NCBI GenBank assembly: GCA_033286805.1
Contig: GCA_033286805.1_4727.1
Reading direction: 5' to 3' (one strand)
Length of the DNA stretch: 64,000 nucleotides
From: a phage
Position numbers and translations under genes: made by a program
Notes under the pieces: generated by a model
Told to the model about the DNA's origin: nothing
What the model saw: the letters and a program-made list of their open reading frames with translations, nothing else
Database searches by the model: none
Part shown: piece by piece, positions 1 through 64,000 of the stretch
How the letters are laid out: every line of letters begins with the position of its first letter
How positions within the stretch are numbered: position 1 is the stretch's first letter

Positions 1-1334
1 CAAGACGTAACACCCTGCTTATCGGGGTTCAGTCTGTAATTCACATCCACCTTCAGGCTTTTCGTAACCTGCGTAATCGCACTATGCACTTTGGTCACCG
101 TTTTGCCTTTCTTATCCTTTTCTGTTTCGAAAAGAACGTCGGTGATTTCGGTTACAACCAGACGCGGTGTGGATTCGCGGTTAGCATCAAGCCATTCATC
201 CAGTAACGTCTTTAAGAAGTTCAAGGAATCAATCGCACGCCAAGCAAGGTTAGGTGGATTGCACGCTTCCATTAAAATGGCTGTGTTCGATCCACCTAGC
301 GGAAGATGCACGCTCTTACCGAGGCCCGTCGGACGCATCGTAAGATCGCACTCACCCTCAAGAATATCGCGATGATATTGACGATGATGAAGGTTATCCG
401 TGTATGCGATATACACTGACTCCGTTGTCCCATGCTCTAATACCCGAGATGCATGCGTACGCATAATCTCAACAGCGTCATCCGGCTTACTTAAATAGAT
501 AACACTATACGCACTATCGCTAATCCTTTTCCCTAACTCAAGACGTCCCTTGTTGTCTTTATCGGTGTTACCACCGAAATAGATGTAGCGGCCATCTTTC
601 GCACGCTCTTGCTGCTGGTTGGTGGTAAAGTAGCAGCGTGAGAACGTAAAGAACGGGCTTATTTCCGGTTCGGGGCTCCAATACCCCTTAGCTGGAAGTT
701 CGCGGCGTATTTGGGTTCTTACAGCCCAGTCCTGGTTTTGTGACAGATATGTTCCACGCGTTGCCAGCATATCCGCACGTTCGTTACCAACATTGCCCTC
801 GTGTCCAGGAACATAGCGCAGCGAAATATCGATAGCGTCGCGCTTCGCATCCCTTATCGCGCTATCGAGTTTCCGCCACCGTTCCGCATTCATTAACGGT
901 TTATTGTCGGATTTAACCCAGTTGTTCTCTCGCCAATTAGCAAGATGGTTGGTGGCACCTACAACAACATATTGGCTGTCCGACAACAGCTGGATCCGTT
1001 TTGCCCCCTTTGCTTTTCCAAGTTCAATCGCACGTATTGCAGCATCCAACTCAGCCTGATTGTTCGTTACGTTGAAACCCAAAGCCTCTAACTCGTCCAC
1101 GTATTCCTTGGGTTCGACCAGCACAGCGTCTTTAGGAAAGTCGAGTTTAGGGTCAACATAACCGTATTGCGTTGGTTTGGGCTTCCCACTTTTTGAGGGT
1201 TCCAAGGTGCCTTTTATTTCTTTCACCATATCGTAGGTGTAGCCGTGCACGCCGTAGCCACCATACCCACTCGATGTTGGACGGGATCCTCCATCACAGT
1301 AGAAAACGGCACCGAGCTCAGTATTTCCTGCCAT
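1..1334 (-). CDS. RNase HI-domain protein with long C-terminal extension; partial (3' end beyond window start)
   Basis: Minus-strand ORF from ATG at 1334..1332 (GAGG SD 7 nt upstream) runs open to position 1, so absent from ORF track. N-terminal ~185 aa match E. coli RNase HI block by block: CDGGSR, NNQAELDAAIRAIE, SDSQYVV..NW, VPGHEGNVGNERADMLA. Followed by >250 aa of unknown function. Confidence 0.8.
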   Translation of the reverse strand, partial: MAGNTELGAVFYCDGGSRPTSSGYGGYGVHGYTYDMVKEIKGTLEPSKSGKPKPTQYGYVDPKLDFPKDAVLVEPKEYVDELEALGFNVTNNQAELDAAIRAIELGKAKGAKRIQLLSDSQYVVVGATNHLANWRENNWVKSDNKPLMNAERWRKLDSAIRDAKRDAIDISLRYVPGHEGNVGNERADMLATRGTYLSQNQDWAVRTQIRRELPAKGYWSPEPEISPFFTFSRCYFTTNQQQERAKDGRYIYFGGNTDKDNKGRLELGKRISDSAYSVIYLSKPDDAVEIMRTHASRVLEHGTTESVYIAYTDNLHHRQYHRDILEGECDLTMRPTGLGKSVHLPLGGSNTAILMEACNPPNLAWRAIDSLNFLKTLLDEWLDANRESTPRLVVTEITDVLFETEKDKKGKTVTKVHSAITQVTKSLKVDVNYRLNPDKQGVTS

Positions 1335-1384
1335 TGTAAACCTCATTAATCATTGTCCGTATGATAGCCCAAAGTTGTACGGTA

Positions 1385-1936
1385 TTACCGATTACCGTCG
1401 GTTGACGTTGGTTGATCGCGATCGACTTTCATTGACCGCAGTTTTCCGCCGTTAATTACACATTGATTGCGTTGTTTGGCGGAGGTCAGACTATTACAGA
1501 CGTAATAGGTATCGATAAAACGTTCAACGCGTTCTTGAAACTCCCTCTCGTCAACTTTATCTTTTTCAAAGGTTCGTAACGCTCGATCAACCTCACCCTG
1601 GAGAATCCGGTTCTGTTCAACCATACTGTCGATTAAACGGCCTCTTACTTCGTTCGATGTGTAGAGTTGACGAATCAGTTCTCGGTTGGTGTCTCGTGCA
1701 TAACGCAATGTTGCATTTTCCTGACGTAAACTAGTCACGTCAGCCATCAAGGTAATGATTTTTTCGCCAGCAAATAACGTCACGATACCCAATACGATGA
1801 AAAAGCCCGTAATCAAGAATATCGAGGACTGTCGAGCTCCATCTCGACGATAGCGTGTGGGCGGTCGCTTACTTCGCCGAAACAACTCGCGAAGAAAAGG
1901 GAAAAGCCAGGGCAACGCCTTGAGTGTAGTAAACAT
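1385..1936 (-). CDS. membrane-anchored coiled-coil protein (hypothetical)
   Basis: Start moved to ATG 1936 (AAGGA SD). One N-terminal TM helix (IFLITGFFIVLGIVTLFAG) followed by heptad-like coiled-coil segment. Confidence 0.45.
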   Translation of the reverse strand: MFTTLKALPWLFPFLRELFRRSKRPPTRYRRDGARQSSIFLITGFFIVLGIVTLFAGEKIITLMADVTSLRQENATLRYARDTNRELIRQLYTSNEVRGRLIDSMVEQNRILQGEVDRALRTFEKDKVDEREFQERVERFIDTYYVCNSLTSAKQRNQCVINGGKLRSMKVDRDQPTSTDGNR

Positions 1937-1990
1937 GCGTGTGTCCTTGATAGTATGAAATTTCCAATACAACTTAACCGAGGACGTCGA

Positions 1991-3331
1991 ATGATTAGTA
2001 TTTTTGGTTTTTATACGTACAAAGGGTACGCTAATAACCACCCAAAAACCACGGCGAAATTCGGTGAGTTCAGTCAGCACAGTGCTACGTTCAGTCGCGA
2101 AATCGGCATCTATACCAACACGGCGTACGCACGTACGACCTTATTAGTGTTGAATGCCGAAAACGAAGCTGGTGAAGCACAAACGCTGAATGACGACACC
2201 GCAGGCCGTATTCTTCAGGTTGGTCAATGGTTGCTGGAAAAAGCCGCATCGGGCGAAATCCAAGATGACCGAGACCAAGTTATTGGCTACCTAAAAGACG
2301 ACTTCACAACGTATTTGGATTCTATCGACATCCCGACACCCACCACCGATGGGAACGTCTATCTACCGGCGTGGATCAGTTTCAAGATAACCGCCACGGG
2401 TGATGTTGTCAAGATATGGCTGTCTGATAGCGTATTCCAAAGTCAATATCCAAAATACGAATACGAAGTCGTTCCTCCTGTTCCTAAGGATCAGTTAGAC
2501 ACCTTCTTCGAAGATCTGGCAACGTTGAAGAAACTGGTTGACAGTCGAAGCAGCGAGAAACTGACCGAAGAAATCAACGAGGTGCGCGACCAATTCCCAG
2601 ACACACAATTGTGGACGAAAACCTATAAAGCGTACGATTACACCGACGATTCGAAGTACATTGATACCGATTGGACGGTGATTATCTACGGTGCAGCAGG
2701 TAACAATATTGATAATATCAAGGAGTTCCTGCAAAACTGGATTCTTAGCAATAGCACGCATGGACGCCCAGACTGGGAAATCGTTCTGCCGGATCTTTTT
2801 ATCCCGACAGAACACATCTTCATTCCAATCTGGAACCGCCACAGCGCTCCGGAGATGACCAATCAGGCACGTATCTATAGTCCCATCTTCGATGATTCGT
2901 TGATGGATACCTACCTGAAAAACTTTGCTGATGGTTACGGCGAAACCGCCGAAGTCCGTAAGTCGCTTCAAGCGGTGCCGACGTTGTGGCGCTCGATCGG
3001 TTTCTTAAGTGTTGGTAACTCACGTAACCGTGATGGTAAACTTAAGTTCTACGACCGCTGGCCACAATACGCGCTCATCAGCACAACCAGCATCGACATT
3101 AACCGTATCGACGATGCGACACGTGAATTCATCACCTTCACTTACGAAATGCTGAAACTGGCAGAATCGCTGACCGAAGACGACCCGGTACCGTTGGGTT
3201 ATAGTCGTGTTACGCGTGGTAGCAATAGCTTCTTAGCGAAAAGCCATAACGATGTTCAGTATCTCTTCTTAACAAAAGAAGCGTTCCTGAAGAAAATGCC
3301 GGATGAAGCCGACACGCCTGTTGGAGGTTGA
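1991..3331 (+). CDS. hypothetical protein (446 aa)
   Basis: ATG 1991 with GAGGA SD 6 nt upstream; long ORF; no recognisable motif. Confidence 0.6.
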   Translation: MISIFGFYTYKGYANNHPKTTAKFGEFSQHSATFSREIGIYTNTAYARTTLLVLNAENEAGEAQTLNDDTAGRILQVGQWLLEKAASGEIQDDRDQVIGYLKDDFTTYLDSIDIPTPTTDGNVYLPAWISFKITATGDVVKIWLSDSVFQSQYPKYEYEVVPPVPKDQLDTFFEDLATLKKLVDSRSSEKLTEEINEVRDQFPDTQLWTKTYKAYDYTDDSKYIDTDWTVIIYGAAGNNIDNIKEFLQNWILSNSTHGRPDWEIVLPDLFIPTEHIFIPIWNRHSAPEMTNQARIYSPIFDDSLMDTYLKNFADGYGETAEVRKSLQAVPTLWRSIGFLSVGNSRNRDGKLKFYDRWPQYALISTTSIDINRIDDATREFITFTYEMLKLAESLTEDDPVPLGYSRVTRGSNSFLAKSHNDVQYLFLTKEAFLKKMPDEADTPVGG

Positions 3332-3333
3332 TT

Positions 3334-3960
3334 ATGGCTGTAACACGCATGACGCCAAGTCCCGGTGCGGTCGGGGTATTCACAGTATCAGCGCCGTTTT
3401 CCGTTGGTGCGTCAACGCTATATACCGTTACAGCGTTACGCCGATTCAGCGAAGTCATCGGTAGTGGAATCGATCTATTTACGGAACTGTACGAACCGTT
3501 ATCAATAGACAAATCCACTTTCGAAGCGCATCTCGAAGCGAATGCTTATCTCGTCACGTTGCAACCGGATTATGGTGCGCCCGTACTGGTACCTGATACG
3601 TATATCACGTCGTACCCAAAGAACGATTCCTTGCGGTATCGTCGCATTATTCTGGGTATCGATTTCGGGCCTCTTCCTCCCGGTCTTGACCTTTCGTATT
3701 TAACAACGATATTGAAAGGTAAGGCCAGTGATATTCTTGGTGTCGAACCTGAAGTTAAAACGATGGAAATCACTCTCGATGATACCGTTACTCAGGAACA
3801 ACATCAGATAAACGAAGCCCGTCGTCAGGCTGCGATAAAAGAGCGGGATACCATTTACGCACGCTGTGAAACGCAAGAGAAGCAGATAACGGCTTTACTT
3901 GCAACCCAAAAGCAACTTATCAAATTGCTTCAAGACGCCGGTATCAATCCGACACCTTAA
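3334..3960 (+). CDS. hypothetical protein
   Basis: ATG 3334 preceded by GGAGG; starts 2 nt after upstream stop; ends 7 nt before hairpin at 3967. Confidence 0.55.
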   Translation: MAVTRMTPSPGAVGVFTVSAPFSVGASTLYTVTALRRFSEVIGSGIDLFTELYEPLSIDKSTFEAHLEANAYLVTLQPDYGAPVLVPDTYITSYPKNDSLRYRRIILGIDFGPLPPGLDLSYLTTILKGKASDILGVEPEVKTMEITLDDTVTQEQHQINEARRQAAIKERDTIYARCETQEKQITALLATQKQLIKLLQDAGINPTP

Positions 3961-3966
3961 CATATT

Positions 3967-3998
3967 CCCTCCTCCTTCCCTGTTGGGTTGGAGGAGGG
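3967..3998. terminator. CCTCC/GGAGG palindromic hairpin (H1)
   Basis: ccctcctcc-tt-ccc-tgtt-ggg-tt-ggaggaggg, then TTATGCCGTCA; between convergent genes 3334-3960(+) and 4071-4772(-); A13 tract at 4013-4025. Confidence 0.65.
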
Positions 3999-4070
3999 TT
4001 ATGCCGTCAAGCAAAAAAAAAAAAATGATAGTCACAGGCTCTCCAATGAAGGAGAGCCGTGACCGTCAGT

Positions 4071-4772
4071 TTAAGATGCAGATAATCTCGCGTACTTCTG
4101 GCGAACATGGTTCTTACGGCGAACTTCGTCGTCCTCGTCACGCCATTCGAGGTAAGCAACGAATCGACGTAACTGCGCCGCCGTCATCGTTGACGAGCGG
4201 TCTTCTACGTCTAGAACAACGTAACGAACATCACCAACACCATCGCAATCAACGTAACTGAATACCAAAAGACCATCACCGTATTCAACGATGGTAACTT
4301 CGAATCGTTTATTGAACAAATAAAACAGTTCCGATTCAATGATCATCGGAATGACGCATAAATCAGCACGATTGAGGATTTCCATCATCACCCGTAACGC
4401 GCGAGGAGTATGGCGAGCGAACTGGTCGTTAAAACGTTGTTTCATCGCTTGTTCCACGCCATCTGTTTTTGTTCCAAACCAAGGACGTATTACAGATTTC
4501 GGTGGTGTGAGACGAAAGCGATATGCTTGTATAAACAACAGAATATCAGCGACGTTAGGAAATTCTTCCTGGTCTTCGTATATCTTGCGGATAATATCCG
4601 GAATCGTAACCATCAAGTATTTCTTATCGCCTCCCACTTTCTCGAGATTAGCAATATGTCCTTCTACCATAGGCTGGTAAACGAAATTATACCAATGACG
4701 GTATCTTTCGGTGCGTTGGTAGTTTGGGATAAAATTAAGAATAATACTCACTGCGCGTTTTAATGGGTTCAT
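4071..4772 (-). CDS. hypothetical protein (233 aa)
   Basis: Long ORF on dominant strand, last gene of a minus-strand block, converging on hairpin at 3967-3998. Confidence 0.55.
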   Translation of the reverse strand: MNPLKRAVSIILNFIPNYQRTERYRHWYNFVYQPMVEGHIANLEKVGGDKKYLMVTIPDIIRKIYEDQEEFPNVADILLFIQAYRFRLTPPKSVIRPWFGTKTDGVEQAMKQRFNDQFARHTPRALRVMMEILNRADLCVIPMIIESELFYLFNKRFEVTIVEYGDGLLVFSYVDCDGVGDVRYVVLDVEDRSSTMTAAQLRRFVAYLEWRDEDDEVRRKNHVRQKYARLSAS

Positions 4773-4786
4773 CGGAAGGATCCTTC

Positions 4787-5200
4787 TTATGTTTTAATAT
4801 GCACATCGTCAATCCCCTCGGTAATCCAGCCGATGGGAAGGACAATCGTTGTTATCGTGTTATGGGTGTAATGATTGAGAAAGTGGAAATAGTAATTTTT
4901 GTTAGACTGTTCGATCCGTAGGTCGAGGTGCGCGTCTTCAGGTAACCGTAACCAAGCACCGTACAGTTCATTAAACTTACGCTGAATTTTACCGGGGTTC
5001 ATTGGAACCCCACGACCACGACGATGTAGCTGACGTAATGATTCAATCAAACACTCAGAGATACCCGTTGTCGTTCCGTTATCGCTTGTATCAATAACGA
5101 TGAACTCTCGTGACCCACGACCGAGATAAAAGCCAGCGACAAAAGCTGCAGCAACAAAAATTATCGTACCGATACCAATATACCAATAGTAAGTATCCAT
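4787..5200 (-). CDS. small membrane protein (N-terminal TM helix)
   Basis: ATG 5200 with GTGAGG SD; hydrophobic stretch IGIGTIIFVAAAFVAGFYL. Confidence 0.5.
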   Translation of the reverse strand: MDTYYWYIGIGTIIFVAAAFVAGFYLGRGSREFIVIDTSDNGTTTGISECLIESLRQLHRRGRGVPMNPGKIQRKFNELYGAWLRLPEDAHLDLRIEQSNKNYYFHFLNHYTHNTITTIVLPIGWITEGIDDVHIKT

Positions 5201-5211
5201 AACGACCTCAC

Positions 5212-5739
5212 TTATACCCAATAGTCGGCAAGCGGTTTTACCTTATTAATGGGCAACTGTACTTTACCGATGTTCTCTACATCCGCATCAGCGTAGAGAA
5301 CAATTTTATCATCGTCTCTTTCCCAACGAATAATAAATCGACCAGGAAGAAGATTACTCTGTTCAAGAGACGCAGTAACCTGCTGCGTCAAAACAGACAA
5401 CCAAGCAGGCATCAATGTTGCAATATCTAAGTCATTTGACCACTCAGCACGTTGCTCCACTGGACGTAACATACGTTCGACGGTGCGTTGAACCGTTGCG
5501 GTGATATAGCCTTTATCTTCGTCACTGATTGGATCAGGACGAGACACAAAACGTTCAGCAGGCTTGTGGGTAATATATTCATGCAAATCGATGAGTGGTG
5601 TTGTCATAGTACTCGCTCCATCAGAATGTAATTGGGTAACCCGTAGGGTTGTCTGCATGCTATTCAGAAGCGCAAAAGCGCCATAAACAACAACGATACC
5701 AAGTATAGCCAAAACAGAAATCATTAACGTGTATTGCAT
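5212..5739 (-). CDS. membrane protein (N-terminal TM helix)
   Basis: ATG 5739 with GGGGAG SD at 6 nt; TM segment LMISVLAILGIVVVYGAFALL. Confidence 0.5.
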   Translation of the reverse strand: MQYTLMISVLAILGIVVVYGAFALLNSMQTTLRVTQLHSDGASTMTTPLIDLHEYITHKPAERFVSRPDPISDEDKGYITATVQRTVERMLRPVEQRAEWSNDLDIATLMPAWLSVLTQQVTASLEQSNLLPGRFIIRWERDDDKIVLYADADVENIGKVQLPINKVKPLADYWV

Positions 5740-5840
5740 TGTCATCTCCCCTACATACGCATCTTGAAGATCGGTTAAAAACAACAAAAGAAAAAACGAT
5801 ATAAAGCAAGGTCCTCTGATATCAGAGGACCTTGGATCAA

Positions 5841-6497
5841 TTAGCTTGCAGCTTCTTCATTTGTATCAGGTTTGCTTCCCCCTAACAAACCGTCAAACAG
5901 ACCCGTATGTTTCAGGTAGAAGAGAGCGATAGCGCCCATTGCTGCTGCGCTCGTCGCCGTTAACGCAACCCCAGCACGATACTGCCATTTACGGTCAGGC
6001 TTTTGATCAAGAGCCATACGACGCATGTATTCAGCCTCTGCTTCATTCCGATGAATTTCGGATTCAGCCAAGCGGGCTAAGGTATCGCGGTCAAGGTTAT
6101 CATAACGTACGTTCATGGTGGTTTCCTCTTGTTTGGAAGTTGATTGCTTAGTGGATTCTTGGTCAACAGTCGTTTCAGATGGTTCAAACGGCTGGTTGTT
6201 CATTTTCTGATCTTTATTGGTCATGATAGACTCCTTCGATTTTTGAGATGAAATTGATTTAAACCATCGTGGATGGCGGTATTCAGTTTTACATGTGCAG
6301 TTAAGTTTCTCGTGCAGGAAAGCGTAAAAACGTTTTGCGCCTACACGTAAGGCTTTCAGCATTACCCATCCACGAGCACTCAAACGGTGTAGCTGTTGCG
6401 GTATGTCTAGTTTCCTAGCCAAGCGAAAGTATCTTTCAATCACTTCGATAGGAAACCATTGTTGTTCCACATCGGTGAGACTGAAAGTCTTATCCAT
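5841..6497 (-). CDS. hypothetical protein with C-terminal TM helix
   Basis: First ORF downstream of promoter box at 6522-6545; C-terminal hydrophobic segment GVALTATSAAAMGAIALFYL. Confidence 0.5.
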   Translation of the reverse strand: MDKTFSLTDVEQQWFPIEVIERYFRLARKLDIPQQLHRLSARGWVMLKALRVGAKRFYAFLHEKLNCTCKTEYRHPRWFKSISSQKSKESIMTNKDQKMNNQPFEPSETTVDQESTKQSTSKQEETTMNVRYDNLDRDTLARLAESEIHRNEAEAEYMRRMALDQKPDRKWQYRAGVALTATSAAAMGAIALFYLKHTGLFDGLLGGSKPDTNEEAAS

Positions 6498-6521
6498 GAA
6501 TGAAATCTCGCTGGCTTACTT

Positions 6522-6545
6522 CACTTAAGTAATATAGCCGTGAAA
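6522..6545 (-). promoter_or_regulatory. conserved 24-bp promoter-like box, copy a
   Basis: Plus reading CACTTAAGTAATATAGCCGTGAAA; minus reading TTTCACGGCTATATTACTTAAGTG; 25 nt upstream of ATG of 5841-6497(-). Confidence 0.55.
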
Positions 6546-6647
6546 AATGTTGGAATAAGTTAAATACCGCAACCGCAGCTAATTTTATAGGCTTTTAGCC
6601 TAAACCAATCATCTTCGGAATCATCATCTTTGAAACAGGAATCTATC

Positions 6648-7469
6648 ATGGAAAAAGTATTTGTTTGTAAGCTGTTTACCAACGGCAATAGCCAACCAAT
6701 GTACCTGACCGATCCAGTTCTAGGTAATCGGAACAGCACCGTATTCAAAGAAGCTTTCGAATACGCTAAAAATAAAGCCGTGAGAACACTGACGTCCGAT
6801 GACTGTATCAACGGTATCACGTGGGCGGAGTTATTCGGTGATGCTGTTAGACACTTCGTTCGGGACGCAAGAAAACGGGAAATCTGTCTCACGACTATCG
6901 TTGTGCGTGAAAATGCAGAAATTTTATCAAACGTTTTGGTTGATTTTAATGACGTTTGCGTGTTTAATCCAGAGAACACGTTTGAACAATATCTTACTGC
7001 CCTGAACAACCAGCTCGGTAAAGATATTCATCCCGAATTCGCCAAGTTAACATATCAGTTACTTTTTGACGACGTCGATCCAAATACGAAGATCGATACC
7101 AGCTTATCGCCCCTGGTAAAGAAATACGGATCGGTTCTCGCTACGGCAACACCCACCACCGATGGCGGTTATGATATCGAATTGGATGGTCCATTAAAAG
7201 AACAAGAGCCTACTGGGGTTAGGGCGGTACATCACAACCTCGTCGTTAAATCTGATGGGTGCGATGAACATTACGCTATGATAAACGATGAAAACAATTA
7301 CCGTTTAAGTCAAGCGATTGGTGTTCTACGCTATACCGAACCCACTGTTGTAGACGATTATACATCGACAACAACGCACACCACGTGTTTCATTTTCATC
7401 TATCCCAATGAAAGTGTGTACATTACTGACTGCTACGGCAATACCGTAGATAGCTTACGTCGTTACTAA
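6648..7469 (+). CDS. hypothetical protein
   Basis: ATG 6648 with AGGA SD 7 nt upstream; followed by TTCG-loop terminator at 7476. Confidence 0.55.
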   Translation: MEKVFVCKLFTNGNSQPMYLTDPVLGNRNSTVFKEAFEYAKNKAVRTLTSDDCINGITWAELFGDAVRHFVRDARKREICLTTIVVRENAEILSNVLVDFNDVCVFNPENTFEQYLTALNNQLGKDIHPEFAKLTYQLLFDDVDPNTKIDTSLSPLVKKYGSVLATATPTTDGGYDIELDGPLKEQEPTGVRAVHHNLVVKSDGCDEHYAMINDENNYRLSQAIGVLRYTEPTVVDDYTSTTTHTTCFIFIYPNESVYITDCYGNTVDSLRRY

Positions 7470-7475
7470 TCGTCG

Positions 7476-7508
7476 AGCCTGTCCTTCGGGGCAGGCTTTT
7501 ATGCTGTT
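7476..7508 (+). terminator. intrinsic terminator, TTCG-tetraloop family (T1)
   Basis: agcctgtcc-ttcg-gggcaggct then TTTTATGCTGTTA; directly after stop of 6648-7469. Confidence 0.75.
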
Positions 7509-7577
7509 AAATATCAGGAATAAGAATTAACAAAATAGGAAAATGGTGTGAATATAACACAAAGGAGGGAGATGATC

Positions 7578-7694
7578 ATGTTACTCATTTTAATGGAGAG
7601 AGCATTGCTGGCGGGTATCTGCGCATTCTCTGTTAAACACGCTGTTGCTATCATGGCTGAAGAAAGGCGTAATACGCATAATGTATTACGCTGA
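7578..7694 (+). CDS. small hydrophobic peptide (38 aa; MLLILMERALLAGICAFSVKHAVAIMAEERRNTHNVLR)
   Basis: Not in ORF track (<60 aa). Strong SD AAGGAGGG 8 nt upstream of ATG 7578; hydrophobic N-terminal half. Confidence 0.3.
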   Translation: MLLILMERALLAGICAFSVKHAVAIMAEERRNTHNVLR

Positions 7695-7711
7695 AAACAC
7701 TGTGTGCATTA

Positions 7712-8113
7712 GTGTATGACGAGAAATCGTCGAGGCCCCCGTCTTCACGAGGGCCAACACCTATGCATGATTATTCATCGTCTGTTAAACAAAAGGTTAT
7801 AAACATGAGCAATTTGAACGTTGAATTTACTTCAACAACGCCTGTCATGAATGGTGTTGGCACTGAAACCAAAATCGTATTAGAACCCATTCCAGGGTTA
7901 CGCGATCTCGGTGATTTTTATCCACTGATGCCGCGTATACGGAAGGCCTTAAACAGTATCGATCTTGATTCCAATAAAGATTTCCAACACGATACAGAAA
8001 ATACCGATCATGTATTGCTGCCATCAGGGATCGCAAAATTCACCTACACGCAAACATTGAAAGCCTCCGATGGTGAAATCCGTCGTTTTATCGTTGAAGT
8101 AGAAAGCGCATAA
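7712..8113 (+). CDS. hypothetical protein (start uncertain; alternative ATG at 7805)
   Basis: ORF ending just before hairpin 8119-8148; no motif recognised. Confidence 0.45.
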   Translation: MYDEKSSRPPSSRGPTPMHDYSSSVKQKVINMSNLNVEFTSTTPVMNGVGTETKIVLEPIPGLRDLGDFYPLMPRIRKALNSIDLDSNKDFQHDTENTDHVLLPSGIAKFTYTQTLKASDGEIRRFIVEVESA

Positions 8114-8118
8114 AAACC

Positions 8119-8148
8119 ATCCTCCCAACCCGTAAGGGAAGGGAGGAT
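8119..8148. terminator. CCTCC/GGAGG palindromic hairpin (H2)
   Basis: atcctccc-aa-ccc-gtaa-ggg-aa-gggaggat then AAATATGCCGTTA; convergent junction 7712-8113(+)/8167-8796(-); TTTTTAT on minus side. Confidence 0.7.
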
Positions 8149-8166
8149 GAAATATGCCGTTAAACG

Positions 8167-8796
8167 TTATTCAACAAACCCTGCATTCAACAGATTGTCG
8201 TAAACACGATTAGCGACATCAACAGGAGAATGTGTGTTACTGGTATCTATACGCAGCGTTTTCGCGTCGCCGAGATAGTCCATAAAATCCATGTAACGAT
8301 AACGTCGTTTATTGAATGTCGCTTCATCGATGTTATCAAACATCTGATGTTTAGCGTGACGAACACGGAACCGTCTTAAATACGTAGGATAGTCAATATC
8401 CAGATAAACATAGTAAGACGGCATGATAATCGACGGTAGGTTCGGCAACAACGCGTCAAACAGCTTAACGTTGGCATCATTAACCTGGTAAACATACGTC
8501 GAAGCAATCGAACGATCGCTAAGCACAGTTTTCCCTTCGTTAAGGGCTGGATGAATCACCTTGTTGAAGAGATGATTACGTTGCGACATCATCGCCAACA
8601 GCTCGGTTTCCGGATCGAATCTGTTTGTTGGTGTTTGGTCTTCCAGGATAAGTTTACGAATGGCTTCTCCGTAGAGAGTACCACCGGGTTCACGTACGAC
8701 ACAGACATTGTTTAAACGGCTGTGTAAAGACGAGATAACCGAACTCTTTCCTGAATAATCCAAACCTTCAATAACGATATACTTATTACGAGACAT
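8167..8796 (-). CDS. tmk: thymidylate kinase (dTMP kinase)
   Basis: MSRNKYIVIEGLDYSGKSS (P-loop), VVREPGGT, SDRS..YVYQ align with E. coli Tmk MRSKYIVIEGLEGAGKTT / FTREPGGT / GDRHDLSTQAYQ. ATG 8796 with GGAG SD. Confidence 0.9.
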   Translation of the reverse strand: MSRNKYIVIEGLDYSGKSSVISSLHSRLNNVCVVREPGGTLYGEAIRKLILEDQTPTNRFDPETELLAMMSQRNHLFNKVIHPALNEGKTVLSDRSIASTYVYQVNDANVKLFDALLPNLPSIIMPSYYVYLDIDYPTYLRRFRVRHAKHQMFDNIDEATFNKRRYRYMDFMDYLGDAKTLRIDTSNTHSPVDVANRVYDNLLNAGFVE

Positions 8797-8812
8797 TCCC
8801 CGCTCCAATTAA

Positions 8813-9988
8813 CTACTTCGTTTTTGCTGCCAACGGCTGCGATACTGTAATCTCTACCCGATTCTCATCGGTACGTTTAACGATGATAAGGCTGCGTTCA
8901 TCACCGAATGGTTCTGAGATCTTACAAGCCTCTTTAAGATTTTCGAGAATCGAGCCATGGGGTTCAAACACCGCAAAACCGGAACTAGCGTCGATTCTTA
9001 CTAAATATACACGCACATCGTTTACGGTAATGGTGTCATCCGTCTTGAACCCACAGCAGGAGGGTAGATGGAACTGGCCGGGAATACCGGCTACGTATGC
9101 CTCACCACCGAACATTTCTATTAACGTCACCGGTTTAAATGTTTTCTCTGGGAAAGCATTATTAAGAATATCGTTTCCATTCACAAACCAGATCGTTACT
9201 TTATCTTCAGAATACGCTAGTCGGTATGGTTGAGTTGCGGACGCTTGCGCTTTATGCTGGTTAAATAACTTTGATTTTGTCGCAATCACAGCACGGCCTT
9301 GGGCGTCAAAGTACAGAACTTCATACCCAACACATCCGATAAACACGCGACGGTTATTAAGTTCAGGGATTCTGACTACTAACGCATTACCATCTTCCGT
9401 CGGTGTAATACCCCGCAGGATAATCGATTCGTTATTCAATACTGAGTTGTCCACAACGATGCTTCGCATTACCGCTGGGGTTACTGTTTTATCTGCGGTG
9501 GGTTCAGGTTGCTCAGCAATGCGGTCAAAAGGTTCGATGGATACCATGGGAACGAAGTATTCAACGATATGCTTGTTTTCAGCACCAACGTCCATGACGG
9601 TGATCTGCAAACGCGTAGCATCCGAATTCAATGCTTGTTTCACACGTTCTGCATTAGGAGTATCACGGTCAATATGAATCAAGGCTTTTACCACACCGTC
9701 GTCTTCCAACCATCCCGTTAAAACGCGACCGACGATATCATTCACGTCACGAATCGGGAAGCACAGTTCAGCGCCATCGAGCACCGCTTCGATTTTACTG
9801 CTAATGACGGGCACCTTACCGTCGTTAAGATGCGCCAGCAGACCGGTTACTGCACCTTCACTAACCGGATGTTTTGTCGTCGTACTGACCAACGGTACGA
9901 TAAAACGATCTTCGCTGTATTTCTCGACACCACAGATAACCGGGACTTGAGGGCATTGATCAACCAGCCCCCATTCAACAGTATTCAT
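8813..9988 (-). CDS. hypothetical protein (391 aa)
   Basis: Long ORF in DNA-metabolism block; no motif recognised. Confidence 0.6.
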   Translation of the reverse strand: MNTVEWGLVDQCPQVPVICGVEKYSEDRFIVPLVSTTTKHPVSEGAVTGLLAHLNDGKVPVISSKIEAVLDGAELCFPIRDVNDIVGRVLTGWLEDDGVVKALIHIDRDTPNAERVKQALNSDATRLQITVMDVGAENKHIVEYFVPMVSIEPFDRIAEQPEPTADKTVTPAVMRSIVVDNSVLNNESIILRGITPTEDGNALVVRIPELNNRRVFIGCVGYEVLYFDAQGRAVIATKSKLFNQHKAQASATQPYRLAYSEDKVTIWFVNGNDILNNAFPEKTFKPVTLIEMFGGEAYVAGIPGQFHLPSCCGFKTDDTITVNDVRVYLVRIDASSGFAVFEPHGSILENLKEACKISEPFGDERSLIIVKRTDENRVEITVSQPLAAKTK

Positions 9989-10024
9989 AACGTTTTTTTT
10001 CCTTCTTGGGTTTTGTACGAGTTG

Positions 10025-10639
10025 CTAACGGCGTTTTGTACCGACCTTCCCATTTCGATGGTCATCAAGAATACGCCATTCTTCGAACAGGAGTTCAGCG
10101 GCGAAATAACCGACGGCGATGCTGTCTATCGCATGCTCATCAAGATTCGCTAACACAACACCGTTTCTGGGTGTGATGTTCATGAGGTTCAACACTTTCT
10201 GGCGAACATCGTCCTTACCAACACGGGACGTCATAATCCCAACAGCGCGTTTTGCGCTTCGGTTATCAACCCCTAAGAAAGACACCGTAGGGTCAAAATC
10301 GATAACCGTTGTCTGAATCGCTGAAAACAGCTCGCTGAGCGCCATACCGCTTTGCTTGAAACGACCGATGAATGGTGTCTCACAAGCAACCGCTTGCGGC
10401 TGGTACTCTTGCAATAACGTTGTCAGCGAACGACGGTGTTCTTGGATACGTGCGGCACGATTACCGTATCCAAGCGCAATATCACCATCGGGATCATATC
10501 GACGTGAAGCGTGCCATGTCCCTGCATACAGCAGTTCAATATCTTCGACACGCACGTCCAAACGTAGTAACGACGCACCGAGCGTATCGGTGCCAGGGTC
10601 GATTGCCAGAATATCGTAAGCGTATTCTGGTGGGATCAT
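10025..10639 (-). CDS. RuvC-like Holliday junction resolvase
   Basis: ILAIDPGTDTLGASL versus RuvC ILGIDPGSRVTGYGV; AVACETPF (catalytic Glu); DEHAIDSIAVGY versus ADAADALAIAITH. Start ATG 10639 overlaps upstream stop (ATGA). Confidence 0.65.
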   Translation of the reverse strand: MIPPEYAYDILAIDPGTDTLGASLLRLDVRVEDIELLYAGTWHASRRYDPDGDIALGYGNRAARIQEHRRSLTTLLQEYQPQAVACETPFIGRFKQSGMALSELFSAIQTTVIDFDPTVSFLGVDNRSAKRAVGIMTSRVGKDDVRQKVLNLMNITPRNGVVLANLDEHAIDSIAVGYFAAELLFEEWRILDDHRNGKVGTKRR

Positions 10640-11454
10640 GGTGTTACAACAGCCTCTACTGACCATGGGAAGGTTTTCGCAACAACACCTTCCAGGAAGC
10701 GTTCAACTTCCGATTGCTCATACACCGAAAGCTTTTCGAACGGCGTTTGGTCTTCGGTTAAACCTACCGCATGAATAGGACCCAGGTCTTTAACCAGGGT
10801 GACTTCACCTTTAACGCCTTCACGTTTAACGATAACGGCGTGGTCATTAACCTTGGGATCGTACAGCACGCGCATCATGGTTACTGCATCATCCGGTTCA
10901 TAACCGAAATCGATGGCAACACGAGCATTCGTCCCTTCATCATCCAGAAGCTTGCTCAGCGCTTTACAACGGTCTTCAATCCAATCCAACGCGACCACGG
11001 TTTCTTGGCGTAGCTGAACCTCAACCTCTTTTCCTTGTTCGTCGATACGTTTCACGGTAACAAAATCGTGTAATAAACGGTCAGGAAGGAGAGAAGCAAT
11101 AAGCTCAACGTCGGGTTCAGGTTTTTCGTTTTCCAGAATGATGGTCGCTTGTGCGTCCAGATGTTCTTTAAAACGGATGTAGCGTGTTAATCGCAGAACT
11201 TCGTCTTGGGATTTTGCGTCTTCGGGAATAATCTCCGTCATGACGTTATAGATCTTTTCAGCGAACGTCGGAATTACGGTGATTGTAATTCGTGCTGGCG
11301 TGCCACGCTCCTGGTACTCATCGGCTAATTTCTTCGCCATCCCGTTAAAGTAGGTTTGGAGAAACGGTTGCTGCGTTAGAAACATTTTCTCCAGATCGGA
11401 ATAGCGATGCTTGCGTGCATGGCCTAGCTTCTTCATGGGTTTTTTCATCAACAT
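10636..11454 (-). CDS. hypothetical protein (272 aa)
   Basis: ORF immediately downstream of the SbcC-like gene; no phosphoesterase (SbcD) motifs found. Confidence 0.55.
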   Translation of the reverse strand: MLMKKPMKKLGHARKHRYSDLEKMFLTQQPFLQTYFNGMAKKLADEYQERGTPARITITVIPTFAEKIYNVMTEIIPEDAKSQDEVLRLTRYIRFKEHLDAQATIILENEKPEPDVELIASLLPDRLLHDFVTVKRIDEQGKEVEVQLRQETVVALDWIEDRCKALSKLLDDEGTNARVAIDFGYEPDDAVTMMRVLYDPKVNDHAVIVKREGVKGEVTLVKDLGPIHAVGLTEDQTPFEKLSVYEQSEVERFLEGVVAKTFPWSVEAVVTP

Positions 11455-11469
11455 AAATCCTTATTTATC

Positions 11470-13926
11470 TTAAATAATCGTGACGTGTTCGTTATACGTT
11501 TCAGGGAGGATGATGTTCGTTTTATCAAGAACCATACACTCGGCTTTACGGAATGATGCATGGTTGATCACATAGTGACTGATGAACCACACCTGGCTTA
11601 CGCGGTGGCCATCAACCAGACGACGAACAAAATCCATGGCATTAGATTGGTGTTGCGGATCAAATGTTGATGCGAATTCATCTAACATCAACGGATAATC
11701 CGTAAACCCTTTGTAATGCATCATCGCGATGATAAACGCGATATTGATAATTTCCTTTTGCCCCTTACTCCCATAAACAATATCTTTTCGCGGTGTCGGA
11801 TACTTCTCAGTTAAAAGCGGAAAACGATAGTTCAATCCTTGCGCGTCGATAGCACACGGGAGTATCTGAAGTTGGTATTCCCAAATACTCGCAATGATGC
11901 CGTTCATGTACTCAACGAACGCGTTGATGGGACCCGCAATTGTTTCGGCAATCAGTCCGTTGGATGGACTCAACTCATCCAGAACAAGTTGTGCGTAACT
12001 GAGCTGTTCTTCCACCTCTTTTTGTGTCGTTTCCAACTGAGCCAGAAGCTGCTGGTCGGTTTTAGCTTCCTGTAACTGCTGTTCGACATGGCTTATTCGG
12101 CGAACCGTATCAGACATCGCAGCACGTAACGATTTCGTGTAGAGGTGTTGCAGATACTCTAACCACAGTTGCGTTAACGCTTTATCGCTGTTATCAGAAC
12201 GCACCTGATCTTCCATAATCGCCGTAATGGTTTCCAATCTACCTTCCGTAGCTGTGATGGCTTGTGTTAACCGCTCAACGGTTGTTAACAACTCTGTCCT
12301 GTTCTTATAAAGCAATTCTCGACGTTGCTGTAACGGTTCAACATCAACCGCTTGTACCCGTTCGAGCATGCCTTGAAGATGCTTCCGTTCCTGTTCGGCT
12401 TGTGTGTAACGCGCAAGTTTCTCAAACGCAAGCAACCAATCGTTAATGATTCCAATGCTGCGGAATCCTAAACCGTTTTTACGTCCTTCTTCCAGCAGAT
12501 TGTCCCACATGGGTTTAATGGCGTAATAATCCTTCGTCCAACGTGTTAACTGACGATGCTGTTCCATCCAGAGCGTATAGCGCTGAACCTTCTCACTAAG
12601 CTCAGCTAACGATTTCTCTTGTTCTTCAACCCAAGCACGACCCTTCTGAATACGTTGTTCAATACCCGCTTTGCTGGTCTTTTCTGTTTCACCAACGTGA
12701 AAGCGATAATTGCATTTTGGACAGCTGGTCTGGGGTTGGTGGTTAAGGTGGTCGAGGTGCGCTTCTAAATCGGCTAACGCATGTTTCGCGTTACGCAAAC
12801 GCATTCTTGCCGCCTCTTCCTCCTTGATGTAAGCTTCAGCATCGTAAACATGATAGGTGTTGTCGGTATCAATCCATTCTTGCAATAGTTCTGTTAACGG
12901 AGCCTGAACTTGCGTGAGCTGTTGTAAACAAACCGCGGCGTCCAGATTCATTGTTAAAAGCTCACCTGGATGATCTTGCTGAAGTTGTTCGTCCAAACAG
13001 GCAAGGCGGGCTTTAATTTGATCAATATCACCTTCTCCAGACTGTTTCAACTGGTCAAGGATATTATCGATACCCAACAGCTCGTCAACCTGACTTTCGA
13101 GTTTCGCATTCGCATTCGCGAGTTGCTCTCTTAGTTCAGCCAGATTCCGCTGTTCTTGTTGCGATGTTCCTCCTTGGTAACGAACAACAGCACGAAGAAG
13201 CTCACGATTAAAATGATGGGCGCGTTGTGCGGATTCCAGAAGCTGTCGTTGATCAACATCGCTATCGAATAACGGCAATCCCATCATCGCTTCGAGCGCT
13301 GAGCGTTGCTGTTTTAACTCTGCTTCCAATCCCTGATGGTCGGTGCCGGTGTATTTCGCTTCAATGCGTTGTGATGTTTCAACCAACTTATTCAGCGTAT
13401 GCTCATTCACCGCTTTCAGTGAACGTACTTGTTGCTTAACCACCTGAAACAACTCAAGCGCATAATCGACGTTAACCGGACATATCTGCGTTAATCGTTC
13501 GCGACGTTTCATCGGTCCCATTTCGGTGAACTGATAAGCCGTTTCGTAACCTAACAACAAACGAATAGTGTCATCATTAAGTTCGAAATGTTCTTCAATC
13601 AGTTTCCACTGAGCGGGTTGTGTACCACCACCATTCAGGTTCTCGCTGTCGTTAACGTAGAACTCATGCTTAAACCCTTTTTCTAAACGACTGATAAGAC
13701 GGTATTGCTTATTACGGTGTTCGCAGCGGTACTCGTAATACCCGTCTTTATCAAAATCGGCACGCTCAGGAACGGTTGGATACAGCAAAGGCAATAGACT
13801 ACTCTTACCCGAACCGTTGCTGCCTAAAATGAGTTGTACGGGATTATCTGGCCGGATGACCAGCTCCCGAATCATCCCGGTATCAAAACGATTGAATCCA
13901 CGTAAGTGGAGATAGGTGCATCGCAT
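11470..13926 (-). CDS. sbcC: SbcC/Rad50-like recombination ATPase
   Basis: N-terminal Walker A LILGSNGSGKSSLL; central coiled coil with CxxC zinc hook (SCPKCNY); C-terminal signature-like GSKGQKE and Walker B LMLDEF. Start set at ATG 13926 (MRCTYLHLRGFNRF). Confidence 0.8.
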   Translation of the reverse strand: MRCTYLHLRGFNRFDTGMIRELVIRPDNPVQLILGSNGSGKSSLLPLLYPTVPERADFDKDGYYEYRCEHRNKQYRLISRLEKGFKHEFYVNDSENLNGGGTQPAQWKLIEEHFELNDDTIRLLLGYETAYQFTEMGPMKRRERLTQICPVNVDYALELFQVVKQQVRSLKAVNEHTLNKLVETSQRIEAKYTGTDHQGLEAELKQQRSALEAMMGLPLFDSDVDQRQLLESAQRAHHFNRELLRAVVRYQGGTSQQEQRNLAELREQLANANAKLESQVDELLGIDNILDQLKQSGEGDIDQIKARLACLDEQLQQDHPGELLTMNLDAAVCLQQLTQVQAPLTELLQEWIDTDNTYHVYDAEAYIKEEEAARMRLRNAKHALADLEAHLDHLNHQPQTSCPKCNYRFHVGETEKTSKAGIEQRIQKGRAWVEEQEKSLAELSEKVQRYTLWMEQHRQLTRWTKDYYAIKPMWDNLLEEGRKNGLGFRSIGIINDWLLAFEKLARYTQAEQERKHLQGMLERVQAVDVEPLQQRRELLYKNRTELLTTVERLTQAITATEGRLETITAIMEDQVRSDNSDKALTQLWLEYLQHLYTKSLRAAMSDTVRRISHVEQQLQEAKTDQQLLAQLETTQKEVEEQLSYAQLVLDELSPSNGLIAETIAGPINAFVEYMNGIIASIWEYQLQILPCAIDAQGLNYRFPLLTEKYPTPRKDIVYGSKGQKEIINIAFIIAMMHYKGFTDYPLMLDEFASTFDPQHQSNAMDFVRRLVDGHRVSQVWFISHYVINHASFRKAECMVLDKTNIILPETYNEHVTII

Positions 13927-14040
13927 GCTATGATAATCCTTCTTCGATACCTTCTGAACCCGTGGTTCAGAATGCGAAGCTGAAGCCATACTTCAGCGTT
14001 ATTTTCTATATCGTTATTTAAATCAGTAGGAGATTACAGC

Positions 14041-15129
14041 ATGAGCGACCTGGCAACAGACAATCGCACAAAAGGGAGTCAGCTAGCTCCAGACAACAAC
14101 GTAAGCGTTTTCCGTATCTTTGCCTTGGGTACTGTTGCTGCCGACTTTTCCAATAAAAGTCTGGAGGAAGATCCTAACCAAACGCTGGAGGTCTTTCTTG
14201 ATGAGATGATGTCAGGCGCTGATGGGAAAGTTGAAGCGGCGGGAAGCGTTAAAGAAGTCAGTGCAACAGACGCTCAAGGAAACAGCTATACGGCGAAAGC
14301 GGCAACAACAACCAGCGTACAGTGTTACTGGTTACCCTTCGGCAGTAACCGGATGACAGCACCTAACTTGAGGAAAGGTCAGCGTGTGGTGGTTTGGCGT
14401 ACCGCCGATGAAGAACAGCTCTACTGGCAACCCAAAGGAGGGGATAGCGAGCTGATGACCATGGAATCGGTTATCCTCACCGTCAGCGCACGTCCTAGCG
14501 CTAAGAAGGACCGTAAATCGATTTCAACGGAAGACTGCTATTACCTAATGGTTGATACCTTCCTCAAGAAGGCGGTTATCGGCACCAGCGCACAGCTTGG
14601 TGAAGTTACCCAAGTTTACATGGAACTTAATCTGGACGAGGGTTACCTACAGGTTGCGGACAGCGTCCATCAAAATCTGCTGTTACTCCATTTCGTTGAA
14701 CATATGCTGCGTTATCAAAACCAGGATGACAGCATCATCGACGTGACAAAAAAGAACATCACATTCCAGTGCGAGGATACGCTCAAAGCAATCGCTAAGA
14801 ACGATATCCGAATGAAAGCAAAAAACATTTATACCGAATGTGAGAACTTCGAGCGTACCAGCAAAACAGAAAGCGTTACGAGTCAGAATGTTTCTTTGAA
14901 GTGTGATCGTTACACCGCGCAAGTATCAGGACAGACCATGTTTAAATGTCCGAATACGGTATTCACTGGGGCTGTAAGCTTCACAGGTGAAGACGGAAAC
15001 ACGATGACGTTGAATGGGAACTTCATACACGTCGCAGGCTCTTGGCGTTCACCAACCGGAACAAACGTATACACCCACGATCACGGCGGTGTAGACCGTG
15101 GCAGCGGTCGTACAGATCCGTTCCAATAA
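14041..15129 (+). CDS. hypothetical protein (362 aa)
   Basis: ATG 14041 with AGGAG SD 8 nt upstream; followed by A-tract and hairpin 15150-15183. Confidence 0.6.
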   Translation: MSDLATDNRTKGSQLAPDNNVSVFRIFALGTVAADFSNKSLEEDPNQTLEVFLDEMMSGADGKVEAAGSVKEVSATDAQGNSYTAKAATTTSVQCYWLPFGSNRMTAPNLRKGQRVVVWRTADEEQLYWQPKGGDSELMTMESVILTVSARPSAKKDRKSISTEDCYYLMVDTFLKKAVIGTSAQLGEVTQVYMELNLDEGYLQVADSVHQNLLLLHFVEHMLRYQNQDDSIIDVTKKNITFQCEDTLKAIAKNDIRMKAKNIYTECENFERTSKTESVTSQNVSLKCDRYTAQVSGQTMFKCPNTVFTGAVSFTGEDGNTMTLNGNFIHVAGSWRSPTGTNVYTHDHGGVDRGSGRTDPFQ

Positions 15130-15149
15130 AAAAAAGAAATGCTATACAA

Positions 15150-15183
15150 CCTCCTTCCCTAGCCGTCAAGGCCGGGGAAGGAG
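15150..15183. terminator. CCTCC/GGAGG palindromic hairpin (H3, variant loop)
   Basis: cctccttccc ... gggaaggagg 10-bp stem with inner gcc/ggc stem; A8 tract upstream, T-rich downstream; convergent junction 14041-15129(+)/15200-15589(-). Confidence 0.7.
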
Positions 15184-15199
15184 GATTATAGTTTATTTA

Positions 15200-15589
15200 T
15201 TAACGCGTTGCATTCTGGATGATTTCTTTTCCGATCTTAACCAAAGCGGGTATCTGTACAGCGGTTGCGCCTCGATGACGAAACGCGGTCGTTAACGCGG
15301 TATCGATACTCACCGCACGTCCGTGAAGACGATCGAAATAGACTTGAGTGATTGCGGTAGCGTAATCCTTTCGCTGTTTCTTGGTTTGGCTCAACAGCGC
15401 CGCACTATGACTAACGATGAAGTAAGCGATTAAGAAGAACGCCGCTGACCGCGAACCAGGTAGAAAACCTTGTCGCTTAGGGAGCATCTCACAATCGCGA
15501 ACACTATTATCGTTCGCCAGCTCTTCCATATCAACACAGCATAATTTTGCATAGGTGTGGAGATAGTGGGTAAAAGTTGAATTTAACAT
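15200..15589 (-). CDS. hypothetical protein
   Basis: ATG 15589 with GAGGAAAG SD; last ORF of minus block ending at hairpin 15150-15183. Confidence 0.45.
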   Translation of the reverse strand: MLNSTFTHYLHTYAKLCCVDMEELANDNSVRDCEMLPKRQGFLPGSRSAAFFLIAYFIVSHSAALLSQTKKQRKDYATAITQVYFDRLHGRAVSIDTALTTAFRHRGATAVQIPALVKIGKEIIQNATR

Positions 15590-15695
15590 TTTTCTTTCCT
15601 CGATTACAATGAGTTCAATGTATAGCTTAAACGTCACAGAACGACGTATAACGGTTTGTTTTAATTTCTAATGGGTTTCCTTATCTAAGATTGAA

Positions 15696-16058
15696 TTAAA
15701 GCGCTCTGAAGAGTTCTGTAGCGTTCTCGTCACGTAAACAGGCTTCGTTCAACAATTCAGCTAACAGCTTCGACCGAACTTCAACAAATGTCCTGAGGCG
15801 ATGCTCCCATTCTAAACGGATAGTGTACGTATTATCCAGGTTTTTGTAATCAACGACAGATACCGAGCAGCGGGGTTCACGTTTGTTCACAGCACTCCAA
15901 ACATCACGGATAACCGTCACGCCTTTCTTGGTGCATGTAAACGTTAAAATACAGCGGTTATTCGCAGCTTCTTCACGGACGCCAACAAATTCACTTCGTA
16001 ACGATGAGACTTTGATCAGTCGGTCAATGGCGAGCGATAAACCGATACGTTGTTGCAT
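15696..16058 (-). CDS. small protein, tandem paralog family member
   Basis: Shares motif NRCILTFTCTKKG with next gene (MRCVRLTFVCTTLGK); AGAGGGGA SD before ATG. Confidence 0.5.
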   Translation of the reverse strand: MQQRIGLSLAIDRLIKVSSLRSEFVGVREEAANNRCILTFTCTKKGVTVIRDVWSAVNKREPRCSVSVVDYKNLDNTYTIRLEWEHRLRTFVEVRSKLLAELLNEACLRDENATELFRAL

Positions 16059-16059
16059 A

Positions 16060-16488
16060 TCAAATCCCCTCTTTCAGAATCTCATTGAGGCTATTAGCAA
16101 CCGCATCTAACTTCGTGCTGATTACTTTTGGTGTCAATCCGTATATTTTCCAAACTATCTGTGGTTGACGTATTCCATTTGTCTGACAATACATCTCGAT
16201 CGACAACACCATATCGTCGGTGAACGTCGTGCTTTCGCAACAACGAAGATAGGCAGCCTCAAGCAACGTCTTTCCTAACGTGGTACACACAAAAGTCAAT
16301 CGAACGCAACGCATAGACAACGTGTTCGCATTCATTGATGCTGAGATCGGCTGAATGTGTTCACGCAGTTTTTCGTCTTCACGTAAAAGTGATAGGGTGC
16401 GATGTAAGCTGGTGTGCTGAGCAACCAGTGAATGATAAAGACCAACGCGCGCTGCAGTTACTGCTGATTCGGGCCATTTAATTTTCAT
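16060..16488 (-). CDS. small protein, tandem paralog family member
   Basis: Motif MRCVRLTFVCTTLGKT shared with 15696-16058. Confidence 0.5.
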   Translation of the reverse strand: MKIKWPESAVTAARVGLYHSLVAQHTSLHRTLSLLREDEKLREHIQPISASMNANTLSMRCVRLTFVCTTLGKTLLEAAYLRCCESTTFTDDMVLSIEMYCQTNGIRQPQIVWKIYGLTPKVISTKLDAVANSLNEILKEGI

Positions 16489-16503
16489 GTTCGATTCCTC
16501 GTA

Positions 16504-16947
16504 TTAACACTGTGTTCCATTCGATAAGCGGGTGGTATCAAAACGATCCAGTTGGTGTACAATGCTATTAGCAACACGATGCAAATAGTGTATTTTGTCC
16601 ATTCGTGAAATCGCAGAAATCGTCCAGCAAGCCTCTGACGTCCAATAGGTGCCGTCTTCACTAAGGCTAACGTTATAAACTAACTTCGTCATCACATTTC
16701 TCGCCTTATGCTCAGCAGACCAGAATATGTTTTCTAACACATCCTTCCCCGTTTGTGAAAACACGAACCCAAGCTTCACGTCGAAGTCGGATGCTTCAAG
16801 ATTAACGCAGTGAAGATGATTCTCTAACGGCGCAAAAGAGGCTAAACGTTCCAGCGCGTTTTGCAGTGTGGGATGATCGAGCTTTTCGAGATCATCCACA
16901 GGTTGTTCAGGTACAATCGCGATCGATTTACAGAATTTAATTTCCAT
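16504..16947 (-). CDS. small protein, possible distant paralog
   Basis: Weaker related motif KLGFVFSQTGKD; preceded by palindromic element 16978-16995. Confidence 0.5.
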   Translation of the reverse strand: MEIKFCKSIAIVPEQPVDDLEKLDHPTLQNALERLASFAPLENHLHCVNLEASDFDVKLGFVFSQTGKDVLENIFWSAEHKARNVMTKLVYNVSLSEDGTYWTSEACWTISAISRMDKIHYLHRVANSIVHQLDRFDTTRLSNGTQC

Positions 16948-16964
16948 GGTAGGTTCCTCTTGAT

Positions 16965-16995
16965 AGATGGTAGTAACGGGGATACCGCGGTATCC
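16965..16995 (-). promoter_or_regulatory. TAGTAA + GGATACC palindrome element, copy 1
   Basis: ggTAGTAAcGGGATACCgcGGTATCCC; 18-bp perfect palindrome at 16978-16995; ~31 nt upstream of ATG of 16504-16947(-). Confidence 0.45.
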
Positions 16996-17004
16996 CCTAA
17001 GTCT

Positions 17005-17475
17005 TTATAACACGCCCCAAGCCATATTGGGTACAGGCTCGTTACGTTCGATGTAATACATCAAGCGTTCTTTAAGTTTGGTTAACGCCTCAGCAACGAT
17101 GTTCTCTATGGCGACGACCTTTTCCATATTGCTCATCGTATCCTTCCACGTGAACCATTCGATCAAATTAACGGTGTGTAAGACCTTGTTATCGTCGGTC
17201 ATAACCTGGGTATTTTCACGACGATCGCGGGTTGTATACAACGGCGTTTGTATATTCGTTTTAATACGTGTCCAAAGCTCTTCCAGGAACTCACTCGATC
17301 GACTATCTGCCGTGACGATAAGCTCACTACGTACTGATTGTTCTCCTCGCTTTTCAATAACAAATAAACCATCGTAATCGATGTTCATCAATTTACGGAG
17401 GTTATCATTGCTATTCCAGTCTTTTACAACGGCAGGAAGTCGGCTATTGTAACCTTCAGGCAATCTCTCAATCAT
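17005..17475 (-). CDS. hypothetical protein
   Basis: ORF on dominant strand; overlaps next gene by 8 nt. Confidence 0.5.
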   Translation of the reverse strand: MIERLPEGYNSRLPAVVKDWNSNDNLRKLMNIDYDGLFVIEKRGEQSVRSELIVTADSRSSEFLEELWTRIKTNIQTPLYTTRDRRENTQVMTDDNKVLHTVNLIEWFTWKDTMSNMEKVVAIENIVAEALTKLKERLMYYIERNEPVPNMAWGVL

Positions 17476-17905
17476 CGGTTTCTGCTCCTATATCACGTTT
17501 AAGGTCGGCCACCAGTTTTTCATAATGGTCTTTTATTACATTGGCAATAACGAATTGCACTTTTCTCACCAGCTGCTCATTGGCATCACTGAACGTAAGA
17601 TGCTCACGCACTTCAACCGGACGTGATACACCGCCGATATCGTAGACTTTGTTCGATGTACGGCGAGCAATCACTGGAAGCGGTTCCACGGCGGCCAGTG
17701 CAGTACAGATTTCCGTAACGAGTTCTTGAATGCTGCTTCTGCCTTCGATAATAACAGAACAGCGATAGACATCTACCTCGTTAAGCTGTTCAACGACATC
17801 AGCCTTGATTTTGAAATTTCCAATAAGCGAGCTCACCAAAGTGCTATGCCAGTTGTTCACCACCCCGACCAACAGCGGATGATTCTCAAGATCTCTTCTA
17901 TTCAT
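17468..17905 (-). CDS. hypothetical protein
   Basis: ORF on dominant strand; preceded by hairpin 17944-17966. Confidence 0.5.
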   Translation of the reverse strand: MNRRDLENHPLLVGVVNNWHSTLVSSLIGNFKIKADVVEQLNEVDVYRCSVIIEGRSSIQELVTEICTALAAVEPLPVIARRTSNKVYDIGGVSRPVEVREHLTFSDANEQLVRKVQFVIANVIKDHYEKLVADLKRDIGAETDD

Positions 17906-17943
17906 CAGTTAGCTCCTAAATAGATCTACAACGAACTTTCGAT

Positions 17944-17966
17944 GGAAGGGAGTATGTTTCCCTTCC
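17944..17966 (-). terminator. GGAAGGGA/TCCCTTCC hairpin (H4)
   Basis: Perfect 8-bp stem, 7-nt loop; between minus genes 18081-18371 and 17468-17905. Confidence 0.5.
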
Positions 17967-18080
17967 TTGGGTTCGTTTATTGCGTTACGAAGCTTTACAG
18001 CTTGCGTAAACCACAACGGTTCCATTGTTGATTACCTCAACATCATCCTGGTCCGTTTGATCGCAAGTTTGGTGTCCGCA

Positions 18081-18371
18081 TTAACTCCCTCTGTGGTGCG
18101 AAAACAAAACATCTAACTGTTCCCGTTGTTCTTTTAAGCATGCAGGAAGCTGGTCTTCCCGTACCGTTCCGATTTCCAACGTGATGTACCAACGTTGTTC
18201 TGAGGCCTGCCATTGAAAACTGCTCTGTAACCGCAGGATGTTAGGATCACGTACCTTGTTTGCACTGTAACGGTTGAACCAATCCAGGTATTCTGCTTTC
18301 CCTTCCTCGTCGGCAACGTAACGCTGCACGCTGTTCTTCCCTTTGTTCTCGTATCCCGTTGCACGTATCAT
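18081..18371 (-). CDS. hypothetical protein
   Basis: Start set at ATG 18371 overlapping upstream stop (ATGA coupling). Confidence 0.45.
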   Translation of the reverse strand: MIRATGYENKGKNSVQRYVADEEGKAEYLDWFNRYSANKVRDPNILRLQSSFQWQASEQRWYITLEIGTVREDQLPACLKEQREQLDVLFSHHRGS

Positions 18372-19150
18372 GCGAACGTTTCTCCTGTAATGTGTTGTGG
18401 GCGTTGTAGCATGGTAACATCCCATTGTACGATCCGGCTCCGGCTTACCAGCATCATGACGGATTCATCATCAAGCCCTGGTTGCGCAACCGGCAACCAA
18501 CGTTCGTTAAGCACCTTCGCTTCAACGCGTTTCTTGCGGGGATTGTAACGCACCTCGCTGACCCAAGCGAATCCAAGCGGATGCACAACCCGTGGATAAT
18601 ACATGCGAAGCAATTGATGCATTTGATCCATTGCCTCCAAGCTCGCATCCGCCAGGTAAGGTTTCACCATGGCAAGCTTTTTGGTGTAATACGTTCCAAC
18701 GGTATGGTTCGCCCACCCAGGAAGCGCGTGATGGAATCCTACCTGTAATTGTGTATTGCCGTTCACCTTCAGCCAACCGTATTGTCCCGCCGCACGTCCC
18801 TCGTCAGTATCGATCCATGTAAGTATATCGATGAACGCACGATCGGCGATCTCGATGCGTTCCACCCGTTCATCCAACGCACCACGTACCACGAATCCGC
18901 TCGCGCTCAGCCGTGCAGGATGCTGGCTACGATGTGCGTACCAATTCTTGTTGCCGGTAAGCAGGTAAGGATACAAGTGCGCACCACGCCAAACAACCTT
19001 TCCGTTCGTCCCGTCGACGCAACGTACACGCATCCCAGCCTGACCGCTGCTGTAGCATGCTACCCTCACGCATTCGTTTTGAACATCGCTCGGTAACGCC
19101 AGGTATTCATCTCCAGTAAACATGGTATCAAAAATCAATGCTTCTTTCAT
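18368..19150 (-). CDS. hypothetical protein (260 aa)
   Basis: First ORF downstream of promoter box 19234-19257. Confidence 0.55.
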   Translation of the reverse strand: MKEALIFDTMFTGDEYLALPSDVQNECVRVACYSSGQAGMRVRCVDGTNGKVVWRGAHLYPYLLTGNKNWYAHRSQHPARLSASGFVVRGALDERVERIEIADRAFIDILTWIDTDEGRAAGQYGWLKVNGNTQLQVGFHHALPGWANHTVGTYYTKKLAMVKPYLADASLEAMDQMHQLLRMYYPRVVHPLGFAWVSEVRYNPRKKRVEAKVLNERWLPVAQPGLDDESVMMLVSRSRIVQWDVTMLQRPQHITGETFA

Positions 19151-19233
19151 CTAAAAAGATCCTCTGTTTTTCACGTTAATTAAACAACGTATTGATTTCT
19201 ATTTGACACAATACGAACATTGTACGTATCTAT

Positions 19234-19257
19234 CACTTAGGTAATATAGTCGTGAAA
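19234..19257 (-). promoter_or_regulatory. conserved 24-bp promoter-like box, copy b
   Basis: CACTTAGGTAATATAGTCGTGAAA; 84 nt upstream of ATG of 18368-19150(-). Confidence 0.55.
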
Positions 19258-19370
19258 GGATTTGCATTAAAGCAAGGGTTTTGTTTTTTAAGAAGGGATG
19301 GATTTAGAAGAGGTGTTTCAAGGAAGGTAAACGAGGATAGGTATTTTGATTTAAGTAAGTAAGTAAGATG

Positions 19371-19516
19371 TTATCTGTATTTGTTAAAAGTGTATTGTCT
19401 AAGTTATCTTGTTTATCTTAGGTTATGTCTTATTGTTTAATCGTTTTATCTTTGTATGTTTAAGTTGTTTTATTTATCTTGTTTGTTTATTTAAAAGTAA
19501 GTTAATAAGCTTATCT
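19371..19516. repeat. six dispersed TTATCT(T) copies in AT-rich non-coding region, plus (AAGT)4 microsatellite at 19353-19368
   Basis: TTATCT at 19371, 19404, 19414, 19446, 19484, 19511. Confidence 0.6.
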
Positions 19517-19531
19517 TCAAAACAATGGATA

Positions 19532-19564
19532 ACATGTGTTTACCACCTTAACGGTAACACATGT
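19532..19564. repeat. inverted repeat ACATGTGTT / AACACATGT (9-bp stem, 15-nt spacer)
   Basis: Perfect reverse complements read directly. Confidence 0.6.
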
Positions 19565-19612
19565 CATCTGTGCATTACACTCCGCTATCACTTCGTTACA
19601 TGCTTATATGTT

Positions 19613-19800
19613 GGATAACTCAAAAAACATTTGTGATACTCTTCTTCACGTTGTTCATCAGAGTATCTCGTCTATACTCATTGCATTCGTATACGACATA
19701 ACCGTTATACGCTAACGCTACGCTTATAGCTTGATAACTCTAAGGATAAAAACATAAACTCGCTTCGCTCGTTTAGTTTTTCTTTTTCTTAGAGTTATCC
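19613..19800. repeat. GGATAACTC boxes: direct at 19613-19621 and 19732-19740, inverted at 19792-19800; 13-bp inverted repeat GATAACTCTAAGG / CTTAGAGTTATCC
   Basis: Exact 13-bp inverted repeat at 19733-19745 and 19788-19800; third box 120 bp upstream. Confidence 0.6.
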
Positions 19801-19963
19801 TGTTGCTCGTCTCTAAAGGACTTCGCTCCTCCCCCGTCCCCCGAAGGGGCCGAGGTCGTGGAAATTTTACTTTCCAAATACATTTACAACATCTGTAAAC
19901 TTTTACTCCAGGTACTTAATCTTATCATTAGAAATTATAAAAGAGAATAAACACAAACATAAA

Positions 19964-19995
19964 CCTTCCTCCAACCCAACAGGGAAGGAGGAAGG
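19964..19995 (-). terminator. CCTCC/GGAGG palindromic hairpin (H5)
   Basis: ccttcctcc-aa-ccc-aaca-ggg-aa-ggaggaagg, 17 nt downstream of stop of 20012-20905 gene. Confidence 0.7.
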
Positions 19996-20011
19996 GAGAG
20001 ATTAATTAAAA

Positions 20012-20905
20012 TTAATCAGCGACGTTATAACCGAATACTGCTTTACCGTAGGTGTGAGTACCGTTAGCTAACGACAGCACCAGCACATGGTTGTACGTAG
20101 CGTTAACGCCCTTGTCAGTAGACTCGGTGGTAGCACCGTTATAGACAAAGGTAGCCGTTTGCAGATTGGCTTTCAGTTCATTGATGATATCATCACTTAC
20201 GCCGGTCTGCTCTTTGATCAGGGTGGTCAGGTTACCTGCTAAGCTTGCATCGATATTTACTTCGTTGCCAGTAATAGCTTGTAAACCTGGAGCGTAAGTA
20301 CTGAAGTCTAACGGATAGGTTAACAGACGTGCTGACGTTTTGGTACCATCGCCTTCATCAACGTAGGTTAAGTTACCCAGGTTGGTAACCTTGATGATGT
20401 TAGCCAGATCCAGCGTGGTGTTATAAACTTTAACTTGAACAGAGCCATACCACGCCAACGAATCTTCTTTGGCTTCCAGGGTGATCGTCTGGATACCTGA
20501 CTGATCAAAGGTAACCTGAGTAGCTAACGTTTCGGCTTTGATGTCTTTCGTTTTATCCAGGAACTTCTCACCGGAAGGCGTGATCATACCGTAGCGTTGA
20601 GCTACAAGGTCAACCACATCACCGATGGTGGTGTTCGCCTCAACGTTAACACGTACAGCGATCTTCTGGAACCACTTAGCCAGATCCAGACGATGGTAGG
20701 TGACATCGCGGTTATTGAAGTAAGGGGTACCTTCACCAGGACTAAGTGTTAAAGTTGCTTCTGGAGCAGAAGGATTCTTTTCTTTAAGGACGTATTTAAG
20801 GTCGGTGTATTTAAAGTTGGCACCAGTGTCGGCGTTGAGCTGGTTAATCTCATCAACGATAAGTTGCCAAGGTGTTTTTAAAGTAAGCGATACTTGAGCT
20901 GTCAT
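20012..20905 (-). CDS. abundant virion protein, paralog family member A
   Basis: Strong codon bias; shares YxNRxDL / LAWYGSV-type blocks with 21048, 31966, 33788, 34650 genes; followed by hairpin 19964-19995. Confidence 0.7.
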   Translation of the reverse strand: MTAQVSLTLKTPWQLIVDEINQLNADTGANFKYTDLKYVLKEKNPSAPEATLTLSPGEGTPYFNNRDVTYHRLDLAKWFQKIAVRVNVEANTTIGDVVDLVAQRYGMITPSGEKFLDKTKDIKAETLATQVTFDQSGIQTITLEAKEDSLAWYGSVQVKVYNTTLDLANIIKVTNLGNLTYVDEGDGTKTSARLLTYPLDFSTYAPGLQAITGNEVNIDASLAGNLTTLIKEQTGVSDDIINELKANLQTATFVYNGATTESTDKGVNATYNHVLVLSLANGTHTYGKAVFGYNVAD

Positions 20906-21047
20906 TTTCTACCTCTATGGTTGTTACATCACTCTCAAAAGATGTAAGTGTTTACAGAAATAAGTATATTTTATATTAAATGTGAATAATATGGAGAACG
21001 ACTCCGAATCTCCTTTTCGACCATCAAAAATCAGAGGACACACAATC

Positions 21048-21590
21048 ATGGCCTTAGACTTTAACAAAGCAGCGAAATCCCTTCTGCTTGATCTTATCAA
21101 CACCAAAGCAACCCGTGCACTGGCCGAACAAGAACTGCAGTTCGGTACCCCGGGGGCATCTTCCGAACATGAAAAGAACACCGTTATTCAGCTGGACGCT
21201 GCGCCTGAAGCAGAAAACCTGCAGGGTAGTCAGCAGTTCTACTACGATCGTCTGGCTCTGTCCGAAGTTTTCGCTGATGTAACCGGCGACGTTACTTTCG
21301 AACTGCCGCACGGTACCGACAGCATCCAGGCTTCTGAACTGGTAAGCAAGCTGGTCACCAAATTCGGCCTGGCTTCCCTGAACGGTGAAATCAAAGAAGA
21401 AACCTTCCAGCTGTCTGCTGGTACTGTTGGTCAGGTAACTCTGAGTGCGATCGATAATGGTCTGGTATATACCGGCACTCTGCAGGTTGCTCTGACCTAT
21501 GCAGCAGCACCGAAAGACCAACTGGCAACTGTTCTGGCGGATAACGTAGCTGATGGCTTCGTGAAACCGACCGTTAGCGTTGTTGGCTAA
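21048..21590 (+). CDS. abundant virion protein, paralog family member B
   Basis: ATG 21048 with GAGGA SD; strong codon bias; blocks QQFYYDRLAL ... LVYTGTLQV. Confidence 0.7.
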   Translation: MALDFNKAAKSLLLDLINTKATRALAEQELQFGTPGASSEHEKNTVIQLDAAPEAENLQGSQQFYYDRLALSEVFADVTGDVTFELPHGTDSIQASELVSKLVTKFGLASLNGEIKEETFQLSAGTVGQVTLSAIDNGLVYTGTLQVALTYAAAPKDQLATVLADNVADGFVKPTVSVVG

Positions 21591-21602
21591 TACCAATAGC
21601 TT

Positions 21603-21643
21603 AGAGCAATAGTATGGGTTTTGTACAGCTCGGCTATTGCTCT
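21603..21643 (+). terminator. hairpin with 10-bp perfect stem and 21-nt loop
   Basis: agagcaatag ... ctattgctct; 13 nt after stop of 21048-21590. Confidence 0.35.
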
Positions 21644-21792
21644 TCTACAATTTGGTTGTAACAATCTGCGTGGTTGCACGCTTATCTTTCTCATTGAGCG
21701 CTTCGTGTGAAGCGTGGTGTTGAAAGGGTTGTGGATCTCCTCAAGCGGCCAGGGACCCAGACCAACCTGAATAAACACGAACACCTGTTAAG

Positions 21793-21825
21793 CCCCTCCT
21801 CATCCGTTATTGGGTGAGGAGGGGT
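21793..21825. terminator. CCTCC/GGAGG-type hairpin (H6, divergent)
   Basis: cccctcctca-tcc-gttat-tgg-gtgaggagggg; between 21048-21590(+) and endolysin 21888-22523(-). Confidence 0.55.
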
Positions 21826-21887
21826 CTTATACGTCTTTATGCGTTCCGTTCGTTCTGGAGCGTTTTAGGACGGTTTACTGCAAGGTT

Positions 21888-22523
21888 TTATTCAACACTG
21901 AAACCGTTCAAACAGATAGCTTCGTAACGCTTACGTTCACGACGTTTACGCGCCTGCCAACCGTAAATGAACTTCTCGTCTTTCTCACGACGTTCAGCTA
22001 ATTCGATGTAATAGGTGCTCTGCATGTCCAGCATCGCATCGATGAGATAATCCTTACCAGTTGCGCCACGCTTAGCGATGTAGGCATCAAGAGCTGCCAG
22101 TGATTTGGGACCCATTGCACCATCAGCATCAATATCTTTCCAGTAAGTTTGACGGTTGTTCATGACGTTCAGGTAACGCTGAAGGTTCTTAACCGCAACC
22201 GTTTTACCTGCATTGATACCCAGGTCAAAGAGACGGTCAGCCAAGAACACAGAACGTTTCATGACTTCGTCAAGCTTCATCTTATCCCAGAAGTGGGTCT
22301 TGTAGATAAAGAACGCCATTTCCGTGGTAAGGTTACGCATGTTACCGTCCCACCCGAATTTCGTTTTCAGCGTGGTTTTGTACTGATCCGCAAGCGCTTT
22401 CGTAATGCCGTGGTTTGTACATTTTCCGCTGTCGTCTGGGTCATCAACATACCCGCCTTCAACATCGGTTTTGTCGCGAATGATGAATTCGCAGGTAAAA
22501 TCTTTTTCAGTAATCTTAGCCAT
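21888..22523 (-). CDS. endolysin, GH108 N-acetylmuramidase-like with C-terminal peptidoglycan-binding region
   Basis: N-terminal motif EGGYVDDPDDSGKCTNHGIT matches GH108 signature EGGYvndp.DpGG.TkyGIT; GAGGAG SD 6 nt before ATG 22523. Confidence 0.8.
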   Translation of the reverse strand: MAKITEKDFTCEFIIRDKTDVEGGYVDDPDDSGKCTNHGITKALADQYKTTLKTKFGWDGNMRNLTTEMAFFIYKTHFWDKMKLDEVMKRSVFLADRLFDLGINAGKTVAVKNLQRYLNVMNNRQTYWKDIDADGAMGPKSLAALDAYIAKRGATGKDYLIDAMLDMQSTYYIELAERREKDEKFIYGWQARKRRERKRYEAICLNGFSVE

Positions 22524-22649
22524 TAGAACTCCTCGTTGGAATAACGATTTAGAGGAACAGGGAAGCCCTAGAACACGATAAACGATTTAATCCAGGCAAA
22601 CCCCAGACTAAACTTTTCTAAGCGTTAGAACGCGTTCTAGAGCGCAATA

Positions 22650-24698
22650 TCAAATACCTTTGGTTCCCTTCACGTGATGTGCGATTTCTTCAACCATTGC
22701 ACGCAGGGCACGAAGCTGTTGGTCGTGTTCGTACCAACCGCCTAACAGAACCCCGCTATACACCATGGTGTCAAGACTTAACAGTCCTTTATCTGATACG
22801 TTGATCATTTCAGGGAACTGTTCTTGAACACGCTGTGCGATAACACCGATCTTCTCGACATCAGGATCGTAGTTGTGACGGAAACGGGCAAGCCCGCTGC
22901 GCGCCATTTCACGTAAACGTTCACTGAGAGATTCCGGATGATCTTTCAGATAACGAATGTCGTGTTTACTGCGTTCATCCGAGCGGATGTATGCGTTAGG
23001 AACATCGATGTTACTGTTGAAGTACAGCGCACTACCACCACCTGCAGAGTTCCCCCAATAGAAGCGTGTGATCTCACCGCCGCCATTCTCCGTGATGATG
23101 ACATGTTTACCTAAACGCGTACCACCATTACCATCAACGAAGACCAGTTTGTTTCCGCTGTAAGAACCCCAGAACAAGCGTGTATCGATGATGTGTGTTG
23201 CGGCGAGACGGGCGTTACGTGGTGTAGAATACACGGTGTTAACATCTTGCTGTGCATGCGCATCGGAAGCGATCCCGTAGTTCTGTACGTTACCCAACCC
23301 TACCTGCGCTTTTGTAACAGCATGAGGGTTATCCCGACGGTTGGCGTGAGCGTTAACCAGATCACCCGCTAATTTCTGAATTGCCCAGTTGGTAGACTGT
23401 GGTGTCATGTAACGGTTCGTTGCAGAACCACCTTGCGCTTCAGCTTGGTTAGCGGTTGGGTAGTTCTCAACACTTCCTAACCCTACTTGTGCTTTAGACA
23501 CTTGGTGTGGGTTATTCTTATCGGCGATGTGTGCATTAAGCGGAACTAACGCAAAGGTCTCAATGGACGCTTTGGTTGTGTTCGGTGCCATTAATCGGTT
23601 AGCTGCAACACCAGCACGCGCTTCTTCTTCAGAAGCCATTGGGTAGTCTTGCACATTCCCTAACCCAACCTGTGCTTTGGTCACCCTGTGTGGGTTGTTA
23701 TAATCGGCTTTATGCGCATTAAGCGGAATCAATGCGAACTGTTCAATCGATGCAACGGTACGTAGCGGCGTCATGAAACGGTTGTTCGCTGTTCCGGCTT
23801 TCGCCTCATCATCCGAAGCGGTCGGGAAGTTATCAACGTTCCCAAGGTTAACCTGTGCTTTGGTGACACTGTGTGGGTTATCCCGACGGTTAGCATGCGC
23901 GTCGACTAGATCGCCCGCCAGTTTAGCAATCGCCCAGCCAACCGTTTGTGCGGTCATGTAACGGTCAGGTGCGGTACCGGCTTCTGCCTCCGCCTTGTTT
24001 GCGGTAGGATAGTTCTGTACGTTACCTAGTCCGACTTGGGCTTTTGTTACTTCGTGTGGGTTATCGGTACGGTTAGCGTGAGCGTAATGCAGATCGGTTA
24101 GATCTTTATCCGCCGCTTGCATGTCTTTGCGTAGCTGATCGATTGCCGCCCAGAGACGGTTATCGGACGCAGCATCACCGATGAGTATTGCGGCTTTTAA
24201 CGAATAGATCGCTAAGCAAAGATGTTCGGTACCGTAAATAGCACTAACGTGGTGGATGTGTGGTTCAGGCGGATAGAGTTCCGGTTTGTTCTTGATGTCA
24301 TCCCAGTTGATCGGACGATCGTCAAGTTTGAGTTCTTCGATAGCCTGATATAACGCGTCAATAAGACTTACGTAAACACCACCGATGATACGATAGTCGT
24401 TAATTAACGTCCCCTCGATATCATCGTTGATAATGGCGATGGCTGCACAGATTTCTTTACCCGCGTAAAGCGTAGCGTCCTGATACAAGAAGATAGGTTT
24501 GTAGTCCACGCCTCGCACCAGTGTCTTACCGGTAAGCTTTTCAGTGATGACCAGACTTTCGGTGAAGAACGGTCCGCCATCAAGGGCGTAACATTTATTC
24601 TCGGTTCGTGGAACGGTATGTTCTTCGCCAACGATGTGGTTGCTGGCGAGTGTACCGGTCCAGTCCTCGGGGTACTTCAGGGTAATTGGTGTCGACAT
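22650..24698 (-). CDS. tail fibre with C-terminal S74-type intramolecular chaperone domain
   Basis: Five ~57-aa repeats (H.ANRRDNPH.VTKAQVGLGNV.NY...EA..G...NRYMTP); C-terminal SDERSKHDI motif (SDxRxK) typical of autoproteolytic fibre chaperone domains. Confidence 0.85.
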   Translation of the reverse strand: MSTPITLKYPEDWTGTLASNHIVGEEHTVPRTENKCYALDGGPFFTESLVITEKLTGKTLVRGVDYKPIFLYQDATLYAGKEICAAIAIINDDIEGTLINDYRIIGGVYVSLIDALYQAIEELKLDDRPINWDDIKNKPELYPPEPHIHHVSAIYGTEHLCLAIYSLKAAILIGDAASDNRLWAAIDQLRKDMQAADKDLTDLHYAHANRTDNPHEVTKAQVGLGNVQNYPTANKAEAEAGTAPDRYMTAQTVGWAIAKLAGDLVDAHANRRDNPHSVTKAQVNLGNVDNFPTASDDEAKAGTANNRFMTPLRTVASIEQFALIPLNAHKADYNNPHRVTKAQVGLGNVQDYPMASEEEARAGVAANRLMAPNTTKASIETFALVPLNAHIADKNNPHQVSKAQVGLGSVENYPTANQAEAQGGSATNRYMTPQSTNWAIQKLAGDLVNAHANRRDNPHAVTKAQVGLGNVQNYGIASDAHAQQDVNTVYSTPRNARLAATHIIDTRLFWGSYSGNKLVFVDGNGGTRLGKHVIITENGGGEITRFYWGNSAGGGSALYFNSNIDVPNAYIRSDERSKHDIRYLKDHPESLSERLREMARSGLARFRHNYDPDVEKIGVIAQRVQEQFPEMINVSDKGLLSLDTMVYSGVLLGGWYEHDQQLRALRAMVEEIAHHVKGTKGI
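23214..24086 (-). repeat. coding tandem repeats (5 x ~57 aa, NPH-VTKAQVGLGNV core) in fibre gene
   Basis: Repeat units read from translation of 22650-24698. Confidence 0.8.
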
Positions 24699-24711
24699 AA
24701 CCTGGAGGTCC

Positions 24712-27306
24712 TTATAACGTGACTGTACCTAATTTGGTTGTCTTATTGAGATTAATGACAGAGATCTGGGTATCGCTGGTCGTAATCGTTCCGATATTAA
24801 CGCGCTGTCCTTTATCATCTTCTTGCTTGTAGATGGTTAACTCCAGCTCTAACTGGTCGCCATTAGGAACAACGGAAACGTACCATGTTTTATTACCTGG
24901 TGAACTATTATAGTCTTTTAGGTTATAATGGCCTTTAGGTAAGGTCATGACCTTACCGGCAAACAAGCAAGTGATGTCTTCGTTGATGTAGATATCGTAA
25001 CCGGAAGCAGCAACGACCGTAGAAACCATGTAGACATGTTTGACGGTACCTGCGAGGTATTCGGCTACGCTTGGTCCGTATGCTCTGAATACCTGTCCAC
25101 CATTGGATAAACGGTACGCTTCCCCAAGGTCGACGTACCCCAGACCCCATACCGGATGGACGTTGTAACGACGTCCGCTGCTGGCCAAATACTCATAAAG
25201 GTCATCTACCGATAACCCAACCCACGCACCACTGGCGTTCTTAGCACCACGGAATTGAAAATCGTTTGCGTTTCCTGGAGTAGCAACGCGCACGGACATC
25301 GCCCCGGCGATTAACCAACCATCAGCGCATTTACGATACCCTAATGGTCCCCACGCCCCCAGAGTGTTGTCAATGTTATTGATTTGGTCCCGAAGCGTGT
25401 AAGTTACCGTTGTGACGACCCCCGTTACGGTAATGTTCCCTTCCCGAGCGCTGGTCGTCACTTCAGACGTCATGATAGCCGCCTTCCTGGAGACAGGATC
25501 GTACACCGATATGAACATCAAGCAGGGGGCCCCTGTGGACGCCGGAGGAACCACGATAGAGCCGCGTATAACGGAGTATCTCTCAAGCTTCGGCGACGTG
25601 TAGGTATCCCAACAAAGTTTGGCCGCTCTGTCGAGTTCTGCCTGCGTGATGCTTATCGATGCCCCCTTTAAGGCTAACGTATCAGGGTCGACCTCAACCC
25701 TGCTGCTTAATCTCCCTTCCTGTAGCCAACTGCCAGTCACTATCGTCTGGTCGTCGCTCATGTGAATTGTCGCGAAACGTTCGCTCACTGAACCGCCTAC
25801 GTGGACGCGACTGGTTGGCGGGAATCCCATCACATCGACCACGCTGTTCTTATAGCGATAACTCAAATCCCAATCAGCGGTTATTAACCGCTTTTCGAAA
25901 TTGCTCTGACCCCCTGGGATGCGGGATAAGACATAGACCTTGTTCTTCGCCGTGAAGCCAACGAAGCCGTGTGGGCCACAGGACCCAACAACGCGGTCCT
26001 TGATGTTAATCCAGTTCCCCACCTCGTACGCGGATATTGGGGTGAGTTTTGCAAGTTCGTCGAAGACATTACCAGCGTAGTCACCAATGCGATACGATCG
26101 AACCATCGGCGAGGCCAGGTTATCATTCACACAGCTGGTAACCAGACCGTCCTCGCGAATGACCATGTTCCCGGTAAGGTTGGCCCCACCCCATGCCCAG
26201 AATCCGTCTTTATAATCACGGTCACGAGTTGACATCGTACAAGGGCCACGAAAGGACACCGAACCATCGGAGTTCACTTGTAATGACGGCGTTCCAGCAT
26301 TGGGACTTAATGTCCATTGCTTCGTATCCAGGTTCAAATCGACGTACCAGATCGTTGTCCCCTGGTCGGCGATATTCACGGTACTGTTAGTGTACCATGC
26401 CGTCGTGCAGTAGATTCGCGCAATGTTACCTTTTACAACAGCGTAATTTCTAATACCCGCACGAATAGGGACAAGCGTCGTTAATTGACTAGGATACGCT
26501 GTATGGTTTAACACTTCCCAGAAAAGAATATGGTCGAGGTTGGTTTTCGTCGTTCCCTCAAAAATCTTTCCACTAAACCCGGTTTCTTTGGTGAACTGTA
26601 CAGCCGCACCATTTTTAATGTCCGATAACATACAGGTATGTACATCGAGCCCGTTTTTCCCTTCATACGCCCACCAGACTAACAGGTACACTTTGTTTTT
26701 GTAGACGAACGTACTACAGCGCGCCATGCTGTCGGTAATACCCTCTACCGACCCGGTACACATGGCGGCGACATGCTTCTCTACGTTGAATGTGCCGTTA
26801 GTCAGAACGATGTAGGGCTGTGTGTTCTCGTCGTTTGCGTCCATCGCGACACCCATCATCACGCCGTGGTTATGACACCAGACCGATTGTGGGATTTTAG
26901 GTAGTGCTGTAGGCCTATACTGGCGACTGGTACCTATGGCGGTATCGAGCAGCCCTTCACCATTGTTTTTACAGATAGCGTAATACACCCCGTTTTTCAT
27001 GCTGTTGGATGCCGAGCGAAGGATGGAAACACTCCCGTCTGCTTCCTGACAGATTCCGTAGGTACGACGTTCGGTCATGGCTATCGCGCCATCAGCTGAC
27101 CCTTCGATGGCGAGAGGGAAGTAACTTTGATCGCCAATTTGTTCGATATCGGTTACGTCAATATCAATGTACTTTTCCATCTCGGTGTTGAACTCTGCGG
27201 TGCTGTACGCGCCGAGATCGCCAGCCTTTAACCCTGTTGGATTGCTTCGACTAGCGATACGCTCAGTAACGCTGGTCACCAGTTCGCTAAATTTTTTCAT
27301 TGCCAT
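24712..27306 (-). CDS. putative receptor-binding protein / tail fibre or spike (864 aa)
   Basis: Inside fibre cassette; N-terminus MAMKKFSEL...ASRSNP shares anchor motif with the two small downstream proteins. Confidence 0.6.
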   Translation of the reverse strand: MAMKKFSELVTSVTERIASRSNPTGLKAGDLGAYSTAEFNTEMEKYIDIDVTDIEQIGDQSYFPLAIEGSADGAIAMTERRTYGICQEADGSVSILRSASNSMKNGVYYAICKNNGEGLLDTAIGTSRQYRPTALPKIPQSVWCHNHGVMMGVAMDANDENTQPYIVLTNGTFNVEKHVAAMCTGSVEGITDSMARCSTFVYKNKVYLLVWWAYEGKNGLDVHTCMLSDIKNGAAVQFTKETGFSGKIFEGTTKTNLDHILFWEVLNHTAYPSQLTTLVPIRAGIRNYAVVKGNIARIYCTTAWYTNSTVNIADQGTTIWYVDLNLDTKQWTLSPNAGTPSLQVNSDGSVSFRGPCTMSTRDRDYKDGFWAWGGANLTGNMVIREDGLVTSCVNDNLASPMVRSYRIGDYAGNVFDELAKLTPISAYEVGNWINIKDRVVGSCGPHGFVGFTAKNKVYVLSRIPGGQSNFEKRLITADWDLSYRYKNSVVDVMGFPPTSRVHVGGSVSERFATIHMSDDQTIVTGSWLQEGRLSSRVEVDPDTLALKGASISITQAELDRAAKLCWDTYTSPKLERYSVIRGSIVVPPASTGAPCLMFISVYDPVSRKAAIMTSEVTTSAREGNITVTGVVTTVTYTLRDQINNIDNTLGAWGPLGYRKCADGWLIAGAMSVRVATPGNANDFQFRGAKNASGAWVGLSVDDLYEYLASSGRRYNVHPVWGLGYVDLGEAYRLSNGGQVFRAYGPSVAEYLAGTVKHVYMVSTVVAASGYDIYINEDITCLFAGKVMTLPKGHYNLKDYNSSPGNKTWYVSVVPNGDQLELELTIYKQEDDKGQRVNIGTITTSDTQISVINLNKTTKLGTVTL

Positions 27307-27318
27307 TATTCACCTCAG

Positions 27319-27804
27319 TTAAATCGGCGAATCAGGTAATTGGCCATCGACAATCTCGGTAGTGGCCACTTTACGTGTCGCAGCAAGATGTGCTGTGCCC
27401 TGAACTTTGTTCCAGGTACCGATACGCATCACGTTTTTATAGCTGCTGTTACTGTCGCTCAATGTGTAAACAAAACCGTTATCCGTGACAGCAAGATAGA
27501 TCCAACCGGTTGATGCGCTAACACCAGAAACATCCAACGTGGTCGCGGGCACCGTTCCTGTTATCGTGTTGTATTCCGCTTCACCTTGGCCGATGCTGAT
27601 CCTCCCGTTGTTGTAGCTGGCTGCTGGAATTATTTTATTTCGGCTGAAGAAAAGGAACGGAAGATAACGTTGTGTGACAAGAGGTGTAAGTTTAGGAGCC
27701 ACTTCTGTCTTGGCGTACACGTTTGTCTGCGTCGTTGTTACTGAATGAGGATTCTTCTTGGCCAGGTAGGCTCCCCATTCAGAAAGCAATGTCGATAACT
27801 TCAT
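27319..27804 (-). CDS. small tail-fibre-associated protein
   Basis: N-terminus MKLSTLLSEWGAYLAKKNPHSVTTTQ carries a single copy of the fibre repeat core. Confidence 0.5.
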   Translation of the reverse strand: MKLSTLLSEWGAYLAKKNPHSVTTTQTNVYAKTEVAPKLTPLVTQRYLPFLFFSRNKIIPAASYNNGRISIGQGEAEYNTITGTVPATTLDVSGVSASTGWIYLAVTDNGFVYTLSDSNSSYKNVMRIGTWNKVQGTAHLAATRKVATTEIVDGQLPDSPI

Positions 27805-27808
27805 ACGA

Positions 27809-28324
27809 CTACCCCATATAACGTTTTTGGCCGAGGATAAAGACCTTGTTAAGGACCACCGAGGTAATGCCTGACGCGTTGCAACTCACCTGCCCAACAC
27901 GAATCGCTGTTGATGAATCAGCCCCAGCACTACTGTTCCAACTCCAGCCGACCGACCCACCTTTCTGATGAATAAACAGATATCCGGTTTTGTTTGCCCA
28001 ATCGGAAGTAAGATTTTTGATGTCTAACGTTCCTTTCGCCAGAATATAGTCGGTACCAGCGATCATGACGGGGATTTCAGGATACGAGATTACCGTACCG
28101 CTGGCGGTAACGTTGCTGATGCGATCACTACGAATATCAGTACAATCACCGAAATACGCTACGGGGAGTATCCCCTTAGGGAGCTTTTTGCCGATTCTCG
28201 TATCGATAGTGTTTTTATCGGGTGCGTCGATTTGCGCTGCAGTGACTTGGTTAGGGTTATCCTTCCTTGCGTACCATGTCGTCATGCGAGCACCCAATTC
28301 ACTCATTTTTGTGCCCATTTTCAC
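27809..28324 (-). CDS. small tail-fibre-associated protein
   Basis: N-terminus MKMGTKMSELGARMTTWYARKDNPNQVTAAQ resembles fibre repeat core and N-termini of 24712 and 27319 genes. Confidence 0.5.
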   Translation of the reverse strand: MKMGTKMSELGARMTTWYARKDNPNQVTAAQIDAPDKNTIDTRIGKKLPKGILPVAYFGDCTDIRSDRISNVTASGTVISYPEIPVMIAGTDYILAKGTLDIKNLTSDWANKTGYLFIHQKGGSVGWSWNSSAGADSSTAIRVGQVSCNASGITSVVLNKVFILGQKRYMG

Positions 28325-28375
28325 ATCCTATCGAAAAATAAAAAGAAGGAAAGGTGGGTAGAACCCACCCATCCG

Positions 28376-30529
28376 TTATAACGTTTCGAAGTCGGTTGCT
28401 TTGATAACCGCGTTGAAGTTGGCAAGGAATTCCTTAAGCAATGCTTGGAAGACATCACGGAACGCTGTGTTCGTCTGCAAGCTGGTTAAATAATCGTTCT
28501 TAAGGTAATCGCTCAGCTTACCGATCTTCTGCATCTTCTCGCCGTCTTGGTTCTCTCCAGGTTCTTGGCTGTTGATGTTAACCCATTTGATCCCTTCGAG
28601 ATCACCATCGGCAAGGAAGTTGGCGGGTGTCTCATCGTCGTTCAGGATTTTAATCGTATCACTGGATTCAATGCCACCGTAAGCTTCCAGAAGCTGGTTG
28701 ACTGTTAGCGTGTTGGTGTTGATTGAACCATTGACACCATCAATACCGATGCCTGCACCTGTGATGGATGTCGCCGAAAGATCGATCGGTCCGGTTAACT
28801 TACCACCGTTGATCGGTAACGCACCAACTTGCTCGGCGGTGTGTGTATGGTTAGCTAACGCCGCAAACGCCACGATAGACTTATACGTCGAATACGGCGT
28901 CATATACGCTGATTGGTTGGTGTTGTCAGCCGCTTCAGTATCGGTAGCGACATTAAAGTTCTGCACGTTGCTGAGACCGACCTGCGCCTTCGTTACTTCA
29001 TGCGGATTGCTCTTATTGACAACGTGTGCTGCAAAACCATCACCAGCTAAAGCAGTGATTGCCGCTTTTGTCGCAGCCGGTGTCATATAGCGGTTGGTTG
29101 CTTCACCCGTTTGCGCCTCTTCGTCGGAAGCAACAGGATAGTTCTCAACGCTCCCCAAACCAACCTGAGATTTTGTTACTTGGTGTGGGTTTTCGGTATT
29201 CGCGATGTGACTACTGAACCCTTGACCAGCCAGTTGCTCGATTGCGTAACGAACAAGTATTGGCGTCATGTACTTGTTGTTAACTTGACCATCGATAGCT
29301 TCTTGGGTGGTGGCAACCCCGAAGTTTTGCACGCTCCCCAACCCAACCTGCGCTTTCGTAACAGCGTGGGGGTTATTGGTGTTACCGATGTGATCGGTAA
29401 CCGTTGGGGTGATTAATCCTGCGATAGCGGCTGCCGTGGTCGCAGGGGTCATGTATTTATCGTTAGCAACACCCGCAGCAGCTTCTACGTTAGATGCTAC
29501 ACCGTAGTTCAATACATTTCCTAACCCAACTTGAGCTTTGGTTACCCCGTGGGGGTTGTTCTTGTCTCCGGTATGGGTTGTCAACGTAGCGTTAACGTTA
29601 TCGATACGCGTGCTTAAGCCATCGGTGATTGCTTTGATTGCGGCTCGTACACCCACTGGTGTCGTGTACAGATTGGTGGCCGTACCGGTAATGGTTGCAT
29701 TACTATCGGCTGTACCGTAGTTCTCAACGTTTCCGAGTCCCACCTGGGCTTTCGTTACCTTGTGTGGGTTGTTATAGTTGCTGATGTGTGCAGCAGCACT
29801 ATCACCACTCAGGTTAGCGATCATCTTACGCGTCATCGCCAACGTCATGTACAGATTTTCACCGATGGTTTCCAGATCGCTCTCGGTCGCCGTTGTGAAG
29901 TTCTGAACATTCCCCAATCCAACTTGAGCCTTGGTTACCCCATGGGGGTTATCGCGACGATTCTCGTGCTGCAGCAATGCGGTCATTGCTTTATTGAACC
30001 CTTCTTCAAGCGGTTCTTTCAATGATTCGATTGCGGCCACCACATCGTCCCACGTCATTGTGTCGGTTTCGACATTATGTTGGTGGTTGATTGGTGGGAA
30101 TACGGAAGGAACGTCGGCAACCTTTTCCCAGAACGTAACGCGGGGATCGTAAAGGTTGTTGGCTAAAACGTTAAGAATTTGTTGTTGATCAAGTGTAAAC
30201 TCACCCCCCAGTGAATAGTAGTTCAGTTGCAACTGTCCACTGAATGCGGTGTCCAACAGCATGATGGAACCGTATAATTCCAGGCCGGTCAGCGCAGCCA
30301 TGGCACGGAAGGGGTGAGTGCATAAAAAGTCAACGCCTTCTTCCAGATACGCGTTTGTTTCAGGGTTGTAGATCTTTAACCCATTACGAAAATATGGCGC
30401 GTATTTAGGAACGAGAAAGTTAAATCCGGTCCCCGTGGAAGGACGGACAGTGACGAGTTCTTCTGGAACCCATGCGCCATCCAAATTCCCCTGCGGGTTA
30501 TACGGAAGGCGTTTAATTTCATCTGTCAT
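28376..30529 (-). CDS. tail fibre (717 aa) with six NPH-VTKAQVGLGNV repeats
   Basis: N-terminal domain paralogous to that of 22650-24698 (L.YP, GVD[YF], PP..H.H); six ~57-aa repeats; C-terminal ALPINGGKLTGP fibre-tip-like motif. Confidence 0.8.
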   Translation of the reverse strand: MTDEIKRLPYNPQGNLDGAWVPEELVTVRPSTGTGFNFLVPKYAPYFRNGLKIYNPETNAYLEEGVDFLCTHPFRAMAALTGLELYGSIMLLDTAFSGQLQLNYYSLGGEFTLDQQQILNVLANNLYDPRVTFWEKVADVPSVFPPINHQHNVETDTMTWDDVVAAIESLKEPLEEGFNKAMTALLQHENRRDNPHGVTKAQVGLGNVQNFTTATESDLETIGENLYMTLAMTRKMIANLSGDSAAAHISNYNNPHKVTKAQVGLGNVENYGTADSNATITGTATNLYTTPVGVRAAIKAITDGLSTRIDNVNATLTTHTGDKNNPHGVTKAQVGLGNVLNYGVASNVEAAAGVANDKYMTPATTAAAIAGLITPTVTDHIGNTNNPHAVTKAQVGLGSVQNFGVATTQEAIDGQVNNKYMTPILVRYAIEQLAGQGFSSHIANTENPHQVTKSQVGLGSVENYPVASDEEAQTGEATNRYMTPAATKAAITALAGDGFAAHVVNKSNPHEVTKAQVGLSNVQNFNVATDTEAADNTNQSAYMTPYSTYKSIVAFAALANHTHTAEQVGALPINGGKLTGPIDLSATSITGAGIGIDGVNGSINTNTLTVNQLLEAYGGIESSDTIKILNDDETPANFLADGDLEGIKWVNINSQEPGENQDGEKMQKIGKLSDYLKNDYLTSLQTNTAFRDVFQALLKEFLANFNAVIKATDFETL
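28834..29971 (-). repeat. coding tandem repeats (6 x ~57 aa, NPH-VTKAQVGLGNV core) in fibre gene
   Basis: Repeat units read from translation of 28376-30529. Confidence 0.8.
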
Positions 30530-30550
30530 GATGCGCCCTTTACAAGTTGT

Positions 30551-30580
30551 TAGTAAGTATGGGATACCCTGGGGTATCCT
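30551..30580 (-). promoter_or_regulatory. TAGTAA + GGATACC palindrome element, copy 2
   Basis: gtTAGTAAgtatGGGATACCctggGGTATCC; ~32 nt upstream of ATG of fibre gene 28376-30529(-). Confidence 0.45.
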
Positions 30581-30633
30581 GTGTTAACAGCGGTAAAATA
30601 TTACTGTAACTATAAAATAAGGGGGCCTCTCCC

Positions 30634-31914
30634 ATGTATACATTGGTAAAAACTTACGGATTACCCGTAGGTTCTGGCACGGCCTGGACAGCGCTTGAGG
30701 CGGGTGAAAGTGTCCTGAGTACGTTGTTCTCAACGTATCAAAAACTCAAGATCCAGGTCCATGAAAGCTATGCTGACCAGCAACAAGTTATTGATCTGTA
30801 CGCGTTCCAATCCGAGCTTCAAAACAGCAGTGATACGCTCAATGCGTGGCTGAAGGCGAAATCGGACGCACATACTAACCTCCGTGGACAGCCAGGCGAG
30901 CTGTCGATTAAAACCCACAAGCTTTATTGTCACGACGTTATTACAGTAGGCTTTCTCCCTAAAGTCGGTAATAGCGGCTATCATCCGAGCAACGCGATCC
31001 CTGAGTCGGAACGCACTGATATCCTGTTGACGAAAGCGAATACGAACTACGAAAATATCGGTAAGCATTGCTTGTTTACCGTAGGTGGTTATGTTCATCC
31101 TCACGTTTACGGTAAAGACGTCGGTGTCTATATCCAGGGCGGGTTCAAGACGGCACAGCGTAGCCAAGAAAACGATATCGGCATGATTGATTTTAGCCGT
31201 ATCGGGAGTTTGGAAATCCATGCCATCACAGAAGAGATGATTGCTGATTCCACGAAGCTCTTGCCGTATAAGGACGAGATGTACTTGCGGTTACCGCGCA
31301 AGGTCGCCGAAGATGAAACCGTCGCGCTGGTGTTCGGGGGATATTTACATCTTCTTGACGATTGTTACACGATCGTTAGTGACACGACAGCAAAAATAAA
31401 CTGCATTAACATGTTTCTTTATGAAAGATACTTCCGTTCCCGCAAATACCTTGATCTAACGTCTCTTGGTATTCTGTTGAACGAAGAAGACCCGCAGTCC
31501 GATATTGTTGCCAATCGTTTATTGTCCGATAAAGCATTAAAAGCGTGGGTGACGCATCCTTGCAGTTTCTGGGTGTATATCAAAGCAACATCGATTCAGG
31601 TTACGCAAGAACCTTTACCACGAAGTGGTGTACCAGGACAATATTTCTTAGGTAAGAAACCGGAAGGACTGATTCGAGCCGATCTTGGTGAGTTACCGGC
31701 TTACGTGCAGACCTATGAAAAACCGTTATGGGTACTTCACTCGCGCTGGGGACTTCGTAAGAACATGTTGTTTGAAAACACATTGTACAAGCACACCCGC
31801 GTTAAGCGGCTTAACGATACGCCTTATCTTCACCAGGTCTGGTTGGAAACGCACGCGACGTTGCAGACAGTACACAAGCTCGAATTGATCGATTCCAGTC
31901 AGAAAAACAAATAA
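30634..31914 (+). CDS. hypothetical protein (426 aa)
   Basis: ATG 30634 with AAGGGGG SD; plus-strand island between fibre cassette and paralog genes; ends before hairpin 31925-31956. Confidence 0.6.
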   Translation: MYTLVKTYGLPVGSGTAWTALEAGESVLSTLFSTYQKLKIQVHESYADQQQVIDLYAFQSELQNSSDTLNAWLKAKSDAHTNLRGQPGELSIKTHKLYCHDVITVGFLPKVGNSGYHPSNAIPESERTDILLTKANTNYENIGKHCLFTVGGYVHPHVYGKDVGVYIQGGFKTAQRSQENDIGMIDFSRIGSLEIHAITEEMIADSTKLLPYKDEMYLRLPRKVAEDETVALVFGGYLHLLDDCYTIVSDTTAKINCINMFLYERYFRSRKYLDLTSLGILLNEEDPQSDIVANRLLSDKALKAWVTHPCSFWVYIKATSIQVTQEPLPRSGVPGQYFLGKKPEGLIRADLGELPAYVQTYEKPLWVLHSRWGLRKNMLFENTLYKHTRVKRLNDTPYLHQVWLETHATLQTVHKLELIDSSQKNK

Positions 31915-31924
31915 CCAAACATAA

Positions 31925-31956
31925 CCCTCCTCCAACCCGTAAGGGAAGGAGGAGGG
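31925..31956. terminator. CCTCC/GGAGG palindromic hairpin (H7)
   Basis: ccctcctcc-aa-ccc-gtaa-ggg-aa-ggaggaggg then AATATGCTGTTA; convergent junction 30634-31914(+)/31966-32871(-). Confidence 0.75.
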
Positions 31957-31965
31957 AATATGCTG

Positions 31966-32871
31966 TTATGCTACATATAAGGTTAGATAACCATCGATGA
32001 GCGTATTCATCACACTGAGTTGGAGTACGACAGCTTTACTAACATCCGTACGTACACCAAACGGTAGTGTTTTGAATTGCTCTGGATCGGCTATTACTTG
32101 CGCATTCTGCAAGTTGAGCGGTCCAGGCATTGCTGACAATACCCAGCGATCGTTGACCATAAGGCCGTCGATCTCTTCAGAGAGGCCCAATTGCAGTGCG
32201 TTCATTTCTGCGATTAGTGCCTCCGATTGCGCATCACCTGAGGTTAACGTATACCCATCGGTAAGTGATGCCAGAACACCAGCAGATACGAACCAGTTGT
32301 ACGAAACAATAGCGCCTGGGAGTTTACTGCTATCTCGATCGATGATATAATTCAACCCAGCCAACATATTGTTGCGAACGAGGTTGTTGAGGTCATTACG
32401 TCCTGAGGTCAACTCAACAAGTAACTGACCAACCCATACTTGGTTACCGGGTTTAGGTGTTATCACAACCTGTATCGGTGACTTGGACTTATCCAGATCC
32501 GCGTCGACAATCTCGGTTTTGTTGAGAAGGATACCGTACGTCGATGCTAAGACAGGTAGGATCTCAGAGACCTTGGTTAATGCATCTAAGGTTTCGATCT
32601 CGATGGGCCAGTGGTGCTGTCCGCCAGACCAAGTACCCAGTTTACCAAGATCGATGCGGTTATAATAGATGTCGACAGAGTTCACCAACCCTGAACCCGG
32701 TTGGGGATGCACGGTTAACTTGCTGTTACGCTTGTACCCTGTGCTTTCAGAAGCCTCACCGATAACCAGTTTATCCAGCGTTACGCCTCGAGCATCGAAA
32801 TCGCTATGCTTTCGAATCAGCCGAAAGAGGATTTCTTTCGATTCTAACCCCAGGATTTCACTGTACTCCAT
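31966..32871 (-). CDS. virion protein, paralog family member C
   Basis: Blocks VDIYYNRIDLGKL ... STYGILL ... QVWVGQLLV shared with other family members. Confidence 0.65.
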   Translation of the reverse strand: MEYSEILGLESKEILFRLIRKHSDFDARGVTLDKLVIGEASESTGYKRNSKLTVHPQPGSGLVNSVDIYYNRIDLGKLGTWSGGQHHWPIEIETLDALTKVSEILPVLASTYGILLNKTEIVDADLDKSKSPIQVVITPKPGNQVWVGQLLVELTSGRNDLNNLVRNNMLAGLNYIIDRDSSKLPGAIVSYNWFVSAGVLASLTDGYTLTSGDAQSEALIAEMNALQLGLSEEIDGLMVNDRWVLSAMPGPLNLQNAQVIADPEQFKTLPFGVRTDVSKAVVLQLSVMNTLIDGYLTLYVA

Positions 32872-32886
32872 TTAACACCCCTTAGG

Positions 32887-33771
32887 TTACGGTAGGATTT
32901 CTGCGCCCGTCGGGCCTGCCTTACGAGCTTCCAACGCACCAAGGTCGTATTTCAGCGTCAGCGTATCGTTGGTGGTATAAAGGTTGTGGTAAGTCGAAAT
33001 CAGATCGGTAACCTGCGCGCCGACGATTTCGTTCATGTCGAAGGCCGAACCTTGACCATCATCGGCACGAACGATTTTATCGCCAGCAGAGACCATCCCA
33101 ATTTCAGAAATAACCGCGTACTCTTCACCACCTTCGGTGAGTTTAGCCACATTGAGATATTCGTTAATATCCCATGGCGTCCAAACCAAAGAGACTTTAC
33201 AGCTGTAGTCGTAGTACTCTCCGGTCGCTACCAGAATTCCGGTTGTTGGGATATCCGGTCGGGTGGGGTTGAGGTTAGCGTCGGTTGGGTGCCATTCGAT
33301 GGTCTGAGCGACGCCGTCGACGTATTTGGTATAACGCATGGAGCGGACAACGTTATCGAAATCGATGCGACGACCGTAATAACAGATATACTTTTTACCG
33401 CTTTCCAATGTCTCAATACGACGTAACCCAAATTTAGCGCGTTCGTCTGTGGTCAAATCGTTACCAACTTCACGCATCACGAACGGCTTGATCTTCCACG
33501 GTGAAAGATCGCTTGCTTCGTGAGCGATCGGCATCGAGGAAGGGATACCGTTAGCGTTGCGGATGAATTCATGACCTTGGTTGCCGATACAGAAGTAACG
33601 TACAGCAGGATTACCCTCGGGGTAAACCTTTGATTGAATCTGAAGCTTTTCATTCAAGGTGCTATGTTCTTCCCATGCGTGAGGAAGACCGAGCGTAAGG
33701 TTAGTTTGTACTTGACCGCCGATAATCGTACGGACGATACGATCGGTAGCACGGATTTGTGTAGAAGCCAT
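32887..33771 (-). CDS. hypothetical structural protein (294 aa)
   Basis: ORF embedded between paralog family genes. Confidence 0.6.
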   Translation of the reverse strand: MASTQIRATDRIVRTIIGGQVQTNLTLGLPHAWEEHSTLNEKLQIQSKVYPEGNPAVRYFCIGNQGHEFIRNANGIPSSMPIAHEASDLSPWKIKPFVMREVGNDLTTDERAKFGLRRIETLESGKKYICYYGRRIDFDNVVRSMRYTKYVDGVAQTIEWHPTDANLNPTRPDIPTTGILVATGEYYDYSCKVSLVWTPWDINEYLNVAKLTEGGEEYAVISEIGMVSAGDKIVRADDGQGSAFDMNEIVGAQVTDLISTYHNLYTTNDTLTLKYDLGALEARKAGPTGAEILP

Positions 33772-33787
33772 GTCTTTTCCTATTTAA

Positions 33788-34639
33788 TCAGTTATATTGC
33801 ATCAACAGGATACCGCCGTAGTTCGTGCAGTAATCTTGGCTAAGCGTAACGATAACAGCGTTAGCGAACGCAGGGTTAACAGGATAACCCTGTGCGATAA
33901 GTTCTGTTGTTTTACCGGTTGCAAGCACGGTGGCTCCGTAAAGGTTGTTTTCGTCTTCACGGCCGTTATAAACCCATGGGGTTGGCGCAACGTTGTTGAA
34001 TAAGCTAACCAATGCGCTTAAATTACCACCAACTTTTAACCCGGCGAGATCGGAACGGATAGCTGTACAGTCTATAGCGTAACTGTAGACCAATGCCTGG
34101 ATACGATTTGCGGTGTAGTACGGGAAATTGAGACCGGTCATCACCGAAGTCTTCATCATCCCCGCAATATCGTGGGCACTATCGAGGAGATAGAACGTAA
34201 CACTTCCCGTCCAAGCCAATCCGGTTGTTTTCAACTCTACGGTGTGAGGGAACGGATATTCATCACCTCGTACAATTGGAGAATCGACGCAGCTATCCTG
34301 ATCGATAACGATTCCGTACGTTGATTGAATCAGAGGGATAAGATCATGCGTTGTTTTAACCCCAGCATCGATAGCAAGCTTCGGTTCCATTCCCAAGAAG
34401 AAGTCTTGAATAGGGATACGATCGTACCACACGTAGCTGCTTTCACGGTATTGTGCTGGCGTTACTGTTGCCGAAGGCGATACTTTCGCGCGCGTGTTCC
34501 GTTTATACGCGTGGTTTCCGTTTTCAGCAACATCCGTGATATCAAGTGCATCGAAGTTAAAGTCGAAGTCTGGATTGGCTGCCTGAATAAGTTCAGCGAC
34601 CAGTACTTTAGGACTTTTGTTTAACAATTTCTGACTCAT
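33788..34639 (-). CDS. virion protein, paralog family member D
   Basis: Blocks SYVWYDRIPIQDF ... STYGIVI ... LAWTGSVTF. Confidence 0.65.
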   Translation of the reverse strand: MSQKLLNKSPKVLVAELIQAANPDFDFNFDALDITDVAENGNHAYKRNTRAKVSPSATVTPAQYRESSYVWYDRIPIQDFFLGMEPKLAIDAGVKTTHDLIPLIQSTYGIVIDQDSCVDSPIVRGDEYPFPHTVELKTTGLAWTGSVTFYLLDSAHDIAGMMKTSVMTGLNFPYYTANRIQALVYSYAIDCTAIRSDLAGLKVGGNLSALVSLFNNVAPTPWVYNGREDENNLYGATVLATGKTTELIAQGYPVNPAFANAVIVTLSQDYCTNYGGILLMQYN

Positions 34640-34649
34640 TGTTTATTCC

Positions 34650-35585
34650 TTAGCCTTGTTCTTCTGGAGAACGACCCTGGAGGCTTGCGGTATGTCCGTC
34701 GACGTTGTAATAGAAAATCAATGGACCGCCGACGGCAGTACAGTAGTTTTCATCCAGACCGATCTCGATACCGTATTGGTAACCCGCTCGTGCTGGAATA
34801 CGTCCGCCTAACTCGCCGTTGAAAGCCACTTTAGCATTATACAGGTTATACGGTGCGGCGTTGTCGTCTAATACCCAACGATCGGTAGTCATTTCAGCCA
34901 GAAGATCGGCAACCACCACATCGCTAATAACGGTACCTGTTACCAGCGAAGCCAGCAGTTCACCGTAATCAGAAGTATCACGACTGTAACTGTAAATCTC
35001 GCCGCTAGCGCGTACGCCTTGACCGAAGAACTTAAGGCCGTCCAGCTCCTTGATCGCGATAATATCGTCAAGATTCGGCACACGCGATTTCATCAAGATA
35101 CGAACGCTCCCCGTCCAAGCCAGGCAGTTAGATGCGACACGAAGCAATTGTCCGTTAACGGTATCCCAGTTAAGTTCGTCGTTGACGATTTCTTCCGCGG
35201 TAAGACCAAGACCGAAACGTTCTTTGATGATAGGCCAGATATCACGCATCTTGGCGGCGTCTGGCGCATCGATAAGAATAGGAGCTACGTTACGCAGATA
35301 CGCACCGATGTTAATACGATCGTAATACAGTGTCGTCGAACCTTCGTAATCGTCTAACTCAGTAAGCTTAGCGGTTGCTGTCGCCGTAATCTGGGTGTCG
35401 CGCTCATAGGCGCTTTGGTTGGTGGTTGGTGTTCCTAAAACCAATAATTCAGGGGTTAGGATATGCTCTCCGTTCTGAGGTGGGTTATCGTGGTTGATAA
35501 GACCATACACGAGATCGGATGAGGGTAAAGAGACGTCGACCGGGTAAAGTTCGGTGTCGTCAATAGTTGTTACCGTATCACTCAC
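34650..35585 (-). CDS. virion protein, paralog family member E
   Basis: Blocks TLYYDRINIGAYL ... ERFGLGL ... LAWTGSVRI. Confidence 0.65.
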   Translation of the reverse strand: MSDTVTTIDDTELYPVDVSLPSSDLVYGLINHDNPPQNGEHILTPELLVLGTPTTNQSAYERDTQITATATAKLTELDDYEGSTTLYYDRINIGAYLRNVAPILIDAPDAAKMRDIWPIIKERFGLGLTAEEIVNDELNWDTVNGQLLRVASNCLAWTGSVRILMKSRVPNLDDIIAIKELDGLKFFGQGVRASGEIYSYSRDTSDYGELLASLVTGTVISDVVVADLLAEMTTDRWVLDDNAAPYNLYNAKVAFNGELGGRIPARAGYQYGIEIGLDENYCTAVGGPLIFYYNVDGHTASLQGRSPEEQG

Positions 35586-35644
35586 GGTGACCTCCTCGCC
35601 AGGAATTAGATAAAAAAGACTTTACGATTTGCTGCGCTATCACG

Positions 35645-38056
35645 TTAAACGTCCTCGATAGGCAAAGGTTTAACAATCAAACGATTGAGCGGATTCGATA
35701 GACGCATACTGATAGGCTTATACGCAACATGATTCGTCTCACTTAGAGCCACTGATCTGAAACGACCGTTCAACTGTTTGTAAATCGGTTCTATCCAGAG
35801 ACCTCGAAGATCGCGTTTACGGAAACGCTGTTCGAACGGTTTGATGGGGTTCGCGGTCAACCCACGCAACGATTCTGACAGCAGACGCTCACTAAGGTCG
35901 CGTGGTGCCCGACCTGGGAACGGTGCAAGCCACAAACCATCGAGCGGATTTTTACGGAAACGCAACGAGACAGGATCGCTAATGACTTGTGCCCAATATT
36001 GCGTACTGAATCGAACGGTTTGGGTGTTCTCGTAACCACTACAATCACACCAGGTTGGTTTCGGAGGCGCTTCCAAACTTTCAACCGCTGATTCACGCCA
36101 GTTCGTCATCGGGTTGTTATCATGCACGAATTTGATAACTTCCGTAGCCTGGTTATCCGTATCATGAACGTTTGCCTGTGCCCAGTCTTCCCACAGTTCT
36201 TCACGACCACTTACTAAACTCGAACCGAGACGAACGGCAATTTTGTTTAGTGGTTTGATTGGATCGCTGTTGATTGTCTGGATAAAATGGATGGTGTAAC
36301 TGCTCAATGTCTTAAGCAGCTGCAGCATTCCGTATTGAATATCCTTAAGACTGGTGACATCTTCCAAATCTTGGCCGGTGGCCTTTGTGAAGATATCGAG
36401 AGCCAGAATTCCCGCCTCTTCTTGACTGATTGCGTCAAGCTCCCAATCCATCGATAAGAACCATTCCTTGTAAAGCTGCCCAATACCGAAGTCGACGCCA
36501 ACATCCATGTAAAAGTTTTCAACGATGGCTTCAGCCATACCTCGAGCTTGATAATGCTCTTGGAGCTGGTACATGAACTGATGACGACGCCAGCCTTGGT
36601 AAATCTCGGTAACGGCGGTCAGAAACTCTTCAGTGCTGACGACCGGACGCAATGTTACTTGCTTATCCAAACACCACCAGATCAGTTTATCGGGAATGAT
36701 AGCAGGATCGGTAATGCTGCGGAGATGGTCGAATGTCGGTAGCGTTAACACCCTGACGTGGTTAGCATGGATCTTAGGTACTTCAATCAGCGTCATGCCC
36801 ATCGAATAGTTCAGCAAATACAAGAACAGCTTGTATGCATCTTTCATCGACATCGTCATGGTATCACCCGTCACCGGGTTGGTTGTCGTTAACCGTGACT
36901 GATACATGCCTATTGCGCTAAGATGAATCCATTCATTCAGCAGGAAATCATACTTAGGATACAGTTCACTGTCTGTAAGGTCTTCGGCTTCACTTTCCAA
37001 CACCTTGGTCGTTAAGGTATTGTTGTCATGCATCGACATCTTCTCTATCGTACGGTTAAGCTCGGTATAATACTCCGCTTCGTTATCCCGCGCTAGAGGG
37101 AACTGTTGCTGCATCACGGTGGTGACCTTACGTCTTACCGTGCCATTACCGACGATCTCTTGAAGGTTAAGCGGTTTACGCTCCATGTAAACAGCAGGTT
37201 TTAACGTCTGGGGTATCTCGGAAGCGTCTTGTTTGATCGAGAACGCACCGATTGGAATCCCACGATCGGTTAATACCTTTTGAATGAGCTTATCGTAGTT
37301 TTCCGTTCTGCCCATGTTTCTTTCAACGTAAGCGATGTTACGATAGAACCAGAGCATTTGGGATTCGGTCATGTATCGCTTGAATCGATCGAGACCTTGA
37401 TGGCTTGCCAGATAACTCCAGATATGGAAGCTATGGGCATAATGGGTATGACAGTTTTCCCAACGAATACCTTTTATCATCTCAGGTATTTGTGTGAATA
37501 GGATGGCGTATAGCGCAGGCCAATGAAGCATATCGACGCTCTCGTATGCTGGATGTTCCCAGCGTCTGAAGTAATCGTCGATTTCTTGCTGTAAACGCGG
37601 AATAAGATTGGCCTCGCGTGACTCAACCTCTTGTGTATCGTACCAGAGAATCTCATGATTGCGTGCCGCAATTGCTTTCTCGATATCGATGGGGTTAAGG
37701 ATACCCAAGATCAACATACGTTGTTCCGGGTACCGCGTAATTAAACGATTGAAATAATCTCCACCATACGCGTATTCCCTTGCCGTCATGCGATGCCGTA
37801 ACATGTTTTCCTTGGTGAACTCGATCTCTTCGAGCGTATCCAGGGAATTTACGGTCATCATTGTCTGACAAGGATGATACTCGCCAGCGAGATTCATGTA
37901 GTATAACCACGTGCGTGGGTCGTCCCCGACGGCCATCTGGTAGACTTCGGAAACCTTGAGGTTTAACCGTTCTGCCGTGATGTCGCTTTTAATAATCAGG
38001 GTGTCCGTTAGACGCTGCACGCTTTCCGAATAAAGCTGATAGTCAGTGTTGGACAC
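35645..38056 (-). CDS. large hypothetical protein (~803 aa)
   Basis: Start set at GTG 38056 preceded by GGAGG at 7 nt (track start 38125 is TTG and would overlap the divergent gene). Confidence 0.6.
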   Translation of the reverse strand: MSNTDYQLYSESVQRLTDTLIIKSDITAERLNLKVSEVYQMAVGDDPRTWLYYMNLAGEYHPCQTMMTVNSLDTLEEIEFTKENMLRHRMTAREYAYGGDYFNRLITRYPEQRMLILGILNPIDIEKAIAARNHEILWYDTQEVESREANLIPRLQQEIDDYFRRWEHPAYESVDMLHWPALYAILFTQIPEMIKGIRWENCHTHYAHSFHIWSYLASHQGLDRFKRYMTESQMLWFYRNIAYVERNMGRTENYDKLIQKVLTDRGIPIGAFSIKQDASEIPQTLKPAVYMERKPLNLQEIVGNGTVRRKVTTVMQQQFPLARDNEAEYYTELNRTIEKMSMHDNNTLTTKVLESEAEDLTDSELYPKYDFLLNEWIHLSAIGMYQSRLTTTNPVTGDTMTMSMKDAYKLFLYLLNYSMGMTLIEVPKIHANHVRVLTLPTFDHLRSITDPAIIPDKLIWWCLDKQVTLRPVVSTEEFLTAVTEIYQGWRRHQFMYQLQEHYQARGMAEAIVENFYMDVGVDFGIGQLYKEWFLSMDWELDAISQEEAGILALDIFTKATGQDLEDVTSLKDIQYGMLQLLKTLSSYTIHFIQTINSDPIKPLNKIAVRLGSSLVSGREELWEDWAQANVHDTDNQATEVIKFVHDNNPMTNWRESAVESLEAPPKPTWCDCSGYENTQTVRFSTQYWAQVISDPVSLRFRKNPLDGLWLAPFPGRAPRDLSERLLSESLRGLTANPIKPFEQRFRKRDLRGLWIEPIYKQLNGRFRSVALSETNHVAYKPISMRLSNPLNRLIVKPLPIEDV

Positions 38057-38083
38057 GATCGGTCCTCCAAGGAGCCAGTGTAA

Positions 38084-40993
38084 ATGAACGATATAAATAA
38101 AGGGCGCGTCGCCCTCGAACGTCAAATGAGCAATAATGACGTTGCGAAGGCACTCATGAACAAATTTGTCGCTCCTGCTCCGCAGTCACGTCTTTATAAT
38201 ACACGTGATGCGGAAGGAGCGAACGGTCGTTTCGGGTTAGTTGTTCCCGACCAAATGACGATGAACACGGTTACGCGTGCGACCGCGACAAACATCGAGG
38301 ATAATAAAAACATCCTCGAGTTGTTCCCTGAACTTAAACGCGTGATGCAGATCTATGTTGCCGCGTTGACGAACCCTAACGATCTTAAGACGGTCGAGAT
38401 GTTTATCGACAGCGAAGATTTCCCCGGCAGAGTCGCAGAAATCGTTCAGCCGATGATCGATACCATCGACACGCATTTTAAGAATATCTATAAAATAAAG
38501 ACGCTTATCCCTCGTATCATCGAAGACGTCTTCTTTATCAAGGGCAGTTATAACTTCGTTGTTCTGCCGGAAAGCACGCTCGACCGCGCCATTAATGGTA
38601 ACGGTCAACTGAAACTTGAAGAATACGGATTTAAAGACAACCATTTTGCAAGCTGGGGACTTTTAGGTAACGACAGTCGCAAACGCCACGAAAATCAACT
38701 ACCCGCGACGGTTTCGATGGAAGATTATTTCTCGGGTGTTAATGAAACCATACCGTACGATCCTGTTGTTCGCATAGACAGCATTAAGTTTACCAATACC
38801 CTGCTTCGCGATAAGGACGGTAAATTCATTGAAGCGAAGATCGATATTCCGGATATGGTTACGGTTGTCGATAACCCAGACATCCTCCGCATGCCTATTC
38901 TGCATCAACGTCGAGCAGCGACAGCAGTGCAGCGTGCGTTACGCGCAAACACGTTAGGAGGTAGTGGTTTGGTAACGCTGTCAGGCGATCCGACCCTAAC
39001 CGCTAACCGACGTGAGCTGTCGCAAGAACAGGTTAACGAGATCTGGAATAAACTCAACATCCAACGTCACACCAAGGTATCTCCCGTTTACGCGCTGGCA
39101 ACCCCAGATACACTCGATCGTCAAAGCGTCGGTCATCCTGGTGTGATGCACGTACCACCTGAGGCATTAGAACCCGTACATGCGCCTGGCGATCCGGAGA
39201 ACCATATCGGGTATTTGGTTCAGTTGGATGAGTTTGGTTATCCGGTGCGTTTGGTTGAAGATGCTGCGTATTACAAGCAGTTGGAAGGGCGGTTGTCGAA
39301 GATCACCGCAGATATCGCAGGTACGTCAAGCAACGGCATGGCGAGCGAGATGATTGGTGCGGCCAAGAACATGATCCAAGGTACGTCATGTAATCAGGTA
39401 GACATGTCGGCCTTCGTATCGTCGTACGAATCGCTGATGCAACGTTACATCGTTGAACGTATTGTCAACGGTTATCTTGGCAGTGCGGTGGAAATCGGCG
39501 CGACATCATCGTTTTACCTATCGATGCTTGCCCGTAGCCTCGCTCATAAGCAGACCCGTGTTTTGTTTATTCCTCGAGAGATGGTGACTTACATCGCTTA
39601 TGAATACAACAAATACGGTATCGGTCGTTCGCTGCTTGAAAGTACGAAGATGATCTCGTCGCAACGAGCCATGCTCATGGTTCAAGAACTGATGGCGAAA
39701 ATCAAAAGTTCGTTGAACTATACGACGCTAAGCGTAATGCTTGAAGACACCGACAGAAACCCGGTCGATACCGTCGAACAAGCGCTGCATAGTTTCGCTC
39801 GTGTCTACCAGTCTGGTTTCCCTCTGGGTGAAACTAACCCGATGGATATCATCAACGCGTACGAACGAAGCTCGATTCGATTGAAGGTTGAGGGGAATAA
39901 CCCACGCTTCCCGAAATTGAATACAGACGTCAGTGTTGAGCAGCGTAACTATCAGTCTCCTGATAATGAGCTGATGGATCGTTACCGCCGTGACCATTTC
40001 ATGGGTTTGGGAGTTTCTCCAGAGATTATCGATACTTCCTACCAATCTGAATTCGCAGCTTCTGTGATTACAGCTAACGCGATGCAAGAGAAACAGTTCA
40101 CGGTTTGTCGTGAGGTGATCACGAATGGGTTATCGGACCACATCAAGAAATACACGGCATACAGTCCCGTGTTGTTGACGTCGTTACGAAACACGGTTCG
40201 TGCGAACATGTCTAAGCTCTCCCAGGCACAATTGAAGCAGCTTTTTGGTAGCGATTTCGAAAACGGTGTTATCCGTAACGTTAACGCCTATCAGGAGATT
40301 GACGACCAATCAGCAACAATGGATCTGGATTACACTAAACCAGAAGTCCAGGAAGTTATTGCCGATGCTTATGTGTCCATGTTCTTAAACAGCCTGCGTG
40401 TGCGTTTACCGGATAGCAATGCTCGTCGCCTTGAAGATCAGGTACGTGAATATAATCAGTACAAGGAAGCGATTACTGCGCAACTTGATGATTATTTAAC
40501 ACCTGATTACGTCATGGGTCTGGGTGGGGTTGATGAAACAACGCTGCAGATGATCCGCGCATGCATTATTGGTACCGCGATGCGTACGTGGGCAAAAGAG
40601 AACAACTTCAATCAGGAGCTGGCTGATCTCTTCAGTCTTGACGATAAGAAGAATGCCGTGCAAGATTGGAAACGTATGTCCATGGAACATATTGAAGTCA
40701 TGGGTAAATGCATGGGTGATTTTGCATTGTATATTCAGAATCTGACGAAGAAGATTGAAGAGAAGATGGGAGCTCAAGCACAGGACGGCAGCGTTTCATC
40801 TGATGGTTCGTGGTCATCCGATTCAAGTAGCGATACCGGTTCTTCTGATGACTTCGGTGGCGATGACGATTTCGGAGATACCGATTTCGATACCGAAACG
40901 ATGGAGGAAACCTCAACAGAAGAAACAACCACATCTGAGGAAACGACTACCGACACAACGTCAGAAGACGACACTTCAGGTGGCGTTGTCTAA
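38084..40993 (+). CDS. large hypothetical protein (969 aa) with acidic S/T/D/E-rich C-terminal tail
   Basis: ATG 38084 with AAGGAG SD; C-terminal 80 aa low-complexity acidic tail; followed by hairpin 41034-41067. Confidence 0.65.
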   Translation: MNDINKGRVALERQMSNNDVAKALMNKFVAPAPQSRLYNTRDAEGANGRFGLVVPDQMTMNTVTRATATNIEDNKNILELFPELKRVMQIYVAALTNPNDLKTVEMFIDSEDFPGRVAEIVQPMIDTIDTHFKNIYKIKTLIPRIIEDVFFIKGSYNFVVLPESTLDRAINGNGQLKLEEYGFKDNHFASWGLLGNDSRKRHENQLPATVSMEDYFSGVNETIPYDPVVRIDSIKFTNTLLRDKDGKFIEAKIDIPDMVTVVDNPDILRMPILHQRRAATAVQRALRANTLGGSGLVTLSGDPTLTANRRELSQEQVNEIWNKLNIQRHTKVSPVYALATPDTLDRQSVGHPGVMHVPPEALEPVHAPGDPENHIGYLVQLDEFGYPVRLVEDAAYYKQLEGRLSKITADIAGTSSNGMASEMIGAAKNMIQGTSCNQVDMSAFVSSYESLMQRYIVERIVNGYLGSAVEIGATSSFYLSMLARSLAHKQTRVLFIPREMVTYIAYEYNKYGIGRSLLESTKMISSQRAMLMVQELMAKIKSSLNYTTLSVMLEDTDRNPVDTVEQALHSFARVYQSGFPLGETNPMDIINAYERSSIRLKVEGNNPRFPKLNTDVSVEQRNYQSPDNELMDRYRRDHFMGLGVSPEIIDTSYQSEFAASVITANAMQEKQFTVCREVITNGLSDHIKKYTAYSPVLLTSLRNTVRANMSKLSQAQLKQLFGSDFENGVIRNVNAYQEIDDQSATMDLDYTKPEVQEVIADAYVSMFLNSLRVRLPDSNARRLEDQVREYNQYKEAITAQLDDYLTPDYVMGLGGVDETTLQMIRACIIGTAMRTWAKENNFNQELADLFSLDDKKNAVQDWKRMSMEHIEVMGKCMGDFALYIQNLTKKIEEKMGAQAQDGSVSSDGSWSSDSSSDTGSSDDFGGDDDFGDTDFDTETMEETSTEETTTSEETTTDTTSEDDTSGGVV

Positions 40994-41033
40994 ACGGATG
41001 TAAAAAAAATAACACATAGTTAACCTTCTCCCC

Positions 41034-41067
41034 AACCCGTAAGGGAAGGGGAGAAGGGCTATGCGCT
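41034..41067. terminator. CCTCC/GGAGG palindromic hairpin (H8)
   Basis: ccttctcccc-aa-ccc-gtaa-ggg-aa-ggggagaagg then GCTATGCGCTAT; A8 tract upstream; convergent junction 38084-40993(+)/41075-41350(-). Confidence 0.7.
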
Positions 41068-41074
41068 ATTTAAC

Positions 41075-41350
41075 TTATCTCGAGGTTAACCACGATTCAA
41101 TTGTGGTGAGGTTGCTTCGCAATACGCGCCAACTAGGGTGTGGTGGGATCACAGCACCTTGGTCGATTACGGTTAGCTGAGCCTGGTACTTCTGTTGCAT
41201 ACGGGCTACCGTAGCGTTTACCGAAAGGAAAAGCTGGTAACGTTCGTACGCCGTCAGTACAGCATCCATTTGGATTGCTTCGGTTGCTAAAACGATTTCG
41301 CGTAAGTCCTTTGCGTCCATCGGGACAGTAATGAGTTTATAATGACTCAT
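41075..41350 (-). CDS. hypothetical protein (91 aa)
   Basis: Small ORF ending at hairpin 41034-41067. Confidence 0.45.
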   Translation of the reverse strand: MSHYKLITVPMDAKDLREIVLATEAIQMDAVLTAYERYQLFLSVNATVARMQQKYQAQLTVIDQGAVIPPHPSWRVLRSNLTTIESWLTSR

Positions 41351-41399
41351 AGGGTTTCCTTATCAACCAGGGTATCGCGTTAACAATACCCATCGTCAA

Positions 41400-43958
41400 T
41401 TACTGTTCGTCGCGTTCCAACAGATACTCGGAAGCGGTAATACCGTTTACCGTACGTACTGCTTTCAGACGAGTATCATCACTCAGAATCACGGTAACAG
41501 ATTGCAGACCTTTTACTTTGGTTTCGAAGGTCTTGAACACCTGATCCAGCATACGAGCAATGCTTGGGTTGGTTGCAGCCGATGCGTGGGTGTAACCGCT
41601 TTGGTTCAGCTTCAGAATCTTGGCGTTGGTCGGTACGCGAACAACAACATGCGGACGCATCGCGAACACGCTATGATTAAACCAGTAAGCATCGTTGCTA
41701 TCTTCGTCGGTAACGATGTCTGGATTAACACGCATATCCTCGACAGCCGCATCCGCCAAACGCCGTTCGATTTCGTCAGCATCCAGAGAGCCATCTTTCT
41801 CCAGTTCTGCACGATACTCACTCATGGCAACCAGATGACGTTCACGATTCGCAGCGGATTTTTCGTGAGCTGCTTTCAGGTAGTCATGCATGTTGTACAG
41901 TTCAGCCATGGAAAGACGAATGTTCCACTGACCTTCGCCATCACGATTGCAGTAGAGGCACTTCAGCATGTTGACCCAGGTATAGTAGCAATTGGAGAAT
42001 TCATCTTCAATGAACTTCTGGTCCATTTTAAGATCGTGAATCAGCCAACCGGACAGTTCTCCGATATCATCAACGAAGCTAGAGATGGTGGTTTCAGAGA
42101 AGTTCTTCGGTACGATACGTTTGATCAGCTTGTTAACGTCTTTGGTCATGCTATCGTTCAGGAAATGCCAGATACGCAGAGGAATGACATCTCGATACTG
42201 TTGCATGATCTGACGATAAGCTTTGATATCGTCGCTACGACCTTTATCAATAGACAACGCATCCAGGAATTCATGGATTGCATCCAGCTCTTTGTCGGTA
42301 TAGGTTCCCAGATAGGAATTGACGGTGGCCAGGAATGCTAATGCGTCGTTTTGGTTGACGTCGGTGTTGGTCTGCTGAATGATCGCTACTGAAGCTTTGG
42401 TTTCAGCATCCTCAACGCTTGACGCTGCGATCGCATCGGTGACGGTAAACAGTTTCATTTCGCGCTGCTCACCGACAACGATTGGCTCACGCTGAACCGG
42501 CTTGTTAAGGCTAACACGAACAACTTCTGCTTGCGCGATACGATCCAGTTTTGCCATTTCCTGCTCTGCCATACGACGAGCGGTTGGATCTGATTCAAGT
42601 TCGATGTATTCCACTTCTTCCTCCGTGAGGGATGTAATGTCAACAATGGTTTCATGAAGAATTCCGTTTTCGTCGATACGTGCTCGACGAGCGAAGTGCC
42701 TGAAGTCATACAACGTCGGCCAACGACTATTAGGTGCAAAGTCTTTGGCTTTCAGACGCATCTGCATAAATTCTTCATGTTGAACAACACGACCGTAACG
42801 CTTAGCATCTTCGGTCGCATCAATTGGATTAACGGTCTTTGTTGCCGTAGCGGAACGAGCCGTACGAACCGGTTCCGGTTTCACCTGCGCAGGTTCAGGT
42901 TGAACGGGTTTCTGCTGCCCAGCCTTAACATGCCATTCTGGCTCTTCGTACTGTTCAGCAAATTGCTCGGCCGCTGCAAAGATATCGTTGATACCACCAA
43001 TATCTCCTTCAGGATTTGTCGAATATACTCGTGGTTGCGGTGCCTCGTAACGCGGCGCTGCGGTAGCAGGCGCGGCATCAACGATAGGATCATCATCACC
43101 AACATCATACAAACGGTTGAACGCACAATCCTTCGAATCAATGTACGATGGTGTTTGTGGTTGGACAACCGTAGGTCGAGGTTGTGTGCCGTATCCTGGT
43201 GTTGTTGGAGCCATACCACGCATAACTGCAGGACTAGGTTGGTATTGCGGTTGTGGGTAGGTTCCACCATACATGGCGTACGCAGGCTGTTGTGGTTGAC
43301 CATACCCGTTGCTAACCATCGCACTTGCTTGCGGCCCACGATAAGTCATCCCCATCTGCATCACCTGCTGCTTCAAACCACGTGACTTCTGAGCGATTTG
43401 CGCTAGGCTTCCGCTTTTATTCAGCTGCGTGTACTTGTTCGCGGCTTCCGGGTTAATGCGTGATAATTCAATCGCGCGATAATATTCCGGGTACTGATTA
43501 GGTTCAAAGAGCCACGTTACAAGATGATACAGCGCAACTGTGCTCACAGCAGCAGAGACGATCTGGTCGTCGGACGCGTTCTGTGGCATCGGGTTGATGT
43601 AAGAGAACACGTTCCAACAACAGTCTTCAACAAGCGATTCCATCATCATATCGTTATTGGTATAACGTGCGACGAACTCGGTTTGTATTTTGTCTTGCTG
43701 AGCGAAGTCTTTCAGGACATTAAAGATGGCTTGACGGATTTTGACGATCGTCGCTTCTTGGGTGATGAAGTTATAGTTCTGCTGATATGAGGGTTGTTGG
43801 TATTGTGGTGGTTGATAGGCGTTATTCGGATATGCACCGTACGGCGATTGCTGATACTGCTGCTGACGAACCTGTTCAGCCGCATAATTAATCGTGCTCG
43901 CATAAGGGTTTTCGCTATAGCCCATTTGCTGATACATGTTGTTACTGCCATTATACAT
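41400..43958 (-). CDS. large protein with Gln/Tyr/Pro-rich low-complexity regions (852 aa)
   Basis: N-terminal ~65 aa and an internal ~70 aa segment are Q/Y/P/G-rich (YQQ, PQYQQPSYQQNY, GYGQPQQPAY). Confidence 0.65.
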   Translation of the reverse strand: MYNGSNNMYQQMGYSENPYASTINYAAEQVRQQQYQQSPYGAYPNNAYQPPQYQQPSYQQNYNFITQEATIVKIRQAIFNVLKDFAQQDKIQTEFVARYTNNDMMMESLVEDCCWNVFSYINPMPQNASDDQIVSAAVSTVALYHLVTWLFEPNQYPEYYRAIELSRINPEAANKYTQLNKSGSLAQIAQKSRGLKQQVMQMGMTYRGPQASAMVSNGYGQPQQPAYAMYGGTYPQPQYQPSPAVMRGMAPTTPGYGTQPRPTVVQPQTPSYIDSKDCAFNRLYDVGDDDPIVDAAPATAAPRYEAPQPRVYSTNPEGDIGGINDIFAAAEQFAEQYEEPEWHVKAGQQKPVQPEPAQVKPEPVRTARSATATKTVNPIDATEDAKRYGRVVQHEEFMQMRLKAKDFAPNSRWPTLYDFRHFARRARIDENGILHETIVDITSLTEEEVEYIELESDPTARRMAEQEMAKLDRIAQAEVVRVSLNKPVQREPIVVGEQREMKLFTVTDAIAASSVEDAETKASVAIIQQTNTDVNQNDALAFLATVNSYLGTYTDKELDAIHEFLDALSIDKGRSDDIKAYRQIMQQYRDVIPLRIWHFLNDSMTKDVNKLIKRIVPKNFSETTISSFVDDIGELSGWLIHDLKMDQKFIEDEFSNCYYTWVNMLKCLYCNRDGEGQWNIRLSMAELYNMHDYLKAAHEKSAANRERHLVAMSEYRAELEKDGSLDADEIERRLADAAVEDMRVNPDIVTDEDSNDAYWFNHSVFAMRPHVVVRVPTNAKILKLNQSGYTHASAATNPSIARMLDQVFKTFETKVKGLQSVTVILSDDTRLKAVRTVNGITASEYLLERDEQ

Positions 43959-43992
43959 TTCTTACGATCCTTTTTATTTATTCGGTTATGTG

Positions 43993-45792
43993 TCAATCGA
44001 TTATGTCACGATCGTTAATTTCTACAATTTCTTCATCGAATCGACCGACGTCTTTCTTCAAGCCTGCATTGGTTGCTGCAACGTCATTTGCAATTTGTGG
44101 GGTAATGATTAACCGACCACGTTCGTCGATAGGTGCGTACATACTGAACTTTTGACGTCCGGTTGGTTCGGAGTGTGGAAGATTCAGATAGCTTGCACAG
44201 AACGGGATGGAACCACTAACCAAACGACTCTCGTCAGCCAATGCAGCACCGCCTGCGTTTTGGCTCTGGAGAACAACATGCGTGCTCACTTTGAACAGCA
44301 TGCAATCACCCGGTGACTGAATCGATGTTGCCACTTTCTCACGTTTATCACGATTGCTCTGGATATTGAGAATCGCTTCCGTTGCAACTTGATTTCGCAA
44401 CGCCTTCTGCACATCGCGATTGGTCATCTCTTTACGGTTGTTCTGTCGTTTGCCACGTTCTGTGGTTTTAAGATGGAACCCCAGTTTAAAGATGCTTTTA
44501 CGCACATCCTCCATGACATATTCCAACACCATCAATTCCTTACCGAACATCGTCGTGGTGTCAACACGACTCATTTCGATAGTAACATTGTCAATCAGAT
44601 ACGCCATAAATTCGTAGAAGTCGTCGCAAGGAATATTTTCCTGTTTGAACTTCTTCTGTTGAATTTCGTCAACGTAAAGATCGAGACTGTCGATGTGGTG
44701 GTTTACATCACGCAACAAACGCGCATCCGCATTGTTGTTATTAAAGATAATCAAACCGAGTAATGTACGCCAATGGTCTGGCGCATTTGCGAACTCCTCA
44801 ACCGGATAGTCTTCCGGAAAACGATCGTAATAACGGTCGATGAGATATAGGAACGCACCGACAAGGCCAAGAACAATACGTTCCGTGCCTCCACGTCTTA
44901 CAGCAATTTGAATATCAGGATGTTTGTAACGTACAGCGCTAGCGCTACGGCTTTTACCGCTTTTGCTGATACTAAAGCCTTTAGGAATAACCCCCATGGT
45001 GCGATAGATTACCCATTGGTCACGCGGAAAATCACGTTCAGCAAGGTTCCGTCCGGTTACGGCTTCGACACCTGCAAAACGTCGGAAACACTCACCCACC
45101 CCGTACTTCGCAAAGAGATAGTGACCCAGTGTGGTTACGCTGGTGTGGTTGATGTTGTCACCGTTCACTTTACTTTGTTTGGTAAGATGATAGATTTGCG
45201 ACCAGGGTAATGACAGGTAATGACGATAATCGATACCGGTCGGTGTATCATTGCTCAGGAACTGATACGGTGTACGTTTAACCGTGATTTTATCACGCGG
45301 AAGCATGATGAACGCCATGTCTTTCGTGTAACTGATTACGGGGTCAGCGAGTACCGCACTGAGAATGAAGTTCGCACCACGTAGACGCATTTTACCACCC
45401 TGACCTACCGCGGGTAATAGGAGAGGATGTCGGATAATGCAGTAGTCCTTTCCGGGTTCACGACGGTCGCCTGATTCCATCGCGCCGTACCAGCGGAATT
45501 CCAGCATCACCATAAACACATCGGAAGGCGCAAGGTCGAAGGTCAGCTTACCGCTATCCTTCCCTTTGGTTTTCTTTCCTCCGCTTAAGTAGTGGAACTG
45601 TTCGCGGGCCATACAGCGACGCAGGCCATGATACACCAGATCCTTAGGTAAACTATCTTTGCTGTTCCGCCAAAGACGATCAACATAGGACTCAACATCT
45701 TGCATCTTATCGACGACGATGTTGCGTGCTATCTTCTCGTTCATCTTCGGTGCAAGCTCAGCGACAGCTTTGCAGAATCTAGGATCCATCAC
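43993..45792 (-). CDS. hypothetical protein (599 aa)
   Basis: Long ORF on dominant strand; no motif recognised. Confidence 0.6.
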   Translation of the reverse strand: MMDPRFCKAVAELAPKMNEKIARNIVVDKMQDVESYVDRLWRNSKDSLPKDLVYHGLRRCMAREQFHYLSGGKKTKGKDSGKLTFDLAPSDVFMVMLEFRWYGAMESGDRREPGKDYCIIRHPLLLPAVGQGGKMRLRGANFILSAVLADPVISYTKDMAFIMLPRDKITVKRTPYQFLSNDTPTGIDYRHYLSLPWSQIYHLTKQSKVNGDNINHTSVTTLGHYLFAKYGVGECFRRFAGVEAVTGRNLAERDFPRDQWVIYRTMGVIPKGFSISKSGKSRSASAVRYKHPDIQIAVRRGGTERIVLGLVGAFLYLIDRYYDRFPEDYPVEEFANAPDHWRTLLGLIIFNNNNADARLLRDVNHHIDSLDLYVDEIQQKKFKQENIPCDDFYEFMAYLIDNVTIEMSRVDTTTMFGKELMVLEYVMEDVRKSIFKLGFHLKTTERGKRQNNRKEMTNRDVQKALRNQVATEAILNIQSNRDKREKVATSIQSPGDCMLFKVSTHVVLQSQNAGGAALADESRLVSGSIPFCASYLNLPHSEPTGRQKFSMYAPIDERGRLIITPQIANDVAATNAGLKKDVGRFDEEIVEINDRDIID

Positions 45793-45828
45793 ACACTCCT
45801 TTCAGAAAGTTGCTTAAGCAGATTAAAG

Positions 45829-47271
45829 TTACTTTTTCGATGACGCTTTCTCAAGAATCTTGAAAAAGGTCATACCTATACCGACAACAGCCGCGGTTAT
45901 GCTTGCAGCGGCTTTCCAAACATCGACGTTACGTTGACGTCGCGCTTCTTCCGCTTCACGTTGTCTTTTTGCCTCTTCATCACGTCGACGTATCTCAGCA
46001 GCAAACTCGTCGTGCTTACGTTTGGATTCTTCGTCTCGACGACGAAGTTCAGCGACGAATTCTTCATGTTTGCGTTTAGCCTCGTCATCACGACGTTTTA
46101 AATCAGCTTGATAATCTTCGTGTATTTGTTTACGTAGATCATCTTGACGCTTCATTTCGGCTTGGTGTTGTTCCATCCTACGTTTTTGTTCGTCTTTAAG
46201 CTGATCGAGTTCGGCTTTATGTTGTTCATCACGCAGCTTTGCGTCGGCGCGATGCGCCTCATGCATCTGTGCGATAACTGCCTTGTGTTCATCCGCCATA
46301 CGTCGCATTTCAGCCATCACCCCTTTAAGGGTTTCTTCTGATGCCTTACGTTCGTAGCTACGTTGGTCGAAATCATTTTTGTAGGCTTCTTTTTGGATGG
46401 GGTCGCGCCAATGTAATGCCGATTCACGTGTCGGAAAAACATTGTACTTCCACATCTCTTTTTCCAAATCTTCGACCGGTACGAAGATGGAGTCATTATT
46501 ACCGAAGGTAACCAACATACCTGGCGCACCTGCTCCATTCGTTGGTTTTATTTCGAACGCTTTCCCCAGCACGTTAACCCATAAGCTATACGGATTATGA
46601 AAGTCGGGTGGCGTCCAATGGATAGTGAGTTGCGTTCCGAGAATCCGGAAACCCTCTGTTTTTCCCGTCAAGCTCCGCGCGCACGTTGCGATGTAGGGGT
46701 GATCAATCCCTTTCGTAACGTGGTCTGCGCTTTTGTATTCTCCTTTAACTTTTACGATTGCCACGTTGATTTGCGCGACATAAGCGGGTTGATTAAAGTT
46801 CAGCGTGTTGAGGTCAATTTGACATATTTCATCCAGCGTATCGTACCAGTCTTGCTGGTCTAATAGACGCGGCATTTTCTCTGTGTTAACAATACGACGG
46901 ATATGCGGTTTCCTTATCGCGTAACCTGTGCCGTTTTTAACACGGAGTATATCCCGACGTCTACCCGCGTAGACGAAGTTTCTGAATGCACCATTCGCAT
47001 TAGATACGTCATGGCTGTCAACTATTACAGGACTACGAAATTTTGAACGTCGTACGATCCTGAATGTATTGCCGTCCTCAACCCTACCAGGAATGTACTG
47101 GAACATATTGTCGGAGGTGATAACCAACACGGTATGGCCAGATTCATTAATACATGCCCATCCTAATTCCAGGTCATATAACGGTTCGGCATAACCGTCA
47201 ATGCGATATGCGTGCGTACCATCCCACGGTTCGAACGCGGTATCACATATTGGCATGGAGGGCATCGTCAA
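45829..47271 (-). CDS. membrane-anchored protein with tandem charged 18-aa repeats and C-terminal TM helix
   Basis: First ORF after promoter box 47416-47439; C-terminal repeats RRRDEE[AS]KRKH[ED]EF[AV]AE[IL] then TM segment ITAAVVGIGMTFF. Confidence 0.6.
   Translation of the reverse strand: MTMPSMPICDTAFEPWDGTHAYRIDGYAEPLYDLELGWACINESGHTVLVITSDNMFQYIPGRVEDGNTFRIVRRSKFRSPVIVDSHDVSNANGAFRNFVYAGRRRDILRVKNGTGYAIRKPHIRRIVNTEKMPRLLDQQDWYDTLDEICQIDLNTLNFNQPAYVAQINVAIVKVKGEYKSADHVTKGIDHPYIATCARSLTGKTEGFRILGTQLTIHWTPPDFHNPYSLWVNVLGKAFEIKPTNGAGAPGMLVTFGNNDSIFVPVEDLEKEMWKYNVFPTRESALHWRDPIQKEAYKNDFDQRSYERKASEETLKGVMAEMRRMADEHKAVIAQMHEAHRADAKLRDEQHKAELDQLKDEQKRRMEQHQAEMKRQDDLRKQIHEDYQADLKRRDDEAKRKHEEFVAELRRRDEESKRKHDEFAAEIRRRDEEAKRQREAEEARRQRNVDVWKAAASITAAVVGIGMTFFKILEKASSKK
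45940..46110 (-). repeat. coding tandem repeat (~54 bp x 3) encoding RRRDEE[AS]KRKH[ED]EF[AV]AE[IL]
   Basis: Repeated DNA units ...cgacgacgaagttcagcgacgaattcttcatgtttgcgttt... within 45829-47271. Confidence 0.6.
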
Positions 47272-47415
47272 CCTCCATCTGATTGAAAACTATCACGCAT
47301 AATACATTTCCCTTTTCTTGTTCTTATCAAGCCGACAGCCGACGGTTTCAGCATCGTTCCTAGCGCGAGAACGACCTTACGTGTTGTCTATGCCTTATTC
47401 ATCGAAGGCGTCTGT

Positions 47416-47439
47416 CACCTAGGTAATGTAAGCGTCAAA
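47416..47439 (-). promoter_or_regulatory. conserved 24-bp promoter-like box, copy c
   Basis: CACCTAGGTAATGTAAGCGTCAAA; between hairpin H9 and start of 45829-47271(-). Confidence 0.55.
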
Positions 47440-47473
47440 TTTTTTCTATTCGCAACGATAAACGGCATAGAAA

Positions 47474-47503
47474 CCTCCCCCAACCCTTACGGGCTGAGGG
47501 AGG
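47474..47503 (-). terminator. CCTCC/GGAGG-type hairpin (H9)
   Basis: cctccccc-aa-ccc-ttac-ggg-ct-gagggagg; ~100 nt downstream of 740-aa gene stop and 35 nt upstream of promoter box 47416-47439. Confidence 0.65.
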
Positions 47504-47602
47504 CTGACTTATGTATCACGGTGCCGGATGAATGTCCGGTGCAATGAAACCATCCGCAACGTTGTCGTCAAGAATATCATCCAACGAAGCAGCTACGGTA
47601 GT

Positions 47603-49825
47603 TCAGTTAGTCTGAACCGGCAGCTTGATGTTTTCAGTGTAGACCTTACGCAGGTTCACAACGTTAATCAGACCCAGCAGCGGGCAGTTGTTAACGAAGC
47701 GGCAGCGCGGCTGAACCATGGTTTCTTTAGAAACCTGACCGTTACGGGTAACCTGAGCAACAGATACCAGTTCCGGTACATACAGGAACATACCGAAGGT
47801 CAGCGGATCCGGAGAACCCTGGATACCACGAGACAGGGTCACGAAGATCTTATCGCGCAGCATGACGTTCGGGTTATCTACAACCACGAAGTTGAAGCTT
47901 ACACCAACGGTACGGAAATCGCCATCGGTCTGCAGGAACTGCGGGATGTAGTTGTCAGTTGCTACTACGCAACGCGGTTTCTCATCAGCGTTGGAAGACA
48001 GCAGCTGCAGAGCTGGCTGATAACCAGACTCAGAGTACATGCGGTATGCCATTTCACGAATCACGTTCATGATCGCAGCAGACACTTCAGCACGACGTTC
48101 TGCGGTGGTGGTACCCTGAACAGATTTCTCCAGGTCCAGGTTGATTTCTTCGAACCACGGACGGATCAGGTAACGACCGAAACCTTCGATCTGGATGTCA
48201 CCGAACTGACGGAAGCGAGAGGTCGCAACCGCTTTCAGTGCGTCTTTGTAGCTGAACAGTTTCTCAACCATCAGGTTGTCGAAACGTGCGTTAGCAGCTT
48301 GGATCAGAACGTCCAGGTCAGCAGCGTTTTCTTCCCAATCCAGCGGACGAGGAATGGAGAACGGAGCCAGCAGGCCGATTGCGTAACGTTCTTGCTTCAT
48401 GTTGAAGTCAAGGTGCTTACCGCGCTCACGACGGTTGCTGTTGTTACGGCGGATACGCAGTTCGTAACCAACCAGTTTGAAGCTCAGGTCTTCAGCCAGT
48501 TGTTTGAACTCTTCGCTCTTACGCGGTTGTTCGATGTTGTCCTGATCAACCAGGCGATACAGTTCAGCGTTAGCGCCGTTAACACGCAGACCCGCTTTCT
48601 CTACGTTGGAAGAACCGTAAACTTCGATCGCCAGCTGAGCAGCAGATTTCGCATCGATGATGTCCTGCAGCGCTTCAGCTTTCGCACCTTTAACGTCTTT
48701 GGTGTTCTCATCAACGAAGATGGAGTGAGTGTCGAACGCCAGGGTCATTTTGCGGAAGTCGCCTTCCAGGGATTTCTGGAAACCGTTGGTGATCAGACCA
48801 GATACGTCGAACGGTACGTAAGAGGTTTTGCTGTGCTTGGTAGATTTGATTTCCACCAGGATTTTGGTCAGCGTGATCTGGGCGTCCAGCGCGTCGGTGT
48901 TGTCGCTGTAACCGTTAGCCAGGATGCTATCGTCTTCAGCGATACCGATCATGTCGATCAGTTTATCAACAGCCAGGTAAGACGTTTTATAAGTTACGCC
49001 TTTAATTTCGATGTCACGCGGAGCAACGATAGTTTTGTCAACGAAGTACTGCGCGTTAGCATCGTCAGCACGATAGATCGGATGCAGATCGGTCACGTCG
49101 TTGGACAGAACGTCGTTGTACATGAACGCATCCAGCAGCGGACGACGTACCCAATCAGCCGGAGTACCGTCAGCGTTACGACGCAGGTGGTTGAACACCA
49201 GCGGACGACGGAAAGATACATCATAACCGATCTGGTTCGGAGCCAGAACGATGGTGTTGTACAGTTCGTTACCCATGCGGCTCAGACGAGAAGCCTTCAC
49301 GTTGAACACAACGGAGTACGGCATCATGTCACGCAGTTCTTTCTGGTCGTAGGACAGCTGAACCAGTTCTTCAGATTCGCAACCGCAGGAATCAGCAGCC
49401 ATCATGACGAAGTTAGAGCTATCGACTTCACGGCCAGACGGAGTGGTGCTGATGTTCATGGAACGTGCTTGTTTAGCATATTCCACCGGGTTGCCATGAG
49501 CCAGCATGATCAGTGCTGCTGCACGAGCCTGCTGTGCGTTCATGGTGAACAGCTGTTCTTCAATACGCTGCTTCTCTTCCGGAGTGGTGGTTTCGAAGCC
49601 CAGCATGGACAGAACCGGTTCTTCGGCTTTACGGATGTCGCTGCTGAAGCTCTTAACATCCATTTCGTTAACCAGTTTGTCCATGGATTTGAAATCAACC
49701 TTAGAAGCAGATTCCATAGACAGGAAGGTGTTCTCCAGACCTTTGTCTGCTGGTTTGCTACCATTAGCGGTCAGGAACTGGCGAGTGGCCGCGACCTGTT
49801 GGCTAAGAAGGGTTTTATCATTCAT
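47603..49825 (-). CDS. major virion structural protein (740 aa); major capsid or tail sheath candidate
   Basis: Strongest codon bias in window (CTG, CCG, CGT, GGT, AAC, TTC preferred); antisense frame stop-free for 766 codons; followed by hairpin 47474-47503. Confidence 0.75.
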   Translation of the reverse strand: MNDKTLLSQQVAATRQFLTANGSKPADKGLENTFLSMESASKVDFKSMDKLVNEMDVKSFSSDIRKAEEPVLSMLGFETTTPEEKQRIEEQLFTMNAQQARAAALIMLAHGNPVEYAKQARSMNISTTPSGREVDSSNFVMMAADSCGCESEELVQLSYDQKELRDMMPYSVVFNVKASRLSRMGNELYNTIVLAPNQIGYDVSFRRPLVFNHLRRNADGTPADWVRRPLLDAFMYNDVLSNDVTDLHPIYRADDANAQYFVDKTIVAPRDIEIKGVTYKTSYLAVDKLIDMIGIAEDDSILANGYSDNTDALDAQITLTKILVEIKSTKHSKTSYVPFDVSGLITNGFQKSLEGDFRKMTLAFDTHSIFVDENTKDVKGAKAEALQDIIDAKSAAQLAIEVYGSSNVEKAGLRVNGANAELYRLVDQDNIEQPRKSEEFKQLAEDLSFKLVGYELRIRRNNSNRRERGKHLDFNMKQERYAIGLLAPFSIPRPLDWEENAADLDVLIQAANARFDNLMVEKLFSYKDALKAVATSRFRQFGDIQIEGFGRYLIRPWFEEINLDLEKSVQGTTTAERRAEVSAAIMNVIREMAYRMYSESGYQPALQLLSSNADEKPRCVVATDNYIPQFLQTDGDFRTVGVSFNFVVVDNPNVMLRDKIFVTLSRGIQGSPDPLTFGMFLYVPELVSVAQVTRNGQVSKETMVQPRCRFVNNCPLLGLINVVNLRKVYTENIKLPVQTN

Positions 49826-49974
49826 TGAAAGTATCCTTTACAGAATTAACTTATATAAGTCGGTCGATAGACCATAGCGTACACGCGTGCATGCGCCACT
49901 ATAGTATCAGTAAACACTTACCGTTGTTTAGGCTGTGATACAACACTAAAAATGCCGCATAACTTTTCCCTACG

Positions 49975-50595
49975 TCATAAACGACGCAGGCGATAATGGA
50001 TGGAACGATTGGTGCAATATGAACGGAACAGCGGCAATTGCGCAACTTCCGCAAGACTCATATTAATTCGCAGGTGTTCAATAACGGCGCTGTAGTTATC
50101 AGCAATACGATCGCTCAATAACTCTTCTGCCAATAAAGGAAGACAATCGACAACAATCGCGATCACATCCTCATTAACATAACGCACCCGAACACTCAAC
50201 GGACGTTTGTCTGGGCTGTAAGTTGGATCCGCCAAACGACGTTCAATATCACGCGGATAGCTCGTCAGTAAATGGTAATAACCATTGTCATAACGATTGA
50301 TGTACTCACACAGCACATCAACATTCTTCTCTGGCGGCAAACCTGTTTCGTCATAGTGATACGCAAACATACCACCAAGCAGGTTGTTAAGATGAACTGC
50401 AGGGTTCGCTTGTTCGTGTTCTTTCGTGATGAAGAAAGGCACGTTTTGAGCTGCGAAATAAAAACCTACATCATTGGGCGATAGTATGCCGAAAAGACTT
50501 TTAGGGTCTAATAACACCTGTAAGTCATCACGCGCATTTCGAATAATCGCGTGTTCTACCCAATTCGGAACGACGAGATATCGGAGTTCCTTCAT
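49975..50595 (-). CDS. hypothetical protein (206 aa)
   Basis: ATG 50595 with AGAGG SD; divergent from 50635 gene. Confidence 0.55.
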   Translation of the reverse strand: MKELRYLVVPNWVEHAIIRNARDDLQVLLDPKSLFGILSPNDVGFYFAAQNVPFFITKEHEQANPAVHLNNLLGGMFAYHYDETGLPPEKNVDVLCEYINRYDNGYYHLLTSYPRDIERRLADPTYSPDKRPLSVRVRYVNEDVIAIVVDCLPLLAEELLSDRIADNYSAVIEHLRINMSLAEVAQLPLFRSYCTNRSIHYRLRRL

Positions 50596-50634
50596 TATGA
50601 TTACCTCTTTGCAAGTATCGAAAGGATTGAGTCG

Positions 50635-52245
50635 ATGGACCCAAAACAGATAGCCATTAAGATTATTACGTTACTGTTTCGTAATGCACAATTGAACCAT
50701 CCCGATCCCAGTACGATCGAACATGTTAAATCCGTCTTAGATAAAGTCGAACCCCCGAAAAACCATCTCGCTACAGACGTAGATAGAGAGGTTTTCAGCA
50801 ACCTGATGAACACCATTCATTGGATGCTGGAACAACCGTTATCGGAACCTTTCGATAAACAACAGTTGTTACAAAGGATACGTTTAGATTGCCTTGAACA
50901 AAGCAATCTTTACGAGATTCTTGCCGACGGACTGTACGATATCGAAGACGACGCTCATATCAGTAAGGTCTGTTCGCTCTATTACAACGAATTACGTAAT
51001 CTGATTACCCGTCGTCGTGTTTTCGAAACCTTTAGAAACACGTACATGGATATCAGTAACGGGCGACTTGGGGATAAAGAATTTTTCGATGCGATGGCGA
51101 ATCTGAAATTATCGCTAGACAGTATCGAAATGGATACCGAAAATCCCGAAGAGATGGCGTGTATGATTGACGGCTTTATCGCTGACAGCGAAGACGATAT
51201 CGAGAAAGTCGAACGTATGTTCGTCAAAGCGATGGAACGTAACAGTCCTGAAGGTGGATTTGTAACCGGCTGGCAAGGCTTTAATAAAATGTTGGGGTCG
51301 GTCGGTGTTTTACGTCGCGGTACCTTAGGACTGATTGGTGCAATGCAGCACCGGAACAAGTCAGGCGTGTTGTTAAAACTGTTCACACATCTGGCATTGT
51401 ACAACAAACCCCATTTCTTTTTCCCGGAGCGAGCAAAGAAAGCATTACTGATTCATTTGTCGACAGAAAACGAAGTGGAAGAAAACACGCTTCAGATATA
51501 CAAGAACATGCGAGAACAGGAAACAGGCGAATATGTCGATATTCGTAAGATTGACCCTCGCGAGGCATCACGTTATGTGTTGAAGGTGTTCAACGATGCG
51601 GGTTTCTCTGTTTGTATGCGTCGTGTTGATGGGATGAGTTACAAACAACTCGCTAATCTCATCGACCATTTCGAACGCATGGGTTATGAGGTCATGGCGT
51701 TGTTCATCGACTATCTGAAAATGTTCTCATCGGAAGGGCTGGATAGAAATGGACCGACCGGCGCATGGCTCCAAGAACTCTTTAACAAAGTCCGTAACCT
51801 CTGCAGCGTTAAACGTATTTTAGGTATGACCGTACACCAGCTGTCATCCGATGCGAAGATGCGTGCACGTGATGGCAACGATGAAGAGTTCGTTGACCAA
51901 GTCGCAGGTTTAAGTTACTGGGATGGTTGTAAAGGGATTGACCGTGAGATTGACCTCGAAGTGATTGTTGATATCGTTAAGGAACCGGGCAAACGTCAAA
52001 GCTGGCAGGTCTTTGCGTTAGGGAAAGACCGTCAACCGGATAACGGTTCAACGAAACCTGAAGACAAACATTTCGCGATGCCATTCCAAACCATCGGGAT
52101 GCTTCCTGATGATTACGGTAAGAAAGCAGTATATTGCCGCAAGGTTGGCGGACAACCTGTCTCCGAGGGAGGTAAAGGTCCGTGGAACAAGTTCGATGAA
52201 AACGCAGCACCGAGTAATGAATTACAATTTGATTTAGAATTTTAA
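50635..52245 (+). CDS. hypothetical protein (536 aa)
   Basis: ATG 50635 with AAGGA SD at 8 nt; followed by A9 tract and hairpin 52271-52302. Confidence 0.6.
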   Translation: MDPKQIAIKIITLLFRNAQLNHPDPSTIEHVKSVLDKVEPPKNHLATDVDREVFSNLMNTIHWMLEQPLSEPFDKQQLLQRIRLDCLEQSNLYEILADGLYDIEDDAHISKVCSLYYNELRNLITRRRVFETFRNTYMDISNGRLGDKEFFDAMANLKLSLDSIEMDTENPEEMACMIDGFIADSEDDIEKVERMFVKAMERNSPEGGFVTGWQGFNKMLGSVGVLRRGTLGLIGAMQHRNKSGVLLKLFTHLALYNKPHFFFPERAKKALLIHLSTENEVEENTLQIYKNMREQETGEYVDIRKIDPREASRYVLKVFNDAGFSVCMRRVDGMSYKQLANLIDHFERMGYEVMALFIDYLKMFSSEGLDRNGPTGAWLQELFNKVRNLCSVKRILGMTVHQLSSDAKMRARDGNDEEFVDQVAGLSYWDGCKGIDREIDLEVIVDIVKEPGKRQSWQVFALGKDRQPDNGSTKPEDKHFAMPFQTIGMLPDDYGKKAVYCRKVGGQPVSEGGKGPWNKFDENAAPSNELQFDLEF

Positions 52246-52270
52246 ACGCAAAAAAAAAGATTGTGCGGTT

Positions 52271-52302
52271 CCCTCCTCCAACCCGTAAGGGAAGGAGGAG
52301 GG
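52271..52302. terminator. CCTCC/GGAGG palindromic hairpin (H10)
   Basis: ccctcctcc-aa-ccc-gtaa-ggg-aa-ggaggaggg then GTTATGACCG; A9 tract upstream; convergent junction 50635-52245(+)/52319-52645(-). Confidence 0.75.
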
Positions 52303-52318
52303 GTTATGACCGCTTTGA

Positions 52319-52645
52319 TTAACTTATTGTCATGAATTCATTAGGTGAAAATTTCCAGCCGTTCTCAGTGAGAAGCGTGTTGAGTTTCGCTGCAACGATA
52401 AGCCACGCATGCATGGCTGTTACATCGTATTGGCGATTCACTCGACGTTGGTTTTCGATATTGATTTGCTCCTGTTCAGTGATGTTTGGATAAAGTGCGA
52501 TAGCGCTAGGTTTACCCAGCGCGCTAGTCATCACCGCCGTACATTCACTGATAATGTTGTTTAAGTGGTAGTTATACACCGTTCCACGCATGACGCGATG
52601 ACGGCATTCGATAATAGCGTCGTAAATGATTTCTCGAGTAATCAT
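52319..52645 (-). CDS. hypothetical protein (108 aa)
   Basis: ORF ending at hairpin 52271-52302. Confidence 0.45.
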   Translation of the reverse strand: MITREIIYDAIIECRHRVMRGTVYNYHLNNIISECTAVMTSALGKPSAIALYPNITEQEQINIENQRRVNRQYDVTAMHAWLIVAAKLNTLLTENGWKFSPNEFMTIS

Positions 52646-52651
52646 GATAAT

Positions 52652-53053
52652 TTAAAACATACGGTCGTTTTTAGCACGGGCGTTCATTACCAGATCGTAG
52701 ATGCCTGCGGTTCGTAAGCACTCTTCGTAGTAACGATGTGCGCCTTCATCAGCCATCCACGATAACCCACGGCTATCCGCAACAATAACCAGTTTGTTAT
52801 TGTTGAACGCACACACCACACGGTAGGTCGCGTTGTTATTCGGGTCGCGAGTGATAAGTTCGTAGACGCCGTTAACAGGTTTACTGAATTCGCCATTTAA
52901 CGGAACGAGTTCGGTAGTACCTTCAGCAAACGTTACGTTGATCGGTGATGGATCTTTAGCGATAACAGTATATTCCACATTGTGTTCTTTACTGGTCATA
53001 ATACCGAAGTAAGAACTGACAGGGGAACGTGGTACACTAAGAATATTAAACAT
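52652..53053 (-). CDS. hypothetical protein (133 aa)
   Basis: ORF on dominant strand. Confidence 0.5.
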   Translation of the reverse strand: MFNILSVPRSPVSSYFGIMTSKEHNVEYTVIAKDPSPINVTFAEGTTELVPLNGEFSKPVNGVYELITRDPNNNATYRVVCAFNNNKLVIVADSRGLSWMADEGAHRYYEECLRTAGIYDLVMNARAKNDRMF

Positions 53054-53123
53054 AGATGTTGTCCTCTTAATTGGATTTAGATTGTTGGGTGTGTAATTGA
53101 GAAATGAAAACGTTGTTTCGGTT

Positions 53124-53693
53124 TTAGACGATGAGTGACCAGGTGGTAAGCACCCCGCTTGCGAATTCGAGCTTAAGACGTTTACCGATAAGTTGTTGTT
53201 GGATCATCTTCTCAGTGATACGTCGATCTTGCTGAACCGCTTTATCAAACGCTTCTTTTGCTTCAGCTTGGTAGAAGTTCGTTTCTTCGTTTTCGTCGAT
53301 CTCTTCGAGAGCATCCTCGTCGATGTCAGCAAGTTTCACTCGACCGTTTTCATCAGGTTGTTCTGCAGGTTCATTGTCATACGGCGTGTCTTTTGTTGGT
53401 GCGACACGATGTTGCAACTCGACCTGTGTTAACATGATCTCCATCTCACCATCGATAGGAATGATTTCATCGGCGCTGCCGTTTTCGGTCAGCTCTCGAC
53501 TTTCCAGTAATGTCGTCGTAACAGAGAACACCTCTTCAACAGGAACCTCATCATCGTCGATGGTGTTAACCGTGTTGCTGGTAACTTCGGCAACAACCAT
53601 CAAATCAAATGCGTGAGGGTCACCTGGCATTTTGATGCCTGGAAGTTTGTTGAGGTACCAAGGATCAAGAATCATGATTTCTGGATTAAACAT
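53124..53693 (-). CDS. acidic hypothetical protein (189 aa)
   Basis: D/E-rich; first substantial ORF downstream of promoter box 53897-53920. Confidence 0.5.
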   Translation of the reverse strand: MFNPEIMILDPWYLNKLPGIKMPGDPHAFDLMVVAEVTSNTVNTIDDDEVPVEEVFSVTTTLLESRELTENGSADEIIPIDGEMEIMLTQVELQHRVAPTKDTPYDNEPAEQPDENGRVKLADIDEDALEEIDENEETNFYQAEAKEAFDKAVQQDRRITEKMIQQQLIGKRLKLEFASGVLTTWSLIV

Positions 53694-53896
53694 CGTATTT
53701 TACCTTTCTATGTTAGGTGGATTGCGGATAGAAGAATCAATGCATAGATTGATCGTTCTATGTTAGAAATTATTGCCGAACTGGTTATGGTTATAACGCG
53801 TGTTTTCGTATGCTGACGGGTCGCGTATTAATAAGGTCATGACTGTATCCTCGATTATTAAGAGAAATTTACAACGATAACAGTAACCGCTGTTAT

Positions 53897-53920
53897 CACC
53901 TAGGTAATGTAGTCGCGAAA
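53897..53920 (-). promoter_or_regulatory. conserved 24-bp promoter-like box, copy d
   Basis: CACCTAGGTAATGTAGTCGCGAAA; between hairpin H11 and minus block starting at 53693. Confidence 0.55.
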
Positions 53921-53954
53921 TAAACTGGAGTAATGCGAAATAAGACAGCATAGA

Positions 53955-53987
53955 ACCCTCTCCCAACCCAGCAGGGAAGGGAGAGGG
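53955..53987 (-). terminator. CCTCC/GGAGG-type hairpin (H11)
   Basis: ccctctccc-aa-ccc-agca-ggg-aa-gggagaggg; just downstream of 53994-54626 gene and 35 nt upstream of promoter box 53897-53920. Confidence 0.65.
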
Positions 53988-53993
53988 AATATA

Positions 53994-54626
53994 TCACCAA
54001 TGATCGAAGGAACCAGGAGTGTTACGAACGATCTCAACTTGGAAGGTTATTGGTACTGATGGCAATGAAACATATTCGCGTTGCGATAGCAGGACGTTGT
54101 CTTCTCGCTCATCGATGCGAGTAGAACCCGTCAGAAATTGGAACATAGCGACTTGAAGCTCATCGGTGAAACGGAGGTACTCACCGATGTGTGGTGTTGC
54201 ATCATATCGAATAAGTACGTTGCCAAACCGTCGTGCGATATTTGGAGTATCTGTGAACGAAACAGGGAAATCCAAAGTCATTCCCATCGTTTCACCTGGC
54301 TTCATTTTCCGAATCGACGCAATTGGCGCGTCGAAGATATTCCATTCTTCTTTCATCGTGTCTGGAAACACACCGCGATACAAGATGGTCTTTTGATGAC
54401 GATGAACGGGTTGTAAACGGTCAACCAATATTTTCAAAGGTTTAAGTTCTTCAGCCAATTCATAATCTGCTTGGATGTTCCACTTTGCCGCAAGTTCCAT
54501 TAGGTTGGGATACGCGCTATATTTATTGACGATAGCCCAGTTAACATTACGCAAATCGATAGGAAGGAATTTGATAATTTCCTTGTTGAATATCCATTGG
54601 TTTAATTTCTTAATCTTCGAAAGCAT
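53994..54626 (-). CDS. hypothetical protein (210 aa); weak R-S-ExE ADP-ribosyltransferase-like pattern
   Basis: Start set at ATG 54626 (track start would overlap upstream gene). Motifs ILYRGV, VSFTDT, DEREDN in ART-like order; assignment speculative. Confidence 0.45.
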   Translation of the reverse strand: MLSKIKKLNQWIFNKEIIKFLPIDLRNVNWAIVNKYSAYPNLMELAAKWNIQADYELAEELKPLKILVDRLQPVHRHQKTILYRGVFPDTMKEEWNIFDAPIASIRKMKPGETMGMTLDFPVSFTDTPNIARRFGNVLIRYDATPHIGEYLRFTDELQVAMFQFLTGSTRIDEREDNVLLSQREYVSLPSVPITFQVEIVRNTPGSFDHW

Positions 54627-54642
54627 GATGTACTCACTACAG

Positions 54643-56010
54643 CTAAACGGTTGGACGAACGGTGTTGTCTTTTTCTGGTGCAAGCCATAACGTGACCGTA
54701 CCATGACATGTCCACTGTGGCTCACGTACAGAAGAACCTGCCATCGTAACAGCACAATCGGTACGCATGATAACCCCGTATGCTTCGCAGAGATTGTTAT
54801 CCTGCATCCACACAACTTTAGCAGGCATGCCGGGATACAACAAATCCATGTTTGCGTATTCCCACACCAACTGCATTGTTCTACCGCGTAATCCAGCAGT
54901 ATTGCTTAATTCACGCCATCGGTTATCGGTTACGCGTCCCATCCCTTTCGCCACCTTCACGTTATCGCTACGTTCTTCAGTTACGTACTCGCTAACGTTT
55001 ACGGTACGACTGATTATCGTATCACCCCCTTTTGATAATGTCATTCCCTGACTCATCTGACTTGCCGAAACAAAACGCCCGCCCGCATTACCTAACAACG
55101 AAGCCGCGTTATTGATGTCGCTTACCGACGCCCCTCTCGTACAGGCAATTTCCACGTATTTGTCACGATTGATCCAGGTCTTGTCCATGCCCGGAAACAT
55201 ATCGGCAGGATAGTTGTAAAAGATAGCCGTGCGCCGACCGTCAGAGAAACGGGTTTCGTCATAGAGAGGATAAATATACAGATACGGAGATTGGTAATAA
55301 CAACCGACATCCGCTGAATAAATACCGACCTGGTTCTGGATTTTGTCTACGAGATCCATTGCGTTGGTACCGTGCGGAAGAATAAGCAACTTGAACAGGT
55401 TGTCGTTATTCGGTGCAACAATATCCACACCCTGCATTTTGAATCCGGTGTCGGCTTCAACCGCAGAAAGTATTTTGCTGAATTCGAGCCGTAACACATC
55501 CAGAACTTTCGACCCGGTATAGTTTTCACCGGTTTCTGATTGCATGAAGCTTTCAAGAACAGGATCGAACAGTTGAAATTGAAGATCGACCATTTGCTCG
55601 TAGTCTTTCTTCGAAGAATCGGTTGCGGTACGTTCGTCGGTAGCAGACATACGACTGTCTACGGTTGTTAAACAAACCGCTCGGTAGACGTAAGCTTGTG
55701 CGGCATCGTCTACGGTTTGGCGTTGTCCGCGCATCAGGCTGTACGCCTGCACGATGATGCGCATTTTAAGTTGTTGTTGGTATGGTAGAATGTATTTTCC
55801 GTAACTGCCCGGTGGGAACTTTACAGAAATATAAAGTTCATCCCCTGCGTTACGTTCATAGTCTCGATACGTGTGGACTTGAGTCACTAAAGGAACAGAC
55901 ACCGTCATTGACGGCGTGATTAATTCCGCGGTGACTTTATACGCAACAGCAACTGCTTCCTGCGCAAATGTACCGATATACCGTCCTAACGGCGTCTGTT
56001 TGTAATCCAT
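54643..56010 (-). CDS. hypothetical structural protein (455 aa)
   Basis: Long ORF in tightly packed minus block. Confidence 0.6.
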   Translation of the reverse strand: MDYKQTPLGRYIGTFAQEAVAVAYKVTAELITPSMTVSVPLVTQVHTYRDYERNAGDELYISVKFPPGSYGKYILPYQQQLKMRIIVQAYSLMRGQRQTVDDAAQAYVYRAVCLTTVDSRMSATDERTATDSSKKDYEQMVDLQFQLFDPVLESFMQSETGENYTGSKVLDVLRLEFSKILSAVEADTGFKMQGVDIVAPNNDNLFKLLILPHGTNAMDLVDKIQNQVGIYSADVGCYYQSPYLYIYPLYDETRFSDGRRTAIFYNYPADMFPGMDKTWINRDKYVEIACTRGASVSDINNAASLLGNAGGRFVSASQMSQGMTLSKGGDTIISRTVNVSEYVTEERSDNVKVAKGMGRVTDNRWRELSNTAGLRGRTMQLVWEYANMDLLYPGMPAKVVWMQDNNLCEAYGVIMRTDCAVTMAGSSVREPQWTCHGTVTLWLAPEKDNTVRPTV

Positions 56011-56012
56011 GT

Positions 56013-56618
56013 TTAACGACCCCGTTGCTGTTGTTGAATGATGAATTCTTCGATCTTCGTACCACGGAATTCGCTGTGACGAACTGCTTGCAGTTGCTCT
56101 TCAACGGTTGGGCCTGCATTGAGACCACCACGACGTGCGCGGTTGATGCCGATTTTACGACGCTGGCCGATTTCACGTAAACGTGAAGATAATCCGCTCA
56201 TTTCGGTTGGGTCTTTAATGCGACCGCGTGCAACGTTCCACAGACCACCCATGAACTCTTCGAGAATACGACTGGCTTCGAGAGACGGTACGCGTGCGTT
56301 AGGATCGTTTTCGAGATTGTATTTAACGTATTCCGTGTGTTCCAGAAGAAGCATGAACATCTTCATGGCGTTCACGTCAGGATTTGCAATACGCATAGGA
56401 ACACCACGAGAATGTTTTTCAGCAGCCTGCGGTACGGTAAGCTGTGCGGGCACCTCTTCGTTCATGGCCATATCGTCGATTTCTGCAACCCCTGAAGAGT
56501 AGACGCCGCTGACCTCATTGGTGTAATTGTCCACCATGAATTTACGGGGAATCCAGAATTCGAATTTACGTTCAAATAGACGTTTGGTTGGGGTATCTTT
56601 AACGTGTTGTAGACTCAT
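56013..56618 (-). CDS. hypothetical protein (201 aa)
   Basis: Overlaps upstream gene by 4 nt. Confidence 0.55.
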   Translation of the reverse strand: MSLQHVKDTPTKRLFERKFEFWIPRKFMVDNYTNEVSGVYSSGVAEIDDMAMNEEVPAQLTVPQAAEKHSRGVPMRIANPDVNAMKMFMLLLEHTEYVKYNLENDPNARVPSLEASRILEEFMGGLWNVARGRIKDPTEMSGLSSRLREIGQRRKIGINRARRGGLNAGPTVEEQLQAVRHSEFRGTKIEEFIIQQQQRGR

Positions 56619-57931
56619 GGTTCAATAGCTCCTGCTCGTAACAGCATAATAACGAACGGTGTGAAATAATAACGATCTAGCGGAGAAAGCAACGGTATTG
56701 CGTCAACCATCTGTTTCAGTGCCGGATGGCTGATCGCTTTCTCATCGACCATATCACGTACCATACTCTCAATAATCGTCATTGGGGCTTGATTGCGGTA
56801 GAAAGCCTCTGTGAAAACATAGTACGGATCGTCCGCTACAGATGGAAACAACGGAACGCCGTCATACTCCATCGATGTAAGGTTGGTCACCAACGGGTTT
56901 GTCGGTGGTGTGTTTTCAGGTACAGCCAACTCTTTACCGACGTCTTCACCGAGCGATGTGGTCGCAGGCCACATACAGAATCGCGCCCCGCTAAAACGAA
57001 TCCCACCTGCAGCCGGGTACTGATAGAAACGCTTTGTTGACAACAGTGTGAATTTCACCGTCAACCGCGCCTCGTCTTCCCGACGTCCGTCCATGACCCA
57101 TTCAAAGACAGAAATCGCGTTCGCTTCCTGGTTATCATCTACGTTAAGGCGTCCGAAGTTCCAAGACGGTTTTCCTTCAAGCGACGACCATAATTTCGTA
57201 AACGCGTTAACACACCAGGGATCGTAGGTTGCAGCATCCTGACCAGGAACAAGCAGTGTGTTGAGTTCACGGCTGTAGAATTCATGGTAATACGCGTGAC
57301 AAAGTCCTAGTGCACGACGGAGATAATCATACTTACGATTGTATTTCTCCGTTGCCATTACGGGATGTTTTCCGTGCTTTAACTGGTCTTGGTCGTATAG
57401 CGTATCCTCAACGATTTTTGCTTCCAGTTCGATAAGCTGTTTTTCGTCAAGAATACGTTGGAAGGAAATGTCGCATTCGTAAGCCGGTGCTAAGCTGATG
57501 TTCTTCGGCGTGATTCGGGTGATTGTGTACACCGCGATACGATGATCGAGACCGGAGATTAACAGCATGTTACCTAAAAGAGGAACCGATACCGCCGGAA
57601 GTATACACGTACCCTCGGATTGAAAACGTGCGGTACCGTTGTCGTACGACGGCGTCAATGACGACATTAACTTGATAGGGTAATGTCTGATGCGACGGTA
57701 CTGCTGTTCAGCGATGTCTCGGTTAGCTTGAAAACTGCTTTGTTCATCATCGCGACCGAGAATCTGTTCGTAATAATCACATTCTACGGAATAACCGGAT
57801 GCGTAATTCACTAACCCGATTTGACTATTGTATTGCTCATCCACCACCGCAGAACGATAAACGTCGTCGCGAGCCTTCGCGGGTTGTTGGGGGTTGATGA
57901 TGGGTTTCGCGGGCTTCTTAGCGAGCGCCAT
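56615..57931 (-). CDS. hypothetical structural protein (438 aa)
   Basis: Long ORF in minus block; no motif recognised. Confidence 0.6.
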   Translation of the reverse strand: MALAKKPAKPIINPQQPAKARDDVYRSAVVDEQYNSQIGLVNYASGYSVECDYYEQILGRDDEQSSFQANRDIAEQQYRRIRHYPIKLMSSLTPSYDNGTARFQSEGTCILPAVSVPLLGNMLLISGLDHRIAVYTITRITPKNISLAPAYECDISFQRILDEKQLIELEAKIVEDTLYDQDQLKHGKHPVMATEKYNRKYDYLRRALGLCHAYYHEFYSRELNTLLVPGQDAATYDPWCVNAFTKLWSSLEGKPSWNFGRLNVDDNQEANAISVFEWVMDGRREDEARLTVKFTLLSTKRFYQYPAAGGIRFSGARFCMWPATTSLGEDVGKELAVPENTPPTNPLVTNLTSMEYDGVPLFPSVADDPYYVFTEAFYRNQAPMTIIESMVRDMVDEKAISHPALKQMVDAIPLLSPLDRYYFTPFVIMLLRAGAIEP

Positions 57932-59510
57932 AGCGTTTCACTCCTACGATGGTACCGACAAGAATTCTCGGTACAAATAAACTACGATGTTTGAACCACG
58001 AAGCGGTTGTTGGGATACGTTTGATGGCTTCGATAAGCCCGATTAGCGTATAGCACCCCCGACTGTTCTTTTTAGGCCAGTACTTTTTATCTAAACCTAA
58101 TACCGCAAACAGTTCATCCACCAGATTGGGATAACAACACAACGCTTCAAGTGTTTCAACCTGTAACTGACTTAAATCTAACAGTATCGCTAGACGAACG
58201 TGGTAATCACTCCGTAAGTCTAACGGATCTTTCGCTTCAAGATCACCAACGTCGGTTAATGTCCACGCGTCTCTTGCGTAGCGGTATTTGCCCTTCCAAA
58301 CCTCAAGGAAAAAAGGAGATTGGTAATGACATTTTGACCATTCTGGGTACTCGCGGAACCACCGAACAAGATCGGGATGGAATTCACCTTCTTCGGCTAA
58401 CGAGTCCAACGTCACCAATAGGTTAGGTTGTTCAGGATCGATAGCGAGCAGCGCGGTGAAAAGCGTGCTTGATGGAAGCTCGGTCTCTACGCTCGATGGA
58501 GGCAGCCATTCATCCAGATCAGGATACCGATACGCTTGAATCGATGCACCCTGTTCCGGCAAGAACGAATCACGAAGAATGTCCTGATACTGCACCACCA
58601 TACCGCCACGACGTGCACGGGATTTATCGCGCACTGAGAGGCTCGGTTTGTAAAGGTACTCTTCGGGGAGTATCTGTTGGTGTACTTGAACCGGATACCG
58701 TGCTACGATGTGTGTTGGCGTGTCGTACGTGTAACGGTAAGAGAAGGTTGCGTTGTACGAAGAACTGTTCTCATTCTTCTCTGGCTTCGGAGCGTCGGTG
58801 AAATCAAATTGACCAGAGATCTCTTCTTGCATTTCCCTGATAACCAATTTAACGCTCTTACCGTCACCTGCAACTGTCGTCATGGTGGTTGCGCGGTTGT
58901 CGAACCCGTCTCTAAGGTATTCGCTGAACTTAACCCCGTAACCCGCTATTGCTTCTCGGTGTGTGTGGATAACTTTTAACAACATGAGAAACTGTGTTGG
59001 GATCGCATAGCTGTATTCAGCGCTAAGGAAGGCAGCGACGTGCTGACTTGTCAGCAAACGTTTCATGTCGTACCACCAACGTTCGGCAGTGACCTGATCT
59101 TCGAACCGTTTGGTGATCTGCATGGTCGCGACCATCGTACTGTAAACAGGTACTAGCGATACGCCAAGGTTACGGTCTTCAAATACGGGAAGACTGTTTC
59201 GTTTGTAAACGGTATCGTACATAGAGGCCTGTTCTTCAGGGACAATATTAAGCTCAATTTGGATAAACCCGTCAGCAGGCCCTTTCACATCCTGATCAAC
59301 AACTTGCGGTGGTTGCTCGTTCGCAGCACTCATTTTAGCGTGAAGAGCTTCCCCTCGAAAAAGAATGTTCTCCCGACTATAATCCCACCCGCAAAGCTCG
59401 CTGATCTGCCGTAACACCGCGATTGCAACCGGACGTGTTACCGTCGCGTATACGTCATTGATTTTTCGATCAAGTTTAGGCATCGATGTCGTCCTCGCTA
59501 ATTTCCTCAC
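57918..59510 (-). CDS. hypothetical structural protein (530 aa)
   Basis: Long ORF in minus block; no motif recognised. Confidence 0.6.
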   Translation of the reverse strand: MRKLARTTSMPKLDRKINDVYATVTRPVAIAVLRQISELCGWDYSRENILFRGEALHAKMSAANEQPPQVVDQDVKGPADGFIQIELNIVPEEQASMYDTVYKRNSLPVFEDRNLGVSLVPVYSTMVATMQITKRFEDQVTAERWWYDMKRLLTSQHVAAFLSAEYSYAIPTQFLMLLKVIHTHREAIAGYGVKFSEYLRDGFDNRATTMTTVAGDGKSVKLVIREMQEEISGQFDFTDAPKPEKNENSSSYNATFSYRYTYDTPTHIVARYPVQVHQQILPEEYLYKPSLSVRDKSRARRGGMVVQYQDILRDSFLPEQGASIQAYRYPDLDEWLPPSSVETELPSSTLFTALLAIDPEQPNLLVTLDSLAEEGEFHPDLVRWFREYPEWSKCHYQSPFFLEVWKGKYRYARDAWTLTDVGDLEAKDPLDLRSDYHVRLAILLDLSQLQVETLEALCCYPNLVDELFAVLGLDKKYWPKKNSRGCYTLIGLIEAIKRIPTTASWFKHRSLFVPRILVGTIVGVKRYGAR

Positions 59511-59859
59511 CTCCTTGTTGTCGATATCCGGTATAATGAATCAGACTGCTCTGTAGAAGCTCTTTAACGAGCCCTAGACGCGTTTTATCTGTTTCATTGG
59601 ACGTTTCCATTAATGTTTCTATTTCGTTGTTTAAAACAGCGTATAGCGCTTCTAACGGCAATCCTTGGATGATTGGTTTGTTGGTACCTTCCGGTAGTGC
59701 CGCAACAGGAATCTGCACGACGGTTTCATGTGAGGTATGTGGGTTGATACGGCAAATATACATACCGGGTACTGAATGTCGCGGGCACGCCGCTACCAAG
59801 CATGTCTGTTGCTGCGCACCGTTAAGTGCGAGTGAAAGAAATTTTGCTTCACGTGTCAT
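59476..59859 (-). CDS. hypothetical protein (127 aa)
   Basis: ORF overlapping downstream gene start by 35 nt; real start may be internal. Confidence 0.4.
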   Translation of the reverse strand: MTREAKFLSLALNGAQQQTCLVAACPRHSVPGMYICRINPHTSHETVVQIPVAALPEGTNKPIIQGLPLEALYAVLNNEIETLMETSNETDKTRLGLVKELLQSSLIHYTGYRQQGGEEISEDDIDA

Positions 59860-59904
59860 CGCAGATTCCTGTTTGAAAGATAAGATATCACATGATGGTC
59901 GACA

Positions 59905-59932
59905 GCATAAAGCCCACCCCGAAGGGCGGGCT
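59905..59932 (-). terminator. intrinsic terminator, TTCG-tetraloop family (T2)
   Basis: Minus strand agcccgccc-ttcg-gggtgggct then TTTATGCTGTCG; 16 nt downstream of stop of 1128-aa gene; homologous to T1. Confidence 0.75.
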
Positions 59933-59947
59933 GTTTATGCGTACGGA

Positions 59948-62900
59948 TTACTTGTAGGCACCGCAATGGGCTTTGATGAGGAAAAGCACCGCTTGCATCG
60001 GTTTATTGAACTGTTGCCATAACGTCAATGCCGGATGGAACAGCCAATCTTCCAGGCCGAGAACAATACCGTAGTTAACGACATTATTAACATCGTTCTC
60101 AACGTTGAGTTCGCTATCCAGGAATTTATCGATTGAACGCAGGGTCTGCATGGCGTTGTCAGCAATAAGCCAAGCTTCATGTGCTTCACGAGCCGCACGC
60201 AGCACTGCCTCCAGTTCGCTGATAGTAGCTACCGGTAATTCCTCACTGGTGAGGTCGTCAGAAACCGTAAACTGGCGATTGATACCGGTGTAGATCCACT
60301 GCATCAGTTTCGCTGCTTCCTCGTTCGGGTTGTTACGCGTTGTCGCATAAGTCGCGCTCACCTTCACGATGTGCGTTTCACCAAGATACGCTTTGGAACC
60401 AACACCTTTACGATCACTGTCTTTCCACGGTTGTACGGTAGCGACCATGAGCTTATCCCATTTCTGAATAGGAATACGCTTCAGACCAACAACCGATCCA
60501 GCGGATGTTTCGGACTGGTTGCTCTTCCGCACGTCACTGAGTTCACGATCGATAGCAACGATTAATTCACGCGTCATGTTACCAAGCATTTTGATTTCAC
60601 CCAACGCAGCGATGAGCTTCTTCACATCGGTAACAGGTTCACCACCGATGGTAAGATGACGGATGAAACGTTTCAGAATAATCCGTTCTGCTGCTGGGTT
60701 ACCGCGACGCGCTTTAGCCAACGCTTGCTGTGTTTCGGCGAACAGCTTATCCCATGGAGCCGTAGCGGCGGTATAGTAACGATGGTTGGTTTCAATCCAG
60801 TTACCGATACGGTTGACCGCGGTCTTAACGGTATCCATGAATCCTTCCATCGCAATTTCGGTAGCTTCGACGTTACCCTGGAAGTTATCAGGACCGATCT
60901 CGCGTGCCGCTACCAGAATACCTTCCACTGCACTCACCGCATGACGACCGATAGCCAGATTTCGCTGCGCTTCTTCAGCACGCTCAACGAATTCCACCAC
61001 CGCAGGATCGTCGACGATTTCCGCCTCGGCAACAGCACGCGTACCCGCATCACCTTCCAGCGTTTCGATGGTGACAACCGGATCGTTTTCACCAGCAACA
61101 TCCTGGTACTCTTCCTGTTTGAGTTCGCCGTTATCGACCGCAGCGACAGCGGTGAGTATACGGACGGTAACATCACCGAGTTCTTTCGCAGCGAATCCGT
61201 AGACGGTACATGCTGTTGTCGCAAAGTTCATCAGTGTGCGTGTGCGTTTAACGATGTAACCAACATCGTAATCGTTGCCGCTCTTATCGATGTCGCGGAT
61301 TAACCGTTCAGCTGTCTCCTGAAGCTGTGTAGCTGCTTTCAGAAGGTCCTCATCAAACAGTTTCGTTGACGCATCGATCAGCATATCAACACTAACGTTA
61401 GACGGCACAGCATCATCCTGCTGTTTCATGGCGCTAAGTTCGTCGCGGAACTTACGAATACCGTCTAAAGCGGCGTCGGCGCTATGTCCGAACGCGGCCA
61501 CGCCAGACATTGTTGTTGCTGTCAGCATGTCCGTATCAGCGTTTGGACTTTCGCCTTCTTTAAGATCCTTCAGCTGGTCGAAGAACTTACGGGATGCTTC
61601 AGCGATACGTTTGCTGTCTTTTACCGCGTTTACGATTTTATCGACGGATTTAGCGTCGTTTGCAAGCAGCGTATCGAGTTTGTTCCATTCGACATCGACT
61701 TTCGTCGCATCCTTAGTATCGCTTGGCGGAGGAAGCAGTTTCATCACTGGGGTTGTGCGTTGTTCTTTGGTCAGCTTGTTGGCCTTCCCTTCGATTTTTT
61801 TCTTATTAACACCAAAGAGATTTTTCAAACGCGCCACGATGGCTTTTAAGAACTTCACAACCGCTTCGTAAACCGATTTCAGAATCTGTTTAAAGCGACC
61901 CGGCTGCTTTTCCCCGTCTTCCAGATTAAGATCGCTGTTCAGTGCGACATCAAGCTGTTTGTACGATTCCATGATGTATTCGTCTTTGATTTCAGGACGA
62001 ATCTCGAAGCTTTCCATCGGACCTTCAGCCGGACGGAATTCCATTTTCAGTTCGCCTTGCAGAGTAGGGTCGACAATGGCGATCGCTTCACCCTGACCAT
62101 CAGCGTTAAAGCGTTCAGCGTAACGAGTACGGCGAACAATAACACTCTTATCCCCATCAAGACGACGTACCACCATGGTGCCAGGAATGTACGGTTGTTC
62201 TGTTTCAATGACGGTTACATCTGTCTCACCTTCACCGAGAATAACAGAAGCGCGCTGTTCAACAACAGGAACATCTAATACGCCACGGGCTTCCAGCTCT
62301 TGATGAATTTCGAACGACTCTTGTTTCAGATCTTCATCTTCTTCGTTTTCGTCGTCTTCATCATCGTCACCTTTGGTGTTTTCATCACCCTTGGTGGTTG
62401 TGTCGTCGGTGGCACCAGCGTCAGCGTCGGTGTTAGCAGGTTCTTCGGACGCAGGTTCGGTGGTGTTGTCCTCCGTGGACGACCCGTCAGTGTTATCGAC
62501 CTCAACATCGCCTTGCAGTTCTGTTTCCTGAGCAACTGCTTCGGCTTTCTGCTCACCGGTATTACCATCATTAGCGTCGACAACAGGTTGTTCGTCAGCG
62601 ACGGTATCTTCAACCTTTTCTACTTTCTCTACGACACGTTTAATCACGGTGACTTTGATGGGTTCTTCCGTTGTTTTGGTTTCTGGCGTCACCTCGGCTG
62701 CCGCAGCCACTGTTTCAGCAACAGGTTCTGCTTTTTCCGGTTCGACGACATTACCTTTAACCCCTTGGGTGGTTTCTGCAGGTTGTGCTGCCTGTTCGAT
62801 TTGCGCCGGATTGGTTGGATCGATGGCGTTAGCCGCATCCTGAATCTTGTTCTTCAGGTTGTCGCGGTCAGCGTTAACGGTCGGGTCGTTGGTCACTTTC

Positions 62901-63334
62901 GGTGCCGGTGTTTCGGTCGGTGCGTTTGCCGGATACGGGTTCTTCGGCTCTTCGCCAGGTGCGGTCGGTACCGCGATCAGAACGAACGGTTGAACATCGT
63001 TACCGTCTTCCATGGTTACGCCACCGTTGCTCGGTGTGAAACGAATTCGTAAACTGCCATCAATAGGACGGGTCACAATAACAGCACGTACGACATCCTC
63101 GCCGTTCTCATCCGTGCTACGAATCACACGAACAGCGTCATCAACGGTAGCCCCTTCCTCGAGCGTATCTGATTCGATCGTCGCTTCGATGCTGTCTGGC
63201 CGTGCCGCTGTAGGTAATGCGATCACTTGCTCTTCTTTATCAGTAGAAAGCGTTGCTTTGACTTCGATAGGTGTATCGCCGCTTTCCAGGTTAAGATGCG
63301 ACTTACGCATCAGATCAGCTAACGATTTTTTCAT
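59948..63334 (-). CDS. very large virion-type protein (1128 aa) with acidic low-complexity segment
   Basis: Longest ORF in window; ~90-aa D/E/T-rich segment (DDDEDDENEEDED); followed by TTCG-loop terminator 59905-59932. Confidence 0.7.
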   Translation of the reverse strand: MKKSLADLMRKSHLNLESGDTPIEVKATLSTDKEEQVIALPTAARPDSIEATIESDTLEEGATVDDAVRVIRSTDENGEDVVRAVIVTRPIDGSLRIRFTPSNGGVTMEDGNDVQPFVLIAVPTAPGEEPKNPYPANAPTETPAPKVTNDPTVNADRDNLKNKIQDAANAIDPTNPAQIEQAAQPAETTQGVKGNVVEPEKAEPVAETVAAAAEVTPETKTTEEPIKVTVIKRVVEKVEKVEDTVADEQPVVDANDGNTGEQKAEAVAQETELQGDVEVDNTDGSSTEDNTTEPASEEPANTDADAGATDDTTTKGDENTKGDDDEDDENEEDEDLKQESFEIHQELEARGVLDVPVVEQRASVILGEGETDVTVIETEQPYIPGTMVVRRLDGDKSVIVRRTRYAERFNADGQGEAIAIVDPTLQGELKMEFRPAEGPMESFEIRPEIKDEYIMESYKQLDVALNSDLNLEDGEKQPGRFKQILKSVYEAVVKFLKAIVARLKNLFGVNKKKIEGKANKLTKEQRTTPVMKLLPPPSDTKDATKVDVEWNKLDTLLANDAKSVDKIVNAVKDSKRIAEASRKFFDQLKDLKEGESPNADTDMLTATTMSGVAAFGHSADAALDGIRKFRDELSAMKQQDDAVPSNVSVDMLIDASTKLFDEDLLKAATQLQETAERLIRDIDKSGNDYDVGYIVKRTRTLMNFATTACTVYGFAAKELGDVTVRILTAVAAVDNGELKQEEYQDVAGENDPVVTIETLEGDAGTRAVAEAEIVDDPAVVEFVERAEEAQRNLAIGRHAVSAVEGILVAAREIGPDNFQGNVEATEIAMEGFMDTVKTAVNRIGNWIETNHRYYTAATAPWDKLFAETQQALAKARRGNPAAERIILKRFIRHLTIGGEPVTDVKKLIAALGEIKMLGNMTRELIVAIDRELSDVRKSNQSETSAGSVVGLKRIPIQKWDKLMVATVQPWKDSDRKGVGSKAYLGETHIVKVSATYATTRNNPNEEAAKLMQWIYTGINRQFTVSDDLTSEELPVATISELEAVLRAAREAHEAWLIADNAMQTLRSIDKFLDSELNVENDVNNVVNYGIVLGLEDWLFHPALTLWQQFNKPMQAVLFLIKAHCGAYK

Positions 63335-63349
63335 AAAGCGTTATTCCTC

Positions 63350-63999
63350 TTAAAAGTAATATTTCAGCGCCTCGCGAGAGACATCAAGCATAGCCGCTGT
63401 TGAATTCGTAAAGAACTCGGCATAGCCCACAAGCGGCACCTTGATCCACGCGGTATACGCTGTAAGGTATCGAGAAAGGGCTACCATAGCATCATCAGAA
63501 GCAGTAGTAACTGACAACTGACCTTGTTGACGATAAACGTCGTTAAGTTTTGCTTGTAGATTCCCTGCGATTTCGAGTAACTCGTTGGCGTACTTTTTAC
63601 GATGGTAACTAACCAGTAAATCAACACCCGTATTTACCGACTCGAGTAGCACACCAACTTGTTCTAATGTTGGCATTGTAACCACCATATCCCGTTCAAC
63701 TGACGGTACATCCTGGACTTCAAACCGTGCGGATTGAATGGTGAGGGACTGTTGAATTGAACCAGAACCTGAGGCGGTAACCTGATCGAGTCGTAGCGTA
63801 CGGTTACCCAGTAACGTTACATTGACGAGTCTCGATTCGTTCAGCGTACTGTAGACTTTGTGCAATAACGTATACGCGTCACGGTTAATCACATCGATTA
63901 ATGCGGTATCCGTCTGTTTTAAGATAATGTCGAGCGCTCTATCTAACGTATTAGCGAACTGCTTGAAATCATCACGGAACGACGAAGACAAGAGATATT
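63350..63999 (-). CDS. hypothetical protein, partial (5' end beyond window end)
   Basis: Reading frame stays open to window edge; track start is a TTG. Confidence 0.45.
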   Translation of the reverse strand, partial: YLLSSSFRDDFKQFANTLDRALDIILKQTDTALIDVINRDAYTLLHKVYSTLNESRLVNVTLLGNRTLRLDQVTASGSGSIQQSLTIQSARFEVQDVPSVERDMVVTMPTLEQVGVLLESVNTGVDLLVSYHRKKYANELLEIAGNLQAKLNDVYRQQGQLSVTTASDDAMVALSRYLTAYTAWIKVPLVGYAEFFTNSTAAMLDVSREALKYYF

Positions 64000-64000
64000 C

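What the first reader, a model, noticed from the sequence alone, without database searches (positions are those of the whole stretch)
1991..52245. Nine plus-strand genes embedded as islands in a minus-strand genome, each closed by a hairpin
The plus-strand genes (1991, 3334, 6648, 7578, 7712, 14041, 21048, 30634, 38084, 50635) occur singly or in pairs and every island is followed within 25 nt by a terminator. Two of them (38084 and 50635) start 28-40 bp from a divergent minus-strand start, leaving no room for conventional promoters. Such counter-oriented, individually terminated genes are often independently regulated or recently acquired.
Basis: inference. Interest (0 to 1): 0.4.

Follow-up and report, generated by a model that had tools for sequence, protein, structure and literature searches.

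The report
Counter-strand core genes with two-sided terminators
The window is part of a Goslar-like nucleus-forming jumbo phage, and its plus-strand "islands" are mostly ancient core genes (portal, baseplate spike, wedge, replicative helicase) in a conserved orientation, each ending at the terminator hairpin typical of this phage family, so the layout is real but ordinary for these phages.

Summary
Ten (not nine) plus-strand genes form seven islands in a minus-strand genome. Every island ends at a very stable hairpin, and two islands start 27 and 39 nt from a divergent gene.

The window is 97.7% identical to Escherichia phage Goslar (Chimalliviridae). The hairpins are one sequence family, not generic terminators: a pyrimidine-rich 5' arm, a purine-rich 3' arm, no U-tract, then TTATGCYG. 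This matches the conserved terminator motif mapped by long-read RNA sequencing in phiKZ and 201phi2-1.

The family is not specific to the islands, because it also closes many co-directional units. At co-directional junctions the TATG lies only on the transcribed side (14/16 against 1/16). At convergent junctions it usually lies on both sides (8/14), so the island-closing hairpins look like bidirectional terminators.

"Recently acquired" fails for five of the seven islands. Portal, spike, gp30, DnaB-like helicase and gp188/187 are core genes present in about 285 phage records. Their strand arrangement, including the short divergent gaps, recurs in Erwinia phage RAY and its relatives and in phiKZ-type phages. 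Only gp005-007 is restricted to the Goslar lineage.

Promoters remain unmapped. This is a new member of a known kind, of low to moderate interest.

The parts
1991..3331 (+). Homologue of Goslar gp188, a virion structural protein; first gene of a two-gene island
   Evidence: Intact ORF. phrog_3293, E = 5e-129. Homologues in 287 phage records. The same divergent arrangement occurs in Mortimer and a phiKZ-like phage.
3334..3960 (+). Homologue of Goslar gp187, a lower baseplate wedge protein
   Evidence: phrog_3241. Assigned to the lower wedge in the Goslar cryoEM preprint.
3967..3998 (.). Two-sided family terminator hairpin CCCTCCTCC-TTCCCTGTTGGGTT-GGAGGAGGG, with TATG after the stem on both strands
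   Evidence: (z = -10 for the junction).
4037..4058 (.). Second hairpin of the same junction (GGCTCTCC-AATGAA-GGAGAGCC), 12 nt after the gp001 stop and without TATG; its loop is inverted in a sister genome
6648..7469 (+). gp005 homologue, first gene of the three-gene island that is specific to the Goslar lineage
   Evidence: Only Goslar-type records plus one marginal hit. Weak PHROG match.
7477..7496 (+). One-sided terminator inside the island: GCCTGTCC-TTCG-GGGCAGGC followed by TTTTATGCTGTT
   Evidence: Annotated as a terminator in Goslar.
7578..7694 (+). gp006 homologue, a 38-aa ORF with a strong Shine-Dalgarno sequence
   Evidence: no family match.
7805..8113 (+). gp007 homologue; Goslar gp7 is a virion protein present at more than 200 copies.
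8118..8149 (.). Two-sided family terminator hairpin CATCCTCCC-AACCCGTAAGGGAA-GGGAGGATG
   Evidence: Loop inverted in IMG/VR genome 3300045988.
14041..15129 (+). gp013 homologue, the baseplate spike protein; a single-gene island next to the SbcC-like gene
   Evidence: phrog_3216. Spike in the cryoEM preprint. RAY_21 is counter-oriented next to the RAY SbcC-like gene.
15150..15184 (.). Family hairpin with TATAG instead of TATG on both sides
   Evidence: Annotated as a terminator in Goslar.
21048..21590 (+). gp023 homologue, a DUF7941 protein present at about 2140 copies per virion and a paralogue of the divergent neighbour gp022
21603..21643 (+). Atypical long hairpin 12 nt after the gp023 stop, not of the family type and without TATG
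21793..21824 (.). Family-type hairpin 202 nt after the gp023 stop and 63 nt after the gp024 stop, with TTATAC on the plus side
30634..31914 (+). gp030 homologue (phrog_3337); the divergent pair with gp029 is conserved in RAY and phiKZ
31925..31956 (.). Two-sided family terminator hairpin CCCTCCTCC-AACCCGTAAGGGAA-GGAGGAGGG
38057..38083 (.). 27-nt divergent gap between gp035 and the portal gene, holding only the two opposed Shine-Dalgarno sequences (TCCTCC / AAGGAG)
   Evidence: The orthologous gaps are 32 nt in RAY and 35 nt in phiKZ.
38084..40993 (+). Portal protein (gp036 homologue); a single-gene island
   Evidence: phrog_3004, E = 6e-161. Portal in the cryoEM preprint. Found in 289 phage records. 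Flanked by opposite-strand genes in RAY and phiKZ as well.
41024..41057 (.). Two-sided family terminator hairpin CCTTCTCCCC-AACCCGTAAGGGAA-GGGGAGAAGG
50596..50634 (.). 39-nt divergent gap between gp042 and the helicase gene, beginning with TATG on the plus strand
   Evidence: The orthologous gap in Deimos-Minion is 28 nt.
50635..52245 (+). DnaB-like replicative helicase (gp043 homologue); a single-gene island after the major capsid gene and gp042
   Evidence: phrog_3213, E = 2e-122. Found in 282 records. The same arrangement occurs in Deimos-Minion.
52271..52302 (.). Family hairpin with TATG on the plus side only; its loop is inverted in a sister genome
19964..19995 (-). Same hairpin family at a co-directional junction after gp022, with TATG on the minus side only
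47472..47504 (-). Family-type terminator downstream of the major capsid gene
53956..53987 (-). Family hairpin between gp048 and gp047, with TATG on the minus side only
59902..59931 (-). Simple hairpin plus TTTATGCTGT; the only site in the window that matches the published phiKZ terminator pattern with three or fewer mismatches
6515..6545 (-). Early-promoter-like motif TTTCACGGCTATATTACTTAAGTGA in the gp004|gp005 divergent gap, facing gp004 (minus) and not the island
   Evidence: Further copies, all on the minus strand, lie at about 19241, 47423 and 53904.

Best explanation
The window covers about a quarter of a Goslar-like chimallivirus (nucleus-forming jumbo phage) genome. About 87% of its genes lie on one strand. 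The ten plus-strand genes form seven counter-oriented transcription units.

Five of these units encode ancient core proteins: the gp188/gp187 baseplate and virion proteins, the baseplate spike, gp30, the portal, and the DnaB-like helicase. Their counter-orientation was inherited from the common ancestor of the family.

Each unit ends at the family's own terminator. This is a GC-rich hairpin with a pyrimidine-rich 5' arm and a purine-rich 3' arm. In the Goslar lineage it is usually two-tiered: a 9-bp stem, an AA/AA or TT/TT internal loop, and a CCC-NNNN-GGG cap. The stem is followed within 1-5 nt by TTATGCYG rather than a U-tract.

A plus island always abuts a minus-strand gene tail to tail, so one hairpin serves both incoming polymerases. 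At these junctions the TATG element usually occurs on both strands, making a bidirectional terminator.

Transcription of the islands must start from phage-RNA-polymerase promoters, not sigma-70 promoters. Where the divergent gap is only 27-39 nt, these promoters must lie partly inside the neighbouring coding sequence.

Shown here: gene identity, conservation of orientation, hairpin family, covariation, and strand-specific placement of TATG. Inferred by homology to RNA 3' ends mapped in phiKZ and 201phi2-1: that the hairpins terminate transcription. Not resolved: the promoters.
For: Identity:
- 97.7% nucleotide identity to Goslar over 20 kb.

Hairpin family:
-.
- 99% of stem cells are paired, and 5 of 12 pairs show compensatory double changes (24 cells, against 7.8 +/- 2.0 in shuffles; slid controls 50-67% paired).

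Strand logic:
- TATG lies within 9 nt after the stem on the transcribed side at 14 of 16 co-directional junctions and on the other side at 1 of 16. Background is 1.2%.
- At convergent junctions it lies on the plus side at 11 of 14, on the minus side at 8 of 14, and on both at 8 of 14. Both-sided against co-directional gives Fisher p = 0.004.
- Of 135 TATG[CA]YG sites, 28 are preceded by a perfect hairpin, against 2-6 for permuted control motifs. For 27 of the 28 the nearest upstream gene lies on the same strand; about 20 sit 27-58 nt after its stop codon, and most of the rest lie within coding sequence, hundreds of nt from that stop.
- 15 of 16 convergent gaps carry a hairpin, against 50 of 106 co-directional gaps.

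Published precedent:
- phiKZ terminator motif BCCYCCCCHWWDGGGRRGGBYTTATKYYGT at 61 mapped termination sites, plus 6 bidirectional terminator regions (PMC10914365).
- 201phi2-1 has a similar motif, 15 bidirectional termination sites and 8 terminators validated in vivo (PMC11512511).
- Orthologous junctions in phiKZ, RAY, Deimos-Minion and Mortimer show CATAA-hairpin-TTATGCCG.

Conservation:
-.
- The published 72-gene core genome has conserved gene order, and its block 5 holds the major capsid protein, a helicase and an RNA polymerase beta subunit (PMC10299810).

Functions:
-.

Late co-expression of portal, sheath and major capsid protein:
-.
Against: - No RNA 3'-end or 5'-end data for Goslar-type phages were available, so termination and its bidirectionality are inferred.
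- Three of the seven junctions in the window deviate. The one at 15150 has TATAG on both sides. The gp023 junction has an atypical proximal hairpin, and its family hairpin lies 202 nt away with TTATAC. The one at 52271 has TATG on the plus side only.
- Only one site in the window fits the published phiKZ pattern literally. The rest are a two-tier variant.
- No promoter could be assigned to the islands. The portal gene has no TATG within 160 nt upstream, either here or in RAY.
- In phiKZ the portal/gp035 pair is inverted relative to the nvRNAP gene. What is conserved is the local divergent and convergent pairing, not 'minority strand' status as such.
Confidence: 0.8

Rival explanations
1. One reading: the islands are independently acquired, self-contained modules (moron-like), each brought in with its own promoter and terminator.
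For: - gp005, gp006 and gp007 have no homologues outside Goslar-type genomes.
- That island carries its own internal and terminal terminators.
- The phiKZ transcriptome paper makes the same suggestion for some opposite-strand monocistronic units.
Against: - Five of the seven islands encode family-wide core proteins found in 282-289 records.
- Their orientation is conserved across genera.
- Their composition is not distinct from that of their neighbours.
- All islands are present and identical in layout in the four known Goslar-type genomes.
- The terminators are the genome's general type, not imported ones.
Confidence: 0.1
2. The hairpin plus TATG is a terminator-promoter cassette. The TATG after the stem is a late (nvRNAP) promoter that restarts transcription, so at convergent junctions it would launch antisense RNAs into the opposing gene.
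For: - TATG with G as +1 is the phiKZ late promoter core.
- At about 6 of 16 co-directional junctions the TATG lies 25-48 nt upstream of the next start codon, a typical 5' UTR length.
- Antisense RNAs are reported for phiKZ (as summarised in PMC11077065).
Against: - At convergent junctions there is no gene to serve, yet TATG is present on both strands, which fits a signal read by the arriving polymerase.
- The distance to the next gene varies from 2 to more than 800 nt.
- TATG alone is not sufficient for promoter activity.
- This reading does not exclude the terminator reading.
Confidence: 0.15
3. The hairpins are not terminators. They are RNA 3'-end stabilisers or processing sites, or binding sites for a phage RNA-binding or export factor.
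For: - There is no U-tract.
- The inner cap and flank are conserved well beyond what stem stability needs.
- 3'-end pile-ups alone cannot separate termination from trimming.
Against: - Eight 201phi2-1 terminators stop transcription in a two-reporter trap in vivo.
- The tetraloop is hypervariable, and whole loops flip between sister genomes without loss of the element. This argues against sequence-specific loop recognition.
Confidence: 0.1
4. The repeats are DNA-level elements (REP- or MITE-like mobile palindromes, or recombination sites) whose activity created the strand inversions.
For: - Identical 32-nt copies occur at several loci.
- Loop inversions between sister genomes show that the palindromes are recombinationally or replicatively active.
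Against: - Islands carry a hairpin at the 3' boundary only, never at the divergent boundary, so they are not inversion end-points.
- Placement is tied to stop codons and to the transcribed strand.
- Island orientation predates the Goslar lineage.
Confidence: 0.04

Closest known systems
Conserved phiKZ terminator motif 5'-BCCYCCCCHWWDGGGRRGGBYTTATKYYGT-3' (Putzeys et al. 2024, PMC10914365), and motif A, or the elongated A/B combination, of 201phi2-1 (PMC11512511)
   Same: - Pyrimidine-rich 5' arm and purine-rich 3' arm in a GC-rich hairpin.
- Followed by (T)TATGCYGT rather than a U-run.
- Sits shortly after stop codons.
- Found at many units genome-wide.
- Found between convergent genes as bidirectional terminator regions.
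   Different: - Most copies here are two-tiered: a 9-10 bp stem, a 2x2 A/A or T/T internal loop, and a CCC-tetraloop-GGG cap.
- Only one site in the window fits the published pattern with three or fewer mismatches.
- No RNA-end mapping exists for this lineage.
Bidirectional intrinsic terminators between convergent bacterial genes (own knowledge: a single hairpin flanked by an A-tract and a U-tract)
   Same: One palindromic hairpin in a short convergent gap, with the downstream signal mirrored on both strands.
   Different: The mirrored flank is CATAA...TTATG, not A-tract/U-tract. The polymerases involved are presumably the phage's non-canonical multisubunit RNA polymerases.
Chimalliviridae core genome blocks (Prichard et al. 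2023, PMC10299810)
   Same: The window's portal, major capsid, helicase and nvRNAP-beta region corresponds to a conserved core block with conserved gene order.
   Different: In the passages read, that paper does not describe strand switches or terminators. The conservation of the divergent pairs (gp035|portal, gp029|gp030, gp042|helicase) and their 27-39 nt gaps was checked here.
Phage morons (own knowledge; also invoked in PMC10914365)
   Same: A single gene with its own start and stop signals, embedded among genes of another unit.
   Different: The genes here are essential-type core structural or replication genes with family-wide distribution. Only gp005-007 has the patchy distribution expected of a moron.

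Membership tests
Chimallivirus (phiKZ-type) conserved terminator | GC-rich hairpin with a pyrimidine-rich 5' arm and a purine-rich 3' arm | tested here: met
   36 against 1-5 in shuffles; 99% paired; the compensatory changes are all transitions that keep the pyrimidine/purine asymmetry, with one exception.
Chimallivirus (phiKZ-type) conserved terminator | TTAT(G/T)YYGT directly 3' of the stem on the transcribed strand | tested here: met
   Present on the transcribed side at 14 of 16 junctions, against a 1.2% background.
Chimallivirus (phiKZ-type) conserved terminator | Literal fit to the published IUPAC pattern (7-bp stem, 4-nt loop) | tested here: not met
   one site (59902-59931) with three or fewer mismatches. 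The other copies carry a 14-nt two-tier insert, so they are a lineage variant of the motif.
Chimallivirus (phiKZ-type) conserved terminator | Coincides with mapped RNA 3' ends or a drop in read coverage | not testable with these tools
   No Goslar long-read or Term-seq data were accessible. The supplementary tables of the relevant papers are not held.
Bidirectional terminator at convergent genes | A single hairpin in the convergent gap with the downstream signal on both strands | tested here: met
   In the window, 4 of 7 junctions are two-sided for TATG and one more is two-sided for TATAG. In Goslar 8 of 14 are two-sided, against 1 of 16 at co-directional junctions. Four of six orthologous junctions in other genera are two-sided.
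Bidirectional terminator at convergent genes | Termination observed on both strands | not testable with these tools
   Needs strand-specific 3'-end mapping.
Canonical rho-independent terminator | Hairpin followed by a U-tract | tested here: not met
   no enrichment, and the island hairpins were not detected; 2-5 T in the 8 nt after the stem on the plus side.
Moron / recently acquired autonomous gene | Patchy distribution among related phages | tested here: not met
   Five islands are family-wide. All islands are present in all four Goslar-type genomes. The feature is met only for gp005-007.
Moron / recently acquired autonomous gene | Atypical base composition or codon usage | tested here: not met
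   plus-gene GC (0.417-0.516) spans about the range of the minus genes (lowest 0.381). gp005-007 resemble their minus-strand neighbours gp001-004 and gp008.
Chimalliviridae core genome | Homologues in at least about 90% of family members, with conserved order | tested here: met
   Portal, helicase and gp188 occur in 282-289 records. Neighbourhoods are conserved.

The most novel reading that the evidence does not exclude
The TTATG that follows each hairpin on every strand from which a polymerase arrives is the same four-base non-template-strand element that a core subunit of the phiKZ non-virion RNA polymerase binds at late promoters. That subunit is the beta-like gp123, whose homologue gp039 is encoded in this window at 43993-45792 (PMC12809450; homology).

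The recognition pocket belongs to the core enzyme, not to a releasable sigma factor. An elongating polymerase could therefore re-bind TATG just after making the hairpin, pause there, and be released without a U-tract.

On this reading the family's terminators are 'promoter-element-induced pause' terminators. They would be polymerase-specific and direction-specific, and two-sided copies would give true bidirectional insulation at every strand switch.
Probability: 0.2. Interest if true: 0.65.

Novelty: new member of a known kind. Interest (0 to 1): 0.25.

Why it matters
For annotation, the strand-switch islands in Goslar-type phages should be read as conserved core transcription units, not as imported cargo.

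The hairpin-plus-TTATGCYG rule, one-sided or two-sided, gives a simple way to predict transcription-unit ends in chimalliviruses that lack transcriptome data.

The strand-specific placement of TATG is the one point that could matter more widely. It suggests that the terminator flank is read by the arriving phage polymerase. It also links that flank to the polymerase's known TATG pocket. This makes the termination mechanism of these unusual sigma-less multisubunit polymerases directly testable in vitro.

Tried and rejected
1. Generic sigma-70 promoter and hairpin-plus-T-run scans. No enrichment was found, and the island hairpins were missed. Conventional signals do not describe this genome.

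2. Rfam scan of the whole window. Nothing was found.

3. Search for island promoters.
- k-mer enrichment in upstream gaps recovered only the early-type motif TATATTAC and the terminator flank.
- The early-type weight matrix gave 12 hits, all on the minus strand. Given 12.6% plus genes this is not significant on its own (p about 0.2).
- TATG upstream of the islands is inconsistent. It is present about 34-36 nt upstream of the start codon for gp188 (also in its Mortimer orthologue) and for gp043, but absent within 160 nt of the portal gene here and in RAY.
- The promoters are left unresolved.

4. Per-gene Goslar RNA-seq values and phiKZ start/termination-site tables. The supplements are not held. 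Only the text statement that portal, sheath and major capsid protein are late genes could be used.

5. Search for intermediate relatives that might lack an island. Only three Goslar-type genomes are in IMG/VR, and all have the same layout.

6. The longest plus-strand ORF in the span (47528-49828, 766 aa) was considered as an eleventh plus gene and rejected.
- It is the codon-aligned antisense frame of the major capsid gene.
- The capsid gene uses no TTA, CTA or TCA codons because of extreme codon bias (64 of 67 Leu codons are CTG).
- In Goslar the capsid gene has one such codon, which puts a stop in the corresponding antisense frame.

7. ChmC eCLIP paper. It reports no motif or hairpin binding, so it provides no link.

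Full report
**What the window is.** A 20-kb stretch of the window matches Escherichia phage vB_EcoM_Goslar over its full length at 97.7% identity. Goslar is a 237-kb nucleus-forming jumbo phage of the Chimalliviridae. Window coordinates equal Goslar coordinates plus about 3970-4190. The first 4 kb correspond to the end of the Goslar record, so the window runs across the record's arbitrary ends. Three further Goslar-type genomes are in IMG/VR, including Goslar itself, and are 95-97% identical over the part compared. There are no tRNAs and no Rfam families.

**Check of the observation: genes.** All ten listed plus-strand ORFs are intact. They correspond to Goslar gp188, gp187, gp005, gp006, gp007, gp013, gp023, gp030, gp036 and gp043. 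The title says nine, but the list has ten. The islands are five singles, one pair and one triple. The start given as 7712 is an upstream GTG; Goslar annotates the ATG corresponding to 7805.

**Check of the observation: hairpins and gaps.**
- Each island's 3' junction folds much better than dinucleotide shuffles (z from -3.6 to -10.1, 0 of 200 shuffles as good).
- The seven convergent gaps are among the eight most structured gaps per nucleotide in the window.
- Stop-to-stem distances are 6, 4, 20, 10, 30 and 25 nt for six islands.
- After gp023 there is an atypical hairpin at 12 nt, and the family-type hairpin lies 202 nt away.
- The divergent gaps are 27 nt (gp035|portal) and 39 nt (gp042|helicase).

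**What the hairpins are.** They are copies of one family. The usual form is CCCTCCTCC-AA-CCC-GTAA-GGG-AA-GGAGGAGGG: a 9-10 bp outer stem, a 2x2 internal loop, and a 3-bp cap with a tetraloop. A short spacer and TATGCYG follow.
- The core pattern occurs 9 times in the window, against 0.32 expected.
- In the assembled Goslar genome (247 genes, 31 on the plus strand, 20 plus islands), a strict scan finds 36 perfect hairpins with a pyrimidine 5' arm and a purine 3' arm. Shuffles give 1-5. Nearly all lie in intergenic gaps.
- An alignment of 17 distinct copies shows 99% of stem cells paired. Five of the twelve pairs show compensatory double changes (24 cells, against 7.8 +/- 2.0 in shuffles). Pairing falls to 50-67% when the partner is slid.
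- They lack a U-tract. A generic terminator scan neither finds them nor shows any excess.

**Link to published work.**
- Long-read transcriptomics of phiKZ mapped 133 termination sites. Of these, 61 share the motif 5'-BCCYCCCCHWWDGGGRRGGBYTTATKYYGT-3', a hairpin followed by a TTAT region. Six bidirectional terminator regions lie between convergent genes (PMC10914365).
- Phage 201phi2-1 has a closely similar motif (n = 59) that can be elongated by a second motif. It has 15 bidirectional sites, and eight terminators worked in a reporter trap in vivo (PMC11512511).
- The window's hairpins share the arm asymmetry and the TTATGCYGT flank.
- Only one site, 59902-59931, fits the published pattern literally. 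The rest are a two-tier lineage variant.
- Orthologous junctions elsewhere all read CATAA-hairpin-TTATGCCG, with unrelated stems. These are the junctions after the portal gene in phiKZ and RAY, after the spike homologue in RAY, after the helicase in Deimos-Minion, and after the gp187 homologue in Mortimer.

**The hairpins are not an island feature, but the island versions are special.** The family also closes many co-directional minus-strand units. In the window these lie at 19964, 47472, 53956 and 59912.

In Goslar the TATG element follows the stem as follows (background 1.2%):

| Junction type | Transcribed (minus) side | Other (plus) side | Both sides |
|---|---|---|---|
| Co-directional (minus|minus), n = 16 | 14 | 1 | 1 |

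| Junction type | Plus side | Minus side | Both sides |
|---|---|---|---|
| Convergent (plus|minus), n = 14 | 11 | 8 | 8 |

- Two-sidedness at convergent against co-directional junctions gives Fisher p = 0.004.
- Conversely, 28 of 135 TATG[CA]YG sites are preceded by a perfect hairpin, against 2-6 for permuted control motifs. For 27 of the 28 the nearest upstream gene lies on the same strand. About 20 sit 27-58 nt after its stop codon. Most of the rest lie within coding sequence, hundreds of nt from that stop.
- 15 of 16 convergent gaps carry a hairpin, against 50 of 106 co-directional gaps (p = 3e-4).

The simplest reading is that the flank is part of a signal read by the arriving polymerase. 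Island-closing hairpins would then be bidirectional terminators serving the plus island and the converging minus unit together.

In the window, 3967, 8118, 31925 and 41024 are two-sided for TATG. 15150 is two-sided for TATAG. 52271 and 7477 are armed on the plus side only. The gp023 junction is atypical.

**Are the islands recent acquisitions?**

Functions:
- gp36 is the portal, gp13 the baseplate spike and gp187 a lower wedge protein.
- gp23 is present at about 2140 copies per virion, and gp7 at more than 200 copies (Goslar cryoEM and mass-spectrometry preprint).
- gp43 is a DnaB-like helicase, and gp188 and gp30 belong to full-length jumbo-phage families.

Distribution:
- Portal, helicase and gp188 homologues are found in 289, 282 and 287 phage records, essentially all chimalliviruses.

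Orientation in other genera:
- In RAY the portal is a single gene flanked by opposite-strand homologues of gp035 and gp039, with a 32-nt divergent gap. The gp30 homologue is divergent from the gp29 homologue. The spike homologue RAY_21 is a single counter-oriented gene beside the SbcC-like gene, as here.
- In Deimos-Minion the order is major capsid gene (minus), gp042 homologue (minus), helicase (plus, 28-nt gap), then minus genes.
- In Mortimer the gp188/gp187 pair is a two-gene island after the RNase H gene.
- In phiKZ-type phages the portal (PHIKZ129) is again flanked by opposite-strand genes, with a 35-nt divergent gap. The gp29|gp30 pair is divergent. The helicase heads a short counter-oriented unit.
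- In phiKZ the portal pair is inverted relative to the nvRNAP gene. What is conserved is therefore the local divergent and convergent pairing, not 'minority strand' status as such.

Other points:
- The published core genome (72 genes in seven blocks with conserved order, block 5 holding the major capsid protein, a helicase and an RNA polymerase beta subunit) agrees with this (PMC10299810).
- Composition is unremarkable.
- Published Goslar RNA-seq groups portal and sheath (both plus-strand) with the major capsid protein (minus) as late genes.

'Recently acquired' is therefore refuted for five islands. gp023 is a member of the DUF7941 paralogue family (52 records). gp005-007 has no detectable homologue outside Goslar-type genomes and remains a candidate lineage-specific gain, although gp7 is a virion component.

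**Starts of the islands.**
- The 27-nt gap before the portal gene holds only two opposed Shine-Dalgarno sequences, so the promoters must lie within the neighbouring coding sequences.
- This is not a paradox in this family. Transcription is independent of the host polymerase, and the phiKZ late promoter core is just TATG with G as +1 (PMC4666361).
- A strongly conserved early-type motif, TTTCACGGCTATATTACYTANGTGA, occurs 12 times in Goslar. All copies are on the minus strand and upstream of minus genes, including the nuclear-shell gene. Four lie in the window.
- None faces a plus island, although this is not significant on its own (p about 0.2).
- Candidate TATG sites about 34-36 nt upstream exist for gp188 (also in its Mortimer orthologue) and for the helicase gene. 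None lies within 160 nt of the portal gene.
- The promoters remain unassigned.

**Most novel reading.** A 2026 structure shows that the beta-like core subunit gp123 of the phiKZ nvRNAP binds the non-template-strand TATG (PMC12809450). Its homologue, gp039, is encoded in this window. The pocket is part of the core enzyme. The TTATG placed directly after each hairpin, on exactly the strands from which polymerases arrive, could therefore act as a pause element that replaces the U-tract. This is inference only. The alternative, that the post-hairpin TATG is a restart promoter, does not explain its presence on both strands at convergent junctions, but it is not excluded.

**Verdict.** The pattern is real and non-random. 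It is the normal, conserved architecture of a known phage family, closed by that family's known type of terminator in a lineage-specific two-tier form. It is a new member of a known kind, of low to moderate interest.

Noticed in passing
window 8127-8140, 4045-4050, 15160-15174, 52280-52293 (compared with L015, L021 and L024 from IMGVR_UViG_3300045988_173921): In one sister genome the loop of four of thirteen orthologous terminator hairpins is the exact (in one case near-exact) reverse complement of the window's loop, for example AACCCGTAAGGGAA against TTCCCTTACGGGTT. Arms and flanks are unchanged. These are small hairpin-mediated 'flip-flop' inversions. The tetraloops are also hypervariable (GTAA, ATCA, GTCA, AGCA, GATGA), while no base substitutions were seen in the stems (one copy has a 1-nt shorter G run at the stem-flank boundary).
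   Followed up: partly
window 19151-20011: An 861-nt gap without a credible ORF, also present in Goslar. It holds a family terminator (19964-19995), an early-type promoter motif (about 19241) and six same-strand AGATAA copies within 146 nt (19371-19516, minus strand). This looks like an iteron-like array or a non-coding transcript. There is no Rfam match.
   Followed up: partly
window 47528-49828 (+), antisense to the major capsid gene 47603-49825 (-): A 766-codon open frame exactly antisense to, and codon-aligned with, the capsid gene. It is a shadow ORF. The capsid gene uses no TTA, CTA or TCA codons (64 of 67 Leu codons are CTG; genome-wide these three codons make up 3.3%). The Goslar capsid gene has one such codon, which puts a stop in the corresponding antisense frame.
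   Followed up: yes
window about 6515-6545, 19230-19260, 47410-47440, 53895-53925 (all minus strand): A conserved early-promoter-like motif, TTTCACGGCTATATTACYTANGTGA. All 12 strong copies in Goslar lie on the minus strand, 22-202 nt upstream of minus-strand genes, including the nuclear-shell gene chmA (11 intergenic; the twelfth lies inside the annotated gp047 ORF).
   Followed up: partly
Goslar 49770-49807, 117664-117688, 152270-152306, 166922-166953 (L001, L005, L006); window equivalent 53949-53987: At four co-directional junctions the ATG of the post-hairpin TTATG is the annotated start codon of the next gene. The purine arm (GGGAGRGGG) then sits where its Shine-Dalgarno sequence should be, so the terminator stem would mask the ribosome-binding site in read-through RNA. 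Some of these tiny ORFs (for example the 31-aa gp167) may instead be annotation artefacts.
   Followed up: no
alignment A1 (17 hairpin copies from the window and Goslar): Stem covariation is almost only C-G to U-A, so the 5' arm stays pyrimidine and the 3' arm stays purine on both strands. The arms read like anti-Shine-Dalgarno (CCUCC) and Shine-Dalgarno (GGAGG) sequences. The reason for the asymmetry is unexplained.
   Followed up: no
window 1-20000: Sigma-70-like promoter matches are fewer than in shuffles (21 against 33.3 +/- 5.5). This is consistent with a genome that is not transcribed by the host polymerase.
   Followed up: no
window 3999-4036: The window reads straight across the ends of the Goslar GenBank record (gp187, then an A13 run, then gp001), as do both metagenomic sister genomes. 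The deposited Goslar termini at the poly-A run are therefore not a conserved physical end.
   Followed up: partly

Follow-up and report, generated by a model that had tools for sequence, protein, structure and literature searches.

Hairpins with a TTATG-type tail as probable intrinsic transcription terminators of a Goslar-like jumbo phage

Introduction

Bacterial bidirectional intrinsic terminators are built as a symmetric hairpin between an A-run and a U-run. Escherichia phage Goslar, a jumbo phage that forms a nucleus, belongs to the family Chimalliviridae. In phiKZ, ONT-cappable-seq, whose 3' ends alone do not separate termination from processing, identified 61 termination sites with the motif BCCYCCCCHWWDGGGRRGGBYTTATKYYGT and showed bidirectional terminators between convergent genes (Putzeys 2024, PMC10914365). 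In 201phi2-1, motif A is said to strongly resemble the phiKZ motif, motifs A and B together form an elongated hairpin, 15 sites are bidirectional, and eight terminators were assayed in an in vivo terminator trap, several of them being confirmed as functional according to the authors (PMC11512511).

Here we analyse a 64,000-nucleotide stretch of phage DNA (contig GCA_033286805.1_4727.1; hereafter the window), which sequence comparison showed to be about 97% identical to Goslar and in which a first-pass annotation had noticed a recurrent hairpin. Our results suggest that these hairpins very probably serve the phage as intrinsic transcription terminators of its own, like those of phiKZ-like nucleus-forming jumbo phages, the function being transferred from phiKZ and 201phi2-1.

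Results

The hairpin family

The first-pass annotation had listed eleven copies of a single two-tier hairpin. Strong hairpins indeed occur at all eleven coordinates (dG -17 to -31 kcal/mol), and ten of them combine a pyrimidine-rich 5' arm with a purine-rich 3' arm (Y/R; Table 1). The two-tier architecture itself is present in only seven (3967, 8119, 19964, 31925, 41034, 52271, 53955); 47474 is an asymmetric variant, while 15150 and 21793 have different interiors. What had been described as an AA bulge is actually a symmetric 2x2 A·A internal loop. The hairpin at 17944 was rejected as a Y/R family member because its arm polarity is reversed (GGAAGGGA…TCCCTTCC). The list was also incomplete, since unrelated stems at 7475-7498 and 59911-59932 bear the same TTATGCTGT tail; as had been reported, the 10-mer TATGCTGTTA is common to 31925 and the TTCG-loop hairpin at 7476. 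Two exact copies of the 30-mer CCTCCTCCAACCCGTAAGGGAAGGAGGAGG are present in the window (31926, 52272), with another copy carrying three mismatches at 3968 on the minus strand; the 30-mer was absent from 100 shuffles. Similarly, CCCGTAAGGG occurs five times against 0.07 expected. Sequence conservation exceeding what a generic terminator needs can be granted, and the same is true of phiKZ. A standard terminator scan of positions 1-20 kb missed all four Y/R hairpins located there; the Goslar GenBank record carries putative-terminator labels at five of the window's sites.

Table 1. Hairpins of the window, their tails and Goslar counterparts, and the polymerase subunit gene (dG in kcal/mol)
Position	Feature	Strand	Location	Hairpin	Tails	Stability and comparison
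3967..3998	Two-tier Y/R hairpin	both	convergent junction gp187(+)/gp001(-)	CCCTCCTCC TT CCC TGTT GGG TT GGAGGAGGG; AA/AACA form on minus strand; stem lengthened to 3961-4003 by CATA/TATG flanks	plus TTATGCCGTCA (3999-4009); minus AATATGTTAAGG (3966-3955)	dG -28.2/-24.9; Goslar stem identical, one loop change
7476..7509	Putative related terminator, unrelated stem	+	after plus-strand gene gp005	AGCCTGTCC TTCG GGGCAGGCT	TTATGCTGT (7499-7507)	Goslar terminator annotation 3508-3527
8118..8149	Two-tier Y/R hairpin	both	convergent junction gp007(+)/thymidylate kinase(-)	CATCCTCCC AA CCC GTAA GGG AA GGGAGGATG	plus TATGCCGTTA (8153-8162); minus GTTTTTATGCGC directly left of hairpin	identical in Goslar and UViG 3300011560
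15150..15184	Y/R hairpin, different interior	both	convergent junction baseplate gene(+)/gp014(-)	CCTCCTTCCC T AGCC GTCAA GGCC G GGGAAGGAGG	TATAG, not TATG, on both flanks	dG -27.3/-26.4; Goslar putative terminator 11186-11220
17931..17976	Reversed-polarity hairpin, terminator-like, outside Y/R family	+		GGAAGGGA…TCCCTTCC	plus TTTATTGCGT next	5' half replaced in Goslar, where neighbouring genes differ
19964..19995	Two-tier Y/R hairpin	-	16 nt past stop codon of minus-strand virion gene gp022		minus only, TTTATGTTTG (19963-19954)	
21793..21824	Continuous-stem Y/R hairpin	both	55 nt past end of minus-strand endolysin gene	CCCCTCCTCATCC…GGGTGAGGAGGGG	plus TCTTATACG, then TTTATGCGT	remodelled vs Goslar (6 differences), stability equal (-31.5 vs -32.2); Goslar putative terminator 17603-17637
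31925..31956	Consensus two-tier hairpin	both	convergent junction gp030(+)/gp031(-)		plus AATATGCTGTTA (31957-31968); minus TTATGTTTGG (31924-31915)	Goslar putative terminator 27746-27777
41024..41057 (first listed as 41034)	Two-tier hairpin	both	convergent junction gp036(+)/gp037(-)	CCTTCTCCCC AA CCC GTAA GGG AA GGGGAGAAGG	CTATG next on both strands	sole Goslar difference in loop, GTAA vs GATGA
43993..45792	Gene, homologue of phiKZ nvRNAP subunit GP123	-				E = 2e-57, 24% identity
47474..47503	Hairpin	-	99 nt past stop codon of minus-strand major head gene		minus TTTCTATGCCGTTTA (47473-47459)	dG -17.4 plus vs -26.5 minus (transcribed strand; G·U pairs form there)
52271..52302	Consensus two-tier hairpin	both	convergent junction DnaB-like helicase(+)/gp044(-)		plus GTTATGACCG; minus side T9 run, no TATG	
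53956..53987	Two-tier hairpin	-	between two minus-strand genes		minus TTCTATGCTGTCTTA (53955-53941); its ATG is annotated start codon of gp047	loop AGCA vs GTAA in Goslar
59902..59945	Putative related terminator	both		AGCCCACCCCGAAGGGCGGGCT (59911-59932)	minus TTATGCTGT (59910-59902); plus GTTTATGCGT	window's best match to full 30-nt phiKZ motif (3 mismatches); Goslar terminator 55080-55101

Placement relative to genes

According to the gene map transferred from Goslar, all of the listed hairpins are intergenic and located at gene 3' ends. The seven sites previously placed at convergent junctions (3967, 8119, 15150, 21793, 31925, 41034, 52271) are indeed found there, and every one of the window's seven convergent junctions is occupied by a hairpin. 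Every plus-strand island had been said to end with one; this is the case for six of the seven islands, 0-25 nt past the stop, but not for the island ending at 21590, where an unrelated hairpin (21603-21643) comes first and the Y/R hairpin lies 196 nt further. Across the Goslar genome, strong hairpins are present at 19 of 20 convergent and 4 of 20 divergent junctions, 17 of those 19 having a pyrimidine-rich 5' arm, and in 43 of the 78 same-strand gaps of at least 40 nt. The intergenic regions of Goslar (16.8 kb) contain 22 strong Y/R hairpins and its coding regions (220 kb) only 2, which makes their density about 145 times higher outside genes.

Conservation of the stem

To judge from the aligned copies, it is the stem structure that is under selection, stems covarying while loops drift. 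Two-sided compensatory changes are seen in 6 of 12 stem pairs, and 99% of cells are paired, compared with 51-66% after sliding of the partner. Nine orthologous hairpins have the same stems in the window as in Goslar, while three loops have changed. Two further features of these copies are the absence of G·U pairs among 300 stem cells and a plus-strand location of the AA/GNRA face in some 14 of the 17 Goslar copies, irrespective of the direction of transcription. An RNA-only model predicts neither, and together they hint at either homogenisation between copies or an additional constraint at the DNA level.

One alternative is that the hairpins are REP- or MITE-like DNA palindromes, selfish or recombinogenic, which have spread intergenically with no primary role in transcription. 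The near-identical paralogous copies, their strictly Watson-Crick palindromy and an orientation fixed relative to the genome strand would all fit. Moreover, the window and Goslar differ in gene content at two places, each bordered by a hairpin (17931, 53956), and in UViG 3300045988 a hairpin is duplicated together with its left flank. Nevertheless, this explanation appears very unlikely, given the exact placement at gene 3' ends and near absence from divergent junctions, a tail whose orientation follows the upstream gene, the same tail on non-homologous stems at orthologous sites in three genera, and the coincidence of the same design with mapped phiKZ RNA ends (PMC10914365).

A directional tail

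The hairpins are followed on their 3' side, on the strand of the arriving gene, by a tail with the consensus TTATGCYGT (logo GGGG-tT-TATG-C-Y-G-T-t). Tails are found on both strands at convergent junctions and only on the transcribed strand between same-strand genes. The earlier estimate that about half of the copies have a tail was too low, since nine of the ten true members have a TATG within about 16 nt on one strand or both; it is present on both at 3967, 8119, 31925, 41034 and 47474. Within the same distance 3' of a hairpin, TATG is present on 53 of 98 gene-arriving strands and 10 of 64 others (p = 6e-7), the background being 5-9%. Conversely, 21 of 24 intergenic TATGYYGT sites stand immediately behind a strong hairpin. 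Variants having no ATG in the tail also exist, namely TATAG at 15150 and TTATAC at 21793.

The tail's ATG, together with the CCUCC and GGAGG arms, had led to the proposal of a ribosome-interacting element, in which the hairpin sequesters a Shine-Dalgarno sequence against an anti-Shine-Dalgarno mimic and thereby controls a mini-ORF. At several sites an ATG does lie 2-3 nt past the purine arm, and in Goslar 4 of 63 tail ATGs are annotated as start codons. However, the mini-ORFs, put at 6-9 codons, measure 86, 6, 39 and 9 codons for the hairpins H1, H7, H8 and H10, and appear random in both length and sequence: the median length is 17 codons (IQR 8-46) for ORFs from tail ATGs and 14 for those from other intergenic ATGs, and the tail-ATG peptides share nothing beyond M-L/P, which TATGCYG forces. 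ATG-less tails exist, the phiKZ consensus likewise permits T at that position (TTATK), and the GGAGG arm is fully paired within a hairpin of -20 to -30 kcal/mol. In Erwinia phage Ea35-70, the TTATGCCGT tail is retained but the arm polarity is flipped; its purine arm comes first, so that CUCCUC rather than GGAGG adjoins the AUG. Finally, GGAG is avoided in coding sequence, as it is in the host, and thus a free Shine-Dalgarno-like sequence seems to be selected against, not exploited. This proposal is therefore largely refuted, and we regard it as barely credible.

A different role for the tail would be that of a promoter, instead of or besides being part of a terminator, such that the module stops one transcript and starts the next. 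TATG would then be the core of a late promoter of the phage non-virion RNA polymerase, and antisense RNA would start at convergent junctions. In phiKZ, the late promoter consists of 5'-TATG-3', transcription starting at the G, with downstream sequence also being important (PMC4666361); the window tail shows the same bases, likewise on the non-template strand (PMC4666361; PMC12809450). In phiKZ, non-template-strand TATG is bound by GP123, a beta-like core subunit (PMC12809450). The window encodes a homologue of this subunit (Table 1), in which 7 of 14 pocket residues named in that study are identical and two are aromatic swaps. In Goslar, the late structural gene gp219 is preceded, 24 nt before its start, by one TATGCCGT that has no hairpin. 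In addition, TATG is depleted inside Goslar genes (O/E 0.69, the fifth most depleted 4-mer) but not in those of E. coli (0.97), suggesting that the phage machinery reads TATG. On the other hand, 12 of 20 convergent junctions in Goslar have the tail on both strands with no downstream gene to serve, and tail variants lacking TATG occur. The tail runs on as CYGT, unlike the model promoter P119L, which functions at a 5' end, continues as TAGACAG (TATG-TAGACAGTT) and has no upstream hairpin. Furthermore, the phiKZ motif was derived from 3' ends rather than start sites (PMC10914365). Overall, a promoter function of the tail seems rather unlikely.

Comparison with described terminators

The window elements and the phiKZ motif share a pyrimidine 5' arm, a purine 3' arm and a TTAT-K-YY-GT tail (exact TTATGCCGT and TTATGCTGT occur in the window), placement in intergenic DNA 3' of genes, with use in both directions where genes converge, and a chimallivirus genome encoding its own multisubunit RNA polymerases. 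All six window matches to the 3' half of the phiKZ motif fall on intergenic hairpins, and the full 30-mer has three Goslar matches at no more than 4 mismatches, all of them intergenic, compared with none in shuffles. A scan of phiKZ 1-50 kb revealed the same arrangement, with GCATAA…TTATG palindromes between convergent genes. In phiKZ, Ea35-70 and the window alike, a hairpin with a TATG-type tail stands 3' of the major head gene; the tails read TATGCCGT in the latter two and TATGTTGT in phiKZ, and the three stems are unrelated. There are also differences. The two-tier form, with its 9-10 bp outer stem, 2x2 A·A internal loop and CCC-NNNN-GGG cap, is a Goslar-lineage elaboration of the shorter phiKZ hairpin (7-bp stem, 4-nt loop). 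The window arms are GGAGG-rich, as opposed to GGGRRGG in phiKZ, and TATG is preceded by a more variable spacer (TT, AA, TTC, GC). The phiKZ motif comes from mapped RNA ends, whereas the window elements are known from their sequence. The A/B elongated hairpin of 201phi2-1, compared by its authors' description, is analogous to the two-tier form.

As in bacterial bidirectional terminators, a single palindrome between convergent genes would serve both strands, and the sequence upstream of the hairpin is complementary to the tail downstream of it (CATAA/TTATG in the window, A-run/U-run in bacteria). In contrast to them, the window elements have no long U-run, their conserved tail contains G and C (UUAUGCYGU), and the enzyme is presumably the phage polymerase instead of the host one.

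The hairpins might also be stabilisers or processing sites of RNA 3' ends, with transcription reading through and the mature end then being protected from exonucleases. They are very stable (-20 to -31 kcal/mol) and located at gene ends, mapped ends would look alike for termination and for trimming back to the hairpin, and the phage has a gene for a 3'-5' exoribonuclease (Goslar gp147). Yet the conserved, directional TTATGCYGT lies 3' of the hairpin and would be lost on trimming, leaving no reason for its conservation, and several of the eight 201phi2-1 terminators tested in the terminator trap are stated to be confirmed (PMC11512511). We therefore consider this role improbable as an alternative. 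It is nonetheless compatible with termination, since a terminator hairpin stabilises its own transcript too.

Discussion

Bidirectional termination, one of the options raised by the first-pass annotation, is favored by the location at gene 3' ends, the contrast between convergent and divergent junctions, the directional tails and the match to the phiKZ motif. The nascent RNA would fold into a very stable hairpin with an all-pyrimidine 5' arm (CCUCC-type) and an all-purine 3' arm (GGAGG-type), directly followed by (U)UAUG-C-Y-G-U in place of a long U-run. The hairpin and the weak UUAU hybrid would together halt and release the phage multisubunit RNA polymerase. Because the palindrome is strictly Watson-Crick and pyrimidine-first on both strands, one element may serve both directions at convergent junctions, with a tail on each side (…GCATAA-hairpin-TTATGC…). 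The lack of a canonical U-run, and of TATG in some members (15150; the minus side of 52271), sits less easily with the terminator reading, and so do the absence of G·U pairs and the strand preference of the AA/GNRA face.

Overall, the elements are real and orderly, and most likely do not represent a new kind of element but the same hairpin-plus-TTATG design as in phiKZ. That TATG is both an element of the terminator-like tail and the promoter core read by the phiKZ polymerase offers a lead.

A relative of phage Goslar

Along its whole length, a 12-kb piece of the window is 97.1% identical to Escherichia phage vB_EcoM_Goslar, a nucleus-forming jumbo phage of 237 kb and a relative of phiKZ. The Goslar record holds 247 CDS coordinates, all with valid start and stop codons, and we moved these genes onto the window by BLAST. 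The window differs from Goslar in two replaced genes (17005-17905) and one extra ORF (53994-54815); Pfam gave no match for the window-specific genes at 53994-54815, 17005-17475 and 17468-17905. Both the identity to Goslar and the presence of polymerase homologues place the genome among the chimalliviruses that encode their own multisubunit RNA polymerases. Goslar gp165 and gp171 match the PHIKZ074 and PHIKZ071 chains of the solved non-virion RNA polymerase (nvRNAP), and for Goslar gp078, labelled 'RNA polymerase beta subunit', no PDB relative was found by sequence. Against a background identity of 95-99%, the homologues of gp016 (16060-16488) and gp027 (27319-27804) are only 68.5% and 78.8% identical to their Goslar counterparts, and the gp026 homologue (24712-27315) can be aligned along just 12% of its length. 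All three are locally hypervariable or replaced genes.

Hairpins mark the 3' ends of genes

Strong hairpins are present at all 11 sites singled out by the first-pass annotation (Table), and an unbiased sliding-window fold of the window gave 24 strong intergenic hairpins. The proposal that the 11 share one architecture holds in its general form, a pyrimidine-rich 5' arm paired with a purine-rich 3' arm (Y/R hairpin), for 10 of them (5' arm at least 70% pyrimidine, and at least 83% in nine; dG -17 to -31 kcal/mol). The strict two-tier form, with an outer stem of 9-10 bp, a 2x2 A·A internal loop (previously described as an AA bulge) and a CCC-NNNN-GGG cap, is found in only seven. The site at 17944 was rejected as a family member owing to its opposite arm polarity. 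The 30-mer consensus has two exact copies in the window and a third with three mismatches, compared with none in 100 shuffles. Rfam covariance models run over the whole window gave no match at the gathering threshold, and a tRNA scan of the window found none.

Seven convergent junctions carrying a hairpin had been identified correctly. The further claim that every plus-strand gene island ends with one is true of six islands out of seven, with the hairpin 0-25 nt past the island end; at the seventh, which ends at 21590, another hairpin comes before the Y/R hairpin. In Goslar, where we defined a strong Y/R hairpin by a dG of -18 or lower and at least 10 pairs, there are 22 such hairpins in 16.8 kb of intergenic DNA versus 2 in 220 kb of coding DNA, an enrichment of about 145-fold. 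A similar density inside coding regions, the outcome that had been named as counting against the proposal, was therefore not found in Goslar: the hairpins are nearly absent from coding DNA. Of 20 convergent junctions, 19 have a strong hairpin, whose 5' arm is pyrimidine-rich in 17 cases. Among same-strand gaps no shorter than 40 nt the count is 43 of 78, and among divergent junctions only 4 of 20; in this junction survey the copies are confined to gene ends. This is the distribution expected for a 3'-end signal, not for a 5'-end signal.

Table. Positions and sequences of the hairpin sites, post-major-head-gene elements and breakpoint regions
Feature	Genome	Position	Element
Sites proposed by the first-pass annotation	window	3967, 8119, 15150, 17944, 19964, 21793, 31925, 41034, 47474, 52271, 53955/53956	
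Two-tier copies (examples)	Goslar	4147, 15776, 27744, 48105, 49774, 61007, 63713, 71988, 93443, 174265, 224382	
Two-tier counterparts of Goslar copies	window	8118, 19964, 31925, 52271, 53956	
Tailed element, sense strand	phiKZ	just after major head gene	GCCCTCCC-TTCG-GGGAGGGC-TTTATGTTG
Tailed element, sense strand	Ea35-70	just after major head gene	AGAGGAGGAGC-ATT-GCTCCTCCTCT-TATGCCGTG
Tailed element, sense strand	window	just after major head gene	CAGCCTCCCTCAGCCC-GTAA-GGGTTGGGGGAGG-TTTCTATGCCGT
Breakpoint regions	window	17931-17976 and 53956-54815	
Breakpoint regions	Goslar	13543-13643 and 49771-49812	

A directional tail follows the hairpins

On 53 of the 98 Goslar strands on which a gene arrives at a hairpin, TATG follows that hairpin within about 16 nt on its 3' side, versus 10 of the 64 strands without an arriving gene (Fisher p = 6e-7); the background rate per 22 nt is 5% over the whole genome and 9.5% between genes. 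The tail thus runs in the direction of the arriving gene. Conversely, 21 of 24 intergenic TATGYYGT sites stand directly behind a strong hairpin, and the TATG-aligned consensus is GGGG-tT-TATG-C-Y-G-T-t. Exact TTATGCCGT or TTATGCTGT occurs in the window at 3999, 7499 and 59910 (minus strand), and the tail also follows hairpins at 7475 and 59911 whose stems are unrelated. Convergent junctions have it on both strands (…GCATAA-hairpin-TTATGC…), each flank complementing the tail of the other strand. Such tails cannot drive a downstream gene, because they face the 3' end of the opposing gene; at divergent junctions of Goslar, TATG occurs at scattered distances that form no decisive pattern for promoter use. 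The tail is not universal, being missing at 15150 and on the minus side of 52271.

The structure is conserved; across genera the stem sequence is not

We assessed covariation in 25 distinct copies of the two-tier hairpin, taken from the window, from Goslar and from two Goslar-like IMG/VR genomes. In this set, pre-selected for complementarity of at least eight of nine outer bases, two-sided compensatory changes were found in 6 of 12 stem pairs; in the same pre-selected copies 99% of cells are paired versus 51-66% with slid partners, and no shuffle reached the observed score. All stem changes are swaps between C-G and U-A, so that the 5' arm stays pyrimidine. Between the window and Goslar, the stems of nine Y/R hairpins are unchanged and three loops altered, while the hairpin at 21793 differs at six positions yet is just as stable. 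G·U pairs make the hairpin at 47474, which comes after the major head gene, 9 kcal/mol more stable on the strand that is transcribed, and this strand-specific stability argues for a function at the RNA level.

The elements that follow the major head gene in three phages (Table) keep the tail on unrelated stems, and in Erwinia phage Ea35-70 the purine arm comes first. Hence the features they share are homopurine/homopyrimidine arms and the tail, rather than an anti-Shine-Dalgarno sequence followed by a Shine-Dalgarno (SD) sequence.

The two-tier hairpin also has a preferred orientation. Its A·A/GNRA face is on the plus strand in about 14 of 17 Goslar copies, and still in four of the six lying between minus-strand genes, so that its orientation is set relative to the genome strand rather than to the transcript. 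For the U·U/UUAC version, which minus-strand transcripts carry, the predicted stability is higher by 1-2.5 kcal/mol.

Correspondence to experimentally mapped terminators

In phiKZ, ONT-cappable-seq revealed the motif 5'-BCCYCCCCHWWDGGGRRGGBYTTATKYYGT-3', a hairpin with a TTAT region, at 61 termination sites (Putzeys et al., PMC10914365), together with six bidirectional terminator regions between convergent genes (PMC10914365). Phage 201phi2-1 has a resembling motif, elongated hairpins where two motifs combine and 15 bidirectional sites; eight of its terminators were put through an in vivo terminator-trap assay (PMC11512511). The elements studied here have the same placement as those of phiKZ: downstream of genes, mostly intergenic and in bidirectional pairs at convergent genes. 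Window hairpins match the motif in their arms (CCYCCCC in the 5' arm, GGGRRGG in the 3' arm), although their stem is longer and two-tiered, and both exact tail sequences of the window fit TTATKYYGT. The 18-nt 3' half of the motif, GGGRRGGBYTTATKYYGT, has six window matches with up to three mismatches versus 2.2 expected anywhere, and all six sit on intergenic hairpins. The ungapped 30-mer cannot fit the two-tier hairpins, since these are longer; it fits only shorter ones, such as that at 59931(-) in the window (three mismatches). With up to four mismatches it has three matches in Goslar, all intergenic, and none in shuffles. The same layout recurs in a scan of phiKZ 1-50 kb, where a convergent junction carries GGCATAAGCCCTCCCGCAATGGGAGGGCATTATGTC, for instance, and in the Goslar GenBank record five of the window sites already bear the label 'putative transcriptional terminator'.

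These elements differ from canonical rho-independent terminators, in which a GC-rich hairpin is followed by at least five T in eight positions: their tails are T-rich but interrupted (TTATGCYGT). A consensus terminator scan of window 1-20 kb returned 20 sites versus 20.6 expected, with 3967, 8119, 15150 and 19964 not among them, and canonical promoter and terminator scans were set aside as uninformative for Y/R hairpins.

Taken together, position, orientation, conservation of structure and a design identical to that of terminators mapped by experiment support the terminator reading put forward in the first-pass annotation, whose observation was largely right once corrected as described here. 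The family is very probably the Goslar-lineage version of the described chimallivirus terminator.

The same two-tier core (CCCCC AA CCC GTAA GGG AA GGGGG) is found in IMGVR_UViG_3300020577_003345 (43.6 kb, GC 53%; contig L009, 1964-1983). This contig has no BLAST similarity to the window, and its core precedes a T-rich run (CTTTTCTTTATTC), as in an ordinary terminator. It may represent convergence or a wider spread of the design.

Ribosome binding and annotated starts on the tail ATG

It had also been proposed that the hairpin interacts with ribosomes and that the tail ATG opens mini-ORFs of 6-9 codons. The ORFs at H1, H7, H8 and H10, the four hairpins named for this, actually have 86, 6, 39 and 9 codons. 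Tail-ATG ORFs have a median of 17 codons (IQR 8-46) versus 14 (5-27) for other intergenic ATGs, and their peptides are not conserved, having in common only M-L/P, which TATGCYG imposes. Some tails lack an ATG, the SD-like arm is wholly base-paired and the arm order is flipped in Ea35-70. As a family-wide function, this reading is refuted.

The tail ATG coincides with an annotated start codon four times in Goslar. Among these, gp047 (window 53763-53951), gp111 and gp183 start 2-3 nt past the hairpin. At least in gp111 a better placed in-frame ATG, with its own AAGGAA, lies eight codons downstream. The three starts may be mis-called, and gp047, at 62 aa, is possibly not a real gene.

Could the polymerase read the tail?

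In the proposed mechanism, the hairpin and a weak UUAU hybrid would together release the phage polymerase. A further possibility is that TATG itself is the pause signal of the terminator. TATG is the core of phiKZ late promoters (PMC4666361), and in a 2026 structure a pocket of GP123, a beta-like core subunit that remains in the polymerase during elongation, holds it on the single-stranded non-template strand (PMC12809450); the paper does not mention termination. As the hairpin forms, the bubble of the elongating polymerase would reach TATG and the enzyme would be held there, much as in a sigma-dependent or core-recognition-element pause, and this hold would stand in for the U-run in the pausing part of the terminator. 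One 4-mer would then mark transcription starts and stops alike.

The tail does lie on the non-template strand, aligned with the direction of transcription, and the pocket is partly conserved: window gp039 (43993-45792, minus strand) is a GP123 homologue (E = 2e-57, 24% overall identity) in which 7 of the 14 named pocket residues are identical and another 2 exchange one aromatic residue for another (binomial p ~0.03). TATG is, moreover, strongly avoided in Goslar genes. Measured on the sense strand under synonymous-codon shuffling, it is the fifth most depleted 4-mer (O/E 0.69, z = -13.8), and its complement CATA is likewise avoided (0.73), whereas 55 E. coli genes show no depletion (0.97). GGAG/GAGG, by comparison, is avoided in Goslar, the E. 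coli sample and phiKZ alike. However, avoidance of TATG in phiKZ genes is slight (0.92), and the GP123 pocket is described as incomplete in the transcribing complex (PMC12809450). The model promoter P119L has no terminator-type hairpin upstream and only the 4-mer in common with the tail, and UUAU alone may suffice. On this balance we consider it rather unlikely that the polymerase reads the tail as a pause signal beyond the weak RNA-DNA hybrid. Separately, a link between ChmC and the hairpins was rejected, as the eCLIP paper gives no binding motif and reports binding near start codons.

Hairpins at gene-content breakpoints and neighbouring regions

A terminator hairpin bounds each of the two places at which the window and Goslar differ in gene content (Table). 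The replaced genes 17005-17905 end inside the hairpin at 17931, whose 3' arm and tail are conserved and whose 5' half is not; the extra ORF of 273 codons, which has no Pfam match, is inserted directly beside the hairpin at 53956. In UViG 3300045988 a hairpin with its left flank (…AATAAGACAGCATAG) is present twice (L020 12791, L023 3449). The hairpins may be recombination joints for gene cassettes. These breakpoints and the duplication would fit REP- or MITE-like mobile palindromes, whereas the confinement of copies to gene ends speaks against that reading.

Two other regions stand out. Window 19151-20011 (Goslar 14972-15825) is an AT-rich stretch of 860 nt without an annotated gene; its minus strand has many AAGATAA/ACAGATAA-like repeats (~19360-19500), two more hairpins (19525-19571 and 19822-19862) and a TATGTCGT with no hairpin. 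The stretch might serve as a promoter cluster, an origin or an ncRNA locus. At 4010-4068, where the Goslar record has its arbitrary start, the Y/R hairpin at 3967 and an unrelated 17-bp hairpin (4026-4068) are set apart by an A13 run (A17 in Goslar); on the minus strand this second hairpin is followed by T13 and would be a classical U-run terminator for gp001.

Implications

Our results extend the phiKZ terminator design to a genus infecting E. coli. In the two stretches of the Goslar record that match the window, only 5 of 12 tail-bearing sites have a terminator feature. A simple rule, a pyrimidine-arm/purine-arm hairpin followed by TTATGCYGT, would delimit transcription units across Goslar-like genomes, and it also flags the probably mis-called starts of gp047, gp111 and gp183. 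What is conserved across genera is the tail, not the sequence or polarity of the stem, and this makes the tail the target for experiments; its possible role as a polymerase signal is the part that merits one. If the tail were read by the TATG pocket, a single short motif would serve both initiation and termination in chimalliviruses.

Follow-up and report, generated by a model that had tools for sequence, protein, structure and literature searches.

Two hairpins capped by a UUCG loop, located on opposite strands of a 64,000-nt stretch of phage DNA (the whole of which is termed the window), are probably factor-independent terminators of the phiKZ type found in the Chimalliviridae, serving phage multisubunit RNA polymerases. 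This motif class has already been published for the phages phiKZ and 201phi2-1, and the two sites add members to a known terminator family. Their structure, their place after stop codons, their family membership and their strand specificity are observed directly.

By sequence comparison, Escherichia phage Goslar is a relative of the window with 97% identity. Goslar is a nucleus-forming jumbo phage (chimallivirus) of the genus Goslarvirus and its host is E. coli. The phage of the window is thus a chimallivirus with multisubunit RNA polymerases of its own, and a homologue of GP123 (a subunit of the non-virion polymerase) is found at positions 43993–45792. Both hairpins are already labelled as putative terminators in the Goslar GenBank record, where the counterpart of site 1 is annotated at 3508–3527 and that of site 2 at 55080–55101. 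A search of the whole window against Rfam 15 at the gathering score gave 0 matches. The two sites and their surroundings are as follows.

6630–7469 (+), open reading frame upstream of site 1, homologue of Goslar_00005, hypothetical protein
7476–7497 (+), hairpin of site 1, agcctgtcc-ttcg-gggcaggct, 9-bp stem with one G·U pair and a cUUCGg tetraloop
7498–7509 (+), tail of site 1, tttatgctgtta / TTTATGCTGTTA, with the 8-mer TATGCTGT at 7500–7507
7503 (+), G of the tail TATG of site 1
59948–63334 (−), open reading frame upstream of site 2, 1128 aa, homologue of Goslar_00053
59935–59940 (−), GCATAA upstream of site 2, pairs with TTATGC of the tail across a 2-nt bulge
59932–59911 (−), hairpin of site 2, agcccgccc-ttcg-gggtgggct, 9-bp stem with one G·U pair and a cUUCGg tetraloop
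59910–59900 (−), tail of site 2, TTATGCTGTCG (ttatgctgtcg), with the 8-mer TATGCTGT at 59909–59902
59906 (−), G of the tail TATG of site 2
59476–59859, co-oriented gene downstream of site 2

The initial annotation described two look-alike hairpins, each immediately after a stop codon, and both are present as described. The site 1 hairpin begins 6 nt downstream of the TAA stop at 7467–7469 and the site 2 hairpin 15 nt downstream of the TAA at 59950–59948, each co-oriented with the gene that it follows. A co-oriented gene with a ribosome-binding site is also found 47–76 nt downstream of both sites. Four of the 18 stem positions differ between the sites, in each case without loss of pairing: there is one compensatory change from site 1 to site 2 (T5-A18 to C5-G18) and two wobble changes (T7·G16 to C7-G16 and G6-C17 to G6·T17). 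The tail sequence TTATGCTGT is identical at both sites. The likeness is beyond chance both by shuffling (100 shuffles gave 0 matches to a degenerate 30-mer that describes both sites) and by the independent model described below.

Sense RNA folds better than antisense RNA at both sites because each stem carries a single G·U pair. The values are −18.0 kcal/mol (z = −3.4) versus −11.4 at site 1, and −27.2 kcal/mol (z = −4.8) versus −23.1 at site 2. This suggests that the elements act as RNA and in a strand-specific manner. The fold of site 2 is the stronger since GCAUAA (59940–59935) also pairs with UUAUGC of the tail. This pairing lengthens the stem, and the opposite strand gains its own hairpin followed by TTTATGCGT, i.e. 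a bidirectional design.

In four Goslar-like genomes hairpin and tail are invariant at both sites, apart from the length of the T-run in the site 1 tail (4 or 5). The 110 nt around site 2 are 100% invariant, and the 12-nt spacer between stop codon and hairpin at site 1 has 5 variable columns. The check by covariance across related genomes proposed in the initial annotation, run on these four genomes, therefore gave no covariation, since the orthologous copies do not vary. The reading of the stem differences as compensatory or wobble changes thus holds for paralogous copies only.

The initial annotation wrote each tail with one T too many, the closing T of the stem being counted twice. With the last G-C pair as the starting point, the tails read UUUUAUGC and UUUAUGCU, and each has 5 U in 8 nt. 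Canonical intrinsic terminators typically have at least 5–6 U within the 8 nt after the hairpin. A built-in U-tract terminator scan of the window listed neither site; in contrast, the predictor of the Goslar annotators (ARNold-type) picked both. The tails have only 3–4 consecutive U; this and the negative scan count against the terminator explanation, as does the lack of covariation among orthologues.

The two hairpins, called the same element in the initial annotation, are better described as two members of a larger family, which numbers about 12 in the window and about 40 in Goslar as a whole. The family stems vary in sequence with the structure kept, and (Y)TATGYYGT begins 1–5 nt past the stem. 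Most Goslar copies are of a longer type (GGAGG type) with an inner 3-bp helix, whereas the two TTCG sites are a short, phiKZ-like form. That the tail is common to the GGAGG hairpins had been noted from the window, and it holds genome-wide. The position just after a co-oriented gene also holds for the rest of the family. Other members in the window are listed here.

3967–3998, GGAGG type, after a + strand open reading frame ending at 3960, + tail TTATGCCGT (TATGCCGT at 4000–4007), − tail AATATGTTA; covariance model E = 1.3e-3
8118–8149, GGAGG type, between convergent genes, + tail AAATATGCCGT, − tail GTTTTTATGCGC
15150–15184, between convergent genes, variant tails ATTATAGT (+) and TTGTATAGC (−), in which TATA replaces TATG
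19964–19995 (−), after open reading frame 20012–20905, tail TTTATGTTTGTG
21793–21824, GGAGG-type hairpin, between convergent genes, variant + tail TCTTATACGTC
31925–31956, between convergent genes, + tail AATATGCTGTTATGC, − tail TTATGTTTGG; covariance model E = 7e-3
41024–41057, between convergent genes, + tail GCTATGCGCT, − tail TTAACTATGTG
47474–47503 (−), after the major capsid gene (47603–49825), tail TTTCTATGCCGT
52271–52302, between convergent genes, + tail GTTATGACCGC, − tail a plain T-run
53956–53987 (−), after open reading frame 53994–54815, tail TTCTATGCTGT; also a covariance model match

Hairpin and tail are strongly associated. TATGCYGT occurs 10 times in the window (3.7 expected), and 7 of the 10 copies are preceded by a strong hairpin (−15 kcal/mol or stronger), which leaves three without one, about the number expected by chance. 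The proportion preceded by such a hairpin is 70% in the window and 49% in Goslar, against 1% at random positions and 0–4% for scrambled motifs. Conversely, among 61 strong hairpins located after a co-oriented stop codon, 34 have a TATG beginning within about 11 nt of the stem (background 3%). The offset peaks sharply at 2–3 nt, and TAT is followed by G in 38 of 54 cases.

The terminator motif of phiKZ, BCCYCCCCHWWDGGGRRGGBYTTATKYYGT, comprises 61 sites obtained by ONT-cappable-seq RNA 3′-end mapping (Putzeys et al. 2024, PMC10914365). Both sites in the window display its properties: a C-rich 5′ arm, a G-rich 3′ arm, a short loop, and TTATKYYGT 1–3 nt past the stem. Of the 30 positions in the published consensus, site 2 agrees with 27, a level that no match in 100 shuffles reached. 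A covariance model built from 10 phiKZ terminators only ranks site 2 first in the window (36.0 bits, E = 1.2e-6) and site 1 second (27.8 bits, E = 1.2e-4); the best control score is 18 bits, in 100 kb of T4 plus SPN3US. The agreement with phiKZ thus extends to hairpin composition, tetraloop, 1–3 nt spacer, the tail TTATGYYGT and the post-gene position, and both phages have bidirectional copies between convergent genes. The two phages differ in that their common polymerase subunit has only about 24% identity, and the host here is E. coli (genus Goslarvirus). The pair's likeness may reflect family constraints and not a private duplication, because phiKZ carries a near-identical copy, GCCCTCCC-ttcg-GGGAGGGC-TTTATGTTGT, which sits after its major head gene.

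Phage 201phi2-1 has a conserved terminator motif (motif A, with an A/B combination) that is described as strongly resembling the phiKZ motif (Poppeliers et al. 2024, PMC11512511). By the published description, the elongated A/B hairpins of that phage parallel the long GGAGG type. Eight of its terminators were tested in vivo in a two-reporter trap, where four were better than lambda T0 and two equal to it; several also function in uninfected P. chlororaphis, and fifteen bidirectional terminators are reported (PMC11512511). RNA 3′ ends were mapped in phiKZ and 201phi2-1, and by analogy RNA would also end at the two sites of the window. The terminator reading of the initial annotation is supported by the Goslar annotation, by the position after stop codons, and by a motif with mapped 3′ ends in other phages.

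As proposed for these terminators, the nascent RNA would form a GC-rich hairpin (5′ arm rich in C, 3′ arm rich in G, UUCG cap), the conserved short (U)UUAUGCYGU tail would replace the usual long U-tract, and transcription would stop inside the tail or just beyond. The transcript of the Goslar_00005 homologue would end at site 1, and site 2 would separate the 1128-aa gene from the virion gene block downstream. A GC-rich hairpin directly followed by a U-rich segment, and an upstream A-rich complement that makes some copies bidirectional, are as in canonical Rho-independent terminators. The difference is in the tail, which is a conserved, specific UUAUGCYGU with G preferred after UAU.

The TATG of the tail has a second association. 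In phiKZ the late promoter is T(−3)ATG(+1), which is necessary, and recognition also needs downstream sequence (PMC4666361); the non-virion polymerase reads the four bases through a pocket of GP123 (PMC4666361, PMC12809450). TATG is likewise the core of the terminator tail, and the pocket residues are kept in the GP123 homologue of the window. Since TATG is also the phiKZ late-promoter initiator, a second function could explain part of the tail's conservation, and this too counts against a purely terminator-based explanation.

A composite cassette, in which the hairpin stops upstream transcription and the non-virion polymerase would start at the tail G to transcribe the next gene, is possible but rather doubtful. 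Such a cassette is compatible with the terminator explanation. The phiKZ promoter sequence, the conserved TATG-binding pocket and the co-oriented genes 47–76 nt downstream of both sites are in its favor. In addition, Goslar has about 20 TATGCYGT copies that lack a hairpin, and 3 of these are positioned 24–48 nt upstream of a co-oriented start (51817, 125911, 197102), where an estimated 0.5–0.8 would be expected by chance. However, the tail is present at 21 of the 35 sites that no co-oriented gene follows, compared with 13 of the 26 that have such a gene downstream, and 7 of 19 Goslar hairpin plus TATGCYGT sites are between convergent genes, where a promoter would give antisense transcription into the facing gene. 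Because the tail is as frequent without a co-oriented downstream gene, a terminator role is favored over a promoter role. Hairpin-less copies are also close to their chance number, the fixed spacing of 1–5 nt from the hairpin is more in keeping with termination than with a promoter acting on its own, and no hairpin precedes the phiKZ late promoter P119L, so late promoters do not need one. Scattered intergenic cassettes of a terminator-like stem-loop plus a promoter exist in T4-type phages (PeSL, promoter-early stem-loop), but these differ in sequence and carry a sigma-70-type promoter for the host polymerase, so that the two are no more than similar in design. A tentative and still less probable proposal is that the tail is not a degenerate U-tract but is read by the phage polymerase itself, which would pause through the GP123 pocket. 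The elongating non-virion polymerase would present the non-template TATG to the same beta-lobe pocket by which the start site is set at late promoters; the pause would fall 5–7 nt past the hairpin, making a short U-run sufficient, and where genes are arrayed in tandem the enzyme could restart at once from the G. The identity of the tail core with the late-promoter core, the preference for G after UAU (38/54) and the presence of the tail in chimalliviruses of Pseudomonas, Escherichia, Klebsiella, Erwinia and Serratia, whose polymerase subunits are 19%–32% identical, agree with it, as do 6 of 14 pocket residues that are invariant across six genera (P = 4e-5). But T is permitted in place of this G in the phiKZ consensus, several of the 201phi2-1 elements function in uninfected cells, the first 50 kb of SPN3US display plain TTTTATTTTT tails, and no strand-specific avoidance of TATG inside genes was seen.

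The remaining explanations carry less weight. It is improbable that the elements act in RNA processing or stability, with read-through transcription and hairpins that merely protect trimmed or tail-cleaved 3′ ends. The conserved non-U sequence past the hairpin could be a cleavage site, and the 3′-end sequencing behind the family cannot alone tell termination apart from the trimming of RNA back to a hairpin that protects it; yet the 201phi2-1 trap (four of eight better than lambda T0, two equal), the intrinsic terminator geometry with a U-rich segment at once after the hairpin, and the ARNold-type prediction of both sites argue for termination. Repeated DNA palindromes (REP- or MITE-like, recombination cassettes or protein-binding sites), with the post-gene position secondary, are more improbable still. 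Many near-identical copies exist across the genome, including a third copy at Goslar 180588(−) with 32 nt identical to site 1 and unrelated flanks, but the G·U pairs favor sense RNA structure over DNA or antisense RNA, the tail follows the orientation of the gene before it, and stem sequences differ widely with the structure retained. Chance resemblance of two unrelated GC-rich hairpins has a negligible probability: an 18/22 match alone is by estimate not rare among sequence pairs in 64 kb, but the tail is exact and the context shared. This candidate was rejected on the absence of shuffle matches, the hairpin-tail association and the two top covariance model matches.

Under the preferred explanation, phiKZ-type termination, the hairpin plus TATGYYGT shows where transcription units end in Goslar-like phages and can be used in annotation; just 18 terminators are marked in the Goslar record, which lacks many family members. 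Chimallivirus genera with almost no similarity at the nucleotide level have kept the same tail, and this suggests that their unusual multisubunit polymerases require a particular sequence for termination. The tail overlaps TATG, the only known late-promoter determinant. The motif is usable for operon maps of the E. coli model of nucleus-forming phages.

Two short hairpins with a TTCG loop are present in the window, and each is followed by a conserved tail with the core TATG:

7476–7497, plus strand: site 1, hairpin agcctgtcc-ttcg-gggcaggct, then the tail tttatgctgtta
59932–59911, minus strand: site 2, hairpin agcccgccc-ttcg-gggtgggct, then the tail ttatgctgtcg

Both were read from the window. 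The hairpin at site 1 is separated by 6 nt from the stop codon of ORF 6630–7469, and that at site 2 by 15 nt from the stop codon of ORF 59948–63334 (1128 aa). The initial annotation had described two homologous terminators; both hairpins are as it wrote them, but each of its tails is one T too long. The two stems differ at four positions and pairing is kept at all of them. These differences had been taken as compensatory or wobble changes. A T-A to C-G change is truly compensatory; the other two are one-sided, to or from a G.U pair.

The RNA of site 1 folds with −18.0 kcal/mol (z = −3.4) and that of site 2 with −27.2 kcal/mol (z = −4.8), the latter being stronger because GCAUAA on the 5′ side of the hairpin also pairs with UUAUGC of the tail. 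The antisense RNA folds more weakly at both sites (−11.4 kcal/mol at site 1 and −23.1 kcal/mol at site 2), since the opposite strand has an A/C mismatch where the sense strand has a G.U pair. This favours a role in the sense RNA over one in duplex DNA. The elements are strand-specific RNA hairpins placed directly after genes.

The window displays 97% identity to Escherichia phage vB_EcoM_Goslar, a phiKZ-like jumbo phage of 237 kb that belongs to the nucleus-forming family. The Goslar GenBank record has a “putative transcriptional terminator” at 3508–3527 and at 55080–55101, and these are the two TTCG hairpins. The basic terminator call is therefore not new. The original observation is confirmed and its interpretation as terminators supported; the two elements are new members of a class of phage terminators that is already known and published, and the closest relative has both annotated.

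RNA 3′ ends have been mapped in phiKZ, and 61 intrinsic terminators of this phage share the motif 5′-BCCYCCCCHWWDGGGRRGGBYTTATKYYGT-3′, i.e. a hairpin and then a TTAT region (Putzeys et al. 2024; PMC10914365). A strongly similar motif, including bidirectional copies, is found in 201phi2-1, where eight terminators were put through a reporter trap (Poppeliers et al. 2024; PMC11512511). Without gaps, site 2 agrees with 27 of the 30 positions of the phiKZ consensus, a level reached in none of 100 shuffles of the window; site 1, read by eye, agrees with 26 of the 30 and has an extra T. The phiKZ genome has the same element, GGCCCTCCC-ttcg-GGGAGGGC-TTTATGTTGT, behind the major head gene, and in 200 kb of phiKZ TATG follows 66 of 168 perfect-hairpin orientations.

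A covariance model was made from ten phiKZ terminators only. Their ungapped alignment was chosen because MAFFT alignments of family members of mixed geometry had the stems out of register. With filters off, the best match in the window is 59933–59900 on the minus strand (36.0 bits, E = 1.2e-6) and the second best is 7475–7509 on the plus strand (27.8 bits, E = 1.2e-4); GGAGG hairpins, which are longer, come next. The top score in a control of 100 kb of T4 plus SPN3US is 18 bits, and the Goslar genome yields 16 matches at E < 0.05. On each feature tested, the two elements are predicted members of the phiKZ-type terminator family, and their motif is identical to one with mapped 3′ ends in two related phages.

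The tail defines a larger group of elements. Among the 18 terminators annotated in Goslar, there are hairpins of unrelated stem that have it in common, e.g. TTTATGCCGT, TTCATGCTGT, TTTTTTATGCCGT. The initial annotation was also right that the GGAGG hairpins share this tail: one strand carries CTTATGCTGT and the other TTATG. The TTCG pair is the short, phiKZ-like form and the GGAGG hairpins the longer form of the same family, which has about 12 members in the window. Rfam gave no match for these elements.

The window has 10 copies of the 8-mer TATGCYGT, where 3.7 would be expected. Of these 10, seven are directly behind a strong hairpin, and the remaining three are therefore about the number expected by chance. 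A hairpin with a folding energy of −15 kcal/mol or lower precedes 49% of the Goslar copies and 70% of those in the window, compared with 1% of random positions and 0–4% for scrambled versions of the motif. Approached from the hairpins, 34 of the 61 strong ones that follow a co-oriented stop codon have TATG starting within ~11 nt of the stem (background 3%). The tail offset, counted from the last G-C pair, shows a sharp peak at 2–3 nt, and in 38 of 54 cases TAT is followed by G, a preference that is unexpected for a plain U-tract.

Several other hairpins were seen. A third copy resembling site 1 is present outside the window, at Goslar 180588–180607 (minus strand), with 32 identical nt (TCGAGCCTGTCCTTCGGGGCAGGCTTTTATGC) and unrelated flanks; this suggests that terminator cassettes have been copied, or have undergone gene conversion, inside the genome. 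Strong hairpins at 3967–3998 and 4031–4063 flank a run of 13 A (4013–4025), and behind the latter, on the minus strand, comes a classical long T-run, not the TATG tail. In the circularly permuted Goslar record, the arbitrary ends fall at the place equivalent to 3967–4063, and thus the window spans the start of that record. A weak hairpin, AAGCTGA...TCGGCTT, then TATGTTGT, at 46198–46225 (plus strand) is antisense within ORF 45829–47271; it scores 14 bits (E = 0.3) under the phiKZ model and may be either fortuitous or an antisense terminator. The Goslar-annotated terminators at 5807–5834 (minus strand) and 13979–13997 (plus strand) have another common tail, (C)TATATCGTT. The one at 13979–13997 is in a promoter region between divergent genes and lacks a co-oriented gene on its 5′ side, and therefore may not be a terminator at all.

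The orthologue set consists of three other Goslar-like genomes, the only ones in IMG/VR. Site 2 with its surroundings (110 nt) is identical across them, and so are the hairpin and tail of site 1 save for a T-run of 4 or 5, while five columns vary in the 12 nt from the stop codon to this hairpin. This invariance is consistent with constraint. It also leaves no covariation among these genomes, so that the covariance test proposed at the outset is uninformative; the compensatory change in the stems is present, but between paralogous copies and not orthologues. Three further chimalliviruses, Klebsiella phage Eowyn, Erwinia phage RAY and Serratia phage PCH45, likewise have a hairpin and then TTATGC(Y)G. 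Vibrio phage Aphrodite1 shows a weaker signal and T4 none, and in Salmonella phage SPN3US (first 50 kb) TTTTATTTTT takes the place of the TATG tail.

TATG with a start at the G is also the phiKZ late promoter (PMC4666361), and the tail could thus be read as a promoter for the next gene. As the main role this was rejected: the tail is equally frequent in convergent or gene-less contexts as in tandem ones, and copies without a hairpin are at about chance level. It is found at 21 of 35 hairpins with a co-oriented gene upstream only and at 13 of 26 with co-oriented genes on both sides. At seven of the 19 Goslar sites with a hairpin and TATGCYGT the flanking genes converge, and a promoter there would send antisense transcripts into the opposite gene; such sites have CATAA-hairpin-TTATG on both strands, which is how a bidirectional terminator is laid out. 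Late promoter P119L of phiKZ, moreover, has no upstream hairpin. A minor second role as promoter may be present, as both TTCG sites precede a co-oriented gene with a ribosome-binding site, and 3 of the ~20 hairpin-less TATGCYGT copies in Goslar are 24–48 nt 5′ of a co-oriented start codon.

Hairpin-less copies before co-oriented starts are found at 56641–56648 and 15536–15543, and at Goslar 197102 and 125911 (all on the minus strand); from the copy at 56648, the start of ORF 56013–56618 is 30 nt on. These may be genuine TATG-type promoters whose extended 8-mer is also that of the terminator tails. A different motif, TTTCACGGCTATATTACTTAAGTG (core TATATTAC), recurs between divergent genes and points to those on the minus strand: it is present at 6527–6539 and 19239–19251, both on the minus strand, and in Goslar divergent regions starting at 2528, 142744, 172898 and 226596. 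It is similar to the AT-rich early promoter of phiKZ, which the virion polymerase reads, and may mark early promoters of Goslar-like phages.

The tail is conserved, keeps a fixed distance from the stem and is independent of the downstream genes, and we infer that phage polymerases would stop at these hairpin-plus-tail sites. A 2026 structure shows that GP123, a beta-like subunit of the phiKZ non-virion polymerase, has a dedicated pocket which binds non-template T-3 A-2 T-1 G+1 (PMC12809450). A GP123 homologue is present in the window at 43993–45792 on the minus strand (tblastn E = 1e-53, 24% identity); the Goslar record names it only as a hypothetical protein. Over six chimallivirus genera, 6 of 14 pocket residues are invariant (S144, F151, K158, H331, S334, Q466), versus 30 of 543 positions overall (P = 4e-5). 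More speculatively, this pocket could capture the TATG of the tail during elongation, and the resulting pause would help termination. Against such a pause, the G of the tail may be T in the phiKZ consensus, several terminators of 201phi2-1 were also active in uninfected P. chlororaphis (PMC11512511), and SPN3US is without the motif in its first 50 kb. Nor do genes avoid TATG on one strand only, as a cost of pausing would suggest: within them, TATG and its complement CATA have the same observed/expected ratio, 0.64. In the literature searched, no paper was found that connects the tail of the terminators with the TATG core of the promoter. That the terminator tail overlaps the late-promoter core is the sole non-trivial lead.
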